Shown: positions 1-64,000 of the stretch, piece after piece
Layout: each line of letters begins with the position of its first letter
Numbering within the stretch: position 1 is the first letter of the stretch
IMG/VR virus record: IMGVR_UViG_3300037475_000199
Span: 1 to 64,000 of that record
Length of the DNA stretch: 64,000 nt
Direction: 5' to 3' (one strand)
Source: a virus
The notes under the pieces: generated by a model
What the model was told of the DNA's origin: nothing
The model's input: only the letters and a program-made list of their open reading frames with translations
Database searches by the model: none
Translations under genes and position numbers: made by a program

Positions 1-16
1 TTCTCTTAGAAGATTA

Positions 17-421
17 ATGATTCATAATCTATTTAGTTTTTTTGAGACTGAAGTACATTCTTTATTAGTTGACTTTGCGCTAGAATGGTCTAAATATGGT
101 GGAATGGTAAAGGATTATTCTGGAACATTTTTAATTAAAGCTAATTTAGATCAACTTAACAAAGAAATAGTTTTGCATCGTTTTGCATATTCTAGTGTCG
201 CCAGAATTACTTTTTCTTTATTAAATACAGAGTTAAAGTGTGAGTTTAGAATAAATAATGATAATCATGATTATACTAATGGATATAATTTAGAGTGTAT
301 CTTTAATGATCATATTCTCAGTAAAACTATTTGTAATTTTTACGAAGATATACTTGTAAAAATTAAAAATGAAACATTAATAATGTTGGCTACGAAATTT
401 TCCGTTGAAAACTTTAAGTGA
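17..421 (+). CDS. hypothetical protein
   Basis: 134-aa ORF. No recognisable motif. Same strand as the rest of the gene array. Confidence 0.4.
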   Translation: MIHNLFSFFETEVHSLLVDFALEWSKYGGMVKDYSGTFLIKANLDQLNKEIVLHRFAYSSVARITFSLLNTELKCEFRINNDNHDYTNGYNLECIFNDHILSKTICNFYEDILVKIKNETLIMLATKFSVENFK

Positions 422-427
422 GAATAT

Positions 428-604
428 ATGTCTAAAGAAGAAAAAACACTCTCTTCTTATGAAATAAGAAGACTAGGTCATTGTAAAGATACTGAATCAT
501 GTAAAGATAAATTATATTGTATTTGTCCTTGTTTACCTTGTGAAAAACAAGATTGCTTTAAACCTGGTTGTAAGTGTAAAAGAGTTCATCCTTATAAAGG
601 TTAA
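428..604 (+). CDS. small Cys-rich (Zn-binding-like) protein, 58 aa
   Basis: ATG at 428 with a TAA stop. Multiple CxC/CxxC pairs (CICPCLPC...CKCK). It is below the 60-aa cutoff of the ORF track. Confidence 0.3.
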   Translation: MSKEEKTLSSYEIRRLGHCKDTESCKDKLYCICPCLPCEKQDCFKPGCKCKRVHPYKG

Positions 605-607
605 AGT

Positions 608-865
608 ATGAAATACTTTAAATATAAATGTAGAAATTTTACAGAACTTACAATTCCTTCTGAGATTTTTATTACTAAAAGTTGGTTTGATAAAAGTCTT
701 GATAATGTTCATCTTGTTTTACAACAGGATAAACATCTTTTTAAAATATTAATGTGGAATGGTATTGAAATTTCGCGCTATTTAACAGGATATTCTCTTG
801 CACACGATGTTAATTTTATAGAATTTTCTTTAGAGTCTTTCCAAAATATAAGAGCGTTCTTATAA
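608..865 (+). CDS. small protein of the C-terminal 'LKxF-tail' paralog family
   Basis: Ends ...FQNIRAFL. It is the first of three tandem members linked by ATGA overlaps (608/865/1137). Confidence 0.5.
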   Translation: MKYFKYKCRNFTELTIPSEIFITKSWFDKSLDNVHLVLQQDKHLFKILMWNGIEISRYLTGYSLAHDVNFIEFSLESFQNIRAFL

Positions 866-1140
866 TGCTTTATCTTAAATATTTTAAATTAGAAGTTCCA
901 GAGTCTATTCTAATTTTAGAAGATTCAAAAGCTTTTTCTATAGATAAAAATAATCATTATGTAATTGAAAAACTAAATGATGATACGTTTTGTTTTAGAT
1001 ATATAAATAGGGAACCAGCAGGAGAATTTGCTCGTTATAGTGAATTTGACTTATACAGGATGTTTTTTGATACAGTAATTGGTGTTAAATATAGAGAGTA
1101 TTCTTTAGAAAAATATAATAACCTTAAAGATTTTTTATGA
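865..1140 (+). CDS. small protein of the 'LKxF-tail' family
   Basis: Ends ...YNNLKDFL. Its start overlaps the stop of the preceding gene. Confidence 0.5.
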   Translation: MLYLKYFKLEVPESILILEDSKAFSIDKNNHYVIEKLNDDTFCFRYINREPAGEFARYSEFDLYRMFFDTVIGVKYREYSLEKYNNLKDFL

Positions 1141-1439
1141 AATATTTTATTTTTTCTCAAATTGATCTTATTATGCCAAGCGAGATTCTTCTGATTGAAA
1201 ACTTTAGCCTTAGTTATGCTAAAGGCACACATCTTTGTATTTCAATCGATAAATATGCTTTAGATTTAGATATTTTCTCTATAAATAGAGATCATGGATA
1301 TTTCTTTGTTGAAAAGAAAAATGGATCTAATATTGATTTTAAATCTTTCTTCTACATTCGCCGTCTTTTAAATGAATTTAAAAATAAATATATTGAGTGT
1401 AGTTTAGAGAAGTTTAATGATTTAAAAATATTCTTATAA
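1137..1439 (+). CDS. small protein of the 'LKxF-tail' family
   Basis: Ends ...FNDLKIFL. Similar body to 865..1140 (…SLEK[FY]N[DN]LK[DI]FL). Confidence 0.5.
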   Translation: MKYFIFSQIDLIMPSEILLIENFSLSYAKGTHLCISIDKYALDLDIFSINRDHGYFFVEKKNGSNIDFKSFFYIRRLLNEFKNKYIECSLEKFNDLKIFL

Positions 1440-1461
1440 TAACATGATATATAACAATCAC

Positions 1462-1535
1462 GCCTTCATCGTTCAATGGTAGGACGTTAGCTTGTCACGC
1501 TAATAATGCCGGTTCAATTCCGACTGGGGGCGCCA
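1462..1535 (+). tRNA. tRNA-Asp (GTC)
   Basis: Acceptor GCCTTCA pairs with TGGGGGC through two G-U pairs. D-arm GTTCAATGGTAGGAC. Anticodon loop TTGTCAC. T-arm GGTTCAATTCC. G73 with an encoded CCA. Confidence 0.75.
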
Positions 1536-1547
1536 CTTAATTATTAT

Positions 1548-1622
1548 CCGCTATGAGTCTCTGGTAGAGCTGAGGGGTCTTATAAATCTTTTGGACAGGT
1601 TCGATTCCTGTATGGCGGACCA
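1548..1622 (+). tRNA. tRNA-like element (aberrant; no canonical anticodon arm)
   Basis: Perfect T-arm ACAGG-TTCGATT-CCTGT. Acceptor CCGCTAT pairs with ATGGCGG, followed by A73 and CCA. The D-arm and anticodon-arm region cannot be folded canonically. Confidence 0.4.
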
Positions 1623-1677
1623 TGAGGAATTTTCCTCGCACTGCACATGGTATCCATGTGATAATTTAGGAGCGCTC

Positions 1678-1917
1678 ATGACTAATTTTAATAATCAATC
1701 AGAACTAGATTTTTCTGATATATCTTCAGAAGAATACAGAATTTATGAATTTGAAAGTGGAAGATCAATCTTAATAAATAAACCATTAAGATTAAATGTG
1801 TCACCAAGTGGTGGACACAGGATATATGATGACTCTGGAGAGTCTCATTATATTCCAAAAGGTTGGATTCATCTTAAGTGGAAAGCTAAAGAAGGACAAC
1901 CTAATTTTGTGAAGTGA
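1678..1917 (+). CDS. hypothetical protein (start trimmed to ATG 1678 with SD AGGAG)
   Basis: The track ORF 1591..1917 begins inside the tRNA-like element. An internal ATG is preceded by AGGAG at the right spacing. Confidence 0.4.
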   Translation: MTNFNNQSELDFSDISSEEYRIYEFESGRSILINKPLRLNVSPSGGHRIYDDSGESHYIPKGWIHLKWKAKEGQPNFVK

Positions 1918-2226
1918 TTATATCGGGCAATAATGTTAATTTGTTATTGCTTTGACCATGGATAAATGCCTTGCAAGGATTACATTTTATTTGAAAAACC
2001 AACATCTTTGCTATTTCTTGTTATCCAATTATGGTGCATAGGCGAATCTAGTGAACGCGAAATCCTGAAGAGATTTAGAGCCCCGAGCGTAACGTGGGAT
2101 GCACCACCAAAGAAAGGTAGCGCCTTTCAGTCTGCTCACATGAACGAAACTGTGACGTTCCCTCTTGACTGTATAGATCAAGTAGTAAAAGGGACAGCTG
2201 GTTCACCTAGTCGGAAACGGTGATAA

Positions 2227-2303
2227 AGTCATCTAGTTTAATGGTAAAACGCCATCACATTTATGTGCCGGCGGAGATCTGGGTTCGAGTCCCAGGATGA
2301 TTT
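2227..2303 (+). tRNA. tRNA-like gene with an atypical anticodon region
   Basis: Acceptor AGTCATC pairs with GATGATT. Classic D-arm TAGTTTAATGGTAAAAC. T-arm CTGGG-TTCGAGT-CCCAG. The 28 nt between the D-arm and T-arm form CACAT-TT-ATGTG rather than a 5-bp stem with a 7-nt loop. Confidence 0.45.
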
Positions 2304-2514
2304 CTAATAACGAATGCAGTTTAGGTTTACAATACACGATCCTAAGGTAGTGACACTCTTCTATTCCTTAATTGGAAAGAGGAAATAGCAAGTACAGATA
2401 TAGTAATTTGATATCTTACGTGGCGAATACAGTAGCCTGATAAAAAGGAGCTGTACAGCAGATCACCAGAAACTTAGATAATATTTTGTCGTTATTATTT
2501 TTTAAAGGTGAAAT

Positions 2515-2628
2515 ATGAAGTGTAAGATTCATCCAAAATATAAAGCTATGAGAAAGCCTATAAAGACAGTTAAGTTTCCAAAAGGCTGTAAAGATTGTTT
2601 ATTGATATATAAGGAAATCAAACAATGA
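2515..2628 (+). CDS. very small basic protein (37 aa)
   Basis: ATG 2515 preceded by AAAGGTG. Its stop overlaps the next start (ATGA at 2625). Confidence 0.25.
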   Translation: MKCKIHPKYKAMRKPIKTVKFPKGCKDCLLIYKEIKQ

Positions 2629-2828
2629 AGATTTATAAGCACGTTTTATGTAAAAAGAATCTTTTCAAAAGCACATATAATGATTATGCTTTTGAAATTA
2701 ACAAATATTATTCTTTAGAAGATGAAGATTCGGAATTTTATTTCATAAAGGATAGTACGGGTCATAAATTTAATTTTTCTAAAGAAGTAGACGGTATATC
2801 CTATTGGATAGATGATTACTTTGAATAA
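2625..2828 (+). CDS. hypothetical small protein
   Basis: 67-aa ORF that is translationally coupled to the upstream small ORF. Confidence 0.3.
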   Translation: MKIYKHVLCKKNLFKSTYNDYAFEINKYYSLEDEDSEFYFIKDSTGHKFNFSKEVDGISYWIDDYFE

Positions 2829-2834
2829 CAATAT

Positions 2835-2911
2835 CGACCTCTAGCTCATTTGGTTAGAGTACTTCTCTGATAAGGAAGGGGTGCCGGGTTCGAATCCCGG
2901 GGGGTCGACCA
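2835..2911 (+). tRNA. tRNA-Ile (GAT)
   Basis: Acceptor CGACCTC pairs with GGGGTCG. D-arm GCTCATTTGGTTAGAGT. Anticodon stem CTTCT/GGAAG with loop CTGATAA. T-arm CCGGG-TTCGAAT-CCCGG. A73 with CCA. Confidence 0.75.
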
Positions 2912-2947
2912 TTTAAACAATATAATAATTTTAATTAGGAATTATAT

Positions 2948-3478
2948 ATGTGGGCAAAAGAAGATCAAAGAAAATCAGACCAAGCTTTTAGAGAAAGACG
3001 AAGAGCACGTACACATATTGAAATACCAATCAGTAAAATTTGTTCTGAATGTTTAATAGACAAACCGGCTAGTGAATTTACAAGAGACAAAGTCTCTAAA
3101 GATGGTTTAAAATTTCATTGCAAAGCTTGTACTAAAAAAGAAAATGATACTTGGAAAAACAAAAACTGGTTTAAAAAATTATTACATACCGCAAAATCAA
3201 CTTCGAAAAAATATAATCTTTTATTTGATCTGGATGAAGATTTTATAATTGGTTTGTTTAACTATCAAGATAGAAAGTGTTTTTACCTTGGAATAGATTT
3301 AGAGCCAGCATTTAATAGAAGAAAATTAAATTCTCCATCATTAGATAGAATAGATTGCAATAAAGGATATACTAAGGATAATGTGATTTTATGTTCACAA
3401 TTTGCCAATTTAGGTCGGTGTGATGTTCCTTTTGAAGAATTTAAAAATTTTTGCGATCAACTTATAAACAAGACTTGA
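2948..3478 (+). CDS. Endonuclease VII-like / HNH-type nuclease with Zn ribbon
   Basis: CSEC...CKAC zinc ribbon. C-terminal SLDRIDCNKGYTKDNVILCSQFANLG resembles the Endonuclease_7/HNH core (hlDHdh...vRGlLC..CN..lG). Confidence 0.45.
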   Translation: MWAKEDQRKSDQAFRERRRARTHIEIPISKICSECLIDKPASEFTRDKVSKDGLKFHCKACTKKENDTWKNKNWFKKLLHTAKSTSKKYNLLFDLDEDFIIGLFNYQDRKCFYLGIDLEPAFNRRKLNSPSLDRIDCNKGYTKDNVILCSQFANLGRCDVPFEEFKNFCDQLINKT

Positions 3479-3807
3479 AACAAATGCGAAAATTTAATAT
3501 GAAATGTTTTATTTGCAATAATGAGCTTGAAGCTCACACCGTTGGATTAGGTCACTTTTTAGTGTGCCCAATAGATAATATTATTGCTACATTAGGTGAT
3601 GACGGAAAAGTGAAGCACTATTCTTGTTATTATAAACAATATTCATTTAATATTAATTATATAACAAATAAAACAACTGTATCTAAGCAATCATTATCTC
3701 AGTTTAATGAACATACAATAATTACAATTATTGACAGTGCAATTTCTATGCCAACGTCATCAGATGATTTTTTAAAAAAAATTAAGACCATCTTGACATA
3801 TATGTAA
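3451..3807 (+). CDS. hypothetical Cys/His-rich protein
   Basis: ORF in the gene array with a C-x2-C...H motif. Confidence 0.35.
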   Translation: MRSTYKQDLKQMRKFNMKCFICNNELEAHTVGLGHFLVCPIDNIIATLGDDGKVKHYSCYYKQYSFNINYITNKTTVSKQSLSQFNEHTIITIIDSAISMPTSSDDFLKKIKTILTYM

Positions 3808-3818
3808 AAGAGGTTATA

Positions 3819-4013
3819 ATGTTCGGTGAAATCTGTAGCTGTGGCTGTCACAACAATAAAAATATAAGACATGTCATATCTTGTTGTGTTACTTGTCCTT
3901 CTTGTGATGGAAGAATTAAAACATCATTTTATGATAATCATGTTAAAAAATGTATTGAAGAATGTGAAGCTAGGCTTAAAGAATTAATTTCTAAATATAA
4001 AAAATTAGATTAA
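3819..4013 (+). CDS. small Cys-rich protein
   Basis: CSCGCH...CCVTCPSCDG zinc-ribbon-like motif. Confidence 0.35.
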   Translation: MFGEICSCGCHNNKNIRHVISCCVTCPSCDGRIKTSFYDNHVKKCIEECEARLKELISKYKKLD

Positions 4014-4014
4014 G

Positions 4015-4377
4015 ATGGAATTAACTTGTATATTTTGTCATAATAAATTAATTTTGAGAAATTCTAATTCCGCAATGGAAGGTTATTTTTGTGTTTATCA
4101 AAATGAACATGAAAATGTTAGAAAAAATCATTGGGCTTGGACTTGTCGTAATGATAACTATGAAGTTGAAATTGATGTCATTAATATAATAGTTGATAAA
4201 TATCAATTATGCGCCTCTTTTATGTCTAATAATACTAGATTACTAATCGAATCTAATAAAAATGGCGACGAAATCAAAGATACAATACTAATTATTCCTG
4301 AATTAGATTTTTTCTTTCGTATAAAAACTGAAGAAGATTTTATGAATAAAGTTAAATCTCTCTTATTATTTATGTAA
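4015..4377 (+). CDS. hypothetical protein
   Basis: ORF that is adjacent and co-directional in the array. Confidence 0.35.
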   Translation: MELTCIFCHNKLILRNSNSAMEGYFCVYQNEHENVRKNHWAWTCRNDNYEVEIDVINIIVDKYQLCASFMSNNTRLLIESNKNGDEIKDTILIIPELDFFFRIKTEEDFMNKVKSLLLFM

Positions 4378-4384
4378 GGTTTAA

Positions 4385-4681
4385 ATGACAAAAAGTTTAA
4401 TTATGAAAAATTTATTTTTAACTGTAGAAGAATTTAAATCTTCTTTACTCTCTGCTTTATTGAAAAATAATAAAACTTTTGTAGATGGAAAAAATTATAC
4501 TCAGTATAGTATTAGAAATGCTATTTATTGTTTGATTGAAATGGAAAAAGCAGCTCATCATTTTATAGATTTCCCATTAGAAGATCAAAAACAAATTATG
4601 TTTTGGGCTATTCAAATGCGAGATGAAGCTAAAAGAATTTTAAAAAAAGAATTTGACTTTTACTACGATTATTCAAAATGA
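4385..4681 (+). CDS. hypothetical protein
   Basis: ORF only. Confidence 0.35.
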   Translation: MTKSLIMKNLFLTVEEFKSSLLSALLKNNKTFVDGKNYTQYSIRNAIYCLIEMEKAAHHFIDFPLEDQKQIMFWAIQMRDEAKRILKKEFDFYYDYSK

Positions 4682-4914
4682 AAATTAATATAGAAAAAGC
4701 GTCTGCTAAAGCAAAGTGTCGTGGTATTAAATGTAAAAAAATGCCAGAATATATTAATCGTAAAGGTAGAATAAGAAAAGATACATCTTGTGCAGCTATT
4801 AGAATGTCCTCTAGTGGTGGCTGGCATACATCTTATTATTGTAGAGATTGCATTGATGTTATTTATTTAGATATGAAAGCGCAACTGAATCCTAGTTTAT
4901 GGATATTTAAATGA
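4678..4914 (+). CDS. hypothetical Cys-rich protein
   Basis: ATGA overlap with the upstream gene. CRGIKC...CRDC motif. Confidence 0.35.
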   Translation: MKINIEKASAKAKCRGIKCKKMPEYINRKGRIRKDTSCAAIRMSSSGGWHTSYYCRDCIDVIYLDMKAQLNPSLWIFK

Positions 4915-5336
4915 CTGAAAAAGATTATAAATTTTATATATCAACATCTCAAAGAGTTACTGGTGGCAAACCATATCCTGGAGAAAAGGGACCTTATGCC
5001 TGCTGTGAACCTATTTATAGAGAAACCGATTTTCATAGAGTATATATAAATCCTCCTCCAAATATGATGTTTTTTGAAACAATAGAGTTGTCTGAAGCAG
5101 AATATATTCATTTTTCTAAAAAGAAGAAAATTTATTTAGCTGTAGTTTTTTATTCAGATGGAGATACTTTTGGTACAACATATGGTCTTTTTCATATTTC
5201 AGGCTTATCTTCGACACAAAAGGGAGCAGAAAGATTAAATAAAGAAGCATTGGAGAGAAATGAATATAAACCTTGGGAAGGATATTTTTCGCATTTAATG
5301 CGTACAGAAGTTTATTTATTAGATTTAGTAAAATAA
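4911..5336 (+). CDS. hypothetical protein
   Basis: ATGA overlap. No recognisable motif. Confidence 0.4.
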   Translation: MTEKDYKFYISTSQRVTGGKPYPGEKGPYACCEPIYRETDFHRVYINPPPNMMFFETIELSEAEYIHFSKKKKIYLAVVFYSDGDTFGTTYGLFHISGLSSTQKGAERLNKEALERNEYKPWEGYFSHLMRTEVYLLDLVK

Positions 5337-5339
5337 TAT

Positions 5340-5410
5340 GAGCTTATAACTTAATGGTAAAGTAATCGATTCTTAATCGGTTAATGAAAGTTCAACTCTT
5401 TCTAAGCTCA
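5340..5410 (+). tRNA. tRNA-Lys (CTT)
   Basis: Acceptor GAGCTTA pairs with TAAGCTC. D-arm ACTTAATGGTAAAGT. Anticodon stem ATCGA/TCGGT with loop TTCTTAA. T-arm GAAAG-TTCAACT-CTTTC. A73. Confidence 0.65.
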
Positions 5411-5414
5411 CAAT

Positions 5415-5490
5415 GGGTTTATAGTGTCAACGGTAGCACATCAGACTTTTAATCTGTTCAGTTTCGGTTCGAATCCGAATAAACCCACCA
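5415..5490 (+). tRNA. tRNA-Lys (TTT)
   Basis: Acceptor GGGTTTA pairs with TAAACCC. Anticodon loop CTTTTAA. T-arm TTCGG-TTCGAAT-CCGAA. A73 with CCA. Confidence 0.7.
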
Positions 5491-5506
5491 CTTAAAGGAA
5501 AGTTAT

Positions 5507-5803
5507 ATGATTTTTATTGAAAGAATATTTATTTTAGTATTATTATGCTCTTTTATAGGAACATTAACCTTTGCAGCCCTAGCATCATTAAAAGCTAACA
5601 AAGCCAAACAATTAAGCTCTGACGCCCTTCAAAAGGCATTAGAATCTAATTCTAAAAAGAAATTAGAAAACGTTTTAATTGTTTATGATAAGCAATTAGA
5701 TAAATCTGTGAAACAAAAAGTTCATGCTCGCATTGACGATATGATTATTGAAGATATTGAAGAGATTGAAAACGAAAAGTATTCTAAATTAGAAAACAAA
5801 TAA
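5507..5803 (+). CDS. small membrane protein (N-terminal TM plus charged coiled region); possible SPFH partner
   Basis: Hydrophobic N-terminus IFILVLLCSFIGTLTFAALASL. Lies immediately upstream of the SPFH gene. Confidence 0.4.
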   Translation: MIFIERIFILVLLCSFIGTLTFAALASLKANKAKQLSSDALQKALESNSKKKLENVLIVYDKQLDKSVKQKVHARIDDMIIEDIEEIENEKYSKLENK

Positions 5804-5815
5804 GGATTTTATATT

Positions 5816-6787
5816 ATGAGTGGATTAACAAAATTAGCAATTATTTTAGGCGTATTTCTGGTGTCATCACTTCTTTTTGCAGCCTGTACCACTACAAGAG
5901 TAGATGTTGGTCATGTTGGCGTTAAAGTTAAATTAGCTGGTTCAGGGCGCGGCGTTCAAGATATGCAAATTAAAACTGGATGGGTGATTTTTAATCCATT
6001 AACAGAACAAGTTGTAGAGTTTCCGGTTTCAGTTCAAAATATTATTTTAAGCGCCGATCCACATGAAGGTGGCTCAAAAGATGATGCAACATCGGATCAT
6101 TCAGTTGATGAATCAATTACATTTTCTTCTATTGAAGGTGTTAATGCTACCGCAAATGTTGGATTCAGTTTCCACATTGATCCTAATAAGGCTCCACAGC
6201 TTTACGCAAGATTTAGACAAACTGATATGAGAGAGTTAGCTTATGGTTACATGAGAAATGTTATCAGAGAAGGTTTCAGTGAAGTTGGCTCTAAAATGCC
6301 AATTCAAGATATTTATGGTGCTGGTAAAACCAAACTTATTGCAGATGTAACTCATAAGTGTCAAGAGTCTCTTGGAAAAGATGGCGTAATTATTGATCAA
6401 TTAACCATTAATGGTGCTTTAAAACTACCTGAAAATGTTGCTGGTGCAATTAATAATGCTATGGCAGCAACACAAAATGCTATTCAAAGTGAAAATAAAG
6501 TTCGTCAAGTTAAAGCTGAAGCTGAACAAACTATTGCAACTGCACATGGTGCTGCGGAAGCTGCTCGTCAAAAAGCACAAGGTGAGGCTGATGCTCTTCT
6601 TATTAGTGCTGAAGCTGAAGCTAAATCAAGATTGATTAAAGCAGCAGCTGAAGCAAAAGCTAATGATACTGTTCAATCATCTTTGACTCCGCAAATTATT
6701 CGTTATCGTGCCATTAATAGCTGGGATGGTAAGCTCCCAACTTATTTAGGCTCTTCTGGTCCGCTACCAATGATTAATGTTCAATAA
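5816..6787 (+). CDS. SPFH/band-7 (prohibitin/HflK-C-like) membrane protein
   Basis: N-terminal TM followed by an SPFH-like core. C-terminal Ala/Glu-rich coiled coil (AEAEQTIATAHGAAEAARQKAQGEADALLISAEAEAK), as in HflK/C and prohibitins. Confidence 0.6.
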   Translation: MSGLTKLAIILGVFLVSSLLFAACTTTRVDVGHVGVKVKLAGSGRGVQDMQIKTGWVIFNPLTEQVVEFPVSVQNIILSADPHEGGSKDDATSDHSVDESITFSSIEGVNATANVGFSFHIDPNKAPQLYARFRQTDMRELAYGYMRNVIREGFSEVGSKMPIQDIYGAGKTKLIADVTHKCQESLGKDGVIIDQLTINGALKLPENVAGAINNAMAATQNAIQSENKVRQVKAEAEQTIATAHGAAEAARQKAQGEADALLISAEAEAKSRLIKAAAEAKANDTVQSSLTPQIIRYRAINSWDGKLPTYLGSSGPLPMINVQ

Positions 6788-7229
6788 TATTAAGAAAGAA
6801 TTAGTTATGATTGAAAAAATGTCAGATTTAAATCTAGATAAATTAGATCCTAAGGCTGAAGATTATTTAGATCAATTAGATAATTTGGTAAAAGAAAGTT
6901 TAGGAGTTTCATTCTCAGAATTAAAAGCTCCTATTATTTCTTATGTTGCCAGTCATTCTGAAGAATTGTCTTTGCAATTTCCTAATATTGCACCATATGG
7001 AGATTATTCTAAGTTAATTGAAGATAATGATGGTATGTCAGAATTTTTAAAAAAACTAGATCAACCAACTGATTGGAAGATTGCAGTTTTAGAAGAAGAT
7101 AAAAAATATGGCTTACTGAAATTTGGTTTCATTTGTACATCAGTTGATGATGGTGATTCGTTAGAAGGTTTTACTTATGTAACTATGTCTGGCAAGATTA
7201 AACACTCTTTTGCACAATATATTGGATGA
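6777..7229 (+). CDS. hypothetical acidic protein
   Basis: ORF only. Confidence 0.35.
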   Translation: MFNNIKKELVMIEKMSDLNLDKLDPKAEDYLDQLDNLVKESLGVSFSELKAPIISYVASHSEELSLQFPNIAPYGDYSKLIEDNDGMSEFLKKLDQPTDWKIAVLEEDKKYGLLKFGFICTSVDDGDSLEGFTYVTMSGKIKHSFAQYIG

Positions 7230-7510
7230 AAAACCTTACTGATGAAGAAATTGCTGAAGGTTGCGTTATGTCAGCTGATGGTATAAAACGGTGGTATGAT
7301 GAGAATAGACATTATCATCGTCTTGGTGGTCCAGCTATTTTAGGTTTAAATGGAAATCAATTATGGTATAAGCATGGCAGACGTCATTGTTTATGTGGTC
7401 CTGCTGTTGATGTAGATTGGAATAAAGAGTGGTGGGTTGAAGGCGAAAAGATAGAATGTTCTTCTCAAGAAGAGTTTGAACAAATTTTAAAGTTAAAAGC
7501 ATTTTGGTAA
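7226..7510 (+). CDS. MORN-repeat (MORN_2/YwqK-like) protein with LKLKAFW tail
   Basis: Repeats of the W[YW]..NG..HR..GPA type. C-terminus CSSQEEFEQILKLKAFW. Confidence 0.55.
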   Translation: MKNLTDEEIAEGCVMSADGIKRWYDENRHYHRLGGPAILGLNGNQLWYKHGRRHCLCGPAVDVDWNKEWWVEGEKIECSSQEEFEQILKLKAFW

Positions 7511-7514
7511 AATT

Positions 7515-8069
7515 ATGGCAAATGATCTTAAAACTACGATAATTAATTTATATGGTGGTCCTGGAGTTGGTAAGTCTACTTCTGCAGCATATCTTTATTA
7601 TTTACTTAAAATTAATGGCGTAAATGCTGAGTTGGTTAGAGAGTATGTTAAGGATTGGGTTTGGGAACAAAGATCAATTGGACCTTATAATCAAATTTAT
7701 TTCTTAGGCAAACAAATTCATAAAGAGAGTCTTTTATATGGTAAAGTTAATTATATAGTGACAGATGCTCCAATCATGATGAATGTTTATTATGCTTATT
7801 TGTATTGCAAAAAAGAATTGGCAGATGGAATAAGGTGTGCTGCAGAAGCATTTTATAATCAATGCAAGAATGATAATTATAATCACATTCATGTAATGTT
7901 AAAGAGGTCGCATGCATATAACCCTAATGGCAGATATCAATCAGAGGAAGAAGCTCTTCAAATTGATACTGGCGTTAGAAAGTTATTATCTGATTTAGAT
8001 ATTCCTTATATAGAGTGTAATAGTGATGAAAATAGTTTGGCAGAATTGTTAGTGAAATTAAAGCCATGA
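7515..8069 (+). CDS. P-loop NTPase/kinase (NadR-RNK- or polynucleotide-kinase-like)
   Basis: Walker A motif GGPGVGKST near the N-terminus. About 180 aa, the size of a small nucleoside/nucleotide or polynucleotide kinase domain. Confidence 0.45.
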   Translation: MANDLKTTIINLYGGPGVGKSTSAAYLYYLLKINGVNAELVREYVKDWVWEQRSIGPYNQIYFLGKQIHKESLLYGKVNYIVTDAPIMMNVYYAYLYCKKELADGIRCAAEAFYNQCKNDNYNHIHVMLKRSHAYNPNGRYQSEEEALQIDTGVRKLLSDLDIPYIECNSDENSLAELLVKLKP

Positions 8070-8413
8070 GAGATAATTTTATATATAATTCGTTACTAGA
8101 AAATGGCGAAGCAATTTGGAAGCCACAAGGCAATTCTATGACTCCAAAAATTAATTCTGGAGAAGAAGTTGAATTAAAGTCATGTGAAAAACTAAAGTTA
8201 TATGTAAATGATATAGTTTACTGTAAGGTTAAAAGTAATTATTATTTACATTTATTATCAGCTATAGAGGGTGAAAGATATCAAATTTCTAATAATCATG
8301 GATATGTTAATGGCTGGATTAATAGAAAAAATATATTTGGTATCTGTGTTAGGGTAAAAGATAAAGTACTTTTATCTGTTGATGAATTAAAACTTAGAGA
8401 AGAAACATTATAA
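8066..8413 (+). CDS. S24 LexA/signal-peptidase-like protein
   Basis: QGNSMTPKINSGEEVEL...NDIVYCKV resembles the GdSMeP...GD.v...GDiV core of S24/S26 peptidases. Confidence 0.35.
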   Translation: MRDNFIYNSLLENGEAIWKPQGNSMTPKINSGEEVELKSCEKLKLYVNDIVYCKVKSNYYLHLLSAIEGERYQISNNHGYVNGWINRKNIFGICVRVKDKVLLSVDELKLREETL

Positions 8414-8448
8414 ATCTATTACTTAGGTGATATATTTATAAGCGTTAT

Positions 8449-8522
8449 GGGGTCGTAATATAATGAGATTATTTTTCCTTTGCACGGAAAAAATGCGGGT
8501 TTGATTCCCGCCGACTCCACCA
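8449..8522 (+). tRNA. tRNA-Ala (TGC)
   Basis: Acceptor GGGGTCG pairs with CGACTCC and includes the G3:U70 Ala identity pair. Anticodon stem TTTCC/GGAAA with loop TTTGCAC. T-arm GCGGG-TTTGATT-CCCGC. A73 with CCA. Confidence 0.7.
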
Positions 8523-8628
8523 TAACTCTACTATTTAGATATTCATAATCTAGAGTATGAAAGAAATTTCTAAATAAACTGAGTAAAGTTTTATATTAAC
8601 TTTGCCTAACTTGTGACATATAGGTTGC

Positions 8629-9003
8629 ATGGCAAAAGATATTTTAGTAGTTAATAGTCGAGGGCAGCTTATAGATAGAGCTAATGGAATTAAATCCAAT
8701 AATGTTTATTGGGGCGCTACTGGTCATTATATGCCAATCAATCAGGCAACTTCTGGACAAGTGTTGACTATTAATAATAGCGCAGCAAAATGGATAACTA
8801 TTCCGGTAGTTGGACCAACTGGTCCTACAGGAGCCATAGGTCCAACGGGTCCAAGTACAAATTATTTTAATAGTGCTGGAGTAACATTAACTCAAACTAA
8901 TGGGTCATGGACAGTATCTTCAATTGGTGAAGAATATTATATGAAAAAAGTTGAGTTACCAAAATTTAATTCGGTTGTGTTTGGAAGTTTTAGTAATAAA
9001 TAA
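8629..9003 (+). CDS. protein with a short collagen-like G-X-Y tract (structural/fibre-like?)
   Basis: VGPTGPTGAIGPTGPS gives five or six Gly-X-Y triplets. Confidence 0.35.
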   Translation: MAKDILVVNSRGQLIDRANGIKSNNVYWGATGHYMPINQATSGQVLTINNSAAKWITIPVVGPTGPTGAIGPTGPSTNYFNSAGVTLTQTNGSWTVSSIGEEYYMKKVELPKFNSVVFGSFSNK

Positions 9004-9007
9004 ATAT

Positions 9008-9079
9008 TGGGGAATAGACTAATGGCAGGTCCTTTCGCGTTGAACGAAAACGGTGTGGGTTCGAATCCTACTTCCCCAA
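9008..9079 (+). tRNA. tRNA-Gln (TTG) (probable)
   Basis: U1:A72 acceptor, TGGGGAA pairing with TTCCCCA. D-arm GACTAATGGCAGGTC. Anticodon stem TTTCG/CGAAA with loop CGTTGAA. T-arm GTGGG-TTCGAAT-CCTAC. Confidence 0.55.
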
Positions 9080-9228
9080 CAATTAATATTATATAAAAAT
9101 AATTTGGGACATTTTACCACAATAGAAACGATGATTTACGGGACATTTATAGACTTTATTATCTAAGTCATGGTAATAAATATGAATTACATCATGTAAC
9201 TTAGTTATCTTTAACGAGGATAAGTGTA

Positions 9229-9576
9229 ATGTCTCATAAAGCAAATGACCCAGAAGTATTATCAGAAACAGAACTAGAGTTAGTTGAATCTGATAGACAC
9301 GCTGAAGAAAAATATAAGTCTAGAATACATAAAGATATTTTAGGTTTACAAACTGAAAGTGATCTTGTTTTATTTAAACATATTCCTGAAATAGTTCACA
9401 AACTTGATCGTGTAGCTAGTGATATTGTTATTATTAGAGATGATTATACTGATACTAATAGATTAGTACGTAAAATGTATTATGATATGATCCCATCTTT
9501 GCATACAAAGATAGATAATTTAGGTGTAAAATTTGATCTTATTTGTTCTAAATTAAATGAGTTGTTAAATAAATGA
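9229..9576 (+). CDS. hypothetical protein
   Basis: ORF only. Confidence 0.4.
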   Translation: MSHKANDPEVLSETELELVESDRHAEEKYKSRIHKDILGLQTESDLVLFKHIPEIVHKLDRVASDIVIIRDDYTDTNRLVRKMYYDMIPSLHTKIDNLGVKFDLICSKLNELLNK

Positions 9577-9815
9577 TAGTATATTTAATTATATTAATGT
9601 TAGTAATAGCTACTTCAGTTTTAGCAGCAATGTTTTGGACTGTTAGAATTGAATTGAAGCATTTACAAGATAATTTTCAATTAAAACTTTTAGCAAAACA
9701 TATTGCTTTAACAAGAGAGATTGAGGCGTTGACCAAGATAAGATCAAAAGAACTTGATTTTACTGAATTAGATAAAATCATAGAAAACTTAAGAAGGCTC
9801 CACAATGGACAATGA
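9573..9815 (+). CDS. small membrane/coiled-coil protein
   Basis: N-terminal TM MIVYLIILMLVIATSVLAAMFW. ATGA overlap. Confidence 0.4.
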   Translation: MIVYLIILMLVIATSVLAAMFWTVRIELKHLQDNFQLKLLAKHIALTREIEALTKIRSKELDFTELDKIIENLRRLHNGQ

Positions 9816-10110
9816 TCTACTTGAGCGTACAATTGATAAACAAGAATTGTTAGAGAAGTCTTTATTAGAAATAAGAGATTTGGCTTATAATTTTAAATTA
9901 AATCTAAATACATTAGAGCTTGAAAATAGATATTTAAAACAATCTATTGAAGAGATGAAAAAGATTTTAGAAAAAGAAGCTGAAAGAAGAGAGCGTGATT
10001 CACAAGCCAGTAAATCTTCTGCTTCTACTATTCGTGCCGCTCTTATTACTGGAATTTTAGGTTTTGTAACAGCTACAGTGGTTGCTGTTATATCTTTGTT
10101 TAAGCATTAA
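9805..10110 (+). CDS. coiled-coil protein with C-terminal TM anchor
   Basis: C-terminal hydrophobic segment ALITGILGFVTATVVAVISLF. Confidence 0.4.
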   Translation: MDNDLLERTIDKQELLEKSLLEIRDLAYNFKLNLNTLELENRYLKQSIEEMKKILEKEAERRERDSQASKSSASTIRAALITGILGFVTATVVAVISLFKH

Positions 10111-10131
10111 TAACTATTAAGTTGTCACCTG

Positions 10132-10512
10132 ATGACATTAAAAGAAATACTAAATTCCCTGCGTTGTCCATTATGTGAATCACAAGTAGATGGAATCTAT
10201 AGTTATTCACCACGATTTTATTGTGCTACTGAAAAAGATCATTATAATGTATGGTTTAAAGATAATTTAATTAAAAAAGAAACTATTAATTTGTATGATT
10301 ATAATAAATTAATTAAGTATGAGATCATTAAAATTTATGATGGTGACAATATAACAACTAAAGTTGTTATGGAAAATATTGATGCAGAAGGTAGAGAGAT
10401 TTTTACTTTTGAAGATAGAAGTTTTACGATTGGAATGAGTTTGTTTGATTTTAGGAACTTTAATTTAGATACCGCTTTAAATAAAATAAAAACTATTTTA
10501 TTATTTAAATAA
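10132..10512 (+). CDS. hypothetical protein
   Basis: ORF only. Confidence 0.35.
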   Translation: MTLKEILNSLRCPLCESQVDGIYSYSPRFYCATEKDHYNVWFKDNLIKKETINLYDYNKLIKYEIIKIYDGDNITTKVVMENIDAEGREIFTFEDRSFTIGMSLFDFRNFNLDTALNKIKTILLFK

Positions 10513-10536
10513 TATTTGTCTCTTAGGAGAATGCAT

Positions 10537-11430
10537 ATGTCGAAGAAAAATTTAGCCCGCACAGCTATTGAAGGTGGCAGAGCCAATTCAAACAAATGGG
10601 ATCGCCGAAATTCTCATACACAAGAACGTCGTTCAGCCAGAGATTTTTGTAATAAAGCAAAAATTGATCCAGAAATAACTAACGAAGAAAGTGTTGAAAG
10701 CAAAGATAAAGTTTATAAAGAGTTTACCGATAAATTAAGTCCAATGTATCGTTGGCTTAAGTCTAAGGTTGGTGAACCTTGGGATGAAGTTCGCTCTGAA
10801 GTTTTCAAAAAATTTGATAGTCGTACTACTGCTGGTCGTCATATTTTATTTGATCACTTACTTTCTTCTGTTGTTGATACACAAACTGGATTTAATAAAT
10901 ATGGATATATTGTTGACCCAGATATTGAAATAGCTAATAACAATAATAGTGATAGCTACTATTATCGTAGAGCTTATCAAGATTATTATGTTAATCAAGA
11001 TGGTATACTTTGTGAAAGTATTAAAGATCGTATAAAATATGAAAAGATTACTGAAGCGGATTATAGAACAGCTGGTAAATGGTTAAATGGTCGTATGATT
11101 GTAAATAGGGGCGGAGTATTATTTTGGTGCTGCCCAACAGATGGTATTTGGATGGCTTCTTGGATTAAACCCGATAAACTATTTGATCATTTTGGAAATA
11201 AATTAAAATATTATTTGTTTGATAATGGACTATATACTTTAACTACATTTATAGGTTGGGAAGGAAGTCCTAAATTCACTGGTAGAACTCATGGAGATCA
11301 TTGGGAATTGATTGAAAATCCTTTCTCTTTTCGTCAAAGAGGTCCATTATCTGAAGAAGAATTAAAACAATTTAAATCTTTAAAGAAAAGATTTCAAAAG
11401 GAAATTTTGGAGTTTTCTAAAGGAAGATAA
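10537..11430 (+). CDS. hypothetical protein
   Basis: Start taken at ATG 10537, downstream of AGGAGA. No recognisable motif. Confidence 0.4.
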   Translation: MSKKNLARTAIEGGRANSNKWDRRNSHTQERRSARDFCNKAKIDPEITNEESVESKDKVYKEFTDKLSPMYRWLKSKVGEPWDEVRSEVFKKFDSRTTAGRHILFDHLLSSVVDTQTGFNKYGYIVDPDIEIANNNNSDSYYYRRAYQDYYVNQDGILCESIKDRIKYEKITEADYRTAGKWLNGRMIVNRGGVLFWCCPTDGIWMASWIKPDKLFDHFGNKLKYYLFDNGLYTLTTFIGWEGSPKFTGRTHGDHWELIENPFSFRQRGPLSEEELKQFKSLKKRFQKEILEFSKGR

Positions 11431-11457
11431 TATAATCAATATCTTGCCATATTAAGT

Positions 11458-12033
11458 ATGAGTAAGTACTCTGAGATATTAGAACAAGCCGATTTATTCT
11501 GTTTTGCTGTTGTTAGCAAGGTTTTTGGACCCTATAAACGCGAATCAGATGGTCGTCAAATTGTTATTATTAGAGATGAAAGCGGAAATACAAGAACTGT
11601 TTCATATCCTAAATATTTAATGGAACAACATTTAAATAGAGTACTTGATCCTGATAAACACACAGTTGATCATTGGGACTCTAATAAAGATAATAATGAT
11701 ATTAGTAATCTTCGAATTATGCCAAGAGATGAGCATTCCAGAGAAGACACTCGCAGAGTTAAATTAGTAAAATTTAAATGTAAATTATGTGACAAAGAGT
11801 TTGAAAGATCTCCTCGTCTTATTAGAGATAAGGCTAAGAAGAATAAAGCTGGACCCTTTTGCTCTAGACCATGCGCTGGGCGTTACAGTCGAAAGTTACA
11901 ACTTAAGCTGATAGACAAGCTGGGTCCACAGCCAATGGTTGACAGCGAATATTATAAAAAGAAATACGCATCCTCTTACGTTGATGTAGAAAATTTATTT
12001 ATAGATTATTTTTGTGATATTTGGGAAGAATAA
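11458..12033 (+). CDS. HNH homing endonuclease
   Basis: TVDHWDSNKDNNDISNLRIMPRDEH is an HNH motif. A CKLC...CSRPC zinc ribbon follows. Confidence 0.6.
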   Translation: MSKYSEILEQADLFCFAVVSKVFGPYKRESDGRQIVIIRDESGNTRTVSYPKYLMEQHLNRVLDPDKHTVDHWDSNKDNNDISNLRIMPRDEHSREDTRRVKLVKFKCKLCDKEFERSPRLIRDKAKKNKAGPFCSRPCAGRYSRKLQLKLIDKLGPQPMVDSEYYKKKYASSYVDVENLFIDYFCDIWEE

Positions 12034-12050
12034 AATAAAATTATTTGCTC

Positions 12051-12079
12051 TTGACATTTAATTATTAGTAATTAAGTTT
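12051..12079 (+). promoter_or_regulatory. possible sigma70-like promoter (TTGACA at 12051; weak -10)
   Basis: Exact TTGACA at 12051-12056, followed after about 17 nt by an A/T-rich hexamer (TAAGTT/AAGTTT). It lies upstream of the NADAR gene. Confidence 0.25.
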
Positions 12080-12094
12080 CCATTTGGAGAATTA

Positions 12095-12592
12095 ATGAAT
12101 AAATACAATTATACAATTAAAGATAACTACTTATTATTTTGGAGTGGTCACTTTTCTAATTGGTATCCCGCCTCATTTATTATAGGATCAATGACATTTA
12201 ATTGTGTTGAACAATATATGATGTACATGAAAGCTAAAACTTTTAATGACCAAGAGACTATGGATAAAGTTATGGCAACTTTAGATGCTAAAGAACAAAA
12301 GAAATTGGGTCGTGGAGTTAAAAACTTCAACCCTGTTGCTTGGGATCTTGTAAAGGAAGAAGTTGTTTATGATGGTTGTTTTGCTAAATATTTACAAAAC
12401 TTAGATCTTAAAGAAGATATTATTAAAACAAATGATTTAATGCTTGTTGAAGCATCTCCATATGATAAGATTTGGGGAATTGGAATGAGCGCAAAAGATC
12501 CTGATGTCACTGATGAAAGTAAGTGGAAGGGTGAAAATTTATTAGGCAAAGCCTTAATGAAAGTTCGAAATAAATTAAAAGGAAACGCATGA
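12095..12592 (+). CDS. NADAR (DUF1768/YbiA-like) domain protein, copy 1
   Basis: FWSGHFSNWYPASF...CVEQYMMYMKA...LLGKALMKVR matches the NADAR signature (F...S.FSNF...F.....EH.yQa.K). Confidence 0.55.
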   Translation: MNKYNYTIKDNYLLFWSGHFSNWYPASFIIGSMTFNCVEQYMMYMKAKTFNDQETMDKVMATLDAKEQKKLGRGVKNFNPVAWDLVKEEVVYDGCFAKYLQNLDLKEDIIKTNDLMLVEASPYDKIWGIGMSAKDPDVTDESKWKGENLLGKALMKVRNKLKGNA

Positions 12593-12951
12593 GCATTGAG
12601 AAATTTGATGATTTAATTGGCAAGACATTTGTAGAAGTTAAAAATGATAATTATGATGAATTAGTTTTTAAACTAAAAGATGGTAGTGGATATAAATTTT
12701 ATCATTCACAAGACTGTTGTGAAAGTGTATCAATTGAAGACATTATTGGAGATCTTTCTGATTTATGTGGATCCCCAATAATAGAGGCAGAGGAAATTTC
12801 TTCTGAACCACCAAGACAAGAATATAATCATGAGTCATGTACTTGGACATTTTATAGATTCTCTACTGTTAAAGGAACTGTAACTGTTCGTTGGTTAGGA
12901 ATTTCCAATGGTTATTATTCTGAAAGTGTATCTTTCGGAGAATTTAAATGA
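12589..12951 (+). CDS. hypothetical protein
   Basis: ATGA overlap. Confidence 0.4.
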   Translation: MSIEKFDDLIGKTFVEVKNDNYDELVFKLKDGSGYKFYHSQDCCESVSIEDIIGDLSDLCGSPIIEAEEISSEPPRQEYNHESCTWTFYRFSTVKGTVTVRWLGISNGYYSESVSFGEFK

Positions 12952-13268
12952 AAAAAGATACTTTAAAAGATTTTTTTCGTGGTTGGTTCATTGGTAATTT
13001 TAGCCCAACTCTTATTAAAACTAATGAAGTGGAAATTGGAGTGAAAAGATATAAGGCAGGAAATTCTGAAGCAGCTCATCATCATAAGATAGCTACTGAA
13101 ATAACAGTTATTATTTCTGGGGAAGTAGAAATGAATGGCGTTAAGTATGTTGAAGATGATATTATTGTAATTGACCCCAATGATAGTACAGACTTTAAAT
13201 GTCTTACCGACGTTGTAACCGTGGTAGTTAAATATCCTGGTGCAAACAACGACAAATATGTTGATTAA
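12948..13268 (+). CDS. cupin-fold small protein
   Basis: G.K.......AAHHHKIATEITVIISGEVEM.G matches the cupin two-His pattern. Confidence 0.4.
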   Translation: MKKDTLKDFFRGWFIGNFSPTLIKTNEVEIGVKRYKAGNSEAAHHHKIATEITVIISGEVEMNGVKYVEDDIIVIDPNDSTDFKCLTDVVTVVVKYPGANNDKYVD

Positions 13269-13298
13269 TTTTTAAAATATTTGAATAGTTGACAGTGC

Positions 13299-13326
13299 CT
13301 TTCGAGTGATTATCTTGTCAGCGTAA
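13299..13326 (+). promoter_or_regulatory. sigma70-like promoter (TTGACA-16-TATCTT)
   Basis: TTGACA at 13299-13304, a 16-nt spacer, then TATCTT. Upstream of the gene at 13367. Confidence 0.35.
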
Positions 13327-13366
13327 ATGGTAGAAATACCCAAATTTTATTTAATTGGAGTTTATT

Positions 13367-13663
13367 ATGAGTAAAGAAGTTGATTCTATGTTGGAAGAGA
13401 TTGGTAATGTGTTAAGAGCTACTGAGACAAATCTTGATAGCTTAAATAGTGGGGAGCGCATTCAAATTAAAGATTTGGCTGCTGCCGTGGGCTTGGCTAC
13501 TGCTAAAGAGCCAAAGCATGTTATGCCTTTTGTTAATCATTTCGTTCACAATACCACTTTAGCTTATGTCACTCGTGGCAAGAATGGTGGCATTATAAAG
13601 GGAAGTAAGCCTGCTAAAGTAATAAAAGCTGGTAAAAAAACTGACCCTACTGAAACTGTTTGA
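13367..13663 (+). CDS. hypothetical protein
   Basis: ATG 13367 with the TGGAG Shine-Dalgarno. The track's start at 13355 is a TTG. Confidence 0.4.
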   Translation: MSKEVDSMLEEIGNVLRATETNLDSLNSGERIQIKDLAAAVGLATAKEPKHVMPFVNHFVHNTTLAYVTRGKNGGIIKGSKPAKVIKAGKKTDPTETV

Positions 13664-13687
13664 AACTTAAAGTTTCTTGGTTAAGAA

Positions 13688-13716
13688 GGCTGGCTTTGGT
13701 CCAGCCTTTTCTTTTT
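13688..13716 (+). terminator. intrinsic terminator
   Basis: GGCTGG-CTTTGGT-CCAGCC hairpin followed by TTTTCTTTTT. Confidence 0.6.
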
Positions 13717-13729
13717 GAGGATTAAATTT

Positions 13730-15007
13730 ATGAAGACTATTAATATTATTGGCGGCGGCACCGTATCTTATATTAGAAATCATTTAGCATTATGTGCTCC
13801 AGCTTATGGTAGTACAGCTAAAAAACTTGAGAAGTTGTGTCGACAAAAGAATTCTCGAGCTAATAATAAAGCTTATGGAATCTATTGCCATTTAACTAAA
13901 ATGGCTGATTCAACCTCTGACCTGGAAACTAATGAAGATATTTCTAATTTATTAGATAAATTAATTGCAAATCCAGATACCAAAATTATTTTCTTTAATC
14001 CAGCCTTAGTTGATTTTAATGGAAGCATTGCCCCAGAAAAAGAATGGAATGTAGATTGGGAAACAGGATCTATTTCTGGTAAATATGAAAGTAGACTAAA
14101 AACATCTGAGGGCTCTCAATTAATGCTGCTCACTCCGGCAGAGAAATTAGTTTCAAAAATTCGTAAGCAACGTAAAGATATTTTTCTTGTAGCCTTTAAG
14201 ACTACTTGTGGTGCCACAGCAGACGAGCAGTTTTTAACTGGCTTGCACTTACTCAAGTCTTCTAGCTGTAACCTTGTTGTAGCCAATGATACTAAAACTA
14301 GACTTAATATGATTATTACTCCAGAACAAGCCCGCTACTCCGTTACTACAAATAGAGATGAGATGTTATCTGAGTTAGTCGATATGACTTTGGCTAGAGC
14401 AAATTTAACCTTTACAAAATCTACAGTAGTAGAAGGGGATACAGTTTCATGGTCTGCCAAAGCAGTTCCTGATTCTTTGAGAACAGTCGTAGATCATTGT
14501 ATTACTAAAGGCGCTTACAAACCATTTAATGGATCAACAGTTGGACATTTTGCTGTTAAGATTGATGATAATATTTTCTTAACCTCTAAGAGAAAAACAA
14601 ATTTTAATAATTTAAATAAGGTTGGGTTGGTAAAAGTTGAATCTAGTGGTCCTGATGAGGTCGTGGCTTATGGCAGTAAACCAAGTGTGGGCGGGCAGTC
14701 GCAGAGGATTGTTTTTAAGGATCATCCGGAGATGGATTGTATTGTTCATTTTCATTGCCCTCAGAAGGGCTTAGACGTTCCTGTAAGACCTCAGAAGTTT
14801 TTTGAGTGTGGTAGTCATGAGTGTGGCGAAAACACTTCTAAAGGGTTAGCAGAGGTTGTTTCGGGCATTAAATGTGTTTATTTGGACAATCATGGTCCCA
14901 ATATTGTTTTCAATAGAAATATTGATCCACAAAAGGTAATTAATTTTATTGAAGAGAATTTTGATTTATCTCAAGCTACCGATGAAATAAACAGGAATAA
15001 TTTATGA
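13730..15007 (+). CDS. hypothetical Rossmann-like protein (weak CoaB/flavoprotein-family resemblance) with C-terminal Cys/His cluster
   Basis: ATG 13730 after GAGGA. N-terminal IIGGGTVSYIRNHLALCAPAYGSTA is a glycine loop followed by Y-I-x-N-H. C-terminal CIVHFHCPQ...ECGSHECGE. Confidence 0.35.
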   Translation: MKTINIIGGGTVSYIRNHLALCAPAYGSTAKKLEKLCRQKNSRANNKAYGIYCHLTKMADSTSDLETNEDISNLLDKLIANPDTKIIFFNPALVDFNGSIAPEKEWNVDWETGSISGKYESRLKTSEGSQLMLLTPAEKLVSKIRKQRKDIFLVAFKTTCGATADEQFLTGLHLLKSSSCNLVVANDTKTRLNMIITPEQARYSVTTNRDEMLSELVDMTLARANLTFTKSTVVEGDTVSWSAKAVPDSLRTVVDHCITKGAYKPFNGSTVGHFAVKIDDNIFLTSKRKTNFNNLNKVGLVKVESSGPDEVVAYGSKPSVGGQSQRIVFKDHPEMDCIVHFHCPQKGLDVPVRPQKFFECGSHECGENTSKGLAEVVSGIKCVYLDNHGPNIVFNRNIDPQKVINFIEENFDLSQATDEINRNNL

Positions 15008-15228
15008 GTCCTTGGGGAAAATTTTATTTAGAAACAATGGACTTTCGCCCTGATGCGTGGGCTCCATTTCATTCATGGCGAATGCATTATTTAATGGGAG
15101 AAATAGTTGAACGTTGGGGTTGGCGAGTTTCTAGGCACTTAGATCTATTATATAGAGAATTATATAATGAAGAAGATTTAATAATTGGATATAATAGAGA
15201 TAAGCAATATTATTGGCTTAGAAAGTAA
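15004..15228 (+). CDS. small Trp-rich hypothetical protein
   Basis: ATGA overlap. The ORF encodes five Trp. Confidence 0.35.
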   Translation: MSPWGKFYLETMDFRPDAWAPFHSWRMHYLMGEIVERWGWRVSRHLDLLYRELYNEEDLIIGYNRDKQYYWLRK

Positions 15229-15230
15229 AC

Positions 15231-15746
15231 ATGGTAACAAAACTTGAAATAGAAAGAAAATACTTAGTAAAATTCCCAGACTCCTGGTCGAGTTTGTCTG
15301 CCCTATTTGATCAACTGGTGGATGTTAAAAGAATATCACAAACTTATTTAAAACCCAAAGAAGGTGAACCTTCAGGTAGAGTTAGAAAAACTATTCAAGG
15401 ATTGACTGGAGATACTGATACGGTGTATCATTACAATCAAAAGCATTTCGTTGAAGCAGGTGTTAATAAAGAGACAGAAAAAGAAATTACCCGTAAACAA
15501 TACGAAAAATATTTAGAAAATCCGCTTCCTAATAAATTTACTTTAGAGAAAACCAGATTTGTTTTTAAATATAAAGATCAGTGCTTTGAGTTAGATGTTT
15601 TTAAGGGACCACTTAAAGGGCTGGCTATTTTAGAGATAGAACTTAAAAATAAAAAACAAAAAGTAGAATTGCCTCCTTATTTAAAAATAATTAAAGAAGT
15701 TACTAGTGATAAAAAATATAATAATTTTTCACTTTGTGAAAAATGA
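15231..15746 (+). CDS. CYTH-domain (CyaB/ThTPase-type triphosphate tunnel metalloenzyme) protein
   Basis: N-terminal LEIERKYLV is the hallmark ExExK start of CYTH. Size about 170 aa. Confidence 0.5.
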   Translation: MVTKLEIERKYLVKFPDSWSSLSALFDQLVDVKRISQTYLKPKEGEPSGRVRKTIQGLTGDTDTVYHYNQKHFVEAGVNKETEKEITRKQYEKYLENPLPNKFTLEKTRFVFKYKDQCFELDVFKGPLKGLAILEIELKNKKQKVELPPYLKIIKEVTSDKKYNNFSLCEK

Positions 15747-15811
15747 AGTCTTTTAATAAAGAGAAATATCCTTAACTTGAACTCTATTAATAGATTGATA
15801 TAATAATATAT

Positions 15812-15888
15812 GTCGTGGTAGCTCAGCCTGATAGAGCAGCGGATTGCAAACCCGCCGGTCGAAAGTTTAAATCTTTCCCACGACTCCA
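15812..15888 (+). tRNA. tRNA-Cys (GCA)
   Basis: Acceptor GTCGTGG pairs with CCACGAC. D-arm GCTCAGCCTGATAGAGC. Anticodon loop TTGCAAA. T-arm GAAAG-TTTAAAT-CTTTC. U73 with CCA. Confidence 0.7.
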
Positions 15889-15890
15889 AT

Positions 15891-15980
15891 GGAAATTTGA
15901 TCGAGCGGTTTATGATGTTAGTCTAGAAAACTAATGGAGGTGAAAGTCTCCCGAAGGTTCGAATCCTTCAATTTCCACCA
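15891..15980 (+). tRNA. type II tRNA (Ser/Leu class; anticodon ambiguous, loop CTAGAAA reads AGA)
   Basis: Acceptor GGAAATT pairs with AATTTCC. Anticodon stem TTAGT/ACTAA. Long variable arm GGAGGTGAAAGTCTCC. T-arm GAAGG-TTCGAAT-CCTTC. A73 with CCA. Confidence 0.55.
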
Positions 15981-15986
15981 TATAAT

Positions 15987-16078
15987 GGAAGGTAAATTAA
16001 CCAGGGTGTTGACCTAGTTTTGAAAACTAGTGGCTCCTTTGATAGGGAGTGCGTTTCGATTACTGCTACCTTCCTCCA
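15987..16078 (+). tRNA. tRNA-Ser (TGA), type II
   Basis: Acceptor GGAAGGT pairs with ACCTTCC. Anticodon stem CTAGT/ACTAG with loop TTTGAAA. Long variable arm. CCA present. Confidence 0.65.
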
Positions 16079-16082
16079 AAAT

Positions 16083-16177
16083 ATAAAGTTGCGTGAGTGG
16101 ATTAAACGATCACCCGAGTCAGGGTGAGAAAGAACTTATAAAAAGTCTTTCCAAAAGTTCGAATCTTTTACTTTATA
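16083..16177 (+). tRNA. aberrant type II tRNA-like gene (18-nt anticodon arm; possible 8-nt loop; pseudogene?)
   Basis: Acceptor ATAAAGT pairs with ACTTTAT. Three-bp D-stem CGT/ACG. Anticodon region TCACCCGAGTCAGGGTGA. Long variable hairpin GAAAGA...TCTTTC. T-arm AAAAG-TTCGAAT-CTTTT. No CCA. Confidence 0.35.
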
Positions 16178-16182
16178 TTTAT

Positions 16183-16271
16183 GGAAAGTAAATCAGCCAG
16201 GGCGCTGAATCTGTTTGCTAAACAGAATGTACCTTTATAGGTATTCGTTTCAAGTACGATGCTTTCCTCCA
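16183..16271 (+). tRNA. tRNA-Ser (GCT), type II
   Basis: Acceptor GGAAAGT pairs with GCTTTCC. Anticodon stem TCTGT/ACAGA with loop TTGCTAA. Variable hairpin GTACC...GGTAT. T-loop TTCAAGT. CCA present. Confidence 0.6.
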
Positions 16272-16298
16272 TAGTGCTCTTCAAAGAAAGAGTATAAC

Positions 16299-16709
16299 AT
16301 GTATTATACGTTACTAGTTTTTTTAGGTGTTGTTTTATACGGCATAGCTGCCTTCACCAGAAAACTAAGTGTAGAACAGATTAATCCATATCAAATACAA
16401 CTTATTTCTTGCATTGTTCATGCCGTTTTAATTCCAATACTAATGTATTTGGCTCCTAACAATAAGAACTTTAATACTTATAGTGTAGGCATGGCATCAC
16501 TTACAACTCTACTTGGAATAGGTGGAGGCTTAGCTTTTAGTTATTTGTTAAGAGGAAATGCAAATGCAGGGGTTGTTTCCGCTTTACTTGGAATTAGTCC
16601 GGTAGTTACTATTGCATTATCATATTTCTTTTATCATGATACAATTTCTGTTTGGAAATGTTTTGCATTTTTCTTTGCGATTTTAAGTGTGATTATGGTA
16701 AATTACTGA
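16299..16709 (+). CDS. small multi-pass membrane protein (EamA/SMR-like, 4 TM)
   Basis: Four hydrophobic segments across 136 aa. Confidence 0.4.
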   Translation: MYYTLLVFLGVVLYGIAAFTRKLSVEQINPYQIQLISCIVHAVLIPILMYLAPNNKNFNTYSVGMASLTTLLGIGGGLAFSYLLRGNANAGVVSALLGISPVVTIALSYFFYHDTISVWKCFAFFFAILSVIMVNY

Positions 16710-16727
16710 TATAAATATATAACTTAT

Positions 16728-16800
16728 AGGGCATAGTCAAGGTGATAATGGAGCCTCCAAAACTCCAGAAGGTCGGGTTCGATTCCCCCGTGCCCTGCCA
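16728..16800 (+). tRNA. tRNA-like gene (anticodon undetermined)
   Basis: T-arm TCGGG-TTCGATT-CCCCC. Acceptor AGGGCAT pairs with GTGCCCT. G73 with CCA. The central D and anticodon region does not fold canonically. Confidence 0.4.
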
Positions 16801-16875
16801 ATTAATTATTAATTCATTATGCCTTGACTGGCATTTTATAAAAATTATACTATTAAAACATTTAAAGGATTAAAT

Positions 16876-17397
16876 ATGTCTAATGATGAAACTATATCTG
16901 GCTTAACTCAATTGCTATCGAACCATTCATGGTTTAATGGTGTAGGTGTTGATAATTTTGGTAAACTTATTGTTTATGTAAGTCATGCTACATTAGAAAT
17001 TATGAATGCCATTCCAGATAAATTTGAAAATAAAAGAGTTGTTTGGCAATATGCATCTTCAAAATCTGAGGTTGTTGCTGCAAAATATGCTGTAGTATAT
17101 AAACCTACTTATCATAATGCGCCAATTTATGTTCCTAATATTATTCCAGTGGATCAACCACTTCCAAAATATACTGAATCTGATATTGAACCAGACCTTA
17201 AATTTTTAATATCAGAACTTGATCGTTTAGAAAAACTTTGCGGATCAAGAGTGCTACAAGACTTGTTTTATGAAGTACATGATGGAAAAAATTCAGTAAC
17301 AACCTTAAAGAATAAATTTCCAGAAATCTATGATGATGTTTTAGATTTATATGAAGAGTTTGGGTTTGATATTATGTATAATGAGTTAGATGGCTAA
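16876..17397 (+). CDS. hypothetical protein
   Basis: ORF only. Confidence 0.4.
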   Translation: MSNDETISGLTQLLSNHSWFNGVGVDNFGKLIVYVSHATLEIMNAIPDKFENKRVVWQYASSKSEVVAAKYAVVYKPTYHNAPIYVPNIIPVDQPLPKYTESDIEPDLKFLISELDRLEKLCGSRVLQDLFYEVHDGKNSVTTLKNKFPEIYDDVLDLYEEFGFDIMYNELDG

Positions 17398-17726
17398 TGT
17401 CTGATAAAAAAGAAATAAGAAGAAAATTTAGAGATGTATGCTTAAAACGCGACAAGATTACATGCGCAAAGTGTGGTCTTAAAGCAAAAAATATGGAAGA
17501 AGCATTAAAAATCTTTGACGTTCATCATATTACAGACAGAAAAGAAATGCCCAACGGCGGATATGTTTTAGAGAATGGAATTACTTTATGTCACGAGTGT
17601 CATGTTAAGGCAGAAGAATTTCACTCTACAGGGAATGCTGTTCCAGGATATTCGATTAAAGAGTTGTATATTGTAATTAATTCTAATTATGATGCAGCAG
17701 TAAAAGCAAGTGAAAAACTAAAATGA
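17397..17726 (+). CDS. small HNH endonuclease
   Basis: CAKCG...HH...NG..LCHECH gives the HNH motif with a zinc ligand pattern. Confidence 0.5.
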   Translation: MSDKKEIRRKFRDVCLKRDKITCAKCGLKAKNMEEALKIFDVHHITDRKEMPNGGYVLENGITLCHECHVKAEEFHSTGNAVPGYSIKELYIVINSNYDAAVKASEKLK

Positions 17727-17962
17727 ATTATTTATTAGTAAATGATGAGCCCTTTCCAAGGGAATTCATTTTAGTTAAAGAACATCATACAATACCAATT
17801 GGCACTCATTATGTTATTGAACCGGCAGCTGCCTATCATTCTGTTGTTAAAATGAAAAATGGAAAAGAGTTTGAGTGCAATATAACTCATAAAGTCCTAT
17901 TAGAGTTTACTGTAAAGCCATGTACAGTTGAACAGTTTTTAAAATTTAAATTATTTATATGA
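17723..17962 (+). CDS. 'LKxF-tail' family small protein
   Basis: Ends ...FLKFKLFI. ATGA-coupled. Confidence 0.45.
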   Translation: MNYLLVNDEPFPREFILVKEHHTIPIGTHYVIEPAAAYHSVVKMKNGKEFECNITHKVLLEFTVKPCTVEQFLKFKLFI

Positions 17963-18210
17963 AATATTTAAAGATAAATGATGAAAAGATTCCCTCAGAA
18001 GTTTTAATAACTTTTATTGATCGTTTAGGTAAAGAACAAACCAATCATTATTGTTTCAGATCTTCTAAAAGTAAAACATATTTAATATGTCACACAATAA
18101 ATGGAAAGATTTTAAAAAATATAATAAATTATTTCATGCAATTTATATTAAGTAATCCACATACTCCCATGACTTTAAAGAAATTTAAAAAATTAAAAGC
18201 ATTTATCTAA
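17959..18210 (+). CDS. 'LKxF-tail' family small protein
   Basis: Ends ...LKKFKKLKAFI. Confidence 0.45.
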   Translation: MKYLKINDEKIPSEVLITFIDRLGKEQTNHYCFRSSKSKTYLICHTINGKILKNIINYFMQFILSNPHTPMTLKKFKKLKAFI

Positions 18211-18239
18211 ATGCTAATATTTTAACATATATGTAACTC

Positions 18240-18268
18240 TTGCAATTAAGGAGGAAACGATTTAAAAT
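18240..18268 (+). promoter_or_regulatory. possible sigma70-like promoter (TTGCAA-17-TAAAAT)
   Basis: Hexamers at the correct spacing, upstream of the gene at 18312. Confidence 0.3.
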
Positions 18269-18311
18269 TTCTCAAAACTGTTAATAGATAATTGATTTAT
18301 GGAGTTGCACA

Positions 18312-18659
18312 ATGAATGCACTAGATTTAGATACTTTAAGTTACTTGCACGCCGAGATAGTTGATTCTAATGAAGAATTTAGTATTCCTTTAGATATTTC
18401 CGACATTATTAATATTTGTAGAGAATATAGTAATTTAGGCTGGCAAGTTCAAAATCAAGTAGAACAAATACTCGAAGTGGGAGTCGAAGAGTCTATAAAA
18501 TCCGGTTTTGTAAAAAAAGAATCGTTACCTCATATTAAAAATTTCTTAATAAGTATTCACTCTAATCCTTATTGGGGAGACGCTTCAGCACAAGCAGATA
18601 TTTGTGTAAAATTAATTTCTAAATATGAATTAAATCAAAAATCTGATAACCTAAATTAA
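18312..18659 (+). CDS. hypothetical protein
   Basis: ORF only. Confidence 0.4.
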   Translation: MNALDLDTLSYLHAEIVDSNEEFSIPLDISDIINICREYSNLGWQVQNQVEQILEVGVEESIKSGFVKKESLPHIKNFLISIHSNPYWGDASAQADICVKLISKYELNQKSDNLN

Positions 18660-18667
18660 GTTGAAAT

Positions 18668-19051
18668 ATGGAAGTTATTGATAATATAAATAATGTATAT
18701 GTTATTAAAAGAAACCTGGCAATTTTAAAAAGATTAGATCCTGAAGGTCATTTTGAATATTCGGTGGGTAATTTTATTTTAAAAATATTTACTCACCGGG
18801 TAGGATCTCAACCCATTGATAATAAGAATGATAGAGTTACTTTTTATGATAAAGTAGACGTTAATCTTTATGAAAAAATAAATGGTTTAGCGAACTATAT
18901 TAAAGTTTTTAGTGATACAAGATTTAGCTCTTGTCCTGCCATTCATTTTGAAGGATCAAATTTTTATGATTTAAATGGATTACCGCTTATTAATCTTTGT
19001 GAGTTAATCAAATTTTTATGTAAAATATCTAACCTATCAGCTTTTTTATGA
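18668..19051 (+). CDS. hypothetical protein with LSAFL tail ('LKxF-tail' family, divergent)
   Basis: Ends ...KFLCKISNLSAFL. Confidence 0.4.
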   Translation: MEVIDNINNVYVIKRNLAILKRLDPEGHFEYSVGNFILKIFTHRVGSQPIDNKNDRVTFYDKVDVNLYEKINGLANYIKVFSDTRFSSCPAIHFEGSNFYDLNGLPLINLCELIKFLCKISNLSAFL

Positions 19052-19058
19052 GGTTTTC

Positions 19059-19589
19059 ATGATTATATTTCTTATTGCCATTACATTGTCTTTTATAGTA
19101 ACAAATCTTTTTGGTTGGGTGGTACATTTTATTTTACATAGAAAAGAGGCTAAACAGTTTAATGCTTCGCATATGGCTCATCATTTAAAACTTTATCCGC
19201 CAACTGATTTTTTCTCAGATGTTTATAGAGATGCTGGTAATGATAGTACTCCTAAATTTTTTATTGTTGCTGCTATACCAATGCTACTATCTGTAGCATT
19301 TTTTTGGTGGCTTGGAATAATTTCTTTCTTTGTTGCTTGTTGTTCTTGGTCAACTATGATTGGCGTGGGATTATTGGATAATTTTCTTCATGATGCCTTT
19401 CATATTAGAAATCATTGGCTTAATCGTGTGCCTTTAATAAATAGATGGTATGATGTATTAGTTAAGTTACATTTCCTTCATCATTGTGATATGACTAGAA
19501 ATTATGGAATATTTAATTTTATGTGGGACCGCATTTTAAAAACTTTTTGGGATAAAAGAGATTTTATTATCACTGATATAAGGAAATAA
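19059..19589 (+). CDS. fatty-acid hydroxylase superfamily membrane oxygenase (CrtZ/sterol-desaturase-like)
   Basis: Four histidine boxes: HFILH, HMAHH, HDAFHIRNH and HFLHH. Several TM segments. About 176 aa, like CrtZ. Confidence 0.5.
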   Translation: MIIFLIAITLSFIVTNLFGWVVHFILHRKEAKQFNASHMAHHLKLYPPTDFFSDVYRDAGNDSTPKFFIVAAIPMLLSVAFFWWLGIISFFVACCSWSTMIGVGLLDNFLHDAFHIRNHWLNRVPLINRWYDVLVKLHFLHHCDMTRNYGIFNFMWDRILKTFWDKRDFIITDIRK

Positions 19590-19769
19590 TATGAACATTG
19601 TAAAAATAATTTTAATAAGTTTAAGTTTATCAGGTTGTGCTCATTGTGCTTATGGTTATTCTTCTGCTTGTGGTGATACAACAGTAAATGACGATAAAGA
19701 TCAGAATCAAGATCAAAACAAAGATTCTAAAGATAAAAAAGAAGATCATCCTTCCACTGGCTGGAATTG
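19590..19769 (+). CDS. small secreted lipoprotein (59 aa)
   Basis: MNIVKIILISLSLSGCA is a signal peptide with an L-S-G-C lipobox. A D/K/Q-rich tail follows. Not in the ORF track because it is under 60 aa. Confidence 0.45.
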
Positions 19770-19771
19770 AA

Positions 19772-20452
19772 ATGATTAATAAAGATAAAATTATTCAAGA
19801 AATTTACGCCATTACTAATGGTGAAGATGCTTGTGAATATATGTACCAAGACTTTCCTGATGTTAGTAAACATTTTGATACAGTAAATCAAATTTTAGCT
19901 GAAATAGATTTAAATAGAGTTGATCCACAATTTTTATATATGTTTCTTCTTATTACCTCTCATTATATTAATGAGTTGAGTAACTATAGATCTTTTTATT
20001 ATAAAGTTATAGGGGCAGCAATTCATCAAGGTTATTCTGAAAAAAGAATAAATAATTTATATGGAAAATACAAATTAGGTATGAAGCCTTATTATAATCC
20101 AAATGCGATACCATATAAGTCTCCAGATGAAAGAGAAGAAGAAAAATTACAATCAAAAATTGATTGGGCATTTACTAATGACAAAGAATTATATTATATT
20201 TTAACAGATTTTAAAAATAATAAAGATTATTATAATGAATCCAAAAGAAAATATCAGTTAATGTCTTCTCTATTTGAAGAAGATCAAATAAAAGAAAAAA
20301 CAGTGGAAGCATTAAGGGCTATGGCAGATCGAATTGAAAGTGATCACATGCTACTTGTTCACGCAGATCTTCCAAAATTACCTATTTTTAGTGATGATAA
20401 TTTTTATTCTTCTATAGAAGTTCAAATTATAGCAGGTCCAATGGGCGGATAA
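19772..20452 (+). CDS. hypothetical protein
   Basis: Start moved to ATG 19772. The track's start at 19688 lies in low-complexity sequence that overlaps the lipoprotein gene. Confidence 0.4.
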   Translation: MINKDKIIQEIYAITNGEDACEYMYQDFPDVSKHFDTVNQILAEIDLNRVDPQFLYMFLLITSHYINELSNYRSFYYKVIGAAIHQGYSEKRINNLYGKYKLGMKPYYNPNAIPYKSPDEREEEKLQSKIDWAFTNDKELYYILTDFKNNKDYYNESKRKYQLMSSLFEEDQIKEKTVEALRAMADRIESDHMLLVHADLPKLPIFSDDNFYSSIEVQIIAGPMGG

Positions 20453-20710
20453 ATGGCTGATTCAAATCCTAACTTTAATTTTTTTATGTTTAAAAACAAT
20501 GGATATACAATCCAAGTAATAATTAAATTTAATAACAATAAATTAGAATTAAAGTTAAAGTTTTTTGATATTAATTATAATTTAATTGGAAATAGTTCTT
20601 TAAATTTTAATATAATAAATAGAAAAATTAAATGGGAACAACCTGTTTGGATAAGCCAAGATTGTATGGATTACTGTGACAAACTCTTAAATTTAAGAGC
20701 ATTTGCATGA
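20453..20710 (+). CDS. 'LKxF-tail' family small protein
   Basis: Ends ...DYCDKLLNLRAFA. Confidence 0.45.
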   Translation: MADSNPNFNFFMFKNNGYTIQVIIKFNNNKLELKLKFFDINYNLIGNSSLNFNIINRKIKWEQPVWISQDCMDYCDKLLNLRAFA

Positions 20711-20955
20711 TAAGTTATAGGTTTTCAGATAAGGGCAAAATTTTTTCTAAAACTGATTATATTATTTTTATTAATTCTAACTTTATTGAAATTGATTTTC
20801 ATATTTATAATAAAGGTAAAATATTAATCTCTACTTCGGCTGAATTTAAAATTGATAATAGTTCTATTAATTGGAATGAACGATTAATAGAATTTATTTC
20901 TGATGAATGTAAAGAATATTGTAATAAGTTGATAAAATTAAAAGCATTTACGTAA
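20707..20955 (+). CDS. 'LKxF-tail' family small protein
   Basis: Ends ...EYCNKLIKLKAFT. ATGA overlap. Confidence 0.45.
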   Translation: MISYRFSDKGKIFSKTDYIIFINSNFIEIDFHIYNKGKILISTSAEFKIDNSSINWNERLIEFISDECKEYCNKLIKLKAFT

Positions 20956-20980
20956 TTTCCAAGAAAGCAATTAAAGATTT

Positions 20981-21589
20981 ATGCAAAAAATACAAATTGT
21001 AATAGGGGCAGATGAATGTGGCTATGGCTCACTTGCTGGACCATTAGTAGTTTGTGGCGTAAGGGCTCCAGAAAATTGGACTATGTCAGGATTAAAGGAC
21101 TCGAAAAAATTTAAAGATTCGAAGGGCTTGACAGCGCACCAACAACGACAAATAGTATCTGATGAACTTCAGAAAAGGATCGCTAACAAAGAAATTTCAT
21201 TTCATATTGCTGAAAGATCCAATTCTCAAATTGATTCGACTGGTGTAGCTGTTGCTTTAAAAGATTCTTTTGTAGAAATTTTTAAAGCACTATATAGTAA
21301 TGATGATAGAATTATTACTGACGGAATTTTAAATTTCAAATCTTATAATCTTAATTTTTCAATTGAATCCATTGTAAAGGCTGATGATAAATTTGCTACA
21401 GTAATGGCAGCATCTATTATCGCAAAAGCTTATAGAGATAGTAAAATGAAGTCATTGCACTTATTACATCCTATGTATGGGTGGGAGTCAAATTCTGGTT
21501 ATGGATCAAAAGATCATTTAGATGCAATAAATAAATTTGGACCATGCTTATTGCATCGGTTTTCATATGCTCCAATGAAGAATATGTAA
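20981..21589 (+). CDS. rnhB: ribonuclease HII-like
   Basis: N-terminal IGADECGYGSLAGPLVV matches the RNase HII GIDEAGRGPLAGPVV catalytic motif. Confidence 0.6.
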   Translation: MQKIQIVIGADECGYGSLAGPLVVCGVRAPENWTMSGLKDSKKFKDSKGLTAHQQRQIVSDELQKRIANKEISFHIAERSNSQIDSTGVAVALKDSFVEIFKALYSNDDRIITDGILNFKSYNLNFSIESIVKADDKFATVMAASIIAKAYRDSKMKSLHLLHPMYGWESNSGYGSKDHLDAINKFGPCLLHRFSYAPMKNM

Positions 21590-21622
21590 TCCTAACCAAT
21601 TAAAATTATTTAAAGACGTGTA

Positions 21623-22324
21623 ATGAATTTATGTTTATTTTGTAATAAGGAAATTGTTAATAAAAATAATAAATTTTGTAATCGTAGTTGTGCAGCTTCT
21701 TTTAATAATTTAAAGAGGCATCAAGAAGGGTATACTTTAAATGGCAAATCAAAAGTTTTAAATTGTTTAGATTGTAAGGTAGAATTAATTGTGCCACTTA
21801 ACTCCTCTAATTCTATTAGGTGTACAGATTGTTATTTGCACCACATTAACAATAAAGAAATAATTTGCGCAAAATGTAATGAAAAGTTTGTTGGAGCATA
21901 TTATAGAGAATATTGCAATGATTGTTTGCATTTGATTCGCGTAGAACAAGGTAGAATTGGTGGCTTAATAAGAAATACAATCAGAGTTAAACGCTCCAAA
22001 AACGAAATACACTTTGTAAATTTATGTATAGATTATTTTGGTATTGATAATGTGTTGTTAAATGAATCTATGTTTGATGGTTGGGACGCAGATGTTATAA
22101 TAAAAGTTTTAAAAATTGCTGTTTTATGGAATGGGAAATGGCATTATGAAAAAATAACTGAAAAACATTCTTTGTCTCAAGTTCAAAATAGAGATAAAAT
22201 AAAAAAAGACATTATAATGAAATATGGATATATTCCATATATAATAAAGGACATGGGAAGTGAATCAATATTATTTGTTAAAGATGAATTTGATAAATTT
22301 GTTGAATATAGTAAATTAGTTTAA
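21623..22324 (+). CDS. Zn-finger-rich hypothetical protein
   Basis: Multiple CxxC pairs in the N-terminal half. The 3' end overlaps tRNA-Met by about 15 nt. Confidence 0.4.
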   Translation: MNLCLFCNKEIVNKNNKFCNRSCAASFNNLKRHQEGYTLNGKSKVLNCLDCKVELIVPLNSSNSIRCTDCYLHHINNKEIICAKCNEKFVGAYYREYCNDCLHLIRVEQGRIGGLIRNTIRVKRSKNEIHFVNLCIDYFGIDNVLLNESMFDGWDADVIIKVLKIAVLWNGKWHYEKITEKHSLSQVQNRDKIKKDIIMKYGYIPYIIKDMGSESILFVKDEFDKFVEYSKLV

Positions 22325-22383
22325 TGGTAAAACCTCTGTCTCATAAGCAGAAGACAACGGATCGTAACCGTTATTTACTACCA
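22310..22383 (+). tRNA. tRNA-Met (CAT) (elongator or Ile2-type; unusual T-loop)
   Basis: A1:U72 acceptor, AGTAAAT pairing with ATTTACT. D-arm GTTTAATGGTAAAAC. Anticodon stem TCTGT/GCAGA with loop CTCATAA. T-arm AACGG-ATCGTAA-CCGTT has A54. A73 with CCA. Confidence 0.6.
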
Positions 22384-22413
22384 ATGTTGGTTCGAATCCA
22401 ATTATCAGCACCA
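22384..22413 (+). other. orphan tRNA 3'-half (T-arm plus acceptor 3' strand plus CCA)
   Basis: ATGTTGG-TTCGAAT-CCAAT followed by TATCAGC-A-CCA. No matching 5' acceptor strand (GCTGATA) occurs upstream. Confidence 0.45.
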
Positions 22414-22420
22414 ATTAATT

Positions 22421-22666
22421 ATGTATTATACACAAACTATTAAAGATAAAATTTACACCATGCATTTCACTGGTGAAGGGCTAGGAACTTTATGGGTAAG
22501 ATCTGTTGACGGCGCAAACAAATATTATTCCAACTCTACTATAGTATTTAAAAAGAGTGGTAAAATAAGATATGGAAAAGAAAACGGCTGGCATTTACCA
22601 GTTGAATTCATGATTAATTGCGATAAGATTTATAAAAGACTTTTAAAAATAAACGCTTTTATTTAA
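22421..22666 (+). CDS. 'LKxF-tail' family small protein
   Basis: Ends ...IYKRLLKINAFI. Confidence 0.45.
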   Translation: MYYTQTIKDKIYTMHFTGEGLGTLWVRSVDGANKYYSNSTIVFKKSGKIRYGKENGWHLPVEFMINCDKIYKRLLKINAFI

Positions 22667-23094
22667 TCACCAGCAATCATTTCGCCGGAACTTTCAGGTT
22701 TATAAGTCAAATTCATAGCAAATTGACTATAATTGATAGATTTACCATCATACATACTAGGAAATAATTCCCAATTTTTATTTAGGTATTTTTCTATTTG
22801 AACAACTAATGGCTGATATTTAGCAGTTAAATTGCTAGGAGAAACATCAAAATTTAATACTTTAATACTTTTAAAGCCTAAAGTATCATTTCTGACAACT
22901 ACAAAGTTAATAGTAGCTCCATCAGAATTAATCATTAATGGGAAATTTAATATCCCAATATTAGATAAAGCTGCATTTTTTATGGCTTGCCAAATGGATT
23001 TTTCTATTTCTGGTTTAATAGAATTAGCATTAATGGAAGCATATTTCTTGATCCAAGTCTCACCCAAAGTTATTAAATAGTCTGTTCTCTTCAT
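22663..23094 (-). CDS. hypothetical protein (minus strand)
   Basis: 143-aa ORF convergent with the array. Its start codon is followed by a tRNA pair. Confidence 0.4.
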   Translation of the reverse strand: MKRTDYLITLGETWIKKYASINANSIKPEIEKSIWQAIKNAALSNIGILNFPLMINSDGATINFVVVRNDTLGFKSIKVLNFDVSPSNLTAKYQPLVVQIEKYLNKNWELFPSMYDGKSINYSQFAMNLTYKPESSGEMIAGD

Positions 23095-23127
23095 AAGTGA
23101 TATATGATTTTAGTGACATAAATTTAT

Positions 23128-23202
23128 CGGTAATTAACTCAGAGGTAGAGTGCTACTCTAACACGATGGAAGTCACTGGTTCAAATCCAGTATTATCGAC
23201 CA
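23128..23202 (+). tRNA. aberrant tRNA (anticodon loop CTAACAC reads AAC; Val-like duplicate?)
   Basis: Acceptor CGGTAAT pairs with ATTATCG. D-arm ACTCAGAGGTAGAGT. Weak anticodon stem CTACT/GATGG with one mismatch and two G-U pairs. T-arm ACTGG-TTCAAAT-CCAGT. CCA present. Confidence 0.4.
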
Positions 23203-23206
23203 TTAT

Positions 23207-23280
23207 GCCCGATTAACTTAGTGATAAAGTGCTGGTTTTACAAGCCGGAATCGAAAGTTTGATTCTTTCATCGGGTACCA
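23207..23280 (+). tRNA. tRNA-Val (TAC)
   Basis: Acceptor GCCCGAT pairs with ATCGGGT. D-arm ACTTAGTGATAAAGT. Anticodon loop TTTACAA. T-arm GAAAG-TTTGATT-CTTTC. A73 with CCA. Confidence 0.65.
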
Positions 23281-23286
23281 TATATT

Positions 23287-23568
23287 ATGCAAAAAGAATT
23301 TTATGAAATTTACAACTCATTAAAAGATGAAACTAGATTTTTATCTTTTCATGATACAGAAAATCCTCATTTTAAACAGTTAATTGCAATGGGAAATGAA
23401 ACAATTCCCTTATTACTAAATAATTTGTGGGATAGTTGGTGGGCAATCATCGCATTACATACTCTAACAAGAGGCGCCTGTCAAATTGCCAAAGAAGATT
23501 TAGGAAGATTTGATTTGATCTCAGAGGCTTGGTATCGTTGGGGACAATTGGAGGGATATATTAAATGA
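23287..23568 (+). CDS. hypothetical protein
   Basis: ORF only. Confidence 0.4.
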   Translation: MQKEFYEIYNSLKDETRFLSFHDTENPHFKQLIAMGNETIPLLLNNLWDSWWAIIALHTLTRGACQIAKEDLGRFDLISEAWYRWGQLEGYIK

Positions 23569-23711
23569 TTTATTACCCACTTGGTAGTTATTTAAATAGT
23601 TTATTGGATAAATTATTTCGTACAAGATTTTTTAGTGATGAAGTTTTTACAAATAAAGTAATTATTTTATTATATTTAGTTGGCGTTACATTGGCAATTT
23701 GTTTACGATAA

Positions 23712-24008
23712 ATGTATATTTATAAAAATCATACAGACACTCATTTACTTTCTGTTGAAATGAAATTTATAAAGATGTCTAAAAAAACTGTTGGATATGA
23801 TAAAGGTATTTGTATTGAAATAAAAGGATATACGATTGATGATTATAATTTTGAATATACTTTAGGATCATATTCTTATCCATATCCAATTTTTGAAGGA
23901 GAAATTTTATGGAATCCTCTATCTAAAATGGACAAAGAATTTGATATAGATGTGGCGGATTTAAAAAAGTTTTGTGAAAAAATAGTAAAGTTAAAAATAT
24001 TTGAATGA
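23712..24008 (+). CDS. 'LKxF-tail' family small protein
   Basis: Ends ...FCEKIVKLKIFE. Confidence 0.45.
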   Translation: MYIYKNHTDTHLLSVEMKFIKMSKKTVGYDKGICIEIKGYTIDDYNFEYTLGSYSYPYPIFEGEILWNPLSKMDKEFDIDVADLKKFCEKIVKLKIFE

Positions 24009-24244
24009 AATTTATATATAAAGACAAATATGTTCCAAACTTAAATATTTCAGTAATTTTGGCAGATAATAATTTTGGAGTATATGTGGATGATTATCCT
24101 TACAATTTTGATAATGATATGGTATTTGAAGGTACTTTAAAAAATGTGGTTGAGTGGCATTATGCCTTTGTTGAATATAATATTGATGCCCATGCACTTA
24201 AAAGATTTTGTAGGTGTTTAATAAAAAATAAAGCTTTTATCTGA
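24005..24244 (+). CDS. 'LKxF-tail' family small protein
   Basis: Ends ...FCRCLIKNKAFI. ATGA overlap. Confidence 0.45.
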   Translation: MKFIYKDKYVPNLNISVILADNNFGVYVDDYPYNFDNDMVFEGTLKNVVEWHYAFVEYNIDAHALKRFCRCLIKNKAFI

Positions 24245-24270
24245 CTAATAAGCAGATATATACAATACAC

Positions 24271-24345
24271 GCGAATGTAGTTCAATGGTAGAATCCGAGT
24301 TTTCCAAACTCGCTGTTGCAGGTTCAAGTCCTGTCGTTCGCTCCA
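24271..24345 (+). tRNA. tRNA-Gly (TCC)
   Basis: Acceptor GCGAATG pairs with CGTTCGC. D-arm GTTCAATGGTAGAAT. Anticodon stem CGAGT/ACTCG with loop TTTCCAA. T-arm GCAGG-TTCAAGT-CCTGT. U73 with CCA. Confidence 0.7.
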
Positions 24346-24460
24346 CATGAAAGTTACAAAAAACTAGTATAGTACAAGAAATTTATGGAGCTATTCAAGA
24401 ATTTGGTAATTTTAACAACTCTAAGTGGATAATTAAGCAATAATAAAGTATAATATTAAT

Positions 24461-24544
24461 GCGGGTGTCGCATAGTGGCGATTGCGTCAGTTTTCCAAAC
24501 TGAAAATAAAAACACCGAAGGTTCGAGTCCTTTCACCCGCACCA
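24461..24544 (+). tRNA. tRNA-like gene with TCC anticodon loop and 13-nt unpaired variable region (aberrant Gly duplicate?)
   Basis: Acceptor GCGGGTG pairs with CACCCGC. Anticodon stem TCAGT/ACTGA with loop TTTCCAA. Variable region AAATAAAAACACC. T-arm GAAGG-TTCGAGT-CCTTT. A73 with CCA. Confidence 0.45.
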
Positions 24545-24625
24545 TAAGACGAATGTAGATAAGGTTGAGTTAAACATTTTTGTTTATGATAAAACTTTAT
24601 CGCTCTTAGTCGTCTTAATTATATT

Positions 24626-25036
24626 ATGAATTTTTTAAATTTAAATGAAGTAAAAGAATGTTTGAGTGCTTTAAATAGAGTGCAAGACAATTTATTTGCA
24701 GATAATTTTGAATCGTTAAAAATAAATAATTTTAAAATAGAATTTCGAGCAGGACAACATAGTTTTTGTTATCCAAGACAAAAACTAAAATGTATCATAG
24801 ACTACGAATCAATTCAAATAAGTATATCTGACTATAATGAAGCCGGCATTATTTCAATGATCCGACCATTAAAAGATAATAGACTTTCATATTTTAGTTG
24901 GGCAAATTGCTTTTCTTTCAAAACTAATCGGCAGCTTGTTCAAGCTAGTTATATTGGTTGTAATATACCGATTTCTACTGCTTGTCAAATAGTTAAAGAT
25001 CTTTATAAGGTAAGTCAGCTCAAAACTTTTTTCTAA
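24626..25036 (+). CDS. hypothetical protein with QLKTFF tail (family-like)
   Basis: Ends ...YKVSQLKTFF. Confidence 0.4.
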   Translation: MNFLNLNEVKECLSALNRVQDNLFADNFESLKINNFKIEFRAGQHSFCYPRQKLKCIIDYESIQISISDYNEAGIISMIRPLKDNRLSYFSWANCFSFKTNRQLVQASYIGCNIPISTACQIVKDLYKVSQLKTFF

Positions 25037-25097
25037 AATTAGTGCCCCTTGACACCTAATTTATAAAATTTAACTTAAGGGTACAGAGGATTATAAT

Positions 25098-26006
25098 ATG
25101 AATACGGCAGAACTAATTAAACAATTGCGTGAATTTACCCAAGCTGGGATGAAGGATTGTATTGATGCTTTAAAAGAATCTGGAAATGATTTAGAAAAAG
25201 CCATTGATATTATTAAAGTCAAAGGAAAAAACATTGTTTCTGGTCGTTCTGGTAGAATAGCATCAGAAGGTTTAGTGGTAATAAGATCATTACCATATAC
25301 AAATGCTATTGCTATGTTGGAAGTAAATTGTCAAACTGATTTCGTAGCTCGCAGCGAACAATTTCAATCATTAGCTAATATAGCTATGCAAGGCTTAGTT
25401 GTTGCAGTAACTAACAATCAAACATGGGATGGTAAAGACAATATAACTACTGCTGCTATTGAAAATGTAACTTCATCTACCAAAGAAAATATTGTTGTTC
25501 GTCGATGGTGGGTAGAAGAAGTAATTGATCCAACAGCCAAAGTATTTCATTATCTTCATAATGGAGATCAATTGGGAGTTATTCTTACTTTGCAAGCTCC
25601 TTCTGTTGAGGCGGCAAGCGACCCAAGATTTATTGCTCTTGGAAATGATTTAGCTATGCAAGTAGCCGCAATGAGTCCAGTAGCAATTTCAGCCGAGCAT
25701 GTATTGCCCGAGGTTAAAGAAAGGCAGCAAGCTATCTTTGAAACTCAATTAAAAGAAGCCAATAAACCAGAAACTGCCTGGGCAAAGATTTTAACTGGCA
25801 AGTTTAATAAGTGGTATTCTGAATCCTGTTTATTAGAACAGGAATCTGTGTTACATCCAAAATCTTCTGTTAAAGATGTTATTGCTTTAGTCTCTAAGCA
25901 GATTGGTGGAGATATTACTGTAGCTAATATGATTAGATGTCAAGTTGGTGAAGGTATAGTAAAAGAAAAAATTGGTTTAGCTGATGAAGTTGCAAAGTTA
26001 ATGTAA
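25098..26006 (+). CDS. tsf: translation elongation factor Ts (EF-Ts)
   Basis: N-terminal UBA-like LIKQLREFTQAGMKDCIDAL. Internal LEVNCQTDFVA is identical to the E. coli EF-Ts core motif. C-terminal RCQVGEGIVKEK compares with RFEVGEGIEK. Confidence 0.75.
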   Translation: MNTAELIKQLREFTQAGMKDCIDALKESGNDLEKAIDIIKVKGKNIVSGRSGRIASEGLVVIRSLPYTNAIAMLEVNCQTDFVARSEQFQSLANIAMQGLVVAVTNNQTWDGKDNITTAAIENVTSSTKENIVVRRWWVEEVIDPTAKVFHYLHNGDQLGVILTLQAPSVEAASDPRFIALGNDLAMQVAAMSPVAISAEHVLPEVKERQQAIFETQLKEANKPETAWAKILTGKFNKWYSESCLLEQESVLHPKSSVKDVIALVSKQIGGDITVANMIRCQVGEGIVKEKIGLADEVAKLM

Positions 26007-26332
26007 TGAATAATCCATCTAATCTAGAAGAAGCTTTTGTCCTATTAAAAGAAGATTTGTCAATCAAAGATCAAATTGAAATTTTAAATATGCAAAAAGA
26101 TGAATTATGTAGATTACATAATGGTTTAGGTAGATGGATTCGTAATAATTGGGACTTATGGAGTCATGGTTCCATGACTAAATTTTTTAATAACTTAGGT
26201 ATTCATCATGCAGATGATATGTCTGGAATTATTATAGAAAGTTTTTGGCATCATTTAAGGAATGAATCTTTAGATTTAGATAATCAAATTACTTACTATA
26301 AAGAGTTTTGGGCGTCACAGGAAAACAAATGA
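26006..26332 (+). CDS. hypothetical protein
   Basis: Its start overlaps the tsf stop. Confidence 0.4.
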   Translation: MNNPSNLEEAFVLLKEDLSIKDQIEILNMQKDELCRLHNGLGRWIRNNWDLWSHGSMTKFFNNLGIHHADDMSGIIIESFWHHLRNESLDLDNQITYYKEFWASQENK

Positions 26333-26688
26333 ATCATAAAAAATTATTAGAAGAAATGAAAGAAAGTATTGGAACTAGAGACCCTGTTATTTATTTTGAT
26401 AAATTAACAGATCTTTTATCTTCACTTTTTCAAAAATTAGAAAAAAATGAGGTAGAGCTAAAGAGATCTAAGTACCTTCTATCATTAGCAATTAATTGGG
26501 ATGCAAAAATTGCTTCGGCATATATTGCTTATCAAATTAATGAATTAAGAGAAAATAAAGATATATACTTTAATGAAATTTCTTTATTTAAAGAAGCATA
26601 TACAAAAGATTTAGTTACCCAAAACTCTAAAGATTTTTGTGATTTTTGGCAAAGTGTTTTGGGCTGGCACCCATTTTTAGGTTCTTAA
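26329..26688 (+). CDS. hypothetical protein
   Basis: ATGA overlap at 26329. Confidence 0.4.
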   Translation: MNHKKLLEEMKESIGTRDPVIYFDKLTDLLSSLFQKLEKNEVELKRSKYLLSLAINWDAKIASAYIAYQINELRENKDIYFNEISLFKEAYTKDLVTQNSKDFCDFWQSVLGWHPFLGS

Positions 26689-26885
26689 TGAATTATGTTG
26701 TTGAACCTAAAGCTGGTTATAATCTAACTACAATTTCTAATAAGCTTCATGCTATGAATATAGCACATATTATTATTGAAACTGATGAGGGTGTTCGTGT
26801 GATTAAAGCTGAACTTACCTTTAATGAAGTATGTGATTTGAAAGATATGGCTTACTGTATACATGAAGAATCAAATAACTTTTAA
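26688..26885 (+). CDS. hypothetical small protein
   Basis: TAATG overlap with the upstream gene. Confidence 0.3.
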   Translation: MNYVVEPKAGYNLTTISNKLHAMNIAHIIIETDEGVRVIKAELTFNEVCDLKDMAYCIHEESNNF

Positions 26886-26896
26886 GTATTTTTAAG

Positions 26897-27598
26897 ATGA
26901 GTAAAATTATTTTATCATTAGAAAATGATCTACAAAAATCTAGATCTTTATTGAGTGATGTTCGAGAAGATATTGGGATGATACAAATATCTTCTCAAAT
27001 GCTGTTGAAATATGGTGATGAAGCTTTGTCTTTAAGCAAAGAATTTTCTATTCCATTATTTTTAGATTTAAAATTAAATGATATGCCTTCTTCTGTTCAA
27101 GAAACTATTCATATATTAGGTCAGAAATTATCCGGATATCATTATCCTCATTTACTTTCAATCCATTGTTTTGGCGGGAAAAATATGTGTAAAACTGCTG
27201 TTAATGCTGCCGCAATATATGATATTGGTATTGTTGGTGTAGGCATTATGAATTCAATAGAAACAAGAGATCTATATTCTTTTGGTGGAAGAGATGGTCG
27301 AGTTGGTCCAAGATCTATAGAATTAAATTTAAGAGTTAGTAGAGAAGGTGGCGTTAAAAATTTTATGTGTGGGGCGGAACAAGTAAAGTTAACTAGACAA
27401 TATTTTAAAGACGCACAAATTATTGCTACTGGCATTAGAGAGCCTGGCGAAGATTTTAATGATCATTTAAGAGTAAAACCAATTAATTTTGCATTGAAAA
27501 ATGGAGCTAACTGGGTTTTGATTGGAAGACCTATTCATAATTTCTTTTCGCCACAACAAGCTGTAAGTAGACTAAAGTTGCAGTCTGATAGATACTAA
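26897..27598 (+). CDS. orotidine-5'-phosphate decarboxylase family protein (PyrF-like)
   Basis: LFLDLKLNDMPSSV compares with DlKfhDIpnTv. IHCFGG compares with the vHa.gG motif. C-terminal IGRPI compares with vGRpI. Confidence 0.5.
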   Translation: MSKIILSLENDLQKSRSLLSDVREDIGMIQISSQMLLKYGDEALSLSKEFSIPLFLDLKLNDMPSSVQETIHILGQKLSGYHYPHLLSIHCFGGKNMCKTAVNAAAIYDIGIVGVGIMNSIETRDLYSFGGRDGRVGPRSIELNLRVSREGGVKNFMCGAEQVKLTRQYFKDAQIIATGIREPGEDFNDHLRVKPINFALKNGANWVLIGRPIHNFFSPQQAVSRLKLQSDRY

Positions 27599-27621
27599 TA
27601 TTATTTCATTAAAGAAATTAC

Positions 27622-27697
27622 TCGGGAATAGATTAATAGGCAAATCTCCATACTCTGAATATGGTAAGTGTTGGTTCGAGCCCAACTTCCCGATCCA
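27622..27697 (+). tRNA. tRNA-Gln (CTG)
   Basis: U1:A72 acceptor, TCGGGAA pairing with TTCCCGA. D-arm GATTAATAGGCAAATC. Anticodon stem CCATA/TATGG with loop CTCTGAA. T-arm GTTGG-TTCGAGC-CCAAC. CCA present. Confidence 0.65.
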
Positions 27698-27715
27698 ACA
27701 AAGCATTAAATATTT

Positions 27716-28123
27716 ATGAAATCTATTGGTAAATTAATATATGAACCATCTAGCCACTTAGGATCAACCAAAAATTGGTTAGTTTTAATGTGTGATGATG
27801 AAATTGGCAAATATTATCGTCATTTATTTACTTTACAATATCCTTATTTAAATAATAATTATAATGGTAAATTAGCAAGACCTGTATTAGGATCTCACAT
27901 TAGTGTTGTAAGAGGAGAAAAAATTCAAAATTTGTATTTGTGTAAAAAAATAAATAACAAAATTATTGAATTTGAATATGATGGTGAGGTTAAAGATAAT
28001 TCAGAATATTTTTGGCTCAAGGTAAATTGCCCATTCTTGAATGATTTAAGAATTAATCTTGGATTATCTCCTATTCCAAAATTTGGGCTGCATCTTACAA
28101 TTGGTCGATCGACCAACTGTTAA
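27716..28123 (+). CDS. hypothetical protein
   Basis: ORF only. Confidence 0.4.
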   Translation: MKSIGKLIYEPSSHLGSTKNWLVLMCDDEIGKYYRHLFTLQYPYLNNNYNGKLARPVLGSHISVVRGEKIQNLYLCKKINNKIIEFEYDGEVKDNSEYFWLKVNCPFLNDLRINLGLSPIPKFGLHLTIGRSTNC

Positions 28124-28168
28124 AAGTATTATTTATCAAATAAATTAAACATTCAAGAAGAGTAATAA

Positions 28169-28855
28169 ATGTTAAACTTTCCGTCATTCAATTTATATTT
28201 AATTAGACATGGTCAATCTGAATCAAATGTTGATCCAGATAGAATGGGGCAAACTCCAGAGGTTCCATTAACAAGATTAGGAGAATCACAAAGTAATGCA
28301 TTAGGATCTAAATTAAGATCAGATGGTATTGTGTTTGATAGAATATTCTCTTCACCTTATACTAGGGCATTGTATACAGCACAAATTGTTAATTCATATT
28401 TTGGTAACCAAAATATTGTATTAGCTGATGATTTAAGAGAATATGATGCAGGTGATTGGAAAGGAACATCACGTAAAGAAACCGTAACTCCAGACATTAA
28501 ATTGTCAATGGGATACTTTACTAATGCTTTTGCTCCGCCCAATGGAGAATCATTAAATGCCGTTGAAAGAAGAGCTACTAAATGGCTAGATGATTTTATT
28601 ATGTTTAATAACGAAATCTTAACCCTTTCAGATAAAAAAATGTCTGACTCTAACAAGCCATTAGAGTTGGCTTGTTTTACTCATGGTATGACAATTAAAT
28701 GTTTACTGCATCATATTATGGGTTTTGATAAGAGTATAACTTGGAAAATTAGTGTAGATAATACATCTGTATCCAAGTTATCATTTGATCATGAAGGATG
28801 GAAAGTTCGCTATTTGAATAATTGTTCTCACTTAAGGGATAATTCATTTGCCTGA
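28169..28855 (+). CDS. histidine phosphatase (phosphoglycerate-mutase family)
   Basis: N-terminal LIRHGQSESN is the RHG catalytic motif. Confidence 0.55.
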   Translation: MLNFPSFNLYLIRHGQSESNVDPDRMGQTPEVPLTRLGESQSNALGSKLRSDGIVFDRIFSSPYTRALYTAQIVNSYFGNQNIVLADDLREYDAGDWKGTSRKETVTPDIKLSMGYFTNAFAPPNGESLNAVERRATKWLDDFIMFNNEILTLSDKKMSDSNKPLELACFTHGMTIKCLLHHIMGFDKSITWKISVDNTSVSKLSFDHEGWKVRYLNNCSHLRDNSFA

Positions 28856-29357
28856 AAGATCCAGAATAAAAAAAATTAGACAAAAAGTTATTGATCGTGA
28901 CGGGCTAATATGTTGTTATTGTGAAAATTTGTTATTGTTAACAGAAGTAACTATGGAACATATTGTTCCCATTTGTAAAAAGGGAACATTTAATACAACG
29001 AATTTAACTGTTGCATGTAAAGACTGTAATAATAAAAGAGACAATAAACCTTTTTTCAAATTTTGCAAAAACTTTAATTGGTCCACATCAAAAATAGATA
29101 AATATAGAAAATTATATTATAGTAATTTAAAAATTAAAATTCTTAATATTGCTAAAGAAAATTGTATTTCTGATATAGAAAAAGTAATTCCAGAAAATAT
29201 TATATCTCAATCTTGTTTGATTCTAAAAGTCAATCCTGCAAATTTTGATTCTTATTTTGCATTAGTTAGTATTTCTTCAAAAGAAACTTATACGCGGAAA
29301 GTGATAAAATTTTCTTTTGAAGAAATTATTAAAATAATTGAAAGCGAAACTCTTTGA
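28848..29357 (+). CDS. HNH endonuclease
   Basis: CCYCE...MEHIVP...NLTVACKDCNNKR is an HNH motif. Confidence 0.55.
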   Translation: MPERSRIKKIRQKVIDRDGLICCYCENLLLLTEVTMEHIVPICKKGTFNTTNLTVACKDCNNKRDNKPFFKFCKNFNWSTSKIDKYRKLYYSNLKIKILNIAKENCISDIEKVIPENIISQSCLILKVNPANFDSYFALVSISSKETYTRKVIKFSFEEIIKIIESETL

Positions 29358-29380
29358 TATAGTTGATGCAAGGAGTTTCA

Positions 29381-29665
29381 ATGAATATTAAACCAATTAG
29401 AGATTTAGTTGTTGTGACAAAAGAAGAAGGCGATAAAGTTTCCAGTGGAGGCATCCATTTAGTGGCAAGTGTAGATAAAGCTGCTGTAGGAACTGTTTTA
29501 GCTGTTGGATCAGGTTATGTTGCTGAAAATGGAACAATTGTTCCTTTAGAGGTTAAGGTTGGAGATCGAGTATCATTTAATAGACATGGTGTTCAAGAAG
29601 CTAGTGTTAATGGAGAAACTGTTTTGTTAGTTAGAGAAGATAGTCTTCTTTGTGTTATTAGTTAA
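29381..29665 (+). CDS. groES: co-chaperonin GroES (Hsp10)
   Basis: MNIKPIRDLVVV...GGIHL...GTVLAVGSG...VKVGDRVSF aligns along its whole length with bacterial GroES. ATG 29381 follows the AAGGAG Shine-Dalgarno. Confidence 0.7.
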   Translation: MNIKPIRDLVVVTKEEGDKVSSGGIHLVASVDKAAVGTVLAVGSGYVAENGTIVPLEVKVGDRVSFNRHGVQEASVNGETVLLVREDSLLCVIS

Positions 29666-29686
29666 TTATTAAATAATAAGTAATTC

Positions 29687-29715
29687 AAAAAGCCGCTTAT
29701 GCGGCTTTTTTATTT
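29687..29715 (+). terminator. intrinsic terminator
   Basis: AAAAAGCCGC-TTAT-GCGGCTTTTTTATTT hairpin and T-run. Confidence 0.7.
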
Positions 29716-29723
29716 GGTGTATT

Positions 29724-30314
29724 ATGAATTTTATAGATTGTGAATTTTGCGAAGATTGGAAACAAGAGAAAAAAATTAAGGAATCTTGTCCTTGTTGTGC
29801 TGGTCGTGGTAAAATTCAGAATCCTGAAGAACATTTATGCAATAATTGTGGGAGCAGAATGCACCCACCTAAATCAGATCCAAATTGGCAATTTCCTAAT
29901 GGTCTTAGTAGAGCAAAGGTTGTTGGAGATTATAGTTCTACACATTTAACAGATGATGTCATATATAGATTTTCTATTTGTGAATTTTGTTTAAGACTCA
30001 TGTTTAATAATTTTGTAATTCCTCCAGCCTTATCTGATAATAGGGCTGATGCTATTGAATTTGATTATAAGTTAGATAAAACAAATTATGAATATGAACA
30101 ATGGAGGCAGTCGGGCGGATTTTCTCAAGCTTATAAAAATAGAAAGTGTAATGCAGTTAAAGACTGTATAAATTCTGCTATTTATACTATACTTCATGGC
30201 AGTGATACTTTTGATGAAAAATGTGCTTGTGAAGAACATGTAAGTGAATATAGAAATTATAAATGGTATAAAATAGTTCCATTCATCCCAGATACACTAA
30301 AGGCATTTGTATGA
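29724..30314 (+). CDS. Cys-rich hypothetical protein
   Basis: Multiple CxxC motifs (CEFCEDW...CPCCAG...CNNCG). Confidence 0.4.
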   Translation: MNFIDCEFCEDWKQEKKIKESCPCCAGRGKIQNPEEHLCNNCGSRMHPPKSDPNWQFPNGLSRAKVVGDYSSTHLTDDVIYRFSICEFCLRLMFNNFVIPPALSDNRADAIEFDYKLDKTNYEYEQWRQSGGFSQAYKNRKCNAVKDCINSAIYTILHGSDTFDEKCACEEHVSEYRNYKWYKIVPFIPDTLKAFV

Positions 30315-30928
30315 AACAATATCCTTCAATAACTAAAGATGTTCGACAAGATACATATATTTATGCTTTTGATAAGTTAGATGGATCTAATATTAGAGCT
30401 GAATGGAATTATAAAAAAGGATTTTATAAATTTGGAAGTAGAACTCAGCTAATTGATTCCTCAAATAAACCTTTGGGAAAATCAATTAATTTGATTCAAG
30501 AAAAATATAGTGATGATTTAACAAGAATCTTTAAAGAACAACGCTATCAAGATGCTTTATGCTTCTTTGAATTCTATGGACCAAGCTCTTTTGCTGGATT
30601 ACATTCAGAAAACGAAGACCAAACAGTAATTCTGCTTGACGTCAACCCTTATAAGCAAGGCATAATGGAGCCAGAACAATTTATAAATTTGTTTGGCAGC
30701 CTAGACATACCTAAAGTCCTGTATCAAGGAAACGTAACAGCAGAGCTATTTGATAGCGTTAAACAGTCAACTTTAAAAGACATGACCCTGGAAGGCATTG
30801 TTTGTAAAGGAACTAATGACAAAAAAACTAAAATGCCAATTATGTTTAAAGTTAAATCTAATAAATGGCTAAATCTATTAAAAGAACACTGCAAAGGTGA
30901 TGAATCATTATTTACTAAATTAGCGTAA
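30311..30928 (+). CDS. RNA-ligase-like covalent nucleotidyltransferase (KxDGxN motif I)
   Basis: AFDKLDGSNIR is motif I. EFYGPSSFAG, EGIVCKG and FKVKSNKW resemble motifs III, IV and V of ATP-dependent RNA/DNA ligases. Confidence 0.45.
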   Translation: MKQYPSITKDVRQDTYIYAFDKLDGSNIRAEWNYKKGFYKFGSRTQLIDSSNKPLGKSINLIQEKYSDDLTRIFKEQRYQDALCFFEFYGPSSFAGLHSENEDQTVILLDVNPYKQGIMEPEQFINLFGSLDIPKVLYQGNVTAELFDSVKQSTLKDMTLEGIVCKGTNDKKTKMPIMFKVKSNKWLNLLKEHCKGDESLFTKLA

Positions 30929-31035
30929 ATAATACGTTTAATATCATTAAAGTGATAAAAAAGATAAATCATGATATGATCTATGAAATTTATGATATAT
31001 ACTCTGTTGAGGTTAATTAATTTAAGGAGACCCAG

Positions 31036-31935
31036 GTGTATATTCAAAATTCAAGTTACAGTGTAGATGTAGTTAGTCAATTGCCCGAATTCAAAAATAA
31101 GGCTTTAAAAAAATATGCTGTTGAAGGCATTGAAACTATTGGGGTTTGGGGCAATGAACCCTTCGAAATAAAATTTAAAAATAATACTTATGAAAGAGTT
31201 CAAATAAAAGTTTCTATTGATGGAACTGATATTTTAACAGGAGATGTTGCAGACACTACAGTTATTAAACAAATGTGGGTAGTTGAACCATTAGGCACTA
31301 TTACATTAAAGGCTTGGCCAGAAACTCAAAATGGTGGAGCTGAGTTTATATTTACTCATGCCGGAAATAGTGTAGCAGCTCATACTCATGGAGATATGAG
31401 TAGTCGTGGAATTATTGCTGTAGCTGTTTTTCGTGAAGGATATAAGGAACCAACAAGAATAGTTAATCATAATTATTGGGGCTGGGGTTATCCATATTAT
31501 GATTCTTGGACACTTGGTGGCAACCAAATTTATGGTGGCGGAGGCACTTTCAGTTCCAGTGGAACAATATTAACTTCCAATTGTGTAAATTCAAGTACGG
31601 CTGCAATGGATTCTATGAATGCTACAGTTGCTGATAATGAATCTTTATTTGAATCTGCTGCTGGAGTAGGCGCTGGGCAACATGTTGAACAAAAAATTAC
31701 TTATACTACAGGTTTAAAAGAACCTTATTTTGCTGAAACTATTAGAGTAAAGTATCTTTGGTGGGATGATTTATTAGCTAAACTAAAGGAAACTCACTCA
31801 GCAGTATCACATGCTTCAGGATTTCCTGGCGATCAACAAGAACTTATGAGCATTGGCTCTACTCCTAGAATTGGTGAATATAAAAAGGTTGCTTTTCCAA
31901 AAACTCAAACACAACCATCTTATGCAAGAATATAA
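31036..31935 (+). CDS. Gly/aromatic-rich hypothetical (structural?) protein
   Basis: GTG start 31036 after AAGGAG. Contains the tract YWGWGYPYYDSWTLGGNQIYGGGGTFSSSG. Confidence 0.4.
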   Translation: MYIQNSSYSVDVVSQLPEFKNKALKKYAVEGIETIGVWGNEPFEIKFKNNTYERVQIKVSIDGTDILTGDVADTTVIKQMWVVEPLGTITLKAWPETQNGGAEFIFTHAGNSVAAHTHGDMSSRGIIAVAVFREGYKEPTRIVNHNYWGWGYPYYDSWTLGGNQIYGGGGTFSSSGTILTSNCVNSSTAAMDSMNATVADNESLFESAAGVGAGQHVEQKITYTTGLKEPYFAETIRVKYLWWDDLLAKLKETHSAVSHASGFPGDQQELMSIGSTPRIGEYKKVAFPKTQTQPSYARI

Positions 31936-31954
31936 AATTTAACTATTATTAAAA

Positions 31955-31982
31955 GGAAGGCGCCAATTGGCGCCTTTTTATT
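31955..31982 (+). terminator. intrinsic terminator
   Basis: GGCGCCAATTGGCGCC palindrome followed by TTTTTATT. Confidence 0.7.
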
Positions 31983-32321
31983 ATGGAAGATATTTCAAAA
32001 TTAGAAAAAATAGAAATCTTATTTAAAGAATATGATTTTATGAAGTTGAAGCGCCGCACTTATTATGGTGGTGAATATAATAATGAAGCATTACACTTTT
32101 GTTTATTATTGAATCAATATGATACGGTAGATTCAATACAAGTTAAAGCTTGGGAAACTTTTTATAAATATTTTTGTACTGATGAGAGATTTTACAATCT
32201 TTATAAAAAAAAGATTGGTCTTGTTTTTAAAGATTCAAAAGAAGAAGCTATTAAAAAAATAGGTACAGTCGATAGCTTTTTAGAGTTTTCAAAAAAAGTT
32301 AAGGAAATATTAGATGGATAA
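31983..32321 (+). CDS. hypothetical protein
   Basis: ORF only. Confidence 0.4.
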   Translation: MEDISKLEKIEILFKEYDFMKLKRRTYYGGEYNNEALHFCLLLNQYDTVDSIQVKAWETFYKYFCTDERFYNLYKKKIGLVFKDSKEEAIKKIGTVDSFLEFSKKVKEILDG

Positions 32322-33411
32322 TTCAAAAGTTGCAGTAGGGTATGTGCCAGAAAAAATTTCCTATGTTTATTCTGCAGAACAAGAAGTTAATGTTGGGTGT
32401 GAATGGGATATTAATTGGGGATCCAATGTTAACGGTATAAAAGAAAAAGTTACTCCTGCGTTTCCTGTAGATTCTGTAGATGATAAAGGAATGTCTACAG
32501 CCAAAGCTTGGGCAAAAAATAACTATAGAAGAGCTCATTATCAAGATAAAACCGCGCCAACACCGCCTGAACCAATAATAGAAACCGTAAACAATGATTC
32601 TATTACGAATATTAAATTACTTTCAATAGAGCAAAGAAGTGGCGGCGGTCGTGCATATAAAGCATTAATTGATAAATTTTACGTAGATGTAAGAGAAGAT
32701 GTTGTCCTAGATACTATGCTTAAGTCTGGAGTTAGTCCAGGTGGAATTCTTAATGGTGAATTTGTGTGGGCAAAAGTTGGAGCCCAAATGAAATTAATCC
32801 GTAAAGGATCAGAAGTACATAGATTAATTATAGAGTTTTCATCTAAAAAAGATTTGAAACCAATAAAGAAGAAGACACTAGAGGTTGGAGGAGTTTATCA
32901 GACTCGTAAAAAAGAACCTGCCATTTTTATAGGGTATGTTGATTCCGTAAAATATTCTTGCCCAAGTAATATTACAAATACTTATTATTCTATGGCTCGA
33001 CTAAAAGATGATGAATATTTAAAATTTGAACAAGGACCAATTAAAAATTGCATGCTGTTCTATACATTATATAAGTTTCAAGAGTTAGAAAAAAACCTTA
33101 AAGAGATGGATGACTTTAATAATTATTATAGGTTTAATTTTAAAAAATCTCATAATTTTATTGAAAAAATAGATCAATTAGATTTAGGTAGTGATATTAT
33201 TGAGAGATTAAATGCAGCAACTTTAAAAAGTATAAAAACTAAATTTTTAGAATATGTTGGCAAGGTTCCTCCACCATCGGGGTACTCAAAAATTGATGCA
33301 TATGGTTTAGCATTAAAAATACAAGATTGTTCTGCTTATTTAAATATGTCTAAAACTGGTGAGCCTGCGAAAGAATTGTTTGATATTAAAAAATATCTTT
33401 TATTTACTTAA
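32314..33411 (+). CDS. hypothetical protein
   Basis: 365-aa ORF with no recognisable motif. Confidence 0.4.
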   Translation: MDNSKVAVGYVPEKISYVYSAEQEVNVGCEWDINWGSNVNGIKEKVTPAFPVDSVDDKGMSTAKAWAKNNYRRAHYQDKTAPTPPEPIIETVNNDSITNIKLLSIEQRSGGGRAYKALIDKFYVDVREDVVLDTMLKSGVSPGGILNGEFVWAKVGAQMKLIRKGSEVHRLIIEFSSKKDLKPIKKKTLEVGGVYQTRKKEPAIFIGYVDSVKYSCPSNITNTYYSMARLKDDEYLKFEQGPIKNCMLFYTLYKFQELEKNLKEMDDFNNYYRFNFKKSHNFIEKIDQLDLGSDIIERLNAATLKSIKTKFLEYVGKVPPPSGYSKIDAYGLALKIQDCSAYLNMSKTGEPAKELFDIKKYLLFT

Positions 33412-33425
33412 TTTATCTGTCGCTC

Positions 33426-33453
33426 TTGACAGTAATTTTAAAAAATGTATACT
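33426..33453 (+). promoter_or_regulatory. sigma70-like promoter (TTGACA-16-TATACT)
   Basis: Consensus hexamers upstream of natV/nadV. Confidence 0.45.
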
Positions 33454-33467
33454 AAGTGTAGAGGGTC

Positions 33468-33494
33468 TACTACTACTACTACTACTACTACTAC
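33468..33494 (+). repeat. (TAC)9 trinucleotide microsatellite in the natV 5' leader
   Basis: Nine perfect TAC units between the promoter -10 and the natV Shine-Dalgarno. Confidence 0.9.
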
Positions 33495-33576
33495 TTAAAC
33501 ATATGTTTGAATCTGTTATATAGGTTCATGTTCCCAGAGAGGGAACTTTATAATTTAGACAACATGGAGAATGTTA

Positions 33577-34590
33577 ATGAAAAATTTTGAATTTTGTGTA
33601 TTTATTGGTCAATTTAGTCCATTCCATAATGGTCAATCTGCTATTCTTCAAGAAGCTTTAAATCAAGCAGAAACAGTTATTGTTGTCCTTGGTTCAGCTA
33701 AAAAGGCAAGAAACATTGAAGTTTCATGGAATGTCGAGCAACGCATTGAGATGATTAAGTCAACTCTTTCTGTCGAAGATCAGGTTCGTATTAAATTTGT
33801 TCCATTACGAGATCACATTTATAGTGATACAATTTGGGTAACTGAATTATTAGAAAAAATGACTCCCATTTTAAATGGATCAAAGAATGTTTCTTTGGTT
33901 TGTAGAGAAAAGTATAATAAAGAATATCTTAAATTGTTCCCGCAATGGGAATTAATCCCAGTTAAAACTACTGAGCCGCATCATGATGCGGAAGATATTA
34001 GACATCGTTATTTTACATATGATACATCTTATTCTCGTTTCGTTCACGAAAATGTAGCTAAGATGATGAAAGAATTTCAAGACACTCCAATCTTTCAAAC
34101 CTTAAAAAGTGACTTTGATTATGTCAAGAAATATAAGGCAGCATGGGAAGGCGCCCCATTTAAACCAATCTTTGTTACAGTAGATGCTGTAATTGTTAAA
34201 TCTGGACACGTACTTTTAGTGAAGCGTAAGGGTAATCCTGGTAAAGGGCAAATGGCATTACCAGGTGGATTTTTAGATCAAGAAGAGCTAATTGAAGATG
34301 CTGTTTTAAGAGAAGTAAAAGAAGAGACTGCTATTAAAATGTCTAAAGATGAACTTCGAGCCTGCATTACATATTCTGAAGTTTTTGATGCCAAAAATCG
34401 TTCATTGCGTGGGAGAACAATTACTCACGCATTTTTAATTGATTTAGGTTCCGGAACCCTACCAAAAGTAAAAGGTTCTGATGATGCAGAAAAAGCTTTT
34501 TGGCTTCCTTTGAACGAAGTCAAGGACCGTGAAGATGAATTTTTTGAAGATCATTTTCACATTATTAGTTCATTCACAAACAAACTATAA
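33577..34590 (+). CDS. natV: bifunctional NMN adenylyltransferase / Nudix hydrolase (NatV/NadM-Nudix type)
   Basis: N-terminal GQFSPFHNGQ is the nucleotidyltransferase (H/T)xGH-like motif. Nudix box GGFLDQEELIEDAVLREVKEETA. ATG 33577 after GGAGA. Confidence 0.6.
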   Translation: MKNFEFCVFIGQFSPFHNGQSAILQEALNQAETVIVVLGSAKKARNIEVSWNVEQRIEMIKSTLSVEDQVRIKFVPLRDHIYSDTIWVTELLEKMTPILNGSKNVSLVCREKYNKEYLKLFPQWELIPVKTTEPHHDAEDIRHRYFTYDTSYSRFVHENVAKMMKEFQDTPIFQTLKSDFDYVKKYKAAWEGAPFKPIFVTVDAVIVKSGHVLLVKRKGNPGKGQMALPGGFLDQEELIEDAVLREVKEETAIKMSKDELRACITYSEVFDAKNRSLRGRTITHAFLIDLGSGTLPKVKGSDDAEKAFWLPLNEVKDREDEFFEDHFHIISSFTNKL

Positions 34591-34633
34591 TCTTTTCAGA
34601 GAGAAAAGAAGTTAACAATACGGAGAGTACGAA

Positions 34634-36085
34634 ATGAGAACAGTAATCGCAAGAAAAGAAGACTTAGAACATAGCAACGTTACCGACACTGATAGTTACA
34701 AGTTTAGCCATTTTATTTTATATAAGAAGGCTGGCGTAACTAGAATGTTTAGTTATCTAGAGTCTCGTGGTGGTGAATTTGATGTTTCTACTATTTCAGC
34801 CCTACAAGTAGCATTACATAGATACATTGCAAAAGGATTTAAGAGAAAGGACATTGATCGTGCAGAAAAGCTTGCAGCTAAACATGGCGTCCCTTTCAAT
34901 CGTCCAGGATTTGAAGCCATGTATAACAAATATAATGGTAAGTTTCCAGTTAGAATTAGATCTATTCCTGAAGGTATGATAGTTCCAGTTTCAACTGCAC
35001 TATTAACTATTGAGTGTTGTGACGAAGATTGTTTTTGGATTGTCAATTGGCTAGAGACTTTATTATCTAGAATTTGGTATCCTTCTACTATTGCAATTGC
35101 AAGTCGTTCAGTCAAGAAACTTTGGAAGCACTTCTTAGATATGACTTCCGATAATACTGATCTCGAAATTGGATTTAAGCATCATGATTTCGGATCTAGA
35201 GGAGTAACCTGCTTTGAGCAAGCCGAATTGGGCGGTATGGCTCACTTGTTGAGCTTCTTTGGTTCTGATACTTTAGCGGGTGTTGAGCTTGCCAATTACT
35301 ACTATGATTGTGATATGTCAGGATTCTCGATTTGTGCTACTGAACATTCTACCATGACTATTTTTGGTCGTGCTGGTGAACGTCAAGCACTTATTGATTG
35401 GATTACTGAAACATTGGTTAATGTTCCAAATATTCCTGGTGTACCTAAAGTGTCTGCTTGTGTTGGTGACAGCTACAATATCTATGATTTTACTACACTA
35501 GTAAGTCGTGATGATGAGGTAAGAAACTTAATTGCTAATTCAGGGGGCACTTTAGTAGTAAGACCAGATAGCGGTAAACCATCTGAAGTTCTTCCTAAAA
35601 TATTGGAATTGTTTGAGCAAAACTTGCCATCAGGATCTATTACTGTTAATAGTAAGGGATACAAAGTTCTACCTTCATATTTGAGACTTATTTGGGGTGA
35701 TGGCATTAACCGTCGTTCAATGAAAGATATTCTTCAATTAGTAGTTGATCTTGGTTGGAGTGCATCTAATATTGCGTTAGGTTCTGGTGGCGGTTTATTG
35801 CAAGATGTTAATCGTGATACACAGAAGTTTGCTTTTAAGTGTTCGTTTGCTGAAGCAAAAGGCGTCTCAATTGATGTTCTTAAAGATCCAATCACTGATC
35901 CTGGAAAGAAATCAAAAGCGGGTCGCCTTGACACTATTAAGCTTCCAGATGGTGAAATTAAAACAGTCTCCATTGGAGTAAATGAAGAATGTCATCCTCT
36001 TAGCATTATGAATACTGTTTTTGAAATGGGAGATATTACTTATCACACTACGTTCGCTGAATGTAGAGACAGAATGGCGCTATGA
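34634..36085 (+). CDS. nadV: nicotinamide phosphoribosyltransferase (NAMPT/NadV)
   Basis: DTDSYKFSHF near the N-terminus matches the NAMPT DSYK motif. About 480 aa, the size of NadV. Confidence 0.65.
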   Translation: MRTVIARKEDLEHSNVTDTDSYKFSHFILYKKAGVTRMFSYLESRGGEFDVSTISALQVALHRYIAKGFKRKDIDRAEKLAAKHGVPFNRPGFEAMYNKYNGKFPVRIRSIPEGMIVPVSTALLTIECCDEDCFWIVNWLETLLSRIWYPSTIAIASRSVKKLWKHFLDMTSDNTDLEIGFKHHDFGSRGVTCFEQAELGGMAHLLSFFGSDTLAGVELANYYYDCDMSGFSICATEHSTMTIFGRAGERQALIDWITETLVNVPNIPGVPKVSACVGDSYNIYDFTTLVSRDDEVRNLIANSGGTLVVRPDSGKPSEVLPKILELFEQNLPSGSITVNSKGYKVLPSYLRLIWGDGINRRSMKDILQLVVDLGWSASNIALGSGGGLLQDVNRDTQKFAFKCSFAEAKGVSIDVLKDPITDPGKKSKAGRLDTIKLPDGEIKTVSIGVNEECHPLSIMNTVFEMGDITYHTTFAECRDRMAL

Positions 36086-36360
36086 AAGTATTAAAGGCAC
36101 CCGAATTAGATAGTTGGTCAACAGAAGTTACATGTAAATGTACGGCTCTTCTTGAAATTGTTATTAGTGACATTTCTTCTCAATGTCATGAAGATAATGA
36201 TAGGTTTGCTGGAAGTATATATTATACATTTAATGTAAAGTGTCCAATCTGTAAAGACAGCATACCTATTCTTGAAAATAAAATGACTCCTGCTGTTAAG
36301 GCTCATTTAGAACATACAGCTAAAAGACCATATATAAGCTCTGGTCCCTGGGATAGATGA
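36082..36360 (+). CDS. small Zn-ribbon protein
   Basis: CKC...C and CPICKD Cys pairs. ATGA overlap. Confidence 0.35.
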   Translation: MKVLKAPELDSWSTEVTCKCTALLEIVISDISSQCHEDNDRFAGSIYYTFNVKCPICKDSIPILENKMTPAVKAHLEHTAKRPYISSGPWDR

Positions 36361-36977
36361 TTAATGCTGAAACAATAATTAAGACGTTTGGTTTAAATGC
36401 ATCAAACGTCTTAACCATTTTCCCTTACGGAAGTCAAGTTTACAAAACAGCTAATGAAAAATCAGACCATGATTTTATTGTTGTTTTTAAAGACGGAACA
36501 GTATCAGATGAATTTGCTATTACTAGAGACAATTTATCTATTCATTCCTATAATGATTCATCATTTCAAGATTTGTTAACCAGGCACAAAATAGCTGCAC
36601 TGGAATGTTATTTTTTACCCTCGGAATATTTATTATTAGAGAATAAAAAATACAAATTTTCCCTCCATATAGACATGTTAAGATCTACAATTAGCGAAAA
36701 ATCATCGCATTCTTTTGTGAAAGCTAAGAAAAAATTTGAAGTGGAAAAAGATCGCGATATTTATATTGCTAAAAAATCTTTATTTCATTCATTAAGAATT
36801 ATTGACTTTGGAACTCAAATAGCTGTTCATAAAAGAATTATTGATTATACATCCAGCAATCATTTATGGGAAGATATTTACACTGATCCTAATGAAGGTT
36901 GGGTTTCATATAAAGAAAAGTATCAGCCAATATTTAATTCTATGATGACTGAATTTAGAAAGGTAGCTCCTAAATAA
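36357..36977 (+). CDS. minimal Pol-beta-superfamily nucleotidyltransferase
   Basis: FPYGSQVYKTANEKSDHDFIVV matches the G[SG]-x9-13-DxD NTase signature. Confidence 0.45.
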   Translation: MINAETIIKTFGLNASNVLTIFPYGSQVYKTANEKSDHDFIVVFKDGTVSDEFAITRDNLSIHSYNDSSFQDLLTRHKIAALECYFLPSEYLLLENKKYKFSLHIDMLRSTISEKSSHSFVKAKKKFEVEKDRDIYIAKKSLFHSLRIIDFGTQIAVHKRIIDYTSSNHLWEDIYTDPNEGWVSYKEKYQPIFNSMMTEFRKVAPK

Positions 36978-37420
36978 TGGGCAACATAGCTTTTATTACA
37001 ACTAAAAAGCATATTAGGTCTTATAATATGTTTTCCTTGCTTCAAAAAATTAATGAATCAAAATTTGATGGAAAGCTAAATATTGTGGACGATATAAGTG
37101 CTTGGAGCATAAACTATCAAAATAATTGGGATAGTATAAATTACTATATTCGTAGTCCTAGAAAAATAGGTGCCAAACACCCTCATAATAATTGGATGCC
37201 TTATGTTTTTTCTGTTTTTCAAAATGAATTAGGCTATATGACGGATGGAAAATTAAGTGATGAATGCTGTAATGAATTTTGGTTACCAGAAAAAGATAAA
37301 TGGGAATCATATAAAGAATATAGATATGAGATGAATAGTTGGATGGAAGACGAAAATTCTCGAACATTAAGAACCATAGAAGATTTGCGGGATGTTCCTC
37401 CAGATATGGCAGGATATTAA
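36977..37420 (+). CDS. hypothetical protein
   Basis: ORF only. Confidence 0.4.
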   Translation: MGNIAFITTKKHIRSYNMFSLLQKINESKFDGKLNIVDDISAWSINYQNNWDSINYYIRSPRKIGAKHPHNNWMPYVFSVFQNELGYMTDGKLSDECCNEFWLPEKDKWESYKEYRYEMNSWMEDENSRTLRTIEDLRDVPPDMAGY

Positions 37421-37687
37421 ATGCGTGGTTGGACTGGCTTAGTTGGAAAAATAGACGGAGCTCATTTTTATTATGTAAATGGACTTTTGCATAGAGAAGA
37501 TGGTCCAGCCATAATAGAAGATAATGGAGATAAGTTTTGGATGCAAAATCATATGCTTCACAGATTAGATGGTCCTGCATCAGAATTTGCTGATGGTGGT
37601 AAAGAATGGTTTATTTGGGATGAAAAGATTCCGTGCTCATCTCAAGAAGAATTTGAAAGAGTTCTTAAGTTAAGAACATTTTGGTAA
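37421..37687 (+). CDS. MORN-repeat protein with KLRTFW tail
   Basis: YVNGLLHREDGPA and MQNHMLHRLDGPA repeats. C-terminus CSSQEEFERVLKLRTFW. Confidence 0.55.
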   Translation: MRGWTGLVGKIDGAHFYYVNGLLHREDGPAIIEDNGDKFWMQNHMLHRLDGPASEFADGGKEWFIWDEKIPCSSQEEFERVLKLRTFW

Positions 37688-37690
37688 CAA

Positions 37691-37960
37691 ATGAAAAACT
37701 CTTATAAAATGAAAGATGGAATTAATATTAGAGATGATGGCGCTATTTGTTATGTTAAAAATAGAAAATATCACAGAGAAGATGGACCGGCTATAATTTT
37801 AGAAGGACAATATAGATGTTGGCTTCAAAATGATGTATATTACCGTCTTGATGGACCAGCCGTGGAAGATGATAATGGTTATAAAGAATGGCATGTTGAT
37901 GATAAAGTATTCTTTACAGAAGAAGAGTATAGAATGTGGAAAATTAAAACTTTTAGTTAA
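37691..37960 (+). CDS. MORN-repeat protein with KIKTFS tail
   Basis: NRKYHREDGPA and VYYRLDGPA repeats. Confidence 0.5.
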   Translation: MKNSYKMKDGINIRDDGAICYVKNRKYHREDGPAIILEGQYRCWLQNDVYYRLDGPAVEDDNGYKEWHVDDKVFFTEEEYRMWKIKTFS

Positions 37961-37970
37961 GGATTAAAAT

Positions 37971-38885
37971 ATGTGTAATGTACTCGTAGGCACAGCTGTT
38001 GGTGATGCTTTAGGTGTTCCATTTGAAACTTTTTTGATAAATAATCCTCTTCTTTTAGATTGGGATGGAACAACTTATCTTGGAAGTAAATATCATGGTT
38101 TAGAACCAGGTCAATACTCAGATGACACTCAACTATCTATTTTGGTTGCTAAATCATTAATATTAAATTCTGGATTTAATCCAGACGATTTAGCTGCAAG
38201 ATATCAAGATTGGTTTTTTTCTGGCGTTGCACGAGGTTATGGTAAAACAACAAAGTTAGCTATGGAAGCTCTTAAAAGTGGTAAACATTGGAATGAATCT
38301 GGGATTGCCGGCTCTTTAGGTAATGGAACGGCTATGCGTGCAGCTCCATTTGGAGTTTACTTTAGAAATGATTTTAAACAATTAATTGCTGCAGTAAAAA
38401 TAGATTCAGCAATTACGCATGTTTCAGAAGATGCTGAAGCTGGAGCTATTGCTATTGCATTAACAGCAGCTTATGCCGTTAATCGTAACACTGAAAATCT
38501 TTTAGACAAAATTTGTGAAAATTTACCAGACTGTAAAGTTAAAAAAACAATTTCTAGTTTGGATGCATTAATTAACGCAGATAATATTACTCCTCCACAA
38601 GCTTTAAGAGTATTGGGGACAAAGGCTAATGTACAAGAAACTGTGCCCGCAGCATTATATTGTTTTCTGAAATTTGATAATTATCACGATGCTGTGCTTG
38701 CTGCAATTAAAGCTGGTGGTGATACCGACACTACTGCCGCAATAGTTGGAGCTTTATTTGGAGCCAGAGATGGAATCAAAAAGATAGATAGAAAATTTTA
38801 TTCGGTAGAAGATTTTGATAAATTAATAGAGTTAGATAGCCAGCTTTATAACAGATCTAATTCATTATTTTTTCCTAGAAACTAA
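37971..38885 (+). CDS. ADP-ribosylglycohydrolase (ARH/DraG family)
   Basis: N-terminal VLVGTAVGDALGVPFE matches the ARH GdAlG...E motif. C-terminal AGGDTDTTAAIVGALFGA is the metal-binding D-T-D region. Confidence 0.6.
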   Translation: MCNVLVGTAVGDALGVPFETFLINNPLLLDWDGTTYLGSKYHGLEPGQYSDDTQLSILVAKSLILNSGFNPDDLAARYQDWFFSGVARGYGKTTKLAMEALKSGKHWNESGIAGSLGNGTAMRAAPFGVYFRNDFKQLIAAVKIDSAITHVSEDAEAGAIAIALTAAYAVNRNTENLLDKICENLPDCKVKKTISSLDALINADNITPPQALRVLGTKANVQETVPAALYCFLKFDNYHDAVLAAIKAGGDTDTTAAIVGALFGARDGIKKIDRKFYSVEDFDKLIELDSQLYNRSNSLFFPRN

Positions 38886-38914
38886 TTATGAAAGAAATTC
38901 GGATAAGTAAATAA

Positions 38915-40414
38915 ATGTATAAGAAATATCCGCCTAAAAAACCAGATAATTCATATCTTGTTAAAGTAAATGTTAAACATAATTGGTCAGACTATCAAAA
39001 AGCTATTTTTAAAAGTATAGCCAAAGATACAGGACATTTAATAGTAGAAGCTTATGCTGGTAGTTCAAAAACCACTTCAGCCATTGAAAGCTTTAAATAT
39101 GTGCCAAAAGGTAAAAAAACTTTAGCATTAGCATTTAATAAAATAATTCAAGAAGAACTAAGATCTCGTAGTCCCTCTTATATTGAAACTTTTACTTTTC
39201 ATAGTTTAGGATATAGGGCTATTAAACAACGTTTTGGTAATGTTGAGTTAAATGATCATAAAGTATTTGATATTGTTTCTGAAACTTTAGATAAAAAAAC
39301 AAATTACGATCTTATAAATAATATTTGTGATACTGTTGCTTATTGCAAATATACACTTTCAGATACGCCTAAGCAAATTGAAGATTTAATTCTTAATTTT
39401 GGAATTGATACTTGTGAAATGGATGACGATAAATTTATTAAATTAGTTATTAATACTTTAGGCAAAAGTAAATCTATAACTAATAAAATAGATTTTAATG
39501 ATATGTGTTGGTTGCCGTTTGTATATAATTTACCTTTAGGTCAGTATGACTATGTTTATGTAGATGAAGCACAAGATTTAAATAAATCTCAGTTAGTAAT
39601 GGCTAAAAAAGCCAGTAAAACTAATTCTGGTAGAATAATTGTTATTATGGATCCTAATCAAGCGCTTTATTCTTGGCGCGGCGCCGATAGTACAGTAGTT
39701 GATTCTATTAAAAAAGATGAGACAACTAAATCATTACAATTACCAATATCTTATCGTTGTCCTCGATCAGTTATTGATTTGGCTAAAAAATGGGTGCCAG
39801 ATATTACTTGCCCAGAAACAGCAATAGATGGTGAAGTGTCTGATATTACCACAGACAAAATGTATGACATTGTAAAGCCTGGTTCCTTTATTTTATCAAG
39901 AACTAATGCCCCAATGATTAAAATATGTATGCTTTTAATTAAGAGAGGCATTAAAGCTAACATTCGTGGCAGAGATGTTGGAAAACAACTCAACTACTTA
40001 ATAAAGAAATCTAAAAAGAAACAAATGGCTGCTTTCTTAAAATGGTTAGAATGCTGGAAAGATGAAGAAGTTGAAAAGTTGATATCTAAAAAAATAAATA
40101 CAGATAATGTATTAGATAGATATGAATGTTTAGTGTCTTTGTGTGAAGAACACAAGACATTAGAAGAAGTTTCTGAAAAGATAGATCATTTATTTGATGA
40201 TACTGATGAAAAAAATATAGTTATTCTATCTTCTGTTCATAGAGCAAAAGGATTAGAAAGAGATAATGTCTTCATTTTAAGATGGACTTTTAGGCAATGG
40301 TTAGATGATAAGTTAGAGTTTATTGAAAAACCAAATGAAGAGGCAAATATTGCTTATGTTGCTGCTACTAGAGCAAAGAAATCACTATATATTGTTAGAA
40401 AAAGTGTAGTTTGA
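38915..40414 (+). CDS. SF1 UvrD/PcrA-like DNA helicase
   Basis: Walker A AYAGSSKTT. DEAQD box in YVYVDEAQDL. Motif VI-like VHRAKGLERDNVFIL. Confidence 0.55.
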   Translation: MYKKYPPKKPDNSYLVKVNVKHNWSDYQKAIFKSIAKDTGHLIVEAYAGSSKTTSAIESFKYVPKGKKTLALAFNKIIQEELRSRSPSYIETFTFHSLGYRAIKQRFGNVELNDHKVFDIVSETLDKKTNYDLINNICDTVAYCKYTLSDTPKQIEDLILNFGIDTCEMDDDKFIKLVINTLGKSKSITNKIDFNDMCWLPFVYNLPLGQYDYVYVDEAQDLNKSQLVMAKKASKTNSGRIIVIMDPNQALYSWRGADSTVVDSIKKDETTKSLQLPISYRCPRSVIDLAKKWVPDITCPETAIDGEVSDITTDKMYDIVKPGSFILSRTNAPMIKICMLLIKRGIKANIRGRDVGKQLNYLIKKSKKKQMAAFLKWLECWKDEEVEKLISKKINTDNVLDRYECLVSLCEEHKTLEEVSEKIDHLFDDTDEKNIVILSSVHRAKGLERDNVFILRWTFRQWLDDKLEFIEKPNEEANIAYVAATRAKKSLYIVRKSVV

Positions 40415-40444
40415 ATTTTATAAAAATGTGTGGTCTTGACTGCA

Positions 40445-40473
40445 CATTTTTAAATGATTAGGATAGTGAAATG
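40445..40473 (+). promoter_or_regulatory. sigma70-like promoter (TTGACT-17-TAGGAT) within an ATGTG...CACAT inverted repeat
   Basis: Hexamers at the correct spacing. AAATGTGTGGTCTTGACTGCACATTT forms an inverted repeat over the -35. Confidence 0.35.
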
Positions 40474-40929
40474 GAAAACCACGAAACACCAGAAGCTATT
40501 AAAGCAAGGGCTGAACAAGCGGACCCTCTTGTTATGTATTTAATAGTAAGAGAAGAGTTAGAAATGAGTATTGGTAAAGCTTGTGCTCAATGCGCTCATG
40601 CTAGCCAAATGATCACTTTAAAATATTTGCCATTATATATTAAATATTTTGAAAAAGATATTGAGAATTCTGGTTGGATTGATAAAAGTTCATATGAAAG
40701 TTACTTAAGTTTTGTTGAATGGCTTGCCGGTTCTTTTCGTAAAGTGGTTCTTAAATCAGATGAAAAAGAATGGGTTAAAATCAAAAACGAGTTACCCAAC
40801 AACTCAATAATCGTTGTTGATGCGGGTTTAACCGAGCTTCAACCAAATACAGAAACAGTAATTGGTCTTTGGCCAATGAAAAGAAGTGAACGACCCAAAA
40901 TAATCAAAAAATTGCAAGTTTTAACATGA
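40471..40929 (+). CDS. peptidyl-tRNA hydrolase, PTH2 family
   Basis: PLVMYLIVREELEMSIGKACAQCAHAS aligns with the PTH2 core ([25 protein letters not shown]). Confidence 0.6.
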   Translation: MENHETPEAIKARAEQADPLVMYLIVREELEMSIGKACAQCAHASQMITLKYLPLYIKYFEKDIENSGWIDKSSYESYLSFVEWLAGSFRKVVLKSDEKEWVKIKNELPNNSIIVVDAGLTELQPNTETVIGLWPMKRSERPKIIKKLQVLT

Positions 40930-41255
40930 AAAAAATAACTAAAAAAGTAAAAATAGAAGAAGAAACAAAAGAGTATGATTTATTGTATCCTGTTTTAAGT
41001 GGTGTAAAAATAAATCATATTTATAAATATATTATTGATTATTTTGAAGATGAAGTACTATATTTGAAAGAAAGAATTAAAGAACAAAAAGACTACATAA
41101 AATTTGAAACAGATTCATATAGGCTTCAGAAAAAAGAAGTAAAAGCAGAAGTTTTATCCATGTCTAAAAATAAAAAAGCTCTTGAAAAAGAATTAACGAA
41201 ATTAAAAATTTCGTTAAAAAACGCCGACCAATTAAAAGATAATTTATGGAAATAA
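40926..41255 (+). CDS. coiled-coil hypothetical protein
   Basis: K/E-rich heptad-like sequence. Confidence 0.4.
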   Translation: MKKITKKVKIEEETKEYDLLYPVLSGVKINHIYKYIIDYFEDEVLYLKERIKEQKDYIKFETDSYRLQKKEVKAEVLSMSKNKKALEKELTKLKISLKNADQLKDNLWK

Positions 41256-41503
41256 AAGTTATAGGATATCACCTAACTGAAATTAAAAAGGGTATTCTCG
41301 GCAAATCTTCTAAAATTCAAGAAGAGTTAGATGAATTGGTGGATGCCGAATTACAAAACAATAAAATATTAGCTTTAGTAGAGCTATCAGATTTATATGG
41401 AGCTTTGGAGGCTGTCGCTTCTTCTTACAATTGTTCTATGGATGATTTAAAGAAGATGTCTGATGCCACCAAAAGAGCGTTTACTAGCGGACATAGGAAA
41501 TGA
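41246..41503 (+). CDS. MazG-like nucleotide pyrophosphohydrolase (small all-alpha NTP-PPase)
   Basis: IQEELDELVDAELQNNKILALVELSDLYGALEAVA matches the EExxE...E..D pattern of MazG/HisE-type domains. Confidence 0.45.
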   Translation: MEIKVIGYHLTEIKKGILGKSSKIQEELDELVDAELQNNKILALVELSDLYGALEAVASSYNCSMDDLKKMSDATKRAFTSGHRK

Positions 41504-42039
41504 TTGATTATCACTTGATATCTAATTGTATTAAAAAATACGAAGATTTAGGTTACAAGTATATAGATGTTCCTTGGTTTACTACTGAAAAAATAGTTAA
41601 TATTACTTTGCCACCAGGCAAAAAACCTTTTCATATAAATAATGATTATTTAGTAGGTTCAGCAGAACAGTCTTTTTTACATTTAATTTTAGCTGGCGAA
41701 TTAAAAGATGGTAAATATGTTGCCGCTTCACCATGCTTTAGAGACGATGAAATAGATCAATATCATCAAAAATATTTTTTTAAAGTTGAACTGATTAATT
41801 ATTCCAATAGTTATAAGTTTGATTATTTTGATTTAATGAATGTTATTTCTGATGCACAAAGGACGTTATCTTCTTTATGTACCAAAACAATAAAATCTTC
41901 AAAAACAAATGAAGGCGTTGATTTATCAATAAATGATATTGAAATTGGATCATATGGTATACGACAATTTAGTAACTTTAATTGGATTTATGGAACTGGC
42001 TTGGCAGAGCCAAGATTTTCGAGTTTAAATTATGGATGA
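41500..42039 (+). CDS. mini class-II aminoacyl-tRNA-synthetase-like catalytic core
   Basis: Motif-2-like CFRDDEIDQYHQKYFFKVE (fRxE...H..F...E) and motif-3-like GTGLAEPRF (GxGxGxxR). Only 179 aa. Confidence 0.35.
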   Translation: MIDYHLISNCIKKYEDLGYKYIDVPWFTTEKIVNITLPPGKKPFHINNDYLVGSAEQSFLHLILAGELKDGKYVAASPCFRDDEIDQYHQKYFFKVELINYSNSYKFDYFDLMNVISDAQRTLSSLCTKTIKSSKTNEGVDLSINDIEIGSYGIRQFSNFNWIYGTGLAEPRFSSLNYG

Positions 42040-42667
42040 ATTTTTAATTATATCAGATGATGAAACTGAACGAAAAAGATATGCAAAAAAACTATTAAAG
42101 CAAGATTTTCTTACCAAAGAAAGTGAAAAGGCAAAAATTGCTATTACTAAGTTTTTAGAAGAAAATCCTGACATTAATATTGATTATGCCATTATTCATA
42201 TGAAAGATTCAATTTTAAGTACAATTAAATGCGCAGAAAAATTAGGAATTAGTCCAAAAGCTTTTCTTAGATTAAGAAAAAAGTATAATATTGTACCTGT
42301 CTCTGAAATTAAGAATAGTTATAAATCAAAAAGTTTTGCTCCGCATTTTTCAAAGAAAGCTACTAAGAATTTCTATAGCATTTATCAGCTAAAAAGAATT
42401 CCCAAATCAGAAATTGATTTATCTCAAAAAAGGTCGGGCAGTAATTTAAAGCTTGGAATTAAAATAAAATGGAAACCAAGAGGCTATCATTCAAATGGAA
42501 AATTAAAAGCTAGAACTGACTATTTGAGTAAATATGGATTTTTCGTTCTTTATAATCATAAAGATGATAATTATACTGTTAATAAAGATGACAAAAATAC
42601 AATTTTGTCAAAAAAAGAAGTAGATGTTTTGAATCAAAAATACTTACGATTAAAGAGCTTTGTATGA
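42032..42667 (+). CDS. hypothetical protein with RLKSFV tail
   Basis: Ends ...KYLRLKSFV. Confidence 0.4.
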   Translation: MDEFLIISDDETERKRYAKKLLKQDFLTKESEKAKIAITKFLEENPDINIDYAIIHMKDSILSTIKCAEKLGISPKAFLRLRKKYNIVPVSEIKNSYKSKSFAPHFSKKATKNFYSIYQLKRIPKSEIDLSQKRSGSNLKLGIKIKWKPRGYHSNGKLKARTDYLSKYGFFVLYNHKDDNYTVNKDDKNTILSKKEVDVLNQKYLRLKSFV

Positions 42668-43350
42668 AAATTAAATATAAAATCAAAGAAGTAAAGCCTA
42701 AAATATTTTTAGCAGAGTTTGAAGATTCTTATGACATGTGTATGACATTTTGTCGATATCAAGAATATTACGAATCACCTAATCCAAAATTTAGAAATAA
42801 AGATTTTGATATATTTACTTTCATGAAATGGTATTCTGGATTTCATGGCAAAGGAAATTTTACTTATCCTACAGATTGGGTTGGATTTAATATACCTTCA
42901 AAAATTTTAAATAAATGTATTAGTTCAATTGGCAGTGATTGGAATTGTTATGATGAAACAATGAATGATATTGTTTCCAAAATAGAAAATAAAATTTATA
43001 ATAATCCAAATCATAGCTTGGCTGTACATCAAGCTTTTAAAGAAGAAAAGTATTATCTAATTGGAGCCATGAAAGGCAGTGAAAGAACTGTTAGACATGA
43101 AGTAGCTCATGGTATGTATTATTTAAATAGTTCCTATAGAAAAGAGATGGATTATTTAGTTAATAAATTAAGCTCAAAATTCAAAAAAGATTTATTCGTA
43201 GCATTAAAGTCTGTAGGATATACAGATCAAGTTTTGATTGATGAAGCACAAGCCTTTTTATCTACTGGTTGGAGAGATTACTTTCCTAAATTAAAAAATC
43301 AAGATAAACCATTTATTTCAGTTTTTGAAAGATATTACAACGAGCCCTAA
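42664..43350 (+). CDS. hypothetical protein
   Basis: ATGA overlap. Confidence 0.4.
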   Translation: MKIKYKIKEVKPKIFLAEFEDSYDMCMTFCRYQEYYESPNPKFRNKDFDIFTFMKWYSGFHGKGNFTYPTDWVGFNIPSKILNKCISSIGSDWNCYDETMNDIVSKIENKIYNNPNHSLAVHQAFKEEKYYLIGAMKGSERTVRHEVAHGMYYLNSSYRKEMDYLVNKLSSKFKKDLFVALKSVGYTDQVLIDEAQAFLSTGWRDYFPKLKNQDKPFISVFERYYNEP

Positions 43351-43352
43351 TT

Positions 43353-44087
43353 ATGAAAAAAGAACTCTACAAGTCGATGATATCTTCTGAGGATAAAATT
43401 GCTATTTATCGTTCAGAAAAAGCAGCACATTTTATTCCTGAAAATGCTCTTGATGACATAGAAGTAATAAATTCTCCCTCCGGAAAATATTCTGTTACTG
43501 TTACCAAATACAAAACAAACAAAGAAAATAAAGTTTATACTCTGGGTTCTGTTTATTTAAATAGTAATAAACAATTGATCTCAGAGATTCAGAGAGATTA
43601 TGCTACTTTTCCACTTACGTTTGTAGAAAATCATCCAAATGGTCATGATTATTTAGTGTGTTCAGAAGATACTCAAGGTCAAACAGTAGTAGAATTAGAT
43701 ACTGGTGAAAAAGTTAGTTGGGTTCCAATTCTTGCGGGGTTTTGTTGGGTAGATATGACTCCATCACCTTCTCGCACTCTAATTGCAGTAGATGGATGTT
43801 ATTGGGCTTGCCCCTATGAGATCAAAATATATGATTTTTCAAATCCAATGAAACCACCTTTTGAGTGCTTAACTGAAGATTATAGTATTGAAAAATTCAA
43901 TGGGTGGAATGTAGATGACACTTGTTCTATTTATGTAGAATATGAAACAAGAAAATCAGATGGAAAACCAATAAAGGATTTGTCTGAAGAAGAGGAAGCT
44001 GCCCTTTATGAATTATTAGATCCTGGTCATAATCATAATGATTTATTTGGTTATAAAAACAAAGAATTTGTCTGGTCTAAATCATGA
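43353..44087 (+). CDS. hypothetical protein
   Basis: ORF only. Confidence 0.4.
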   Translation: MKKELYKSMISSEDKIAIYRSEKAAHFIPENALDDIEVINSPSGKYSVTVTKYKTNKENKVYTLGSVYLNSNKQLISEIQRDYATFPLTFVENHPNGHDYLVCSEDTQGQTVVELDTGEKVSWVPILAGFCWVDMTPSPSRTLIAVDGCYWACPYEIKIYDFSNPMKPPFECLTEDYSIEKFNGWNVDDTCSIYVEYETRKSDGKPIKDLSEEEEAALYELLDPGHNHNDLFGYKNKEFVWSKS

Positions 44088-44278
44088 ATAAAAAATATTT
44101 TGTAGTTTATTATGTTTGGGACACTTTTCGAGGGTGGAATGGTCCAATGAATATTCTTATAGATAAACATCCCTTAAAGTGGCTTAAAGAAGATAAGATT
44201 GCGTTATCAAAAGAACATAGTTGGGATGACATTTCTATTTCTTGGTGGCAATTATTAGAGGAAGATTATGACAAATAA
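44084..44278 (+). CDS. small hypothetical protein
   Basis: ATGA overlap. Confidence 0.3.
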   Translation: MNKKYFVVYYVWDTFRGWNGPMNILIDKHPLKWLKEDKIALSKEHSWDDISISWWQLLEEDYDK

Positions 44279-45029
44279 AGATAGTTTAGGCGACAGAATA
44301 AAGGCTTATGAGGATTGTTATAGAGTACAATTACCTCAAAGAATGCCAGTTATTCTTAGGGTTGATGGCAAATCATTTCATAATTATACCAAAGGTTGTA
44401 AAAGACCTGTTGACGAGAACCTTGTCAATTGTATGAATGAGACAGCAAAATATCTTTGTGAAAATATTCAGGGAGCAAAATTAGGATATGTACAATCAGA
44501 TGAAATATCTATATTATTAACTAACTATGAAACAATAAATACGCAATCATGGTTCGATAATAATTTGGTTAAAATGGTTAGCATATCTTCGGCTTTAGCT
44601 TCAGCTAAATTTACCTCTATTTCTGACACTATTTTTGGTAAGCCTAAAATGGCAGTTTTTGACAGTCGAGCTTTTGTAGTTCCAGTTAATGATGTTTGTA
44701 ATTATTTTTTATGGAGACAACAAGATTGTACCAGAAATTCAGTTCAAATGTTAGCTAGAAGTCTTTATTCTCATAAAGAATGTAATAATAAGAACAATTC
44801 TCAATTGCAAGAGATGTGCTTTCAAAAAGGTATTAATTGGAATGATTGCCCTACATCTCAAAAACGTGGTAGATGTATAATTAAACAATACAAGGTTAAA
44901 ACTGGAACTAATATTAAAACTGGCGAACAATTTTCTGCAGAACGTTCCAGTTGGGAAGTTGATAACGAAATTCCAATTTTCTCATTAGATAGAAATTATA
45001 TTAATAAACTAATAATTCTTAAAGACTAA
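44268..45029 (+). CDS. tRNA(His) guanylyltransferase Thg1-like protein (TLP)
   Basis: VILRVDGKSFHNYT compares with the Thg1 rIDGkkFH motif. KRPVDEN compares with the PxDE motif. YVQSDEISILL compares with GESDEYSFI. Confidence 0.6.
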   Translation: MTNKDSLGDRIKAYEDCYRVQLPQRMPVILRVDGKSFHNYTKGCKRPVDENLVNCMNETAKYLCENIQGAKLGYVQSDEISILLTNYETINTQSWFDNNLVKMVSISSALASAKFTSISDTIFGKPKMAVFDSRAFVVPVNDVCNYFLWRQQDCTRNSVQMLARSLYSHKECNNKNNSQLQEMCFQKGINWNDCPTSQKRGRCIIKQYKVKTGTNIKTGEQFSAERSSWEVDNEIPIFSLDRNYINKLIILKD

Positions 45030-45328
45030 GAATTCATATTATTAATATCTGATTTGGTTTTTATTTTATGGCATGATTTACATAATACCATTAAGCCAGA
45101 TGTATCGCAAAATAAACGCTCAATATATAAATCAAAAGTAGTAAATTTGCCTACTGGTATGATATGATCAACATTTATGTCTTTACGTCTAGTTGATTTC
45201 TTACATATAGCACAAGTATATAAACCATAAGATATTTTGGCTAAATTTAAAGCGCCTTGGCGTTGTTTGCTTCTGCCCCAAGTTCTACGTAGGGCGGCTT
45301 TAATATAGGCAATTGTAGATTTTCTCAT
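45026..45328 (-). CDS. free-standing HNH homing endonuclease (minus strand)
   Basis: CAICKKST...VDHIIPVGKF...LMVLCKSCHKIKT is an HNH motif. The orientation is opposite to the array. Confidence 0.55.
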   Translation of the reverse strand: MRKSTIAYIKAALRRTWGRSKQRQGALNLAKISYGLYTCAICKKSTRRKDINVDHIIPVGKFTTFDLYIERLFCDTSGLMVLCKSCHKIKTKSDINNMNS

Positions 45329-45362
45329 ACATATATTATAACTAATAAATAAAGGATTTTAA

Positions 45363-45650
45363 ATGGGCGTTGATTATTATACTTGTCAAAATTGCAGTGA
45401 TACATTTCCAGATTGTGGATACTATTTTACATGTAACGGTTGCGAAAGCATGTTTTGCTCAAACGAATGTGGTAAGAAACAAAGTGTAGATGGAAAAAAT
45501 CGCTGGAATGAAGATTTAACCTCATGTATTTTTTGTAGACATGAAGCAGTAACGGATAGAAGTGTTTTATTATTCTTGTGTAGGAAATATGGTATAACTG
45601 AAGAAGACGCAAATAAAGAGTGTTTAGAGGCTTGTAAAAATGGAAAATAA
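45363..45650 (+). CDS. Cys-rich hypothetical protein
   Basis: CQNCS...CNGC...CSNEC...CIFC motifs. Confidence 0.4.
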   Translation: MGVDYYTCQNCSDTFPDCGYYFTCNGCESMFCSNECGKKQSVDGKNRWNEDLTSCIFCRHEAVTDRSVLLFLCRKYGITEEDANKECLEACKNGK

Positions 45651-46266
45651 AGAATCTTTTAGAAATAGAATACAACCATATTTCTCCCCTGCAGTTCAAT
45701 TGGATATTAAACTTGCTTATGTATTAGCTAAATTTGGTCATCGAGCTCAAACTAGAAAAGAGCTTGATGATAATGGTAAGCCAATTAGATACTTTGAGCA
45801 TGTTAGAAGAGTTGCCATTATTCTTATGGATGATATGAAGATTATGGATGAAACAATGATCATTGCAGCTTTGCTTCATGACAGTCTAGAGGATACTTTG
45901 GATTTGACTCCCGAACTGTTAGAACACTCTTTTGGCATAGAAGCTGTCAATATAATTAAACATCTATCTAAGTGCCCTAAAGAGGGGTATCATCAAAGGT
46001 TGGCTAATTGTAGTAATTGGAAGGTTCTAGCTATTAAAGCTTGTGATAGATTAGATAATTTAAGGTCTTTAATGGTTCCAGGAACGCTTCTTAGCTTTCA
46101 AAAGAAACAAATTCAAGAAACAAAGGAAATTTATTATCCTTTATTTGACCAATTGCTTAATAGGTGCCCCTCTGAATTTAAAAACAATGTTCAATGGGTT
46201 CGCGATGAAATAAGAAGATTGGTCGAAAGATATAGTGTAATGATAGAGATGCAAGAGCAACCTTAA
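45640..46266 (+). CDS. RelA/SpoT-type HD-domain (p)ppGpp hydrolase (small alarmone hydrolase-like)
   Basis: AKFGHRAQTRK...YFEHVRRVAIIL...IIAALLHDSLEDT aligns with the SpoT HD hydrolase motifs (H..Q.R.sGePY..H...VA.iL...AALLHDvvEDT). Confidence 0.6.
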   Translation: MENKESFRNRIQPYFSPAVQLDIKLAYVLAKFGHRAQTRKELDDNGKPIRYFEHVRRVAIILMDDMKIMDETMIIAALLHDSLEDTLDLTPELLEHSFGIEAVNIIKHLSKCPKEGYHQRLANCSNWKVLAIKACDRLDNLRSLMVPGTLLSFQKKQIQETKEIYYPLFDQLLNRCPSEFKNNVQWVRDEIRRLVERYSVMIEMQEQP

Positions 46267-46282
46267 AATATATGGAGTAATC

Positions 46283-46846
46283 ATGACTTGTATTGTTGGC
46301 ATTGCTGAAAAGGGTAATGTGTATATTGGTGGAGATAGTGCTGGTGTAGGCGGATTATCTATCACCATAAGGGCAGATGAAAAAGTATTTCATAATGGTC
46401 CATTTATAATGGGGTTTACTACAAGCTTTAGAATGGGTCAATTATTAAGATATAAATTTAGCCCTCCAAAACAAACAATAAAGCAAGACGATATGGAATA
46501 TATGGTTAATGACTTTATTGACAGCGTTAGAAAGTGTTTTGCTGAAGGTGGTTGGGGTAAAGCTAGTGGTCATGATAACAATGAGGGTGGTAACTTTTTA
46601 GTAGGTTACAATGGTACCTTATATGAGATTTTTGGTGACTTTCAAGTGGCTATGCCATCTCTACAATACTCTTCTTGTGGTTGTGGCGAGGACTTAGCAT
46701 TAGGATCTTTGTATTCAACTGCAGGATTAAAGCCAGAAATAAGATTAAAGAAGGCACTTGATGCAGCTAGTCATTTTAGTGCTGGTGTTGCACCACCATA
46801 TGCCTTCGTAAAACAGCTAAGTAAGACCGCTAAATCTAAAAAATAA
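46283..46846 (+). CDS. HslV/proteasome-beta-like Ntn hydrolase
   Basis: MTCIVGIAEKGNVYIGGDSAG parallels the HslV N-terminus TTIVSVRRNGHVVIAGDGQ with Thr2. GFTTSFRMG and CGCGEDLALGSLY parallel GFAGGTADAF and IGSGGPYA. Confidence 0.45.
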   Translation: MTCIVGIAEKGNVYIGGDSAGVGGLSITIRADEKVFHNGPFIMGFTTSFRMGQLLRYKFSPPKQTIKQDDMEYMVNDFIDSVRKCFAEGGWGKASGHDNNEGGNFLVGYNGTLYEIFGDFQVAMPSLQYSSCGCGEDLALGSLYSTAGLKPEIRLKKALDAASHFSAGVAPPYAFVKQLSKTAKSKK

Positions 46847-46854
46847 TCTATCTC

Positions 46855-46883
46855 TTGACAGGTGGGCTTGACACCCTTATATT
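46855..46883 (+). promoter_or_regulatory. sigma70-like promoter (TTGACA-17-TATATT)
   Basis: TTGACA at 46855-46860 and TATATT at 46878-46883. A second TTGACA lies at 46868. Upstream of ligA. Confidence 0.45.
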
Positions 46884-46954
46884 GTCCGAGCCCACAGCGG
46901 GTTTATTTTATAAATTCAACATTTAACTGCATTGCACTTACCCAAGTAATTCAC

Positions 46955-48823
46955 ATGAACAGAATACAAGAATTATCAGACAAGATTATTAAGGCTCGTA
47001 ATGACTACTACAATCAACAGCCATCTGTTTCAGATAAGGTTTTTGATGCTTGGGTAGCTGAGCTATCATCTTTAGATCCAAATAATATAGCTGTAACGGC
47101 AATTGGTGCCCCAGTATTGCCCTCTGAATGGAAGAAGGCTAAGCATCAAATACCTATGGGCTCTTTAGATAAAGTTAATTTGCCAGCCGAACTAACTGCT
47201 TGGGTAGATACGCTACCCACAAATGGAAAACTTTTAATTACAGAGAAGCTAGATGGTCTTTCGATTGAAGTAATTTATGAAAATGGTAAGTTAACACAAG
47301 GCATTACTCGTGGTGATGGTGAAATTGGCGAAGATATTACTATTAATGTTGTTAAAATGAGTGGCGTCCCATCTCAATTAAAAGATAACTTTACTGGCTC
47401 TCTTAGAGGAGAGATTATTATGAAGAAAAGTGTTCATCAAAAGCACTTTTCAGATAAAGCAAATCCTCGAAATGCTGCTTCTGGAGTATCTAAACGTTTA
47501 GATGGTGTAGGTGTAGAGCACTTAAATATCTTCTTTTATCAAGCTTTGGGTGATATTGAGTTTCAGGCAGAGCAAGAACAATTTGCTTGGTTAGTTCATC
47601 AAGGTCTAACAACTCCTCTTTGGTGTTTAGCAAAGACCGCTGATGAGGTTAATAAGTTTTGGCGAGACTATCAAGACACTAAACGAGATAAATTAGACTA
47701 TGATATTGATGGTTTAGTTATTCGTCTTGATAATTTAGATGATCAAGCAGCTCTTGGAGACAAAGATCTTAGACCAAAGGGAGCTAAAGCCTTTAAATTT
47801 GATAATGAGACCAGAGAGTCAGTCATTAGAGATATTACTTGGCAAGTAGGCAACAGTGGTCGTATTACTCCTGTAGCCACAGTAGATCCAGTAGTACTGG
47901 TTGGGGCAACTGTAACTCGTGCCAGCATCTATAACCTAACTTATATTGAAGACCTAGGTCTAGATGTAGGTGCTACAGTTTTAGTAGCAAGAGCTAATGA
48001 TGTCATTCCCAGGATTGAAGAGTTGGTTAAAGGCACAGGAACTGTAGCTAAGCCACCAGCACATTGTCCAGAATGCAATGCTGTTACTATAATGAATGGA
48101 GAGAATCTACAATGTACTAATGTAGATACTTGTCCTGCACAAGTAATTGGTCGTATTAAGAACTGGGTAGCTGAGCTTAACTTATTAGAATGGGGCGACA
48201 CTCTTATTGAGAAGTTAGTTAAGTCTGGCAAGGTCTCTAATGTTGCTGACCTTTATACTTTAACTGTAGATGATTTAGCTAATTTAGATAGAATGGGTGA
48301 CAAGTCAGCAAAGAAATGTTATGATATTCTTTGGTCAGATGTAAATATTCCTTTGGACACTTTTTTAGGAGCTTTAAGTATGACAATGATTGGTGCTAGT
48401 ACCATTAAGTTAATTATGAATGCCGGCTGTGATACATTAGAAAAGTTTGGTCAGTTAAAGGCAGAACACTTTGAACAAGTCGCAGGCGTTGGTCCAACTA
48501 AAGCTAAGTTTTTGGCAGACGGATTAATGGCTAATCAAAAACTTATTTTGTCTATTTTGGATAACGGAGTTAAGATTAAAGATAAAGTTGATGGACCTTT
48601 GAGCAATAAAAGCGTTTGTTTTACTGGAACAATGACAAATAAGCGCCCAGTATTAGAGAAAATGGTTCAGGATGCAGGTGGCGATGTTAAAAGTTCTGTT
48701 GGCAAGGGTTTAACCTATTTGGTTATTGCAGATACTAATAGTACAAGCTCTAAAGCTGTTAGTGCTCGTAAGTATGGAACCACTTTAATTTCAGAAGATG
48801 AATTTTTAGATTTGGTGAAATAA
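46955..48823 (+). CDS. ligA: NAD+-dependent DNA ligase (LigA)
   Basis: Adenylation motif TEKLDGLSIEV (KxDG). Followed by OB, Zn-finger (CPECN...C), HhH and C-terminal BRCT-like regions. Start set at MNRIQEL. Confidence 0.7.
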   Translation: MNRIQELSDKIIKARNDYYNQQPSVSDKVFDAWVAELSSLDPNNIAVTAIGAPVLPSEWKKAKHQIPMGSLDKVNLPAELTAWVDTLPTNGKLLITEKLDGLSIEVIYENGKLTQGITRGDGEIGEDITINVVKMSGVPSQLKDNFTGSLRGEIIMKKSVHQKHFSDKANPRNAASGVSKRLDGVGVEHLNIFFYQALGDIEFQAEQEQFAWLVHQGLTTPLWCLAKTADEVNKFWRDYQDTKRDKLDYDIDGLVIRLDNLDDQAALGDKDLRPKGAKAFKFDNETRESVIRDITWQVGNSGRITPVATVDPVVLVGATVTRASIYNLTYIEDLGLDVGATVLVARANDVIPRIEELVKGTGTVAKPPAHCPECNAVTIMNGENLQCTNVDTCPAQVIGRIKNWVAELNLLEWGDTLIEKLVKSGKVSNVADLYTLTVDDLANLDRMGDKSAKKCYDILWSDVNIPLDTFLGALSMTMIGASTIKLIMNAGCDTLEKFGQLKAEHFEQVAGVGPTKAKFLADGLMANQKLILSILDNGVKIKDKVDGPLSNKSVCFTGTMTNKRPVLEKMVQDAGGDVKSSVGKGLTYLVIADTNSTSSKAVSARKYGTTLISEDEFLDLVK

Positions 48824-49164
48824 TGGATTTTATTGATAGTGATCGAAGTCTTCAAGTAGGTGATTATGTATTTCATAACTATTCAAAGAATAGTTTTTTA
48901 TGGAAAATAACTAAAATTACAAGAAGGTTTTTAACTCAAGATGATCTTAGATATGGGGTTTATAAAAATGCCAACATTGGTAATGAATATAATCCTTATG
49001 TTGAAATTGAATCTATAGCTGATTTGGGATTTAATTTAGTAAACAAAAAATATCGTAAACAAATAAGATATTTTGATGCGGTTTATTTAATTAAGGTTGA
49101 TCCAAAAGTCATTCAAAATCATATTAATACTTTAAATAAAGTATTAAAAGATTTTTGGACATAA
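48823..49164 (+). CDS. hypothetical protein
   Basis: ORF only. Confidence 0.4.
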   Translation: MDFIDSDRSLQVGDYVFHNYSKNSFLWKITKITRRFLTQDDLRYGVYKNANIGNEYNPYVEIESIADLGFNLVNKKYRKQIRYFDAVYLIKVDPKVIQNHINTLNKVLKDFWT

Positions 49165-49168
49165 TAAA

Positions 49169-49720
49169 ATGATCAGTGGTCTTAAATATATTCCCAATTT
49201 TATATCTTTAGATAATGAATTATCTTTAATTCATACTATTGACAATCAAATTTGGTCTAAAGATCTTAAAAGAAGAACTCAGCATTATGGTTATAAGTAT
49301 GATTATACTAACAAATCAATTGATGAATCTTTATATTTAGGAAGAATACCTCAGTGGTTAGAAAAATATTGTTTTAAACTTTATGATAATAAGTTTTTTG
49401 AGAAGTTGCCGGACCAAGTAATTATAAATGAATATTTGCCTGGGCAAGGAATTAATAAACATGTTGATTGCGTTCCATGTTTTGATCATACCGTTGCCTC
49501 TTTAAGCTTAAATTCAAGTTGTGTTATGTGTTTTGAAAATATTTATACGCATAAAGTTGGTGAACTGGCATTAGCACCATTAAGTTTATTGGTTTTGTCG
49601 GGCGAATCTAGATTTGAATGGATGCATTCTATTCCAGCTAGAACAAGAGATGTAATTTCTGATCAGGTTTTACCTCGTGGAAGAAGAATCTCTTTGACAT
49701 TTAGAACTGTTTTGTTATAA
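49169..49720 (+). CDS. AlkB-family 2OG-Fe(II) dioxygenase
   Basis: INEYLPGQGINKHVDCVP gives the H-x-D motif. A later H (WMHSIP) and RRISLTFR give the R-x-S motif. Confidence 0.55.
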   Translation: MISGLKYIPNFISLDNELSLIHTIDNQIWSKDLKRRTQHYGYKYDYTNKSIDESLYLGRIPQWLEKYCFKLYDNKFFEKLPDQVIINEYLPGQGINKHVDCVPCFDHTVASLSLNSSCVMCFENIYTHKVGELALAPLSLLVLSGESRFEWMHSIPARTRDVISDQVLPRGRRISLTFRTVLL

Positions 49721-50628
49721 ATTTTCCAGTCTTGTTCCCAAATAGATATAATTTTATATCCCGCCTCTATTAAAATATTTTCTCTATTTATAGTTTGTGA
49801 GTATAATTCACCAAATGTTTTATTGACAAATTTGTTAAAATCATTTGAATCAAATTTTTTAGGATTACCATGCCAATAGTCTCCATAAAATTCATAAACT
49901 ATGTTTGTAATTGGATCGAGAGCATCTACAAAATATTTTTTATTATTTATATATGATTGCCTATATTCTTGTGGTATTTGCAATTGGTTTAACCAATCAA
50001 TTTCTTGTTTTGAAATTCTGTTAATACATTTTGGACAACCTTGTCCAGATAAATGGTTATTAGGAGTTTGATTAAATTCACCATGTAATAAACAAATTAT
50101 TGTGATTTTAGTTGCATGATTTTTATATATCACTTTTGAATAATCAAATTTATCGCCATGAATGTCATTTGCTTTTACATTAAATTCTTCTAATGTTAAT
50201 CGTATGCTTTCTGAATTTTTTAGTTTGCCACATTTAGGACAACCTTTTCCACATTTATGAAGATGAGGCGTTTGCAAAAATAAACCATGTATTGGACAAA
50301 TTATTTTAATATGTTTATTTACTGAAATGTATTCAACTTCATGATAATCATAAAAATTATTATGAATTAATATAAATTCCTCAATCACATCTTTTGTTGT
50401 AAGGGTTCTGTTTTTGCCTGATGTAATTTTACTACATAATGGGCAGCCCTGACCATTTAAATGATGATTAGGTGTTTTGTAAAATTTACCATGAATTTTA
50501 CAGATTATGATTACTTTGACGCTGGAACAAATATAAATAGTTTCTGAATAATCATAAATATTATTATATATGGCATTAGCTTTTTTTAAAAAATTTTCTT
50601 GTGTAAATGCTTTGTCCATTTTAACCAT
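49663..50628 (-). CDS. homing-endonuclease-like protein: triple Zn-ribbon repeat plus Vsr/DUF559-type PD-(D/E)xK nuclease domain (minus strand)
   Basis: The motif H-G-x-F-x-Q-TP-x-x-HL-x-GQGCP-x-C occurs three times. C-terminal YEFYGDYWHGNPKKF...ISIWEQDW compares with the Vsr-like YEFDGdyWH motif. Confidence 0.5.
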   Translation of the reverse strand: MVKMDKAFTQENFLKKANAIYNNIYDYSETIYICSSVKVIIICKIHGKFYKTPNHHLNGQGCPLCSKITSGKNRTLTTKDVIEEFILIHNNFYDYHEVEYISVNKHIKIICPIHGLFLQTPHLHKCGKGCPKCGKLKNSESIRLTLEEFNVKANDIHGDKFDYSKVIYKNHATKITIICLLHGEFNQTPNNHLSGQGCPKCINRISKQEIDWLNQLQIPQEYRQSYINNKKYFVDALDPITNIVYEFYGDYWHGNPKKFDSNDFNKFVNKTFGELYSQTINRENILIEAGYKIISIWEQDWKIYNKTVLNVKEILLPRGKT

Positions 50629-50642
50629 ATATCAGGCATATA

Positions 50643-51506
50643 ATGAATTTAAAAATTTTTAAATCCGAAATTGATAGCAGTATAAATATAGTAGAAAAAC
50701 AATTAGTTGGATTTCTTGAATCTCGTTTTGTAAGAAAATGTAATGATTATTTTATTGCATATTTATCTTCTCAAACGGGATGCAATCGTGGCTGTACGTT
50801 TTGTCATCTAACTGCAACAGGGCAAACTTCTTTTACAGATTCTAGCCATAATGATTTTATGGCTCAAGCCATTCAAATTTTTAAACACTATAGAAAACAA
50901 ACGGTCAATGCAAAGTATATGCATTATAATTTTATGGCTCGTGGCGAACCATTAGCAAATAAAATTTTGCTTGAATCGGGCGACGAGTTGTTAGTTAAAC
51001 TTGGGCAGGTTGCTAAGGAAGAGGGATTGCCAGCAAAGTTTAATATCTCAACTATTATGCCAATAAGCTTAAAGAAATCATTAGTTACAACATTTAACTA
51101 TGTTAATCCAACAATTTACTATTCTTTATATTCTACCGACAAAGAATGGCGAAAGAAATGGATGCCTGCAGCAATGGATACTACTGATGCACTGAATCTT
51201 TTGAAAGATTATCAAGATTTTTCTAAAAAAATTATTAAAATACATTATCCTTTTATCGCTGGTGAAAATGATTCAGTTGAAGAGATTAATAATGTTTGTG
51301 ATGCTATAGAAAAAGTCAAACTTAATTGTGAATTTAATTTAGTTCGTTATAATCCAGCTTCTCCAGATCAAGGAATAGAGTCTTCGCAAGAGGTTATTGC
51401 TCGTAATATAGAAATTATTTCCAATAGATTTCAATTTAATGGAAAGGTACAAATTATTCCGAGAGTAGGATTCGATGTAAAGGCATCGTGCGGAATGTTT
51501 GTTTAA
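50643..51506 (+). CDS. RlmN/Cfr-like radical-SAM RNA methyltransferase (short form)
   Basis: SSQTGCNRGCTFCHLTATGQ parallels the RlmN motif SSQVGCALECKFCSTAQQG. MARGEPLAN parallels MGMGEPLLN. A C-terminal Cys sits in KASCGMF. Confidence 0.5.
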   Translation: MNLKIFKSEIDSSINIVEKQLVGFLESRFVRKCNDYFIAYLSSQTGCNRGCTFCHLTATGQTSFTDSSHNDFMAQAIQIFKHYRKQTVNAKYMHYNFMARGEPLANKILLESGDELLVKLGQVAKEEGLPAKFNISTIMPISLKKSLVTTFNYVNPTIYYSLYSTDKEWRKKWMPAAMDTTDALNLLKDYQDFSKKIIKIHYPFIAGENDSVEEINNVCDAIEKVKLNCEFNLVRYNPASPDQGIESSQEVIARNIEIISNRFQFNGKVQIIPRVGFDVKASCGMFV

Positions 51507-51546
51507 ATTAAAACGATTTAAATATCGCTTCTAATTAAAATTTTAG

Positions 51547-52152
51547 TTGACGAGTTATAGTTTATGTATGAAGTTTACTATTTCTCCCGATATTTATACA
51601 AAATGTACTGATTTTGCAAAAGATTCGGTGTCTTCTAGCTCAAACAAATATGCTGGAAGGAATCAGTTTAACGTAGAAAAAATAATAAAAGATATTTTAT
51701 GTGGTAAAATAGGAGAAGAAATAGCTTATTCTTTTTTAATAGAAAAGTTTCCTAGTTTAACAAAACCAGATTATCAAATTTATGATAGTTTTAACAAATC
51801 ATGGGATAGTGATCTAAAAGTTATAGATAGCAATATAAAAATTGCGGTTAAATCACAAAATATAGATAGTTCTATTCATTTTGGGGACAGTTGGGTGTTT
51901 CAATATAATAACAACAAAAATTATGATTGTGATAAAGAAATATTTAAATCAACTAATAATGATAGTTATGTAACTTTTGTTTCTTTAAATATACCAAAAA
52001 AACAAGCTTTAATTAGAGCTATTGTTAAAGTAAATTGGTTACATGAAAAAAATCTTTTTAAAGAAATGAAAAAAGAAAATTTACGGGGCAACAAAGTTGC
52101 GGTATATCTTGAGGATTTAGAGTCTTATAAAGATGATTTATTTCAATTATGA
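51547..52152 (+). CDS. hypothetical protein
   Basis: ORF only. Confidence 0.4.
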   Translation: MTSYSLCMKFTISPDIYTKCTDFAKDSVSSSSNKYAGRNQFNVEKIIKDILCGKIGEEIAYSFLIEKFPSLTKPDYQIYDSFNKSWDSDLKVIDSNIKIAVKSQNIDSSIHFGDSWVFQYNNNKNYDCDKEIFKSTNNDSYVTFVSLNIPKKQALIRAIVKVNWLHEKNLFKEMKKENLRGNKVAVYLEDLESYKDDLFQL

Positions 52153-52855
52153 TTGTATGTATAAAGTGTAAAAAAGAAAAGCTGTCTGAAGAATTTAGTC
52201 GTTCTTCAAAAAGAAAAAATGGAAGACAAGCAATTTGTAAGTTATGTACTAAAGAATATAATATTTTTAATAAAGAAAAAATAGCTTTACAAAAAAGCAT
52301 TTTCTATATAGAAAATAAAGAAGAAATAAAATTTGGGAGTTCAATAATAAAAATTCTATAAAATTAAGAAAGCAAGAGTATTATAAAGAAAATAAAGATG
52401 ATTTTATTCTTTATTACGTAGAAAACAAAAATATAATACGACAAAAAGCTAACGAGAATGAAAAGAAAAGAAGAAAAACGGATCCTTCTTTTAAATTAAG
52501 AAAAGACTGCTCGAGAATGATATCTATGATGCTCAACTTAACAAATGGATCTAAAAACAAACAATCTATATTAGATTTTCTTTCGTATTCAATTGATGAG
52601 TTGAAAAAACATTTAGAGAATCAATTTGAAACTTGGATGACGTGGAATAATCGTAGTTTATATAATAAAAATACTTGGGACGATAATGATCAATCAACTT
52701 GGACATGGCAACTAGATCATATTGTCCCACAATCAATTTTACCTTATACAAGTATGGAAGATGATAATTTCAAGAAATGTTGGGCGTTAAATAATCTAAG
52801 ACCACTATCTGCTAAACAAAATTTTTTAGAAGGTGTTCAAAGAACAAGGCATTAA
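52149..52855 (+). pseudogene. frameshifted HNH endonuclease (Zn-ribbon N-terminus in frame 0, HNH C-terminus in frame +2)
   Basis: ORF 52149..52361 has CIKCKK...CKLC. From 52319 a stop-free frame runs into ORF 52517..52855, which carries WQLDHIVPQS...NNLRPLSAKQN (HNH). The two frames overlap in A-rich runs around 52290-52340. Confidence 0.4.
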
Positions 52856-52856
52856 T

Positions 52857-53660
52857 ATGAATTTATCAGTTTTTAGATATCCAGGAGGAAAATCAAAATT
52901 AATTTCTATCTTAGGTTCTTATATTAATGATTTAAAAATTGAATCTTATAATGCATTTTGCGACGCATTTGTAGGAGGAGGTTCCGTTTTATTAAGTATA
53001 GCGGAAAAATATCCTAATATAAAACTGTATGCTAATGATAAAGATTTTGGAATAGCTTCCTTTTGGCAAATAGTATCAAGCAGTGATACTTTAAAATTGC
53101 AGGAGCTGCTAAAGCTAATGGAGCAGCCAGTTACGCTAGAACATTTTAATAAATTGCGCCAGGCAGTCCCATCAACCGATGTTGATGCTGCCTACCAAGC
53201 AATATTTTTTAACCGTACAACCTTTTCTGGAATTGCAAGCAGTGGTCCTATTGGTGGAAAAGAACAAAAATCAAAATACAAAGTAGATTGTAGATACAAT
53301 TTCACTAAATTAAAACAAAAAATATTAAAATGTAATAAGCTGTTGTCTGGTAGAACTGATATTTCTAATGTAAGCTTCTCAGAATATTCTGTTTTACATT
53401 CGGATATTCCTACTTATGTTGATCCGCCATATTATATAAAAGGAGATTCTCTTTATACAGAGAAAATGTCTCCACAGAATCATCAAGAGTTATTTGAGAT
53501 TTTAAATAATAAGAAAAATTGGGTATTGTCCTATGATGATCATCCTTTTATAAAAGACTTATATAAAGACCATACAATTATAGATTTAGCTGCTCGTTAT
53601 TGTATTAATGGAAATAAAGAGTCTTGGGAACATAAAAACGAATTAATAATCACATGTTAG
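52857..53660 (+). CDS. dam: Dam-type N6-adenine DNA methyltransferase
   Basis: VFRYPGGKSKL is the SAM-binding motif. VDPPYYIKG is motif IV (DPPY). Confidence 0.6.
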   Translation: MNLSVFRYPGGKSKLISILGSYINDLKIESYNAFCDAFVGGGSVLLSIAEKYPNIKLYANDKDFGIASFWQIVSSSDTLKLQELLKLMEQPVTLEHFNKLRQAVPSTDVDAAYQAIFFNRTTFSGIASSGPIGGKEQKSKYKVDCRYNFTKLKQKILKCNKLLSGRTDISNVSFSEYSVLHSDIPTYVDPPYYIKGDSLYTEKMSPQNHQELFEILNNKKNWVLSYDDHPFIKDLYKDHTIIDLAARYCINGNKESWEHKNELIITC

Positions 53661-53953
53661 ATATAATCACAATAATATTAGCTATATTTGGACTATCTTT
53701 TTTAATTAAAGATTCTAATGGTCCTTGGGATATTGTTTCTACGCTAAGAAACAAACTTATAACTAATAAATATGTTGGAGTTTTCTTCTTTAAATTTTTT
53801 GATTGTTACTTTTGTGTAGGTTGTCATTCAGGATGGATGATTTACTTGTTAACGCAGAAAGATTATCATCTCAATTTTTTAATTTGCTGGTCCCTTGCAG
53901 GCGGAATTATCAGCCTTATGTTGGACGCTGTCCTCACGAAACTTCATCAATAA
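53654..53953 (+). CDS. small membrane protein
   Basis: Three hydrophobic segments. Confidence 0.35.
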   Translation: MLDIITIILAIFGLSFLIKDSNGPWDIVSTLRNKLITNKYVGVFFFKFFDCYFCVGCHSGWMIYLLTQKDYHLNFLICWSLAGGIISLMLDAVLTKLHQ

Positions 53954-53980
53954 TTATTTATAATATTTTCGCATATATTT

Positions 53981-54166
53981 GTGAAATATTTAATAATATT
54001 ATTCCTTCTATTTGGTTGTGCTCGTCCAGAGCCCAAATCACCAGAAGTTGAATGTGGTAAAAATTTCTCTTGCTGTTATAAAGTGGGCAAGAATACTTCC
54101 GTTTGTGCTAAATACAACGGAGATCACGATCAACATAGATTCATATATTTTCAATTCAAACAATAA
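53981..54166 (+). CDS. small lipoprotein
   Basis: MKYLIILFLLFGCA is a signal peptide with an L-F-G-C lipobox. Cys-rich mature part. Confidence 0.4.
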   Translation: MKYLIILFLLFGCARPEPKSPEVECGKNFSCCYKVGKNTSVCAKYNGDHDQHRFIYFQFKQ

Positions 54167-54184
54167 TATCACAAGGATATAACT

Positions 54185-55690
54185 ATGGCAGAGAAATTAG
54201 TTGCTTATTCGGCAGGCGAAGAACCGTCTTTTCCTGGAGATTATGATGTAGTAAAAAGGACTACATTAAATTTTACAGACATTATTAACAACAACAATAA
54301 ATATTATAATTTAGAAGTTCAAGTTGCTAAGAATGGCAGTTCAAGAATTTTTACTCAGTATGGTCGAGTAGGCGGAACGGCAGCCAAAGAATATCGAGTA
54401 GCAGCTAATCAGTCTCATGCTGAAACTGAAGCCGAAAAAATTATCAAGTCCAAAACTAAAAAGGGCTATGTTGAAGTTAAATTGGTAAAAGCTGATATTG
54501 GGTCCGAAGCAGGCAAGGCTAAAGTTGATACTTCAGCTTCTAGCGTATCAGTTGATACACTTAAAAAGATGGGTGTTAAAGTTCAGGAAGCAGAAACCAG
54601 TAAATTACATCCTGAAATTGGAGATTTAGTTAGAACTTGGTTCGGCGTTACACAGGAATTTATTGAATTAAATCTTGACACTAAAAAGTGTCCATTAGGT
54701 CAATTATCGATTGATCAAATTGATAAAGCAAAAGAAATATTAGATGAAGCTCGTTTAATTATTCATGCATCTAAACCAGATGTATTAGAATTAAATAAAT
54801 TAACTAACTCTTATTATAGTAACATTCCTCATAACTTTGGTTATGGTAGAATTAATGCCGATGTACTTCGTTTAGACAACGATGATAAGGTAAATAAAGC
54901 TTTTGATATATTAGATGTTTTTGGTTCAGCTAAAAACGTTCAAAGTGTTATTTCAAAGAAATCGGCTGTAGACTCTCAGTATGCCACTTTAAATGCTGAT
55001 TTAAATTTTATTGATCCAAAAGATCCTATTTGGAAATGGATTGACACTATGTTGCATGAGACTAAAGCTAGCAATCATCATTTCTTAGGCAAATTAAAAA
55101 CTCATAAAATTTATAAAGTAAATCGTAAAGGTGAAGAACAGTATTTTCTTAAGAATGCAGAGAAGATTGCTAAAGAATGTGGAAAGCATGATCCTTCTCC
55201 AGTTTACTCTAAATTAGTTAAATCTCGCCCAGATGTATCAAAAGAGCTAAGAGATTTGTATGCAAGAGCTAACGTTTCTCCTGGTTGGCATGGAACTCGT
55301 AGAGCTAATATGATTGGCATTACTACTAAAGGTCTTTTAATTAGACCTTCAGGTGTAGTTCATGCTGGTTCAATGTATGGTGACGGTGTTTACTGGGCTA
55401 CTAATAGTACTAAGAGCATCAATTACTGTGATGTTCGTGGCTCATATTGGGCTGCTGGTACAAATAAAACGGCTTATTTATTCTTAGGTGATGTTGCTTT
55501 TGGTAATTATAAATATGCTAATGGCTCACAATATTATAATAGAAAGAATATTTCGCCAGCACATTCTGTTTTTGCTCAAGGCGGGAAGAGCGGAGTATTG
55601 AATGACGAAATTATTACTTATACTCCATCGGGTCCAGAGCAACAACATTGTTTAAGATATATTATTGAATTCGAAACACAAGCAAAATGA
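54185..55690 (+). CDS. PARP-like ADP-ribosyltransferase (WGR domain plus PARP catalytic domain; H-Y-D variant)
   Basis: WGR-like YYNLEVQ...QYGRVGG. Catalytic WHGTRRANMIGI...GSMYGDGVYWA carries the H-G-T motif and Tyr. YLFLGDVAFGNY aligns with PARP1 LLLGEVALG, with Asp in place of the catalytic Glu. Confidence 0.6.
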   Translation: MAEKLVAYSAGEEPSFPGDYDVVKRTTLNFTDIINNNNKYYNLEVQVAKNGSSRIFTQYGRVGGTAAKEYRVAANQSHAETEAEKIIKSKTKKGYVEVKLVKADIGSEAGKAKVDTSASSVSVDTLKKMGVKVQEAETSKLHPEIGDLVRTWFGVTQEFIELNLDTKKCPLGQLSIDQIDKAKEILDEARLIIHASKPDVLELNKLTNSYYSNIPHNFGYGRINADVLRLDNDDKVNKAFDILDVFGSAKNVQSVISKKSAVDSQYATLNADLNFIDPKDPIWKWIDTMLHETKASNHHFLGKLKTHKIYKVNRKGEEQYFLKNAEKIAKECGKHDPSPVYSKLVKSRPDVSKELRDLYARANVSPGWHGTRRANMIGITTKGLLIRPSGVVHAGSMYGDGVYWATNSTKSINYCDVRGSYWAAGTNKTAYLFLGDVAFGNYKYANGSQYYNRKNISPAHSVFAQGGKSGVLNDEIITYTPSGPEQQHCLRYIIEFETQAK

Positions 55691-56949
55691 AAATTGGATT
55701 ATTAACATTTCCCAGATTAACCAATAATTTTGCTGAGGGTAGACCAACTCTACTTGCACAAAAGCTGGAACCATCAGTATTATTTTTATCTCCATCTTAT
55801 GGAGAATTAGTCTTTATAGAAGACAACGTTCCTAGAGATGATATTGATTTATACTTATGTTCTGTATATACTCGTGGTTTAAGTGAGTTTATTACGTTTT
55901 CAAAGGCAGTAGGTAGAGACAAAGTAATTGCCGGAGGATATCATCCAACAGCAATGCCAGAAGAAATGCTGCCTTACGCTCATAAAGTAGTTACTGGTTA
56001 TTGTGACAACATCGATCAAATCATTGATGGTCCCACTGGAGTATCTAAAGGTTCTTTTGGTTTTACTAAGATGCGAAGAGATCTTGTTGATATGAAGTCA
56101 ATGACTCAAATTTATCCGGATATTTATCCAGATGATATTAGTGGTTCAATGGTTTCTTCTGTCGGATGTCCTTATGATTGTGACTTTTGCTCAACTCCAT
56201 CTATGTCTGGCAGAAAAATGCGAACAGCCAGCTTAGATTATGTAGCAGAAGAAATTGAAGACCTATTAAAGCATAATGTTACTACTGTTTTTATTAGAGA
56301 TGAAAGTTTTGCAACTCATCCAATGATGGCTGAAGTAGCTCCTTTATTTAAAGATAAATTTAAAGTTTTATATTCATTTGGAACCTCTGGTGTCTTTGCT
56401 AAAAAGCCAGAATTACTTAAAGTCTTAAAAGAGAGCGGCTGGCATTCTCTTAATATTGGATTAGAAGACGTTGGGGTAAAATATAGAAAAAATCTTAACT
56501 TAAAAATGGGTGTTGAAAATATTCATCGTAATGGTCTTCAACACGTAATGTCATTCATTGTAAATGATGATGGAAAATCTTTAGAAGAAGCTAAAGCAAA
56601 CTATAATTCTTTATATGATGCCTTTATAGATCTTAAACCATTGCAAGTTTGCGCGAACTTTTTGATGCCTTTTCCAGGAACGCAATTATGGCAATCATAT
56701 AAAGATCGTATGTCAGAAAAAGATTTTGATAATTTTGATTCAAAAACACCTATTTTTACTAAAGGTCCGATGCATGAATGGCACAAGAGGATGTTAGTTG
56801 CTGTACAACTCAAGTATTATTTAAGTGATTCTTATAATAAGAATGTAAGAAACTTTAATTGTGGAGATACGCTTAATCTTAGGATGAATGAGTTGCAAAA
56901 AGAATTTGGTTTAGATAATTTGTCGTGGGATAAACTATTAGAAATATGA
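55687..56949 (+). CDS. B12-binding-domain radical-SAM enzyme
   Basis: CPYDCDFC is the CxxxCxxC motif. N-terminal VIAGGYHPTAMPEEM resembles the class B cobalamin-binding region. ATGA overlap with the PARP gene indicates translational coupling. Confidence 0.55.
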   Translation: MKIGLLTFPRLTNNFAEGRPTLLAQKLEPSVLFLSPSYGELVFIEDNVPRDDIDLYLCSVYTRGLSEFITFSKAVGRDKVIAGGYHPTAMPEEMLPYAHKVVTGYCDNIDQIIDGPTGVSKGSFGFTKMRRDLVDMKSMTQIYPDIYPDDISGSMVSSVGCPYDCDFCSTPSMSGRKMRTASLDYVAEEIEDLLKHNVTTVFIRDESFATHPMMAEVAPLFKDKFKVLYSFGTSGVFAKKPELLKVLKESGWHSLNIGLEDVGVKYRKNLNLKMGVENIHRNGLQHVMSFIVNDDGKSLEEAKANYNSLYDAFIDLKPLQVCANFLMPFPGTQLWQSYKDRMSEKDFDNFDSKTPIFTKGPMHEWHKRMLVAVQLKYYLSDSYNKNVRNFNCGDTLNLRMNELQKEFGLDNLSWDKLLEI

Positions 56950-57136
56950 AGTTGTAGAAAATCTTGCAAATCTGACTAATAAGGTAATAAGAAAATTTAA
57001 TTACCTTGGGGAAGCTGAGCATTATATAAAAACAGAAAATAAGCCGAATTTAAGAATTAGACATTTGCCATTGCTAGAAACTTCTGTCTCAGGCGTTATT
57101 AGATTCTATAAATTAGAGCCTTATTGAGAAAATAAA

Positions 57137-57361
57137 ATGGGAATATTTATCTTTAATGATTCTGTGGTTTTTCATAAGCTAACTTCTCTTAAAATAATCA
57201 ATAAAGTTTTAAGGGGATTAGAAGCCAAATTTCCAATTGAAGTATATCCCAATTATGCAACTGAAAAAGATTTCTATAAATATACATTTAAAGAATCTAT
57301 TACTGATGAAACCTTAAAGAGGGCTTACGAATATTTAAGTAAGTTTAATAAAAATGCATAA
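57137..57361 (+). CDS. small hypothetical protein
   Basis: ORF only. Confidence 0.3.
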   Translation: MGIFIFNDSVVFHKLTSLKIINKVLRGLEAKFPIEVYPNYATEKDFYKYTFKESITDETLKRAYEYLSKFNKNA

Positions 57362-57626
57362 AAAGAAAACAAAGAAAAAATCTGCTTATAAAATTATGAA
57401 AGTATTTGATTGTCAAGATATGCCAGAAAATATTCGTCAAATGTTCTTTGAACTGTGTGAATCTGGCAATGATTGTTATGTTGATTGGACCATTAATGGT
57501 ACGACAGACGAATATATAACAGATGAAGAAAAAGCAATTGATGCTTGGTTGATATCTAATGGAGCGAATGGCGCTCCATCTGAAGATGATTCAGGAGAAG
57601 ATATATTAATTAGGCATTGGTGGTAA
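57354..57626 (+). CDS. small hypothetical protein
   Basis: The ORF overlaps the upstream stop. Confidence 0.3.
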   Translation: MHKKKTKKKSAYKIMKVFDCQDMPENIRQMFFELCESGNDCYVDWTINGTTDEYITDEEKAIDAWLISNGANGAPSEDDSGEDILIRHWW

Positions 57627-57627
57627 T

Positions 57628-58371
57628 ATGTTTAATAAATTTAATAAAATTTTAAACCTAATAAAACAAAGTTCTTCTCCATTTATTTTGTGTGCCATCG
57701 CTGCTGCATGTGATAATAAAGGAGAAATCCCTATATCGACATCTTTTTATAAACAAATAATAACTAAATATGGACCAAATATATCTAAAGGTAAAACTCC
57801 CCAAAATACTTTAAGCACATTATTACAATATCAGACTGGACTTGGAAGAACTATATTTCGTCGTAGGTCAAATAATTTAGAGTTAATAGATAAATCATAT
57901 TTGTCCACATTAAAAGAAGTTGCGCTTAGTTATTTGCCACCAACTTCTTTAAACATTAATAATGTTAAGCCTTTTATATCACTAACGACTCAAGCGCCGC
58001 AACCTTTAATTGATGAATTTAAAGTTCCTAAACAACATTTACAATCATACTTAAATGAAGGAATTTATATTGGAGTTGATCAAGAAACAAAAGATGGCAA
58101 AATTCAAATTAAAATAGGAAGATCTAATGATATTAAATCTCGTTTTAAAAGTTTAAAGCCGTATAAACTTGGAGCAATAGTGTCTGCTGACTTTTCAATC
58201 AAAGAAGAAAACAAATTTAAAAATAAATATTTGGAATTTAAACATGACGGCGAATATTTTCTTGTACCAAAAGATATATATAAAGAAATTATATCTTTAG
58301 ATGTTTCAAAAGAATATTCGCCTATTTCTTTAAAAAAGAAAATAGAAGATTTAATTGGAAAGAAAATATAA
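57628..58371 (+). CDS. hypothetical protein
   Basis: ORF only. Confidence 0.4.
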   Translation: MFNKFNKILNLIKQSSSPFILCAIAAACDNKGEIPISTSFYKQIITKYGPNISKGKTPQNTLSTLLQYQTGLGRTIFRRRSNNLELIDKSYLSTLKEVALSYLPPTSLNINNVKPFISLTTQAPQPLIDEFKVPKQHLQSYLNEGIYIGVDQETKDGKIQIKIGRSNDIKSRFKSLKPYKLGAIVSADFSIKEENKFKNKYLEFKHDGEYFLVPKDIYKEIISLDVSKEYSPISLKKKIEDLIGKKI

Positions 58372-58388
58372 TTTATGGAAAAAATTTA

Positions 58389-58865
58389 ATGATTACTATA
58401 ATTCAGGGAGATTTAATAGAAGCTAAAGAGAAATATTTGATCCACCAAACAAATTGTGTTTCGCATTTCGCGGCAGGTATTGCACAAACTATTTTTTCTA
58501 AATTTCCATATGCTAATGTTTATGCTAATAGAATAGAAGAAGACTTACCTGGACATATAGTTATTTGTGGTAACGGTAAAGATCAAAGATACATTGTTAA
58601 TTTAATGGGTCAGTTCTATCCTGGTGGATATTCTGAATCAGACATTGACAATGAAAAAGCACGACAACAATATTTCCACAAAGGATTACTTAGATTGGCT
58701 AAAATTCCTAATTTAGAGAGTGTTGCTTTTAATTTTAAAATTGGATGCGGAATTGGCGGAGGTAATTGGAATTGGTATAAAGGTACTCTTGAAAACTTTG
58801 CTAATTATATTGATAGTACACAAGGAGCTAAAACTTTTATCTATCAAAGAGAAGGTGACGTTTAA
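58389..58865 (+). CDS. macrodomain (ADP-ribose binding/hydrolase) protein
   Basis: ITIIQGDLIEAKEKYLIHQTNCVSHFAAGIAQ parallels the macro signature GDIT...IVNAAN..L.GGgGV. Confidence 0.55.
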   Translation: MITIIQGDLIEAKEKYLIHQTNCVSHFAAGIAQTIFSKFPYANVYANRIEEDLPGHIVICGNGKDQRYIVNLMGQFYPGGYSESDIDNEKARQQYFHKGLLRLAKIPNLESVAFNFKIGCGIGGGNWNWYKGTLENFANYIDSTQGAKTFIYQREGDV

Positions 58866-59197
58866 TGAAAAACGGATTAATAATTGATGATTATGGTACT
58901 CAAAAATGGTATAAAGAAGATCTTTTACATAAAGAAGACGGTCCTGCCGTAATCTGGAAAAGTGGAGATAAAGAATACCGCATTAATGGACAACTTCACA
59001 GAGAAGATGGTCCTGCTATTGAGTATAATAATTTTCATATGTGGTATTTTAATGATAAACTTCATAGAGTTGAAGGCGCCGCCGTCATTGACATTTTTAA
59101 TGATGAAAAAGAGTATTGGTATAAAGGAAAATCAGTTGAGGACATAGAAACTGACGAGGATTTTAAAAATTTCATCAAATTCAAGGCGTTTTGGTAA
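58865..59197 (+). CDS. MORN-repeat protein with KFKAFW tail
   Basis: LLHKEDGPA and QLHREDGPA repeats. C-terminus DEDFKNFIKFKAFW. Confidence 0.55.
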   Translation: MKNGLIIDDYGTQKWYKEDLLHKEDGPAVIWKSGDKEYRINGQLHREDGPAIEYNNFHMWYFNDKLHRVEGAAVIDIFNDEKEYWYKGKSVEDIETDEDFKNFIKFKAFW

Positions 59198-59199
59198 AC

Positions 59200-59658
59200 A
59201 TGACAATTAAGTTTTATACTTCTGCCGAACCATATGGATATTTAAATAATTTTAAAAAGTCGCCTATGTTTGTGTATGGTCGTTGGTGGAAAAATGTTGA
59301 ATCAGCTTATCAAGCACAAAAGACAATTATTCCAGAAGAATATAATAAAATTTGGTTAGCTAAACATCCAAGAGAAGCAAGAAATTTAGGACAAATAGTT
59401 CATATTAGAAAAGATTGGGATGAAATAAAAGTCTCAGTTATGTATGAATGTGTTTTAGCAAAATTTGTTCAAAATAAAGATTTTAGAAATAGATTGTTTT
59501 CTACTGGTGATGAAGAAATTGCAGAAGATTCTCCAATTGATTCATTTTGGGGATTAGGTCCAAATGGTGACGGATTAAATCATTTGGGTAAAATTCTAAT
59601 GAAAGTTAGAAGTATTTTAAGAACAAATGAATATTATGAATTATTTCAAGGATTATAA
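59200..59658 (+). CDS. NADAR (DUF1768/YbiA-like) domain protein, copy 2
   Basis: FYTSAEPYGYLNNF...VESAYQAQKT...FWGLG...LGKILMKVR matches the NADAR signature. ATG 59200, or TTG 59191. Confidence 0.6.
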   Translation: MTIKFYTSAEPYGYLNNFKKSPMFVYGRWWKNVESAYQAQKTIIPEEYNKIWLAKHPREARNLGQIVHIRKDWDEIKVSVMYECVLAKFVQNKDFRNRLFSTGDEEIAEDSPIDSFWGLGPNGDGLNHLGKILMKVRSILRTNEYYELFQGL

Positions 59659-60140
59659 TGACACAAAAAGAAAAATATATATTTAATGTTGGTGATCGTG
59701 TGGCTGTTAGTTTAAATCATAATGGAGATTTATCTACAAAATTTGTTTATGATGGTAATCATGGGTTAGAATATGGTGAAGTTATTTCAGTTTTACCTAA
59801 AAATAAATTACTTATTTTATGGGAGGCAGCCTATTTAAATCACTCCAATTACAGTACTAAAACTGGAAAATATACTTATGAACCAAAGATAATGAATTCT
59901 AATGGAATTTTGCCAGCTAAAGATGCCGAAGAGCAATTTTCTGTTTTAGAAAAAGAATTTAAAAAAATAGAAAAAGAGATTAAAGATAAGCTCGAAAATG
60001 CTGCAAAATTAATTATTGAAGCAGATAAGCTTGCTAGCAAGGCAACTGATGGCACTTTGTCTGACATGTATGACGCAATCTCTCCACTATATGATGCAAT
60101 GGATAAGTGTGGTTGGAATACCTCATCTTTTAGTTGTTAA
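59658..60140 (+). CDS. hypothetical protein
   Basis: Its start overlaps the NADAR stop. Confidence 0.4.
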   Translation: MTQKEKYIFNVGDRVAVSLNHNGDLSTKFVYDGNHGLEYGEVISVLPKNKLLILWEAAYLNHSNYSTKTGKYTYEPKIMNSNGILPAKDAEEQFSVLEKEFKKIEKEIKDKLENAAKLIIEADKLASKATDGTLSDMYDAISPLYDAMDKCGWNTSSFSC

Positions 60141-60227
60141 ATTAAAAAATAAACAACCCCTTGCGCCCTTATTTATAAAATATATGATATTATTGCAGAT
60201 TTTTATTACCGATTTTAAAGAGGAAAA

Positions 60228-60743
60228 ATGATTCAATTACAAGATGTAGTATTAAATGTTGTTAAAGATTTTGTGAAGAATGAAGTATTATTTACTGGTC
60301 TTGATGTAAGTAATGAAGTTAAAAAGACTTTACCTTTTGCTAAACATAAAGATGTTAGAGATTTGGTTAGAGCTGCTTGGCAATCTGATATTTCTCCACA
60401 AAACTATGATCGTACTCCAATTAAAGTAGTTTTAGTTGATGGTACAGTAGCCGATGCTTTGTTGTATCATCCATTATCTGCTTCTTGGGATTTAGATAAT
60501 CTTTATACTCAACAACAACGTAGCCAAACACTTAATAAAGTGGGCGTTACACAAACGGCACCTGTTACAGTAGCACCAGTAACTTCAGTAAGTGGTACTC
60601 TATCAAAAGCTGATGATGGAACTTTAACAGTAGTTACAGCTCCTGTAAACCCTTTGTCGATCACAGCTGCGCCAGCAGTTAATCCAAGAGATCTTTGGGC
60701 TCAAATGTGGCAAAATCAACCTTCATTATTTCCACGTAAATAA
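60228..60743 (+). CDS. hypothetical protein with A/P/V/T-rich C-terminal low-complexity tail
   Basis: TAPVTVAPVTSVSG...TAPVNPLSITAAPAVNP. Confidence 0.4.
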   Translation: MIQLQDVVLNVVKDFVKNEVLFTGLDVSNEVKKTLPFAKHKDVRDLVRAAWQSDISPQNYDRTPIKVVLVDGTVADALLYHPLSASWDLDNLYTQQQRSQTLNKVGVTQTAPVTVAPVTSVSGTLSKADDGTLTVVTAPVNPLSITAAPAVNPRDLWAQMWQNQPSLFPRK

Positions 60744-60748
60744 TTATT

Positions 60749-61321
60749 TTATAATAGTTTGGTTGGGTCTTCTGGACTACTGGTTGGACCATGATCTAAT
60801 TGCTCAATTTTATCTAATTCTGCTTCAGATTGATAAATATCCATTAACATAGGATTATCTTGTATATATTTTTTTAATTTAGGTATTAATTGACAAAATT
60901 TACTTATACTAAATACTTTGGGTTGTTTAAGGTTATCTTTACCATAAAAAGAAACTTCATGTTTTTTAAGATGATTTTCAATTAAAAATTCTAAATTTTC
61001 CAATATTGCTTTATTTTGTTTAGCATTAGCCCAATTAATTAGATTAAGTGTGCCAGGATAAGGATCTCTTGGATCTATGTCTTTATACAAATCTATTATT
61101 TGTTGATATATTTTAATTAATAATTGACGCAATTCAGGATTAAATCCCTTTTCTTTTAGAATAAAAAGATCACCAGCCAATTCATTAACAATATTTTTTA
61201 ATGCACCAGTGGTATCATAATAAAATTCTTCTAATCGGTCTTTTTGTTGTTTAAGCTTTTCGTCAGTAAAATGCTCGTGAGCTATTTTATTTGCTAATCT
61301 TTGCACTAAAGTACTACTCAT
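60749..61321 (-). CDS. hypothetical protein (minus strand)
   Basis: 190-aa ORF convergent with the upstream gene. An AT-rich divergent intergenic region lies at 61322-61441. Confidence 0.4.
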   Translation of the reverse strand: MSSTLVQRLANKIAHEHFTDEKLKQQKDRLEEFYYDTTGALKNIVNELAGDLFILKEKGFNPELRQLLIKIYQQIIDLYKDIDPRDPYPGTLNLINWANAKQNKAILENLEFLIENHLKKHEVSFYGKDNLKQPKVFSISKFCQLIPKLKKYIQDNPMLMDIYQSEAELDKIEQLDHGPTSSPEDPTKLL

Positions 61322-61441
61322 TTTATACCTAATAATAATATGAAAATATTCAATATGTTTAAGAATTTATAAAATTATTGTTTATTATATCTAATAATGA
61401 CTCGACAATTAAAACTATATTAACTTTTTCTTGAGGAAATT

Positions 61442-61645
61442 ATGCACACTTATAATGAAGCTAATCAAGTTAGATTGATTTTAAAAATGAAGCTATATAG
61501 CTATAGTTGGTATAATAATAGTGAAGTTAGACCTCATAAAGAAGGTTATTCTGTAGCAATTATAGTTAGAGAAATAAATAAAAAAGTTAAAAGATATATA
61601 CCAAAACATATAAACAACATACCTATAAATCTAGAATTAGGTTAA
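61442..61645 (+). CDS. small hypothetical protein
   Basis: ORF only. Confidence 0.3.
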   Translation: MHTYNEANQVRLILKMKLYSYSWYNNSEVRPHKEGYSVAIIVREINKKVKRYIPKHINNIPINLELG

Positions 61646-61655
61646 TGGAGTTAGC

Positions 61656-62318
61656 TTGCGCCTTTGTCATATTTCCGATACTCATGGTCATTTAAATCCA
61701 TTACAAGGATTCTTTGATGTAATTGTTCATTCAGGTGATTTTTTGCCCGATCCTCCGGGCAATCCTTCTTTCAAAGATGAAATAGGTCTTTGGCAACTTG
61801 ATTGGGTAAAAGATAATATAGATTCATTAAAAAAATGGATTGGAAATTATCCGTTCCTTTTTACTTTAGGAAATCATGATCATGTAGATCCTTATGATCT
61901 AGAAAAGCTTTTAAGAAAAAATAATATTGATGCAAATTGCTTACATGATAACATCTTTAAAATAAATGATATTGGATTTTATGGATTTCCATTTGTACCA
62001 TATATTAACGGATCTTTTGCATACGAAAGATTTGAGCCATACATGCAAGATGAGGTTAATGTATTGGTTGAACAAGTGAATGCGGGTAAAGTAAATGTAT
62101 TAGTTTGCCATGCTCCCCCACTAAATATTTTAGATTTATCTTACAGTAAACATCACTTAGGTAGTGCTATAATAGCAAGTGGACTTGCAAAAATTAAGGC
62201 AAAGAAATTGCCATCATATTATTTGTGTGGGCACATACATTACTCTAGAGGTGTAATGTTTAAGCATAATATTTGTTTTAGTAATGCTGCTTGTTTTCAA
62301 CAAATTTTAGAAATTTAA
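61656..62318 (+). CDS. calcineurin-like metallophosphoesterase
   Basis: CHISDTHGH, SGDF and GNHDH are motifs I to III of the MPE family. Confidence 0.55.
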   Translation: MRLCHISDTHGHLNPLQGFFDVIVHSGDFLPDPPGNPSFKDEIGLWQLDWVKDNIDSLKKWIGNYPFLFTLGNHDHVDPYDLEKLLRKNNIDANCLHDNIFKINDIGFYGFPFVPYINGSFAYERFEPYMQDEVNVLVEQVNAGKVNVLVCHAPPLNILDLSYSKHHLGSAIIASGLAKIKAKKLPSYYLCGHIHYSRGVMFKHNICFSNAACFQQILEI

Positions 62319-62347
62319 ATGTATTAATAAAAGATTGGTTTCATTTT

Positions 62348-63013
62348 ATGAAAATAATAGTTGTAAGTGATACTCACGGCAAACATAAAAATTTAGATAG
62401 TTCAAAATTAGAATGTGATACTTTTATCCATGCTGGTGATATTACTACACAGGGAGAATTAAGTACATTACTTGATTTTTCTTTTTGGTTAAAAGATATT
62501 CCGGCAAATAATAAAATAGTAATTTTTGGTAATCATGAAATTGGATTTCAAAATGGACCTAAGCGTCAAAAAGCAATAGAAATGATTAAAGAAACAGGCG
62601 CATATTATTTAGAAAATAATTCAATAATAATTGATGGAATAAAATTTTATGGATCTCCAGCTACTCCATATTTTTTTGGTTGGGAATGGAATTATCAAAG
62701 AGGAGAGGAAATTGGAAAGCAATGGTCTCAAATTCCAGATGATGTTAATGTTCTTATTACTCATGGTCCTCCATATGGAATTTTAGATCTTGTTGAAGAT
62801 ACAGCATCTAATGCTGGAAGAGATTTACATCAAGGTTGTGCAGATTTACGAAAAAGAATTTCATCTTTAACACAATTAAAAGCACATGTCTTTGGTCATT
62901 TACATTTGAACGGTGGACAAATGGTAAAAATTGCTGATACAGTCTTTGCTAATGGTGCTATTTGTACTGAAAGATATGCTCCAACTAACTTATCTGTGGT
63001 ATTTGAAATATGA
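62348..63013 (+). CDS. calcineurin-like metallophosphoesterase (second tandem copy)
   Basis: VVSDTHGKH, AGDIT and GNHE are MPE motifs. Start set at MKIIVVSD. Confidence 0.55.
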   Translation: MKIIVVSDTHGKHKNLDSSKLECDTFIHAGDITTQGELSTLLDFSFWLKDIPANNKIVIFGNHEIGFQNGPKRQKAIEMIKETGAYYLENNSIIIDGIKFYGSPATPYFFGWEWNYQRGEEIGKQWSQIPDDVNVLITHGPPYGILDLVEDTASNAGRDLHQGCADLRKRISSLTQLKAHVFGHLHLNGGQMVKIADTVFANGAICTERYAPTNLSVVFEI

Positions 63014-63279
63014 AGGTTAAGCCTAAAGAAGTTATGATAAACGTTCCGGTAGTTCTAATGTTTGGTGATTACCATGAAATACCTCATTTTGCCTCTAATA
63101 TTAATGAAATAATTCATGGTAAAGTTAAATTGAAGTATGAAGAACTGGGATGTTTGTGTGGACAATATGTTGGGCTTTTCTATTTCATTAGAAACAATGA
63201 GTTTCATGAGTTAAGACAAGAATTTAAATCTGCAATTGAACAAGAAGAAATAGATAATTATAATCTTATTAAAAATTAA
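63010..63279 (+). CDS. small hypothetical protein
   Basis: ATGA overlap. Confidence 0.35.
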   Translation: MKVKPKEVMINVPVVLMFGDYHEIPHFASNINEIIHGKVKLKYEELGCLCGQYVGLFYFIRNNEFHELRQEFKSAIEQEEIDNYNLIKN

Positions 63280-63873
63280 ATGAAAAAATCTATAATTAAA
63301 AAATCAGATGAATTAAATGTTTTATTAGATAAAGTTTATGATAAATATGCAGAAGATGGACAGGCACTAAAATTTAAAAATTTTGCAAAAAAAATATCTG
63401 ATGTTTATTTTGAAAATGATTATTTGGGAGTTTTAGAATATGCTAATTGTGGTTCAAAAATAACACAAACGGCTTTAACAGCTAACAAACCCGTCTATCA
63501 TGTTTTATGTAGTCGTTGGCATATTACTTTATTTATCATTAATACTAAATCAGCTATCAAAAAGATTTTAAATGATGAACTTGTTAAGTATAATAATTCA
63601 TCTCAAATAAAAAATATACTAAGTAGTATAAATAGTTTAGATGCATCAATCTTAGCTTTTATTGCTTTGTCTCCAAAGCCAATAAAAGATATTAGTATTT
63701 TAAATTTTTTATCAAAAGATACTGTATTACTTGGAAAATGTTTAATGAAAATTAAAGGAAACTATCCAGCAAAAATTAAAAATTCAGCCAAAGTATATTC
63801 TGAATGGGCTATTTACAAAAATAAATTAACTCCAAAAAGAAATTCTTTAATCTTAACAAAGATTGTAAAATGA
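63280..63873 (+). CDS. hypothetical protein
   Basis: ORF only. Confidence 0.4.
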   Translation: MKKSIIKKSDELNVLLDKVYDKYAEDGQALKFKNFAKKISDVYFENDYLGVLEYANCGSKITQTALTANKPVYHVLCSRWHITLFIINTKSAIKKILNDELVKYNNSSQIKNILSSINSLDASILAFIALSPKPIKDISILNFLSKDTVLLGKCLMKIKGNYPAKIKNSAKVYSEWAIYKNKLTPKRNSLILTKIVK

Positions 63874-64000
63874 TAGTTAGTTTCAGTGGTCATCGCCCCA
63901 ATAAATTAGGCGGATGGATTCTTCCTAATCCAACTTATAATCATATTTGTAAAGAAATTCAAAGAATATTGCTAGAATTAAATCCAACCAAAGTTATTTC
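63870..64000 (+). CDS. partial ORF (5' end; ...SFSGHRPNKLGG...), truncated by the window end
   Basis: ATGA overlap at 63870. The sequence continues past the window. Confidence 0.3.
   Translation, partial: MIVSFSGHRPNKLGGWILPNPTYNHICKEIQRILLELNPTKVI

Follow-up and report, generated by a model that had tools for sequence, protein, structure and literature searches.

A portable C-terminal peptide tail on unrelated small proteins of a large AT-rich phage

Why many small proteins with dissimilar bodies should end in the same few residues is the question raised by positions 1 to 64,000 of the viral record IMGVR_UViG_3300037475_000199 (hereafter the window), the sequence of a giant phage of 30% GC in which K, L and F are abundant. 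An initial annotation had described a C-terminal module shared by divergent ORFs and regarded it as some kind of tag. The analysis presented here supports this core idea and bears out the shared module more strongly than it was first stated: the tail is a portable peptide module, always placed at the C-terminus and borne by unrelated small soluble bodies.

Definition and register of the tail

The tail, Φ-x-[K/N]-[L/I/M]-[K/R]-[A/S/T]-F-Φ-stop, closes 18 of the 117 ORFs of the window where about one was expected, that is, roughly one sixth of its genes (Table 1), and all the coordinates and example tails reported previously are correct. Counted as the ending [LIVMFKN][KRNS]xFx-stop, the 18 cases among 117 non-nested plus-strand ORFs compare with 0.84 expected from the rate at which the pattern itself occurs internally, and Phe occupies position -2 in 27 of the 117 (P=2e-11), whereas the pattern is absent from the minus-strand (0/60) and off-frame ORFs (0/82) of the same window. 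Five further ORFs are doubtful variants kept outside the 18. Among them, the product of 3451..3807 has a marginal link (E=0.005 in a 117-protein search) to canonical-tail Zn-ribbon proteins of other loci; no homology to the canonical tail families was found for that of 4015..4377, nor any relatives in the loci for that of 32314..33411. The ending encoded at 10132..10512 is conserved but distinct, since its orthologue on a 447-kb contig (L023:12792-13172) ends in ...AINKIKTFLVFG.

Table 1. Tail-bearing ORFs of the window and doubtful variants
Feature	Position	Strand	Ending	Tail (nt)
Member, body family A, 85 aa	608..865	+	...SLESFQNIRAFL	827-865
Member, family A, 91 aa	865..1140	+	...SLEKYNNLKDFL	1102-1140
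Member, family A, 100 aa	1137..1439	+	...SLEKFNDLKIFL	1401-1439
Doubtful variant, 118 aa, CxxC N-terminus	3451..3807	+	...DDFLKKIKTILTYM	
Doubtful variant, 120 aa, CxxC N-terminus	4015..4377	+	...EDFMNKVKSLLLFM	
Member, repeat family C, 94 aa, HR(E/L)DGPA beta-hairpin repeats	7226..7510	+	...SSQEEFEQILKLKAFW	7472-7510
Doubtful variant, 126 aa, CxxC	10132..10512	+	...ALNKIKTILLFK	
Member, family A, 79 aa	17723..17962	+	...TVEQFLKFKLFI	17924-17962
Member, family A, 83 aa	17959..18210	+	...TLKKFKKLKAFI	18172-18210
Member, family D, 127 aa	18668..19051	+	...FLCKISNLSAFL	19013-19051
Member, family B, 85 aa	20453..20710	+	...YCDKLLNLRAFA	20672-20710
Member, family B, 82 aa	20707..20955	+	...YCNKLIKLKAFT	20917-20955
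Member, family B, 81 aa	22421..22666	+	...IYKRLLKINAFI	22628-22666
Member, family B, 98 aa	23712..24008	+	...FCEKIVKLKIFE	23970-24008
Member, family B, 79 aa	24005..24244	+	...FCRCLIKNKAFI	24206-24244
Member, family D, 136 aa	24626..25036	+	...DLYKVSQLKTFF	24998-25036
Member, singleton body, 196 aa, Cys-rich, CxxCxGxG-like motif	29724..30314	+	...IPDTLKAFV	30276-30314
Doubtful, 365 aa, Phe at -2, without K at -4	32314..33411	+	...ELFDIKKYLLFT	
Member, repeat family C, 88 aa	37421..37687	+	...SSQEEFERVLKLRTFW	37649-37687
Member, repeat family C, 89 aa, variant tail	37691..37960	+	...TEEEYRMWKIKTFS	37922-37960
Member, singleton basic body, 211 aa	42032..42667	+	...LNQKYLRLKSFV	42629-42667
Doubtful, 113 aa, tail one residue out of register	48823..49164	+	...NKVLKDFWT	
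Member, repeat family C, 110 aa	58865..59197	+	...DEDFKNFIKFKAFW	59159-59197

When the last eight residues were shuffled within each ORF, the pattern appeared a mean of 1.7 times (maximum of 7 in 2000 shuffles) against the 18 observed, so that it reflects positional order and not a K/F/L-rich composition; the earlier caveat that AT-rich codon bias might explain the resemblance is contradicted by this positional conservation. The anchored logo reads K at -6, L at -5, K/R at -4, A/T at -3, F at -2 and a hydrophobic residue at -1, with weaker conservation reaching upstream to about -11 and a net charge of +1.8 over the last eight residues. The Phe invariably stands one residue ahead of the C-terminus: the 4-mer [LIVMF][KR]xF is followed by exactly one residue 114 times (46 on non-repeat bodies), and by none, two or three in 0, 1 and 1 cases, with about 2.7 expected per offset. 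A tail HMM, as had been suggested, was built from the window tails only and transfers to independent loci, where 40 of 40 hits at >=10 bits are terminal. Likewise, among the best 150 hits of an exhaustive scan covering 1.84 billion proteins, 140 have the tail at their very end and no more than 2 run one residue past it. As an AT-rich control we chose Bacillus phage G, an unrelated phage of about 30% GC, in whose 50-kb accessory region (29.8% GC) no ORF scores with the tail HMM and Phe is found at -2 in 4 of 67 ORFs.

Carriers, bodies and distribution

The bodies had been described as otherwise dissimilar, and this holds: once the last 16 aa are trimmed, BLAST similarity is left only within the repeat family and three tandem pairs, and profile-profile comparison between families finds no match. 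With the tails in place, hhalign puts the best match on the terminal columns of both families in 10 of 10 family pairs (E 2e-4 to 0.08), over 9-21 columns in most pairs and 34 and 42 in two. The last eight columns are the most conserved in all five families carrying the tail (0.51, 0.46, 0.31, 0.46 and 0.76, against 0.21, 0.24, 0.19, 0.21 and 0.51 for the rest). Carriers have a median length of 92 aa (79-211 aa for members in the window), the tail share falling from 21% of ORFs at 70-90 aa to 0% at >=300 aa, and 0 of 179 proteins of >=230 aa bear it. TM-like segments are found in 0 of 98 carriers compared with 54 of 516 other small ORFs, which indicates that the carriers are soluble.

The four ORFs of repeat family C contain ~23-residue 'W[YF]xNGxLHR(E/L)DGPA' beta-hairpin repeats, in agreement with the repeats seen earlier. 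Their assignment to MORN_2 was only partly right: Pfam MORN/MORN_2 give no hit even at E<=1. The best structural matches are MORN proteins, all of them non-significant at E>=0.13 (TbMORN1 6t68, junctophilin 7rxq, radial-spoke proteins). The signature HR(E/L)DGPA sets the family apart, and PF20530 (DUF6745) takes in some of its relatives; MORN is only a resemblance, not a demonstrated membership. Relatives of this family end in wholly different C-termini, and the internal repeat units of P0247, P0249, P0259 and P0277 keep '[ST]QEEFExWLK' without the terminal '[KR][AS]FW'.

The tail usually closes a predicted helix of 10-15 residues, which often opens with an acidic or aromatic stretch such as [ST]-x-E-[EK]-[FY], and its conserved residues at -11, -8, -5, -2 and -1 share one helix face; its hydrophobic moment is 0.31, compared with 0.30 at ordinary C-termini. 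AF2 models of two members have unlike bodies, one with beta-hairpin repeats and a terminal helix at residues 75-86 (37421..37687, pLDDT 89) and the other with a six-strand sheet followed by a terminal helix at residues 73-82 (17959..18210). In both models pLDDT is lowest at the tail (79 in the one, where the blocks before it reach 94-96; 67 then 44 in the other, against 82-87), which is compatible with an exposed peptide, although the first half of the terminal helix (pLDDT 94) probably packs on the body in proteins of the repeat family. The last residue follows the body family, being W in repeat proteins and L/I/V elsewhere, a hint that the tail touches to some extent the body that carries it. 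The tail was examined for genome-specific flavours and showed none, so that nothing points to its co-evolution with a receptor specific to the phage.

Beyond the window, the tail occurs on about 100 proteins from 35 loci of other large viral contigs and on at least 27 unrelated bodies (98 proteins in 27 BLAST-level body clusters). Its carriers belong to a clade of large AT-rich phages, and it was not found in Pfam, PHROGs, deposited phages or GTDB genomes, nor was an earlier description met in the literature searched. Family A bodies are confined to two contigs among 5.8 billion proteins searched, and the tail of this family is common to genomes of 30-48% GC. The largest expansion, 28 repeat paralogues, lies in one 91-kb element with no clear virion genes, a plasmid-like contig that is possibly not a tailed phage.

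In one case the tail has reached a known enzyme. Six dNMP-kinase orthologues (>=71% identity) have a ~17-aa extension ending in ...EFRRILKLKSFL, whereas in over 100 relatives (<=56% identity) the chain ends with the last kinase helix; the tail was grafted onto this kinase lineage at least once. The DNA polymerase encoded beside the tagged kinase ends in ...LIDLEEEQDD, without the tail, which is also absent from the ligase and the UvrD helicase.

Candidate readings of the tail

Both a targeting or packaging tag and a degron, as put forward by the initial annotation, are possible readings. We give about an even chance to a portable docking tag that a single conserved partner recognises together with the free C-terminus: the last ~6 residues and the free alpha-carboxylate would fit a pocket on one conserved receptor. 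The main rival is a C-terminal degron, possible but rather unlikely, in which a AAA+ protease of the ClpXP, ClpAP or FtsH type, from host or phage, would read the tail and its carboxylate; with the same reserve, many early accessory proteins might then be short-lived, or act as protease decoys by competition. The ssrA tag ends in ...YALAA-COOH and MuA in ...RRKKAI-COOH, ClpX reading the alpha-carboxylate, and a strict terminal register that tolerates no extension is the hallmark of such tags. A degron also agrees with the mixture of basic and hydrophobic residues, with small accessory carriers, and with the persistence of the core across differing GC, possibly even outside phages, as would suit a host machine that is itself conserved. 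On the other hand, a helix running on from the folded body is predicted for the tail, whereas the degrons known so far mostly lack structure; the small-aliphatic ends of known ClpX motifs differ from its F-Φ ending; and the dNMP kinase gained the tail and then held it under purifying selection, which is less easily explained for a destruction signal. Moreover, tmRNA and protease genes are absent from the window and the loci, and the repeat-plus-tail family, searched for as that combination, was not found in bacterial genomes.

Distinctly less likely is a self- or hetero-association helix, with tails bundling to oligomerise their carriers or to assemble many of them into one complex. The predicted terminal helix with its conserved face, the numerous carriers coexisting in one genome and the plausibility of a short oligomerisation helix as an addition to a kinase would suit this idea, but a core of 6-12 residues offers little length for bundling stably, ordinary C-termini have as high a hydrophobic moment, and the intolerance of an extra residue after F-Φ is left unexplained. 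A further step down in probability, the tail could be an integral helix of one divergent superfamily, the most conserved part of a single small ancestor and without a function of its own. Tandem neighbours are indeed evident paralogues, the alignments of families B and D to the repeat family extend over 34-42 terminal columns and exceed the core in length, and internal repeat units retain the first half of the helix, which is modelled with high confidence. Against this, the trimmed bodies are undetectably related and the two models differ in architecture, a dNMP kinase acquired the tail while its relatives do without, repeat proteins exchange it for other C-termini, internal units lack the terminal pentapeptide, and ordinary terminal helices have ragged ends instead of a fixed register.

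Two other readings are both very improbable. MinD membrane-targeting sequences take the form K-Φ-K-x-F-F, and an amphipathic helix of MinD/FtsA type that parks otherwise soluble carriers on the inner membrane would account for this similar composition; however, the hydrophobic moment equals that of ordinary C-termini, with helix and strand periodicity alike, a lysine lies within the conserved hydrophobic face, and such anchors need no exact terminal register. Equally, the closing residues L(-5)-x-x-F(-2)-Φ(-1) match a PIP-box-like or T4-gp43-like clamp motif in form, and a kinase tethered beside the replisome would be sensible, but the conserved Gln of clamp motifs is missing, the larger proteins, with the DNA polymerase, ligase and UvrD helicase among them, have no tail, and dozens of clients would have to share the few binding sites of a clamp.

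A feature of the DNA seen as peptide, either a 'cassette end' left by recombination or a signal for translational coupling where genes meet, is hardly credible. Numerous members do lie in tandem arrays, and the runs described earlier are real; their genes overlap by ATGA at every junction but 608/865, where a 1-nt TAATG overlap is found. However, synonymous codon identity at identical residues is 0.607 against 0.621 expected, in line with codon usage over the whole genome (0.599 against 0.616 between families), Ala at -3 is encoded by GCA, GCT and GCG, and the same peptide is kept across 30-48% GC. It is thus as a peptide, and not as DNA, that the tail is conserved, and selection acts on this peptide. 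At this resolution the 'cassette end' is refuted by the lack of excess codon identity and by the 30 nt downstream of the member genes, which are no more alike than at other genes (0.312 against 0.314), contrary to the proposal that junction DNA might be more conserved than the protein. Finally, the chance of a compositional artefact, with K, F, L and I codons abundant near the stops of a K/L/F-rich genome of 30% GC, is negligible, being refuted by the shuffles, the minus-strand and off-frame ORFs, the Bacillus phage G control and the transfer of the profile to independent loci.

Parallels and possible receptors

If the tail is a docking tag, its closest analogues are, on the best reading, the capsid-targeting sequence (CTS) of the T4 internal proteins IPI, IPII, IPIII and Alt and the cargo peptides of encapsulins (reviewed in PMC7355545). 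The CTS is N-terminal and is cut off by the prohead protease. The T4 internal proteins share only this sequence, are otherwise small and highly diverse, many with anti-defence roles, and the CTS is portable onto foreign proteins (PMC3012670). The tail is similarly a short terminal peptide on small, arrayed, hypervariable bodies, but it is C-terminal, with an exact terminal register and an unrelated sequence, and one of its carrier elements is possibly not a tailed phage. A cleavage-like site, [ST]-x-E, is present in 22% of body clusters against a background of 14%, none being universal.

Encapsulin cargo-loading peptides dock diverse enzymes to the interior of a shell with the HK97 fold, that of phage capsids, and their consensus is Gly/Ser-rich and follows a flexible linker. 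These peptides are also short, portable and C-terminal, but are not known to keep a one-residue register, whereas the tail has one and is a predicted helix continuous with the body that ends in K-L-K-A-F-Φ; no shell gene is adjacent in the window. Compared with ClpX degrons (ssrA ...LAA-COOH, MuA ...RRKKAI-COOH), the extreme C-terminus is equally essential and the basic and hydrophobic mixture is MuA-like, but the tail ends in aromatic plus hydrophobic residues inside a predicted helix and was gained and kept on an enzyme. In poxvirus ankyrin-repeat proteins, variable repeats are followed by a C-terminal PRANC/F-box-like element that plugs into a common host machine. The repeat family likewise comprises expanded paralogues with variable surfaces and one short conserved C-terminal element, although PRANC, found in eukaryotic viruses, is a folded domain ~30-50 aa long, while the tail core has 6-12 residues and occurs on many non-repeat bodies.

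As for the partner of the docking tag, a phage-encoded, high-capacity assembly is the favoured but tentative possibility, slightly stronger than the degron. A procapsid interior or scaffold could dock the carriers, which would be packaged and co-injected like T4 internal proteins, or the receptor might belong to a different phage-built compartment. A dNMP kinase is an odd cargo for a capsid, and capsid, scaffold, protease, clamp, PDZ and TPR genes were not found in the window. The 91-kb plasmid-like contig, lacking clear virion genes, speaks against the capsid in particular as receptor and leaves room for a partner encoded by the host. In any case, through a docking tag of this kind dozens of unlike accessory proteins would converge on one place or machine.

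The C-terminal tail and its controls

The pattern [LIVMFKN][KRNS]xFx-stop ends 18 of the 117 non-nested ORFs of the window, where 0.84 would be expected from the internal rate of the same pattern, and shuffling of the last eight residues within each ORF gives a mean of 1.7 and a maximum of 7 (2000 shuffles), which upholds the positional conservation of the shared C-terminus proposed in the initial annotation. The C-terminally anchored logo of this tail reads K(-6) L(-5) K/R(-4) A/T(-3) F(-2) Φ(-1), where Φ is hydrophobic and -1 is the last residue before the stop, with weaker conservation to about -11; SQEEFERLIKLKAFW, SLEKFNNLKAFL and DEFRRILKLKSFL are example peptides from different families. 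None of the 60 minus-strand ORFs and none of the 82 off-frame plus-strand ORFs of the window show the pattern, and in a comparable region of Bacillus phage G (29.8% GC) Phe at -2 is at background (4/67) and the tail HMM picks out no ORF. AT-rich codon bias alone, the condition under which the initial annotation would have fallen, thus fails against shuffles, minus-strand, off-frame and phage G controls alike, and a compositional explanation of the tail is refuted. One phage G protein, gp302 (...EEFKKILKCFA), is tail-like by eye; its tail HMM score of -1.0 indicates a chance resemblance. For looser endings in the window, at 3451, 4015, 10132, 32314 and 48823, no link to the canonical families was found, and they are doubtful. 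CxxC (Zn-ribbon-like) proteins at 3451-3807, 4015-4377 and 10132-10512 of the window, and at 12792-13172 of L023, a locus on a 447-kb IMG/VR contig (IMGVR_UViG_3300009545_000018), end in ...K[IV]K[ST][IL]L[LT][FY][MK] or ...NKIKTFLVFG, which may be a second, related tail type conserved between two genomes.

The register of the tail is strict: the Phe is followed by a single residue 114 times, and offsets 0, 2 and 3 occur 0, 1 and 1 times. In every family, conservation peaks in the last eight columns. This conservation is not seen in the DNA: codon use at the conserved positions is that of the genome as a whole (Ala(-3) appears as GCA, GCT and GCG), identical tail residues share the same codon at a rate of 0.607 for 0.621 expected (0.599 for 0.616 between families), and the 30 nt downstream of the members have a similarity of 0.312 vs 0.314 for other genes. 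Neither by codons nor by downstream sequence are the junctions more conserved than the protein; therefore, the recombination 'cassette end' considered at first is rejected, and a DNA-level explanation of the tail is refuted.

Dissimilar bodies and a terminal add-on

The bodies were described from the start as otherwise dissimilar, and indeed, once the last 16 residues are removed, BLAST similarity remains only among the four repeat proteins (7226, 37421, 37691 and 58865, named by their starts) and within three tandem pairs. Five member families, A, B, Z, D and C, were built with relatives from other loci; family A has the N-terminus MKYxK..PSEΦLΦ, family Z is of the Zn-ribbon type and family C of the repeat type, with HR(E/L)DGPA repeats of about 23 residues. 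In hhalign comparisons, the best match of all ten family pairs joins the last columns of both profiles, end to end (E 2e-4 to 0.08), mostly over 9-21 columns and over 34 and 42 in two pairs, and it is gone after trimming (E 0.06-0.86). AF2 models predict beta-hairpin repeats followed by a terminal helix for 37421 (pLDDT 89) and a six-strand sheet followed by a terminal helix for family A (pLDDT 77), with no hits in common between the fold searches of the two models and no match for the family-A body. The tail is the lowest-confidence part of both models. An ancestral structural helix is a less likely explanation of it. As for the MORN_2-type bodies first assigned to the repeat proteins, MORN proteins have tandem beta-hairpin repeats of about 23 residues in an elongated sheet; the model of 37421 consists of beta-hairpins and its top Foldseek hits are MORN proteins, all at E of at least 0.13 and TM 0.3-0.4, a possible resemblance of fold. 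None of the four repeat proteins matches the Pfam models of MORN or MORN_2 (PF02493, PF07661) even at E<=1. Pfam and PHROGs searches of 20 members returned nothing, and neither did the repeat-plus-tail profile when run against PDB sequences.

That the tail was added on at the terminus is shown by three natural experiments. In a dNMP kinase of 213 residues, the Pfam domain DNMK reaches to residue 181 and the C-terminus is an extension with the end ...DSADEFRRILKLKSFL; this extension is kept in six orthologues (at least 71% identity), and in more than 100 relatives (at most 56% identity) the protein finishes with the last kinase helix. In the multi-unit homologues of the repeat protein (P0247, of 947 aa, P0249, of 573 aa, P0259 and P0277), internal units keep '[ST]QEEFExWLK' followed by a linker, and the '[KR][AS]FW' ending is confined to the terminal unit. 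The sole internal tail hit in the loci (L027:6750-7238, the 162-aa homologue P0248) consists of two fused repeat-plus-tail units, ...KLKAFF|LIMNSY... ...KLKAFW, and looks like the product of a lost stop codon between tandem genes.

The linker of P0247 and P0249 is itself conserved (...[ST]QEEFExWLK-x(6-9)-LPRQ[DN]ILNLE...), an alternative ending of the same helix. A 1171-aa DNA polymerase adjoining the tagged dNMP kinase (L025:12788-16303) has the acidic end ...LYDEGLIDLEEEQDD (...LIDLEEEQDD), opposite in charge to the basic tail.

Spread of the tail and its genomic setting

Metagenomic homologues of the repeat protein have a near-invariant end, C-x-SQEEFERLIKLK[AL]FW-COOH, and further relatives with the same repeats carry quite different C-terminal modules. 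At least two of these are recurrent, ...VTLEDIAKAMNIDVDKLRIKE and ...CxGKxVEIDGKKYKL (P0015, P0021, P0026, P0067, P0079 and others), so that the repeat scaffold swaps its C-terminal modules. In 35 IMG/VR loci, which were fetched by the repeat family and thus hold one tail each by construction, the tail ends 119 of 1167 ORFs vs 7 expected. In these loci and the window together, the 4-mer [LIVMF][KR]xF stands in the correct register 46 times on non-repeat bodies; de-duplication leaves 98 tail-bearers (median length 92 aa), which fall into 27 body clusters. With an HMM built from the window tails only, all 40 hits of at least 10 bits in other loci are terminal. A profile of the last 30 residues found 572 clusters among 1.84 billion representative proteins, and the tail ends 140 of the best 150; family-A bodies occur in only two contigs among 5.8 billion proteins. 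No confirmed relative of the repeat-plus-tail family was found in 185,579 GTDB species genomes, and in deposited phages, to whose proteomes the initial annotation had pointed, the repeats alone find matches and the tail is not seen. A longer variant, ...SSQEEFxxSxEYRxWK[LI][KR]AF[KTH], in which Lys often takes the place of the final hydrophobic residue, occurs in a sub-family, in the window (37691-37960) and at L010:9375-9905, L029:10441-11746 and L030:38-427.

Most loci are clearly of phage type and encode DNA polymerase, rIIB, PhoH, RNR and homing endonucleases. The 91-kb IMGVR_UViG_3300048502_000185 (L004, L006, L008 and L014) holds 28 repeat-plus-tail paralogues, together with genes for an FtsK/SpoIIIE ATPase, DNA methylases, pentapeptide repeats, DUF2786/DUF7168, an Xre/ParS antitoxin and a STAND NTPase, and no clear capsid, portal or tail genes. 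The element is possibly plasmid-like, or else a virus of a non-tailed kind; the C-terminal tail would then not be confined to tailed phages.

The window itself belongs to the accessory part of the genome of a large, uncultivated phage, with no close relative among deposited phages. It has 30% GC and is 90% coding, with nearly all genes on the plus strand, Shine-Dalgarno-like motifs before 45 of 116 starts (about 18 at random positions) and 17 tRNA genes (1462-27697) lying among the tail-bearing arrays. The tRNA order Asp-Ile-Met-Ile-Lys-Lys-Ala is syntenic with L023. One tRNA call, at 16082-16178, shows a 4-base anticodon (agtc) to which no amino acid is assigned. TAG is a rare stop in the window (3/117); in L019, on a 62-kb contig, a tRNA with a CTA anticodon (4416-4491; tRNA-Pyl by ARAGORN) could be an amber suppressor, a hint of TAG recoding in that relative. 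Recognised genes include those of translation (EF-Ts, PTH2, Cpn10 and Thg1), nucleic-acid enzymes (NAD-dependent ligase, UvrD helicase, Dam methylase, RNase HII, RNA ligase, HNH endonucleases and OMP decarboxylase) and a dense NAD+/ADP-ribose island spanning 25098-56949. Two NADAR genes and a Macro gene belong to the same set as NAMPT, NMNAT-Nudix, the ADP-ribosylglycohydrolase and the PARP. The PARP has a eukaryote-like architecture (WGR, regulatory and catalytic) and lies close to the NAD+ salvage enzymes, and the role of the island is probably counter-defence against NAD+ depletion or ADP-ribosylation. The tail-bearing repeat genes 37421 and 37691 lie directly upstream of the ADP-ribosylglycohydrolase. 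At 5816-7510, a Band 7/SPFH gene (5816-6787), a 150-aa ORF (6777-7229) and a tail-bearing repeat gene (7226-7510) form an overlapping, operon-like unit.

Translation and NAD+/ADP-ribose genes of the window
Gene	Position
EF-Ts	25098-26006
NMNAT-Nudix	33571-34590
NAMPT	34634-36085
ADP-ribosylglycohydrolase	37971-38885
WGR-PARP_reg-PARP	54185-55690
NADAR (two genes)	
Macro	

Docking, turnover and other readings of the tail

With moderate confidence, we infer that the tail is a portable docking peptide, recognised by one conserved partner and with its free C-terminus as part of the epitope. Tail-bearers are small: they make up 21% of the ORFs of 70-90 aa, 13.5% of those of 90-110 aa, 11% of those of 110-140 aa, about 2% of those of 140-300 aa and 0% of those longer than 300 aa, and none of 179 proteins of at least 230 aa has the tail. 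They are also soluble, with TM-like segments in 0/98 vs 54/516 other small ORFs. In the tail only the last residue varies, and it follows the body family (W for the repeat proteins, L/I/V for the others); no genome-specific flavour was seen that would be a sign of receptor co-evolution. A partner gene (clamp, PDZ, TPR, protease or capsid) was sought in the window and none was found. Self-association via the tail is a less likely reading.

The best specific guess for the destination of the tail-bearers, a capsid or a compartment, is a doubtful one, and it is weakened by the tagged dNMP kinase and by the 91-kb element with its 28 paralogues and no clear virion genes. A short conserved terminal peptide is the only similarity of diverse small proteins carrying the T4-type capsid-targeting sequence (PMC3012670), and the same holds for the tail. 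Carriers of the T4-type sequence lie inside the virion. On the other hand, the T4-type sequence is N-terminal and followed by a prohead-protease cleavage site, whereas the tail is C-terminal, with [ST]-x-E in 22% of body clusters vs 14% in the background; this site is not universal, and therefore a built-in protease site, as well as a tail starting with [STAG]-x-E, was dropped. The cargo-loading peptides of encapsulins are a second analogue, being C-terminal, portable and present on diverse cargo, as the tail is. Their consensus is Gly/Ser-rich and follows a flexible linker, whereas the tail is helical, as predicted by AF2, and Lys/Phe-based. Moreover, the HK97-fold shell gene of encapsulins adjoins the cargo, and no capsid, shell or other virion gene was found among the scanned ORFs of the window.

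The main rival to docking is a C-terminal degron, an unlikely reading under which the tail would mark its bearers for turnover. Degrons of the ClpX type (ssrA and MuA classes) need an exact free C-terminus, with which the exact register of the tail is consistent, without being degron-specific. No tmRNA was found in the window or in 24 loci, and hence no tmRNA tag resembling the tail. A membrane anchor is less likely: membrane-targeting sequences of the MinD/FtsA type are strongly amphipathic terminal helices, but the mean hydrophobic moment of the tails equals that of ordinary C-termini (0.31 vs 0.30). A clamp tether is also less likely, as a PIP-like or T4 gp43-like motif would be expected on the replicative polymerase and clamp clients, and polymerase, ligase and helicase lack the tail.

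Coming back to docking, it is tentatively proposed that large AT-rich phages have a new protein-sorting system, in which a single receptor for K-L-K-A-F-Φ-COOH would direct cargo to the capsid or to a phage-built compartment. This 'zip code' would gather 10-20% of the small ORFan proteins and at least one enzyme at one destination, any gene would supply new cargo once about 12 residues were grafted onto it, and a capsid destination would mean the co-injection of a ready-made anti-defence arsenal. Short terminal peptides for sorting or recognition are already known as a general kind of feature; the motif, its one-residue C-terminal register and its spread over 10-20% of the small ORFs in a huge-phage clade are new. 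Literature searches with tail strings, repeat strings and MORN in jumbo or huge phages found nothing relevant, the jumbo-phage survey of Iyer et al. does not mention the tail, and the motif is in no family database queried.

Small ORFans that offer no functional handle make up most of the genes of huge phages, and the tag groups about one sixth of the genes of this region, and about one fifth of the 70-90-aa ORFs across related loci, in one functional class. A shared tag predicts a single, searchable partner, which turns 'unknown proteins' into a testable system of sorting, delivery or turnover. A tag for packaging or localisation would mark the deployable accessory arsenal of the phage and offer a very short engineering tag for cargo loading; a degron would imply that early proteins undergo programmed turnover to an extent without described precedent in phages. 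Either way, the motif, which no current database names, provides a simple sequence rule by which phage proteins from metagenomes can be annotated.

What the first reader, a model, noticed from the sequence alone, without database searches (positions are those of the whole stretch)
1548..2303. GC-rich roughly 600-bp island bracketed by two tRNA-like elements that lack canonical anticodon arms
The elements at 1548-1622 and 2227-2303 have perfect T-arms, complementary acceptor strands and, for the second, a textbook D-arm. Neither folds into a 5-bp stem with a 7-nt anticodon arm.

The DNA between them, especially 2040-2225, is about 45-50% GC against about 30% for the window. It is rich in GNRA-like hairpins (GCGAAATCC, CGGAAACGG). 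Its only ORF (1966-2223) has atypical composition.

This looks like a structured ncRNA or a tRNA-derived mobile or foreign insert, not a protein-coding region.
Basis: seen in the sequence. Interest (0 to 1): 0.7.

Follow-up and report, generated by a model that had tools for sequence, protein, structure and literature searches.

The report
Phage tRNA, Y-RNA-like and tRNA-like cluster
The "GC-rich island" is a row of small RNA genes in a giant phage's tRNA array: two real tRNAs, two Y-RNA-like hairpins, one perfectly conserved tRNA look-alike without an anticodon loop, and one unexplained 117-base RNA, with an ordinary small protein gene among them.

Summary
1548-1622 is a genuine tRNA-Ile(UAU) with a normal 7-nt anticodon loop. 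2227-2304 really is a tRNA-shaped element without a canonical anticodon arm or an encoded CCA.

The stretch between them is not one ncRNA:
- 1678-1917 is a conserved protein gene of 79 aa.
- 1959-2027 is a Y-RNA-like (YrlB-like) hairpin.
- 2033-2109 is a divergent tRNA-Phe(GAA) with CCA that default tRNA finders miss.
- 2110-2226 is a conserved, structured 117-nt RNA of unknown kind.
- 2305-2497, just past the finding, is a second Y-RNA-like RNA.

ORF 1966-2223 is not coding. It is frame-broken in the only relative that has this region, and its substitutions show no codon bias.

The Y-like scaffold recurs 17 times in tRNA arrays of uncultivated jumbo phages. It gives sub-threshold Rfam YrlA hits and lies next to phage Ro60 genes in several contigs. 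The closest relative encodes Ro60 about 14 kb upstream.

The 117-nt RNA plus the tRNA-like were found in only two genomes. They are the best conserved block there (94% and 100% identity).

Verdict: mostly new members or variants of known kinds, with a small unexplained core.

The parts
1462..1535 (+). tRNA-Asp(GUC), encoded CCA (context, just upstream of the finding)
   Evidence: ARAGORN. Rfam tRNA 55.8 bits.
1548..1622 (+). tRNA-Ile(UAU), reads AUA. Canonical anticodon loop CUUAUAA, weak G-U-rich stem, irregular D-arm, encoded CCA.
   Evidence: ARAGORN default. Rfam 26.5 bits, below the gathering score of 29. Present with stems that covary in L001 and L012 (T stem G:C to A:U; anticodon stem G-U to A-U and G-U to U-G), and ARAGORN also calls a tRNA-Ile(UAU) in L007.
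1678..1917 (+). Protein gene, 79 aa, function unknown. AGGAG lies before the ATG. The 5' leader has two conserved hairpins (1623-1677).
   Evidence: phrog_27874, E 2.9e-5. 65 homologues with E from 5e-14 to 9e-41. 85% amino-acid identity in L001.
1927..1952 (+). Hairpin GCAAUAAUG-UUAAUU-UGUUAUUGC followed by UUUG. Weak terminator-like element after the gene.
   Evidence: Read from the sequence. The stem is kept in L001 through two one-sided changes, each turning a G-U pair into A-U. The terminator scan did not call it.
1959..2027 (+). Y-RNA-like RNA no. 1 (YrlB-like long hairpin). Outer stem UGGAUA/UAUCCA, 5' internal loop AAUGC, inner stem GCAAGGAU/AUCUUUGC, 3' internal loop ending UUGU, 20-nt apical loop.
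   Evidence: Fold z = -2.4. Both stems covary in L001 (GGACAA/UUGUCC; AUAAGGAU/AUCUUUGU). Member of the 17-copy scaffold alignment. Rfam YrlB 17.9 bits, E 2.8, weak on its own.
2033..2109 (+). Divergent tRNA-Phe(GAA). 7-bp acceptor stem, 3-bp D stem, canonical anticodon arm AAAUC-CUGAAGA-GAUUU, T stem with one bulged U, non-canonical T loop AGCGUAA, discriminator A, encoded CCA.
   Evidence: ARAGORN calls it only at relaxed threshold (-ps80) or in -mt mode. No Rfam tRNA hit at E <= 10. Six of eight substitutions against L001 form three compensatory pairs, and the other two are unpaired. Model R1 hits the tRNA-Phe(GAA) genes that ARAGORN annotates in L002, L007, L003 and L012 at 57-61 bits, with the same D loop and similar T loops.
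2110..2226 (+). 117-nt conserved structured RNA of unknown kind. Hairpins at 2112-2128 (7 bp, loop AGC), 2136-2155, 2157-2195 (two-part), 2197-2211 (T-arm-like, loop UUCAC) and 2212-2219 (GAAA loop). Possible pseudoknot or alternative helix 2128-2132/2167-2171.
   Evidence: 94% identical in L001. Compensatory U:A to C:G in 2197-2211. A second double change keeps CAGUC/GACUG as CAGCC/GGCUG. Of the seven substitutions read in the ORF 1966-2223 frame, six change the amino acid. No Rfam hit. No homologue in 85 sources (the window plus 84 loci) with model R2. Single-sequence fold not better than shuffles for 2025-2226 (z = -0.2).
2227..2304 (+). tRNA-like RNA. Acceptor stem, D-arm and T-arm intact. 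The anticodon arm is replaced by a 13-nt loop or extended hairpin. No CCA.
   Evidence: Rfam tRNA 46.3 bits, with 19 nt where the model has 13. ARAGORN fold poor. 78/78 identical in L001. D-arm identical to that of the window's tRNA-Met at 22310. Arms most similar to a phage tRNA-Gln in L002.
2305..2497 (+). Y-RNA-like RNA no. 2. Outer stem UAAUAACG/CGUUAUUA, AAUGC loop, inner stem UUUAGGUU/AACUUAGA (three covarying positions against the family consensus), 140-nt apical insert without a T-arm. It starts right after the tRNA-like.
   Evidence: Fold z = -2.3 with the closing stems. Motif match: 2 in the window against 0.05 expected. Member of the scaffold alignment. L001 has another family member, with a different insert, at the same place.
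24545..24617 (+). Candidate third Y-RNA-like hairpin, directly after tRNA-Gly. It lies outside the finding and is listed because it belongs to the same family.
   Evidence: Relaxed scaffold scan. Fold z = -4.5 with the same outer stem, AAUGU loop and inner stem layout. No Rfam Y-RNA hit.

Best explanation
**What it is.** The finding covers part of the tRNA array of an uncultivated, AT-rich jumbo phage. On the + strand lie, in order:
- tRNA-Asp
- tRNA-Ile(UAU)
- a small protein gene
- a Y-RNA-like hairpin (Y1)
- a divergent tRNA-Phe(GAA)
- a 117-nt structured RNA
- an anticodon-less tRNA-like RNA
- a second Y-RNA-like RNA (Y2)

**Shown**
- the gene identities, the helices and their covariation
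- the recurrence of the Y-like scaffold in phage tRNA arrays
- its linkage to phage Ro60 genes

**Inferred**
- The array is transcribed as long precursors.
- The cloverleaf units act as punctuation. RNase P would cut at 2032/2033 and 2226/2227, and 3' processing would act after 2109 and 2303.
- This would release Y1 with a 5-nt 3' tail, mature tRNA-Phe-CCA, the 117-nt RNA, the tRNA-like and Y2.
- Y1 and Y2 then bind the phage's Ro60 through the AAUGC/UUGU bulged stem, as bacterial YrlA and YrlB bind Rsr. Their variable apical modules would recruit different partners for RNA quality control or repair during infection.
- The invariant tRNA-like most likely serves as a stable processing handle and protein-binding tRNA mimic, not as a decoder.
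- The function of the 117-nt RNA is unknown. My best guess is a stable small RNA that works with the tRNA-like or the Ro60 system.
For: **Gene calls**: ARAGORN and Rfam.

**Protein gene**.

**Conservation against L001, by segment**
- tRNA-like 100%
- 117-nt RNA 94%
- tRNA-Phe 89%
- Y1 70%
- Y2 about 51%
- true tRNA-Asp and tRNA-Ile(GAU) 75%

**Covariation**
- Four compensatory pairs in 2032-2211.
- A looser permutation count found five, P about 0.001.

**tRNA-Phe orthology**: model R1 gives 57-61 bits to annotated phage tRNA-Phe genes. L012 has a tRNA-Phe at the same relative position.

**Y-like scaffold**
- 17 copies collected.
- 92.9% of cells paired, 11 of 15 pairs with double changes, covariation score 0.56 against 0.20 in shuffles.
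- Rfam YrlA hits over the full model length: 34.2 bits (E 3.4e-6) and 45.3 bits.
- The alignment shows the same AAUGC and UUGU loops and, in sibling copies, a T-arm, an acceptor-like hairpin and a D-arm.

**Ro60 linkage**
- TROVE plus vWA_Ro60 proteins in L028 and L049, and a partial one in L036.
- In L096 the order is Ro60, then 1.2 kb, then a YrlA-like RNA, then a scaffold copy, then a tRNA.
- The contig that holds the only other copy of this locus encodes Ro60 about 14 kb upstream on the same strand (L069 against L001).

**Abutment to tRNAs**: L007 copies fill the gaps between tRNAs to within 0-2 nt.

**Literature**
- Y RNAs with the motif GNCGAAN0-1G lie near rsr, also in phages. M. smegmatis YrlA is cut by RNase P (PMC4201824).
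- A subset of jumbo phages carry TROVE with a tRNA-like partner (PMC7824862).
Against: - No expression or processing data.
- No Ro60 gene in the 64-kb window (for ORFs of 400 aa or more).
- No Y-like copy reaches Rfam's gathering score of 69.
- The window's own Y1 and Y2 give only a weak Rfam hit or none.
- They match the published 5' motif loosely: AACGAAUG in Y2 and GAUAAAUG in Y1.
- Outer-stem complementarity was one of my criteria for accepting copies. This inflates that part of the covariation test.
- The 117-nt RNA and the tRNA-like are known from two genomes only. Their structure therefore rests on few substitutions, and their high identity could partly reflect recent exchange rather than constraint.
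- tRNA-Phe has a T loop (AGCGUAA) lacking T54-psi55 and A58. Its function in translation is therefore not certain.
Confidence: 0.7

Rival explanations
1. The 117-nt RNA and the tRNA-like are decaying remnants: a pseudo-tRNA, probably tRNA-Gln-derived, with a wrecked anticodon loop, plus junk spacer. They look conserved only because the block was exchanged recently between the two phages.
For: - Found in only two genomes despite the viral, metagenome and genome scans run.
- Absent from the closely related L012.
- The block 2033-2304 is far less diverged than its flanks Y1 and Y2. That is the pattern recombination gives.
- The single-sequence fold of 2025-2226 is not better than shuffles.
Against: - Within the block, substitutions are not spread evenly. 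There are 15 in the other 193 aligned nt and none in the 78-nt tRNA-like. At that rate, zero is expected with P of about 0.002 (my arithmetic).
- Where substitutions occur they are compensatory.
- The acceptor, D and T arms are flawless, which is unlike a decaying pseudogene.
Confidence: 0.15
2. 2227-2304 is a working decoder tRNA with an expanded or processed anticodon loop. Examples would be a short intron, or an 8- to 13-nt loop used for unusual decoding.
For: - ARAGORN calls it tRNA-Met(CAU) by default.
- With introns allowed it calls tRNA-Ile(UAU) with a 3-nt intron.
- The rest of the cloverleaf is perfect.
- The window holds another odd tRNA-shaped gene with an 8-nt loop at 16082.
Against: - Both ARAGORN solutions need anticodon stems with only three standard pairs out of five, and the Met(CAU) fold also lacks U33 (the stem of the intron solution is my own reading of the sequence).
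- No bulge-helix-bulge motif, as I read the fold.
- No encoded CCA, unlike the other tRNA genes I drew.
- The phage already has tRNA-Ile(UAU) and tRNA-Met(CAU).
- From general knowledge, not checked here: bacterial and phage tRNA introns are large group I introns, not 3-6 nt.
Confidence: 0.07
3. The region 1966-2223 encodes a small protein of 85 aa.
For: - An ATG-initiated ORF exists.
- A JGI pipeline called it a hypothetical protein on a 70,885-nt contig.
Against: - In L001 a 2-nt and a 1-nt indel split it.
- Substitutions fall 6/6/3 on codon positions 1/2/3. Six of the seven in the 3' part change the amino acid.
- No match in PHROGs, and only an insignificant Pfam hit (E 0.24).
- No homologue other than itself among 5.8 billion protein clusters.
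- It overlaps Y1 and a whole tRNA-Phe gene.
Confidence: 0.02
4. The block is a mobile or integrative cassette that uses the tRNA-like as an attachment site. The variable DNA just 3' of it would then be the scar of insertions.
For: - Homology between the window and L001 stops within a few bases of the 3' end of the tRNA-like and resumes at the next gene.
- Cassette content differs in L012.
- An Endo VII/HNH-like gene lies at 2948-3478.
Against: - The variable segment is a Y-RNA-like gene in both genomes, with the family scaffold intact and only the apical module swapped.
- No integrase or transposase is nearby.
- The window region has no flanking direct repeats beyond chance-level short ones.
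Confidence: 0.05

Closest known systems
Bacterial and phage Y RNAs: YrlA and YrlB (Rfam RF02553, RF02565; Chen et al. 2014, PMC4201824)
   Same: - Long stem made by the 5' and 3' ends.
- Conserved 5' internal loop (CG)AAUGC and 3' UUGU loop, as in the Rfam YrlA consensus.
- Sibling copies carry a T-arm, an acceptor-like hairpin and a D-arm module.
- Short members are long hairpins with a small loop, like YrlB.
- Several per genome.
- Linked to Ro60 genes on the same strand.
   Different: - Scores of 17-45 bits, below the gathering score of 69.
- The published motif GNCGAAN0-1G is met only loosely.
- Copies are embedded in tRNA arrays and abut tRNAs, up to four in 8 kb.
- Apical modules of 12-158 nt are swapped between orthologous positions.
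- The window's two copies lack the tRNA-like module.
- In the nearest relative Ro60 is 14 kb away, against the separation of under 2 kb reported for the S. Typhimurium and D. radiodurans RNAs (PMC4201824).
Jumbo-phage TROVE/Ro RNA-repair systems with a tRNA-like partner (Iyer et al. 2021, PMC7824862)
   Same: - Jumbo-phage setting with many tRNAs.
- A Ro60 (TROVE plus vWA) gene in the lineage.
   Different: - In the passages I read, that survey notes the protein and 'a tRNA-like partner' only in general terms.
- I did not see the multi-copy, array-embedded scaffold family, the free-standing anticodon-less tRNA-like or the 117-nt RNA described in those passages.
Phage T4 stable RNAs species 1 and 2 (rnaC, rnaD) in the T4 tRNA cluster. 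This comparison is from memory and was not checked here.
   Same: Small stable RNAs of unknown function, co-transcribed with phage tRNAs and released by the tRNA-processing machinery.
   Different: - No sequence relation was tested.
- As far as I know, T4 has no Ro60 or Y RNA.
MALAT1-mascRNA and MEN-beta tRNA-like 3' processing (listed: PMC8457004)
   Same: A tRNA-like cloverleaf with a non-functional anticodon region. RNase P cleavage there defines the 3' end of the upstream ncRNA.
   Different: This is a eukaryotic nuclear system with no homology. Here the processing role is inferred only.
Canonical bacterial and phage tRNA-Phe(GAA)
   Same: - Anticodon arm, A73 and CCA.
- Overall cloverleaf.
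- Orthology with the tRNA-Phe genes that ARAGORN annotates in related phages.
   Different: - T loop AGCGUAA instead of UUCGAAU.
- D loop without an adjacent GG.
- 3-bp D stem and a bulged T stem.
- Missed by ARAGORN at default settings and by Rfam.

Membership tests
Y RNA (YrlA/YrlB) | Long stem formed by the 5' and 3' ends, with a conserved internal loop (the Ro60 binding site) | tested here: met
   Y1 and Y2 fold this way. The 17-copy alignment shows covariation in both helices. The loops AAUGC and UUGU align to the YrlA consensus.
Y RNA (YrlA/YrlB) | 5' motif GNCGAAN0-1G (PMC4201824) | tested here: inconclusive
   Y2 has AACGAAUG and Y1 has GAUAAAUG. The family consensus is (C/U)(G/A)AAUGC. 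The core is kept, but the first G and the CG are not always present.
Y RNA (YrlA/YrlB) | Rfam gathering score (69 bits for YrlA, 97 for YrlB) | tested here: not met
   Window Y1 scores 17.9 bits for YrlB. Y2 and Y3 have no hit. The best siblings score 34.2 and 45.3 bits.
Y RNA (YrlA/YrlB) | tRNA-like module (T-arm, acceptor-like hairpin, D-arm) in at least one Y RNA per genome | tested here: inconclusive
   Present in sibling copies such as L007:1618-1759. The window's Y1 and Y2 lack it. A free-standing tRNA-like lies between them.
Y RNA (YrlA/YrlB) | Encoded near a Ro60 (rsr) gene on the same strand | tested here: inconclusive
   Met for L028/L096 (1.2-1.4 kb) and L049 (4.6 kb), and a partial Ro60 is present in L036. 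The distance is 14 kb in the nearest relative. There is no Ro60 in the window itself. By synteny the gene would lie upstream of the window's start.
Y RNA (YrlA/YrlB) | Binds Ro60/Rsr and depends on it for stability | not testable with these tools
   Needs co-immunoprecipitation or genetics.
tRNA (element 1548-1622) | Cloverleaf with a 5-bp anticodon stem, a 7-nt loop, U33, a T loop and CCA | tested here: met
   Stems covary in L001 and L012. The Rfam score of 26.5 is just below the gathering score of 29 because of the D-arm.
tRNA (element 2033-2109, Phe) | Cloverleaf with a canonical anticodon arm, discriminator and CCA | tested here: met
   ARAGORN with -ps80 or -mt. Three compensatory pairs, one per stem. 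Model R1 links it to tRNA-Phe genes that ARAGORN annotates.
tRNA (element 2033-2109, Phe) | Conserved T loop (T54-psi55-C56...A58) and D loop G18G19 that form the elbow | tested here: not met
   The T loop is AGCGUAA and the D loop is AAUCUAGUGAA. ARAGORN at default settings and Rfam do not call it.
tRNA (element 2227-2304) | Acceptor stem, D-arm and T-arm | tested here: met
   Rfam 46.3 bits.
tRNA (element 2227-2304) | 5-bp anticodon stem with a 7-nt loop and U33 | tested here: not met
   19 nt where the model has 13. A 13-nt loop or an extended hairpin. With introns allowed, the only solution has a stem with three standard pairs out of five by my reading.
tRNA (element 2227-2304) | Encoded CCA, as in the genuine tRNA genes drawn from this phage | tested here: not met
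   The 3' end reads ...GAUGAUU-U-CUAAU.
tmRNA, RNase P RNA, group I intron, known phage ncRNAs | Match to the Rfam covariance models or to the ARAGORN tmRNA search | tested here: not met
   Nothing at E <= 10 in 1400-3000 apart from tRNAs and weak chance-level hits. ARAGORN -m found nothing, even at a relaxed threshold.

The most novel reading that the evidence does not exclude
The invariant anticodon-less tRNA-like RNA and the adjacent 117-nt RNA form a previously undescribed phage RNA module. Two readings fit:
- It is a trans-acting 'tRNA-like domain' for the module-less Y RNAs that flank it, so that the Y RNA is split into pieces.
- It is a tRNA decoy that titrates host tRNA-targeting defence nucleases or repair enzymes during jumbo-phage infection.
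Probability: 0.2. Interest if true: 0.75.

Novelty: new variant of a known kind. Interest (0 to 1): 0.5.

Why it matters
- **Under-annotation.** tRNA arrays of uncultivated jumbo phages hold more than tRNAs. Default tools missed a tRNA-Phe and three Y-RNA-like genes here. They also mislabelled a tRNA mimic as tRNA-Met.
- **A tractable family.** The Y-like scaffold has one conserved Ro60-type stem and freely swapped apical modules. It is multi-copy and punctuated by tRNAs. It lies in contigs from lineages that encode their own Ro60. This offers a natural library for asking what Y-RNA modules recruit, and why phages need Ro60.
- **A concrete unknown.** The two-genome, near-invariant block of 117-nt RNA plus tRNA-like is a small, well-defined target for experiments.

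Tried and rejected
**Known RNA families**
- Rfam at the gathering threshold and at E <= 10 found no tmRNA, RNase P RNA, intron, riboswitch or known phage ncRNA over 2033-2226.
- By eye, the hammerhead-like CUGAAGA turned out to be the tRNA-Phe anticodon loop.
- By eye, there is no bulge-helix-bulge intron motif in the tRNA-like.

**Search for relatives of the locus**
- blastn of the locus against 50,697 phage records gave no match.
- tblastn of the ligase gave at most 32% identity, so no cultured relative exists.
- Exact or degenerate pattern scans for the tRNA-like loop and for two motifs in 2033-2128 found only the one 448-kb contig, plus two chance hits. Collections: IMG/VR, JGI metagenomes and GTDB genomes.
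- nhmmer over all fetched loci found nothing more.
- Covariance model R2 of the 117-nt RNA, run over 707 kb, found nothing more.
- Synteny route through homologues of the 79-aa protein: L007 to L014 lack the element, and two contigs had no DNA available.
- Searching the spurious ORF as a protein found only itself.

**Other ideas tested**
- 'AAGGATTACATT' as a promoter motif: not enriched in the window. It proved to be the inner stem of the Y-like scaffold.
- Sigma-70 promoter scan: at chance level.
- Antisense targets of the 117-nt RNA or the tRNA-like in the window: no complementary stretch of 11 nt or more.
- Other broken tRNA-likes next to Y-like copies in L007 and L001: none convincing.
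Full report
**Setting**

The window is 30.7% GC. Nearly all ORFs of 120 aa or more are on the + strand. ARAGORN tRNA genes.

The window encodes EF-Ts, NAMPT, an NMNAT-Nudix protein, a PARP-like protein, NAD-dependent ligase and a UvrD-type helicase. blastn of the locus finds nothing among 50,697 phage records. The ligase is at most 32% identical to any phage in that collection.

The nearest relative is a 447,763-bp IMG contig (L001, L006, L015, L060 and L069 are pieces of it). It is syntenic across the finding. This is therefore an uncultivated jumbo-phage lineage, and the finding lies in its tRNA array.

**Element 1 (1548-1622)**

ARAGORN calls tRNA-Ile(UAU). Its drawing shows a 7-nt loop c-u-UAU-a-a on a stem with three G-U pairs, plus an encoded CCA. 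Rfam aligns the same arm and scores 26.5 bits, just under the gathering score of 29. The shortfall comes from an irregular D-arm.

The gene is present in L001 and L012, with a G:C to A:U change in the T stem and G-U to A-U and G-U to U-G changes in the anticodon stem. ARAGORN also calls a tRNA-Ile(UAU) in L007. It is a real tRNA.

**The stretch 1623-1958**

1678-1917 follows an AGGAG and encodes 79 aa. It matches phrog_27874 (E 2.9e-5). It has 65 homologues with E from 5e-14 to 9e-41. It is protein-coding and about 30% GC. A hairpin at 1927-1952 follows it.

**Y-RNA-like RNAs**

1959-2027 folds as two nested stems separated by an internal loop. Both stems covary in L001 (GGAUAA/UUAUCC to GGACAA/UUGUCC; GC...GC to AU...GU).

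The same scaffold closes 2305-2497. The scaffold consists of:
- an outer stem
- the loop AAUGC
- the inner stem xxAAGGAU/AUCUUUxx
- the loop ...UUGU
- the return strand of the outer stem

It also occurs at three places in L001 and four in L007. The 5' motif occurs twice in the window against 0.05 expected. A scan of IMG/VR returned 49 hits, of which ten carry the complete scaffold. All ten lie in tRNA arrays on the tRNA strand.

I reduced seventeen copies to their scaffold. In that alignment 92.9% of cells pair, 11 of 15 pairs show double changes, and the covariation score is 0.56 against 0.20 in shuffles and 0.16 or less when the partners are slid. One caveat applies: I accepted copies partly on outer-stem complementarity. 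The inner-stem covariation is free of that bias.

Rfam's YrlA model aligns end to end to L007:1618-1759 (34.2 bits, E 3.4e-6). The alignment shows the same AAUGC and UUGU loops and an internal T-arm, acceptor-like hairpin and D-arm. It also hits L007:2905-3045 (23.8 bits) and L096:5796-5934 (45.3 bits). Window 1958-2032 gives a weak YrlB hit (17.9 bits). None reaches the gathering score.

Independent support comes from gene linkage:
- L028 and L049 encode TROVE plus vWA_Ro60 proteins above Pfam's cut-offs.
- L036 holds a partial one.
- In L096 the order is Ro60, then 1.2 kb, then a YrlA-like RNA, then a scaffold copy, then a tRNA.
- The relative's contig encodes a full-length Ro60 at about 99.8-101.4 kb. 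Its copy of this locus lies at about 115.5 kb on the same strand.

Chen et al. describe exactly such RNAs near rsr, also in phages. [quoted passage not shown] Iyer et al. note TROVE with a tRNA-like partner in some jumbo phages (PMC7824862).

I therefore file 1959-2027 and 2305-2497 as diverged Y-RNA-like RNAs. 24545-24617 is a probable third.

**The GC-rich part, first half (2033-2109)**

RNAalifold on the window and L001 gave an 8-bp stem (2032-2039/2099-2106) enclosing three hairpins. There was one compensatory change in the outer stem and one in each of two hairpins. This is a cloverleaf.

ARAGORN at 80% threshold, or in mitochondrial mode, calls tRNA-Phe(GAA) at 2033-2109 including CCA. 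Of the eight differences from L001, six form three compensatory pairs (acceptor, anticodon and T stems). The other two lie at unpaired linker positions.

A covariance model built from the two sequences scores 57-61 bits on the tRNA-Phe(GAA) genes that ARAGORN annotates in L002, L007, L003 and L012. These share the D loop AAUCUxGUGAA and unusual T loops; L007 has the same AGCGUAA. L012 has its tRNA-Phe directly after the same 79-aa gene.

So this is the lineage's tRNA-Phe. Default tools miss it because of a 3-bp D stem, a bulged T stem and a non-canonical T loop.

**The GC-rich part, second half (2110-2226)**

This piece is 117 nt, 45% GC and 94% identical in L001. The predicted hairpins are listed under parts. 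One hairpin (2197-2211) shows U:A to C:G. A second double change keeps CAGUC/GACUG as CAGCC/GGCUG (2128-2132/2167-2171). That helix would compete with, or form a pseudoknot with, the 2157-2195 hairpin.

Over 2026-2226, random placement of the same 16 substitutions gives five or more compensatory helix pairs in 6 of 5000 trials.

ORF 1966-2223 overlaps Y1, the tRNA-Phe and this RNA. The evidence that it is not coding:
- It is split in L001 by 2-nt and 1-nt indels.
- It shows no third-position bias.
- It has no family match.
- It has no homologue but itself.

I could not identify what the 117-nt RNA is:
- No Rfam hit.
- No hit with model R2 in 707 kb of related loci.
- No antisense target in the window.
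- No tRNA or tmRNA solution, even at relaxed thresholds.

**Element 2 (2227-2304)**

The acceptor stem, D-arm and T-arm are intact (46.3 bits). The anticodon region is 19 nt where the model has 13. It folds as CGCC-AU-CACA-UUUA-UGUG-CC-GGCG, or as a 13-nt loop on a stem with an A-C mismatch. There is no CCA.

It is 78/78 identical in L001. The rest of the block has 15 differences in 193 nt, and the neighbouring true tRNAs are only 75% identical. Its D-arm equals that of the window's tRNA-Met. Its other arms resemble a phage tRNA-Gln. It is a tRNA-derived mimic under strong constraint.

Y2's outer stem begins two bases after its discriminator. tRNA-Phe begins five bases after Y1. Sibling Y-like copies in L007 fill tRNA-to-tRNA gaps to within 0-2 nt. 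This layout is what tRNA-punctuated processing predicts. That step is inference.

**Distribution**

The 117-nt RNA and the tRNA-like were found only in the window and in the 448-kb contig. L012's copy of the 79-aa protein is 88% identical. That locus has tRNA-Phe and tRNA-Ile(GAU) directly after the gene. It has no Y1, 117-nt RNA, tRNA-like or Y2. At the Y2 position, the window and L001 carry family members with unrelated apical inserts. The array thus evolves by module gain, loss and swapping.

**Verdict**

What remains is a compact unexplained pair, the 117-nt RNA and the anticodon-less tRNA mimic.

Noticed in passing
window 16082-16178 (+): A tRNA-shaped element with an 8-bp acceptor stem, a long variable arm, an 8-nt anticodon loop (ARAGORN 'tRNA-???', agtc) and no CCA. 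This is a second non-standard tRNA-like gene in this phage.
   Followed up: no
window 24545-24617 (+): A third Y-RNA-like hairpin lies directly after tRNA-Gly(UCC) 24461-24544. It has the same outer stem, AAUGU loop and inner stem layout. Fold z = -4.5. No Rfam Y-RNA hit.
   Followed up: partly
L007:1099-1214; L040:9459-9592; L036:2433-2561; L030:3351-3481: Rfam tRNA hits of 116-134 nt in related phage arrays. These are tRNAs that carry inserts of about 45-65 nt, possibly introns or nested modules.
   Followed up: no
L002:7846-7921, L003:7302-7378, L007:3134-3209, L012:579-655, window 2033-2109: The tRNA-Phe(GAA) genes of this phage group share a D loop AAUCUxGUGAA. Four of the five have T loops that depart from UUCGAAU (AGCGUAA, AUCGAAA, AUCGUUA); L012's is closer to canonical. 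This suggests a lineage-specific elbow.
   Followed up: partly
L096:575-1032 (+): A sub-threshold match to permuted tmRNA (40.4 bits, gathering score 47), about 2 kb upstream of a phage Ro60 gene on a 165-kb viral contig.
   Followed up: no
L067-L132 (IMG/VR): 66 distinct viral loci encode full-length Ro60 (TROVE plus vWA) relatives, most on contigs of 50-500 kb. My strict scaffold pattern found Y-like RNAs within 3 kb in only 2 of the 66. Most partners are therefore either further away or more diverged.
   Followed up: partly
window 25098-26006, 33571-36085, 54185-55690: The phage encodes EF-Ts and an NAD salvage pair (NMNAT-Nudix and NAMPT). It also encodes a PARP-like protein with WGR and regulatory domains, a domain set better known from eukaryotes.
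   Followed up: no
window 1623-1677 (+): The 5' leader of the 79-aa gene holds two hairpins (GAGGAAUUUUCCUC and CACAUGGUAUCCAUGUG). They are conserved in L001 and L012, and a near-identical leader is visible before the homologous gene in L007. This may be a cis-regulatory element.
   Followed up: no
window 2948-3478 (+): An Endo VII/HNH-like endonuclease gene (phrog_3322, E 8e-30) sits among the tRNAs, right after tRNA-Ile(GAU). It could drive cassette shuffling in the array.
   Followed up: no
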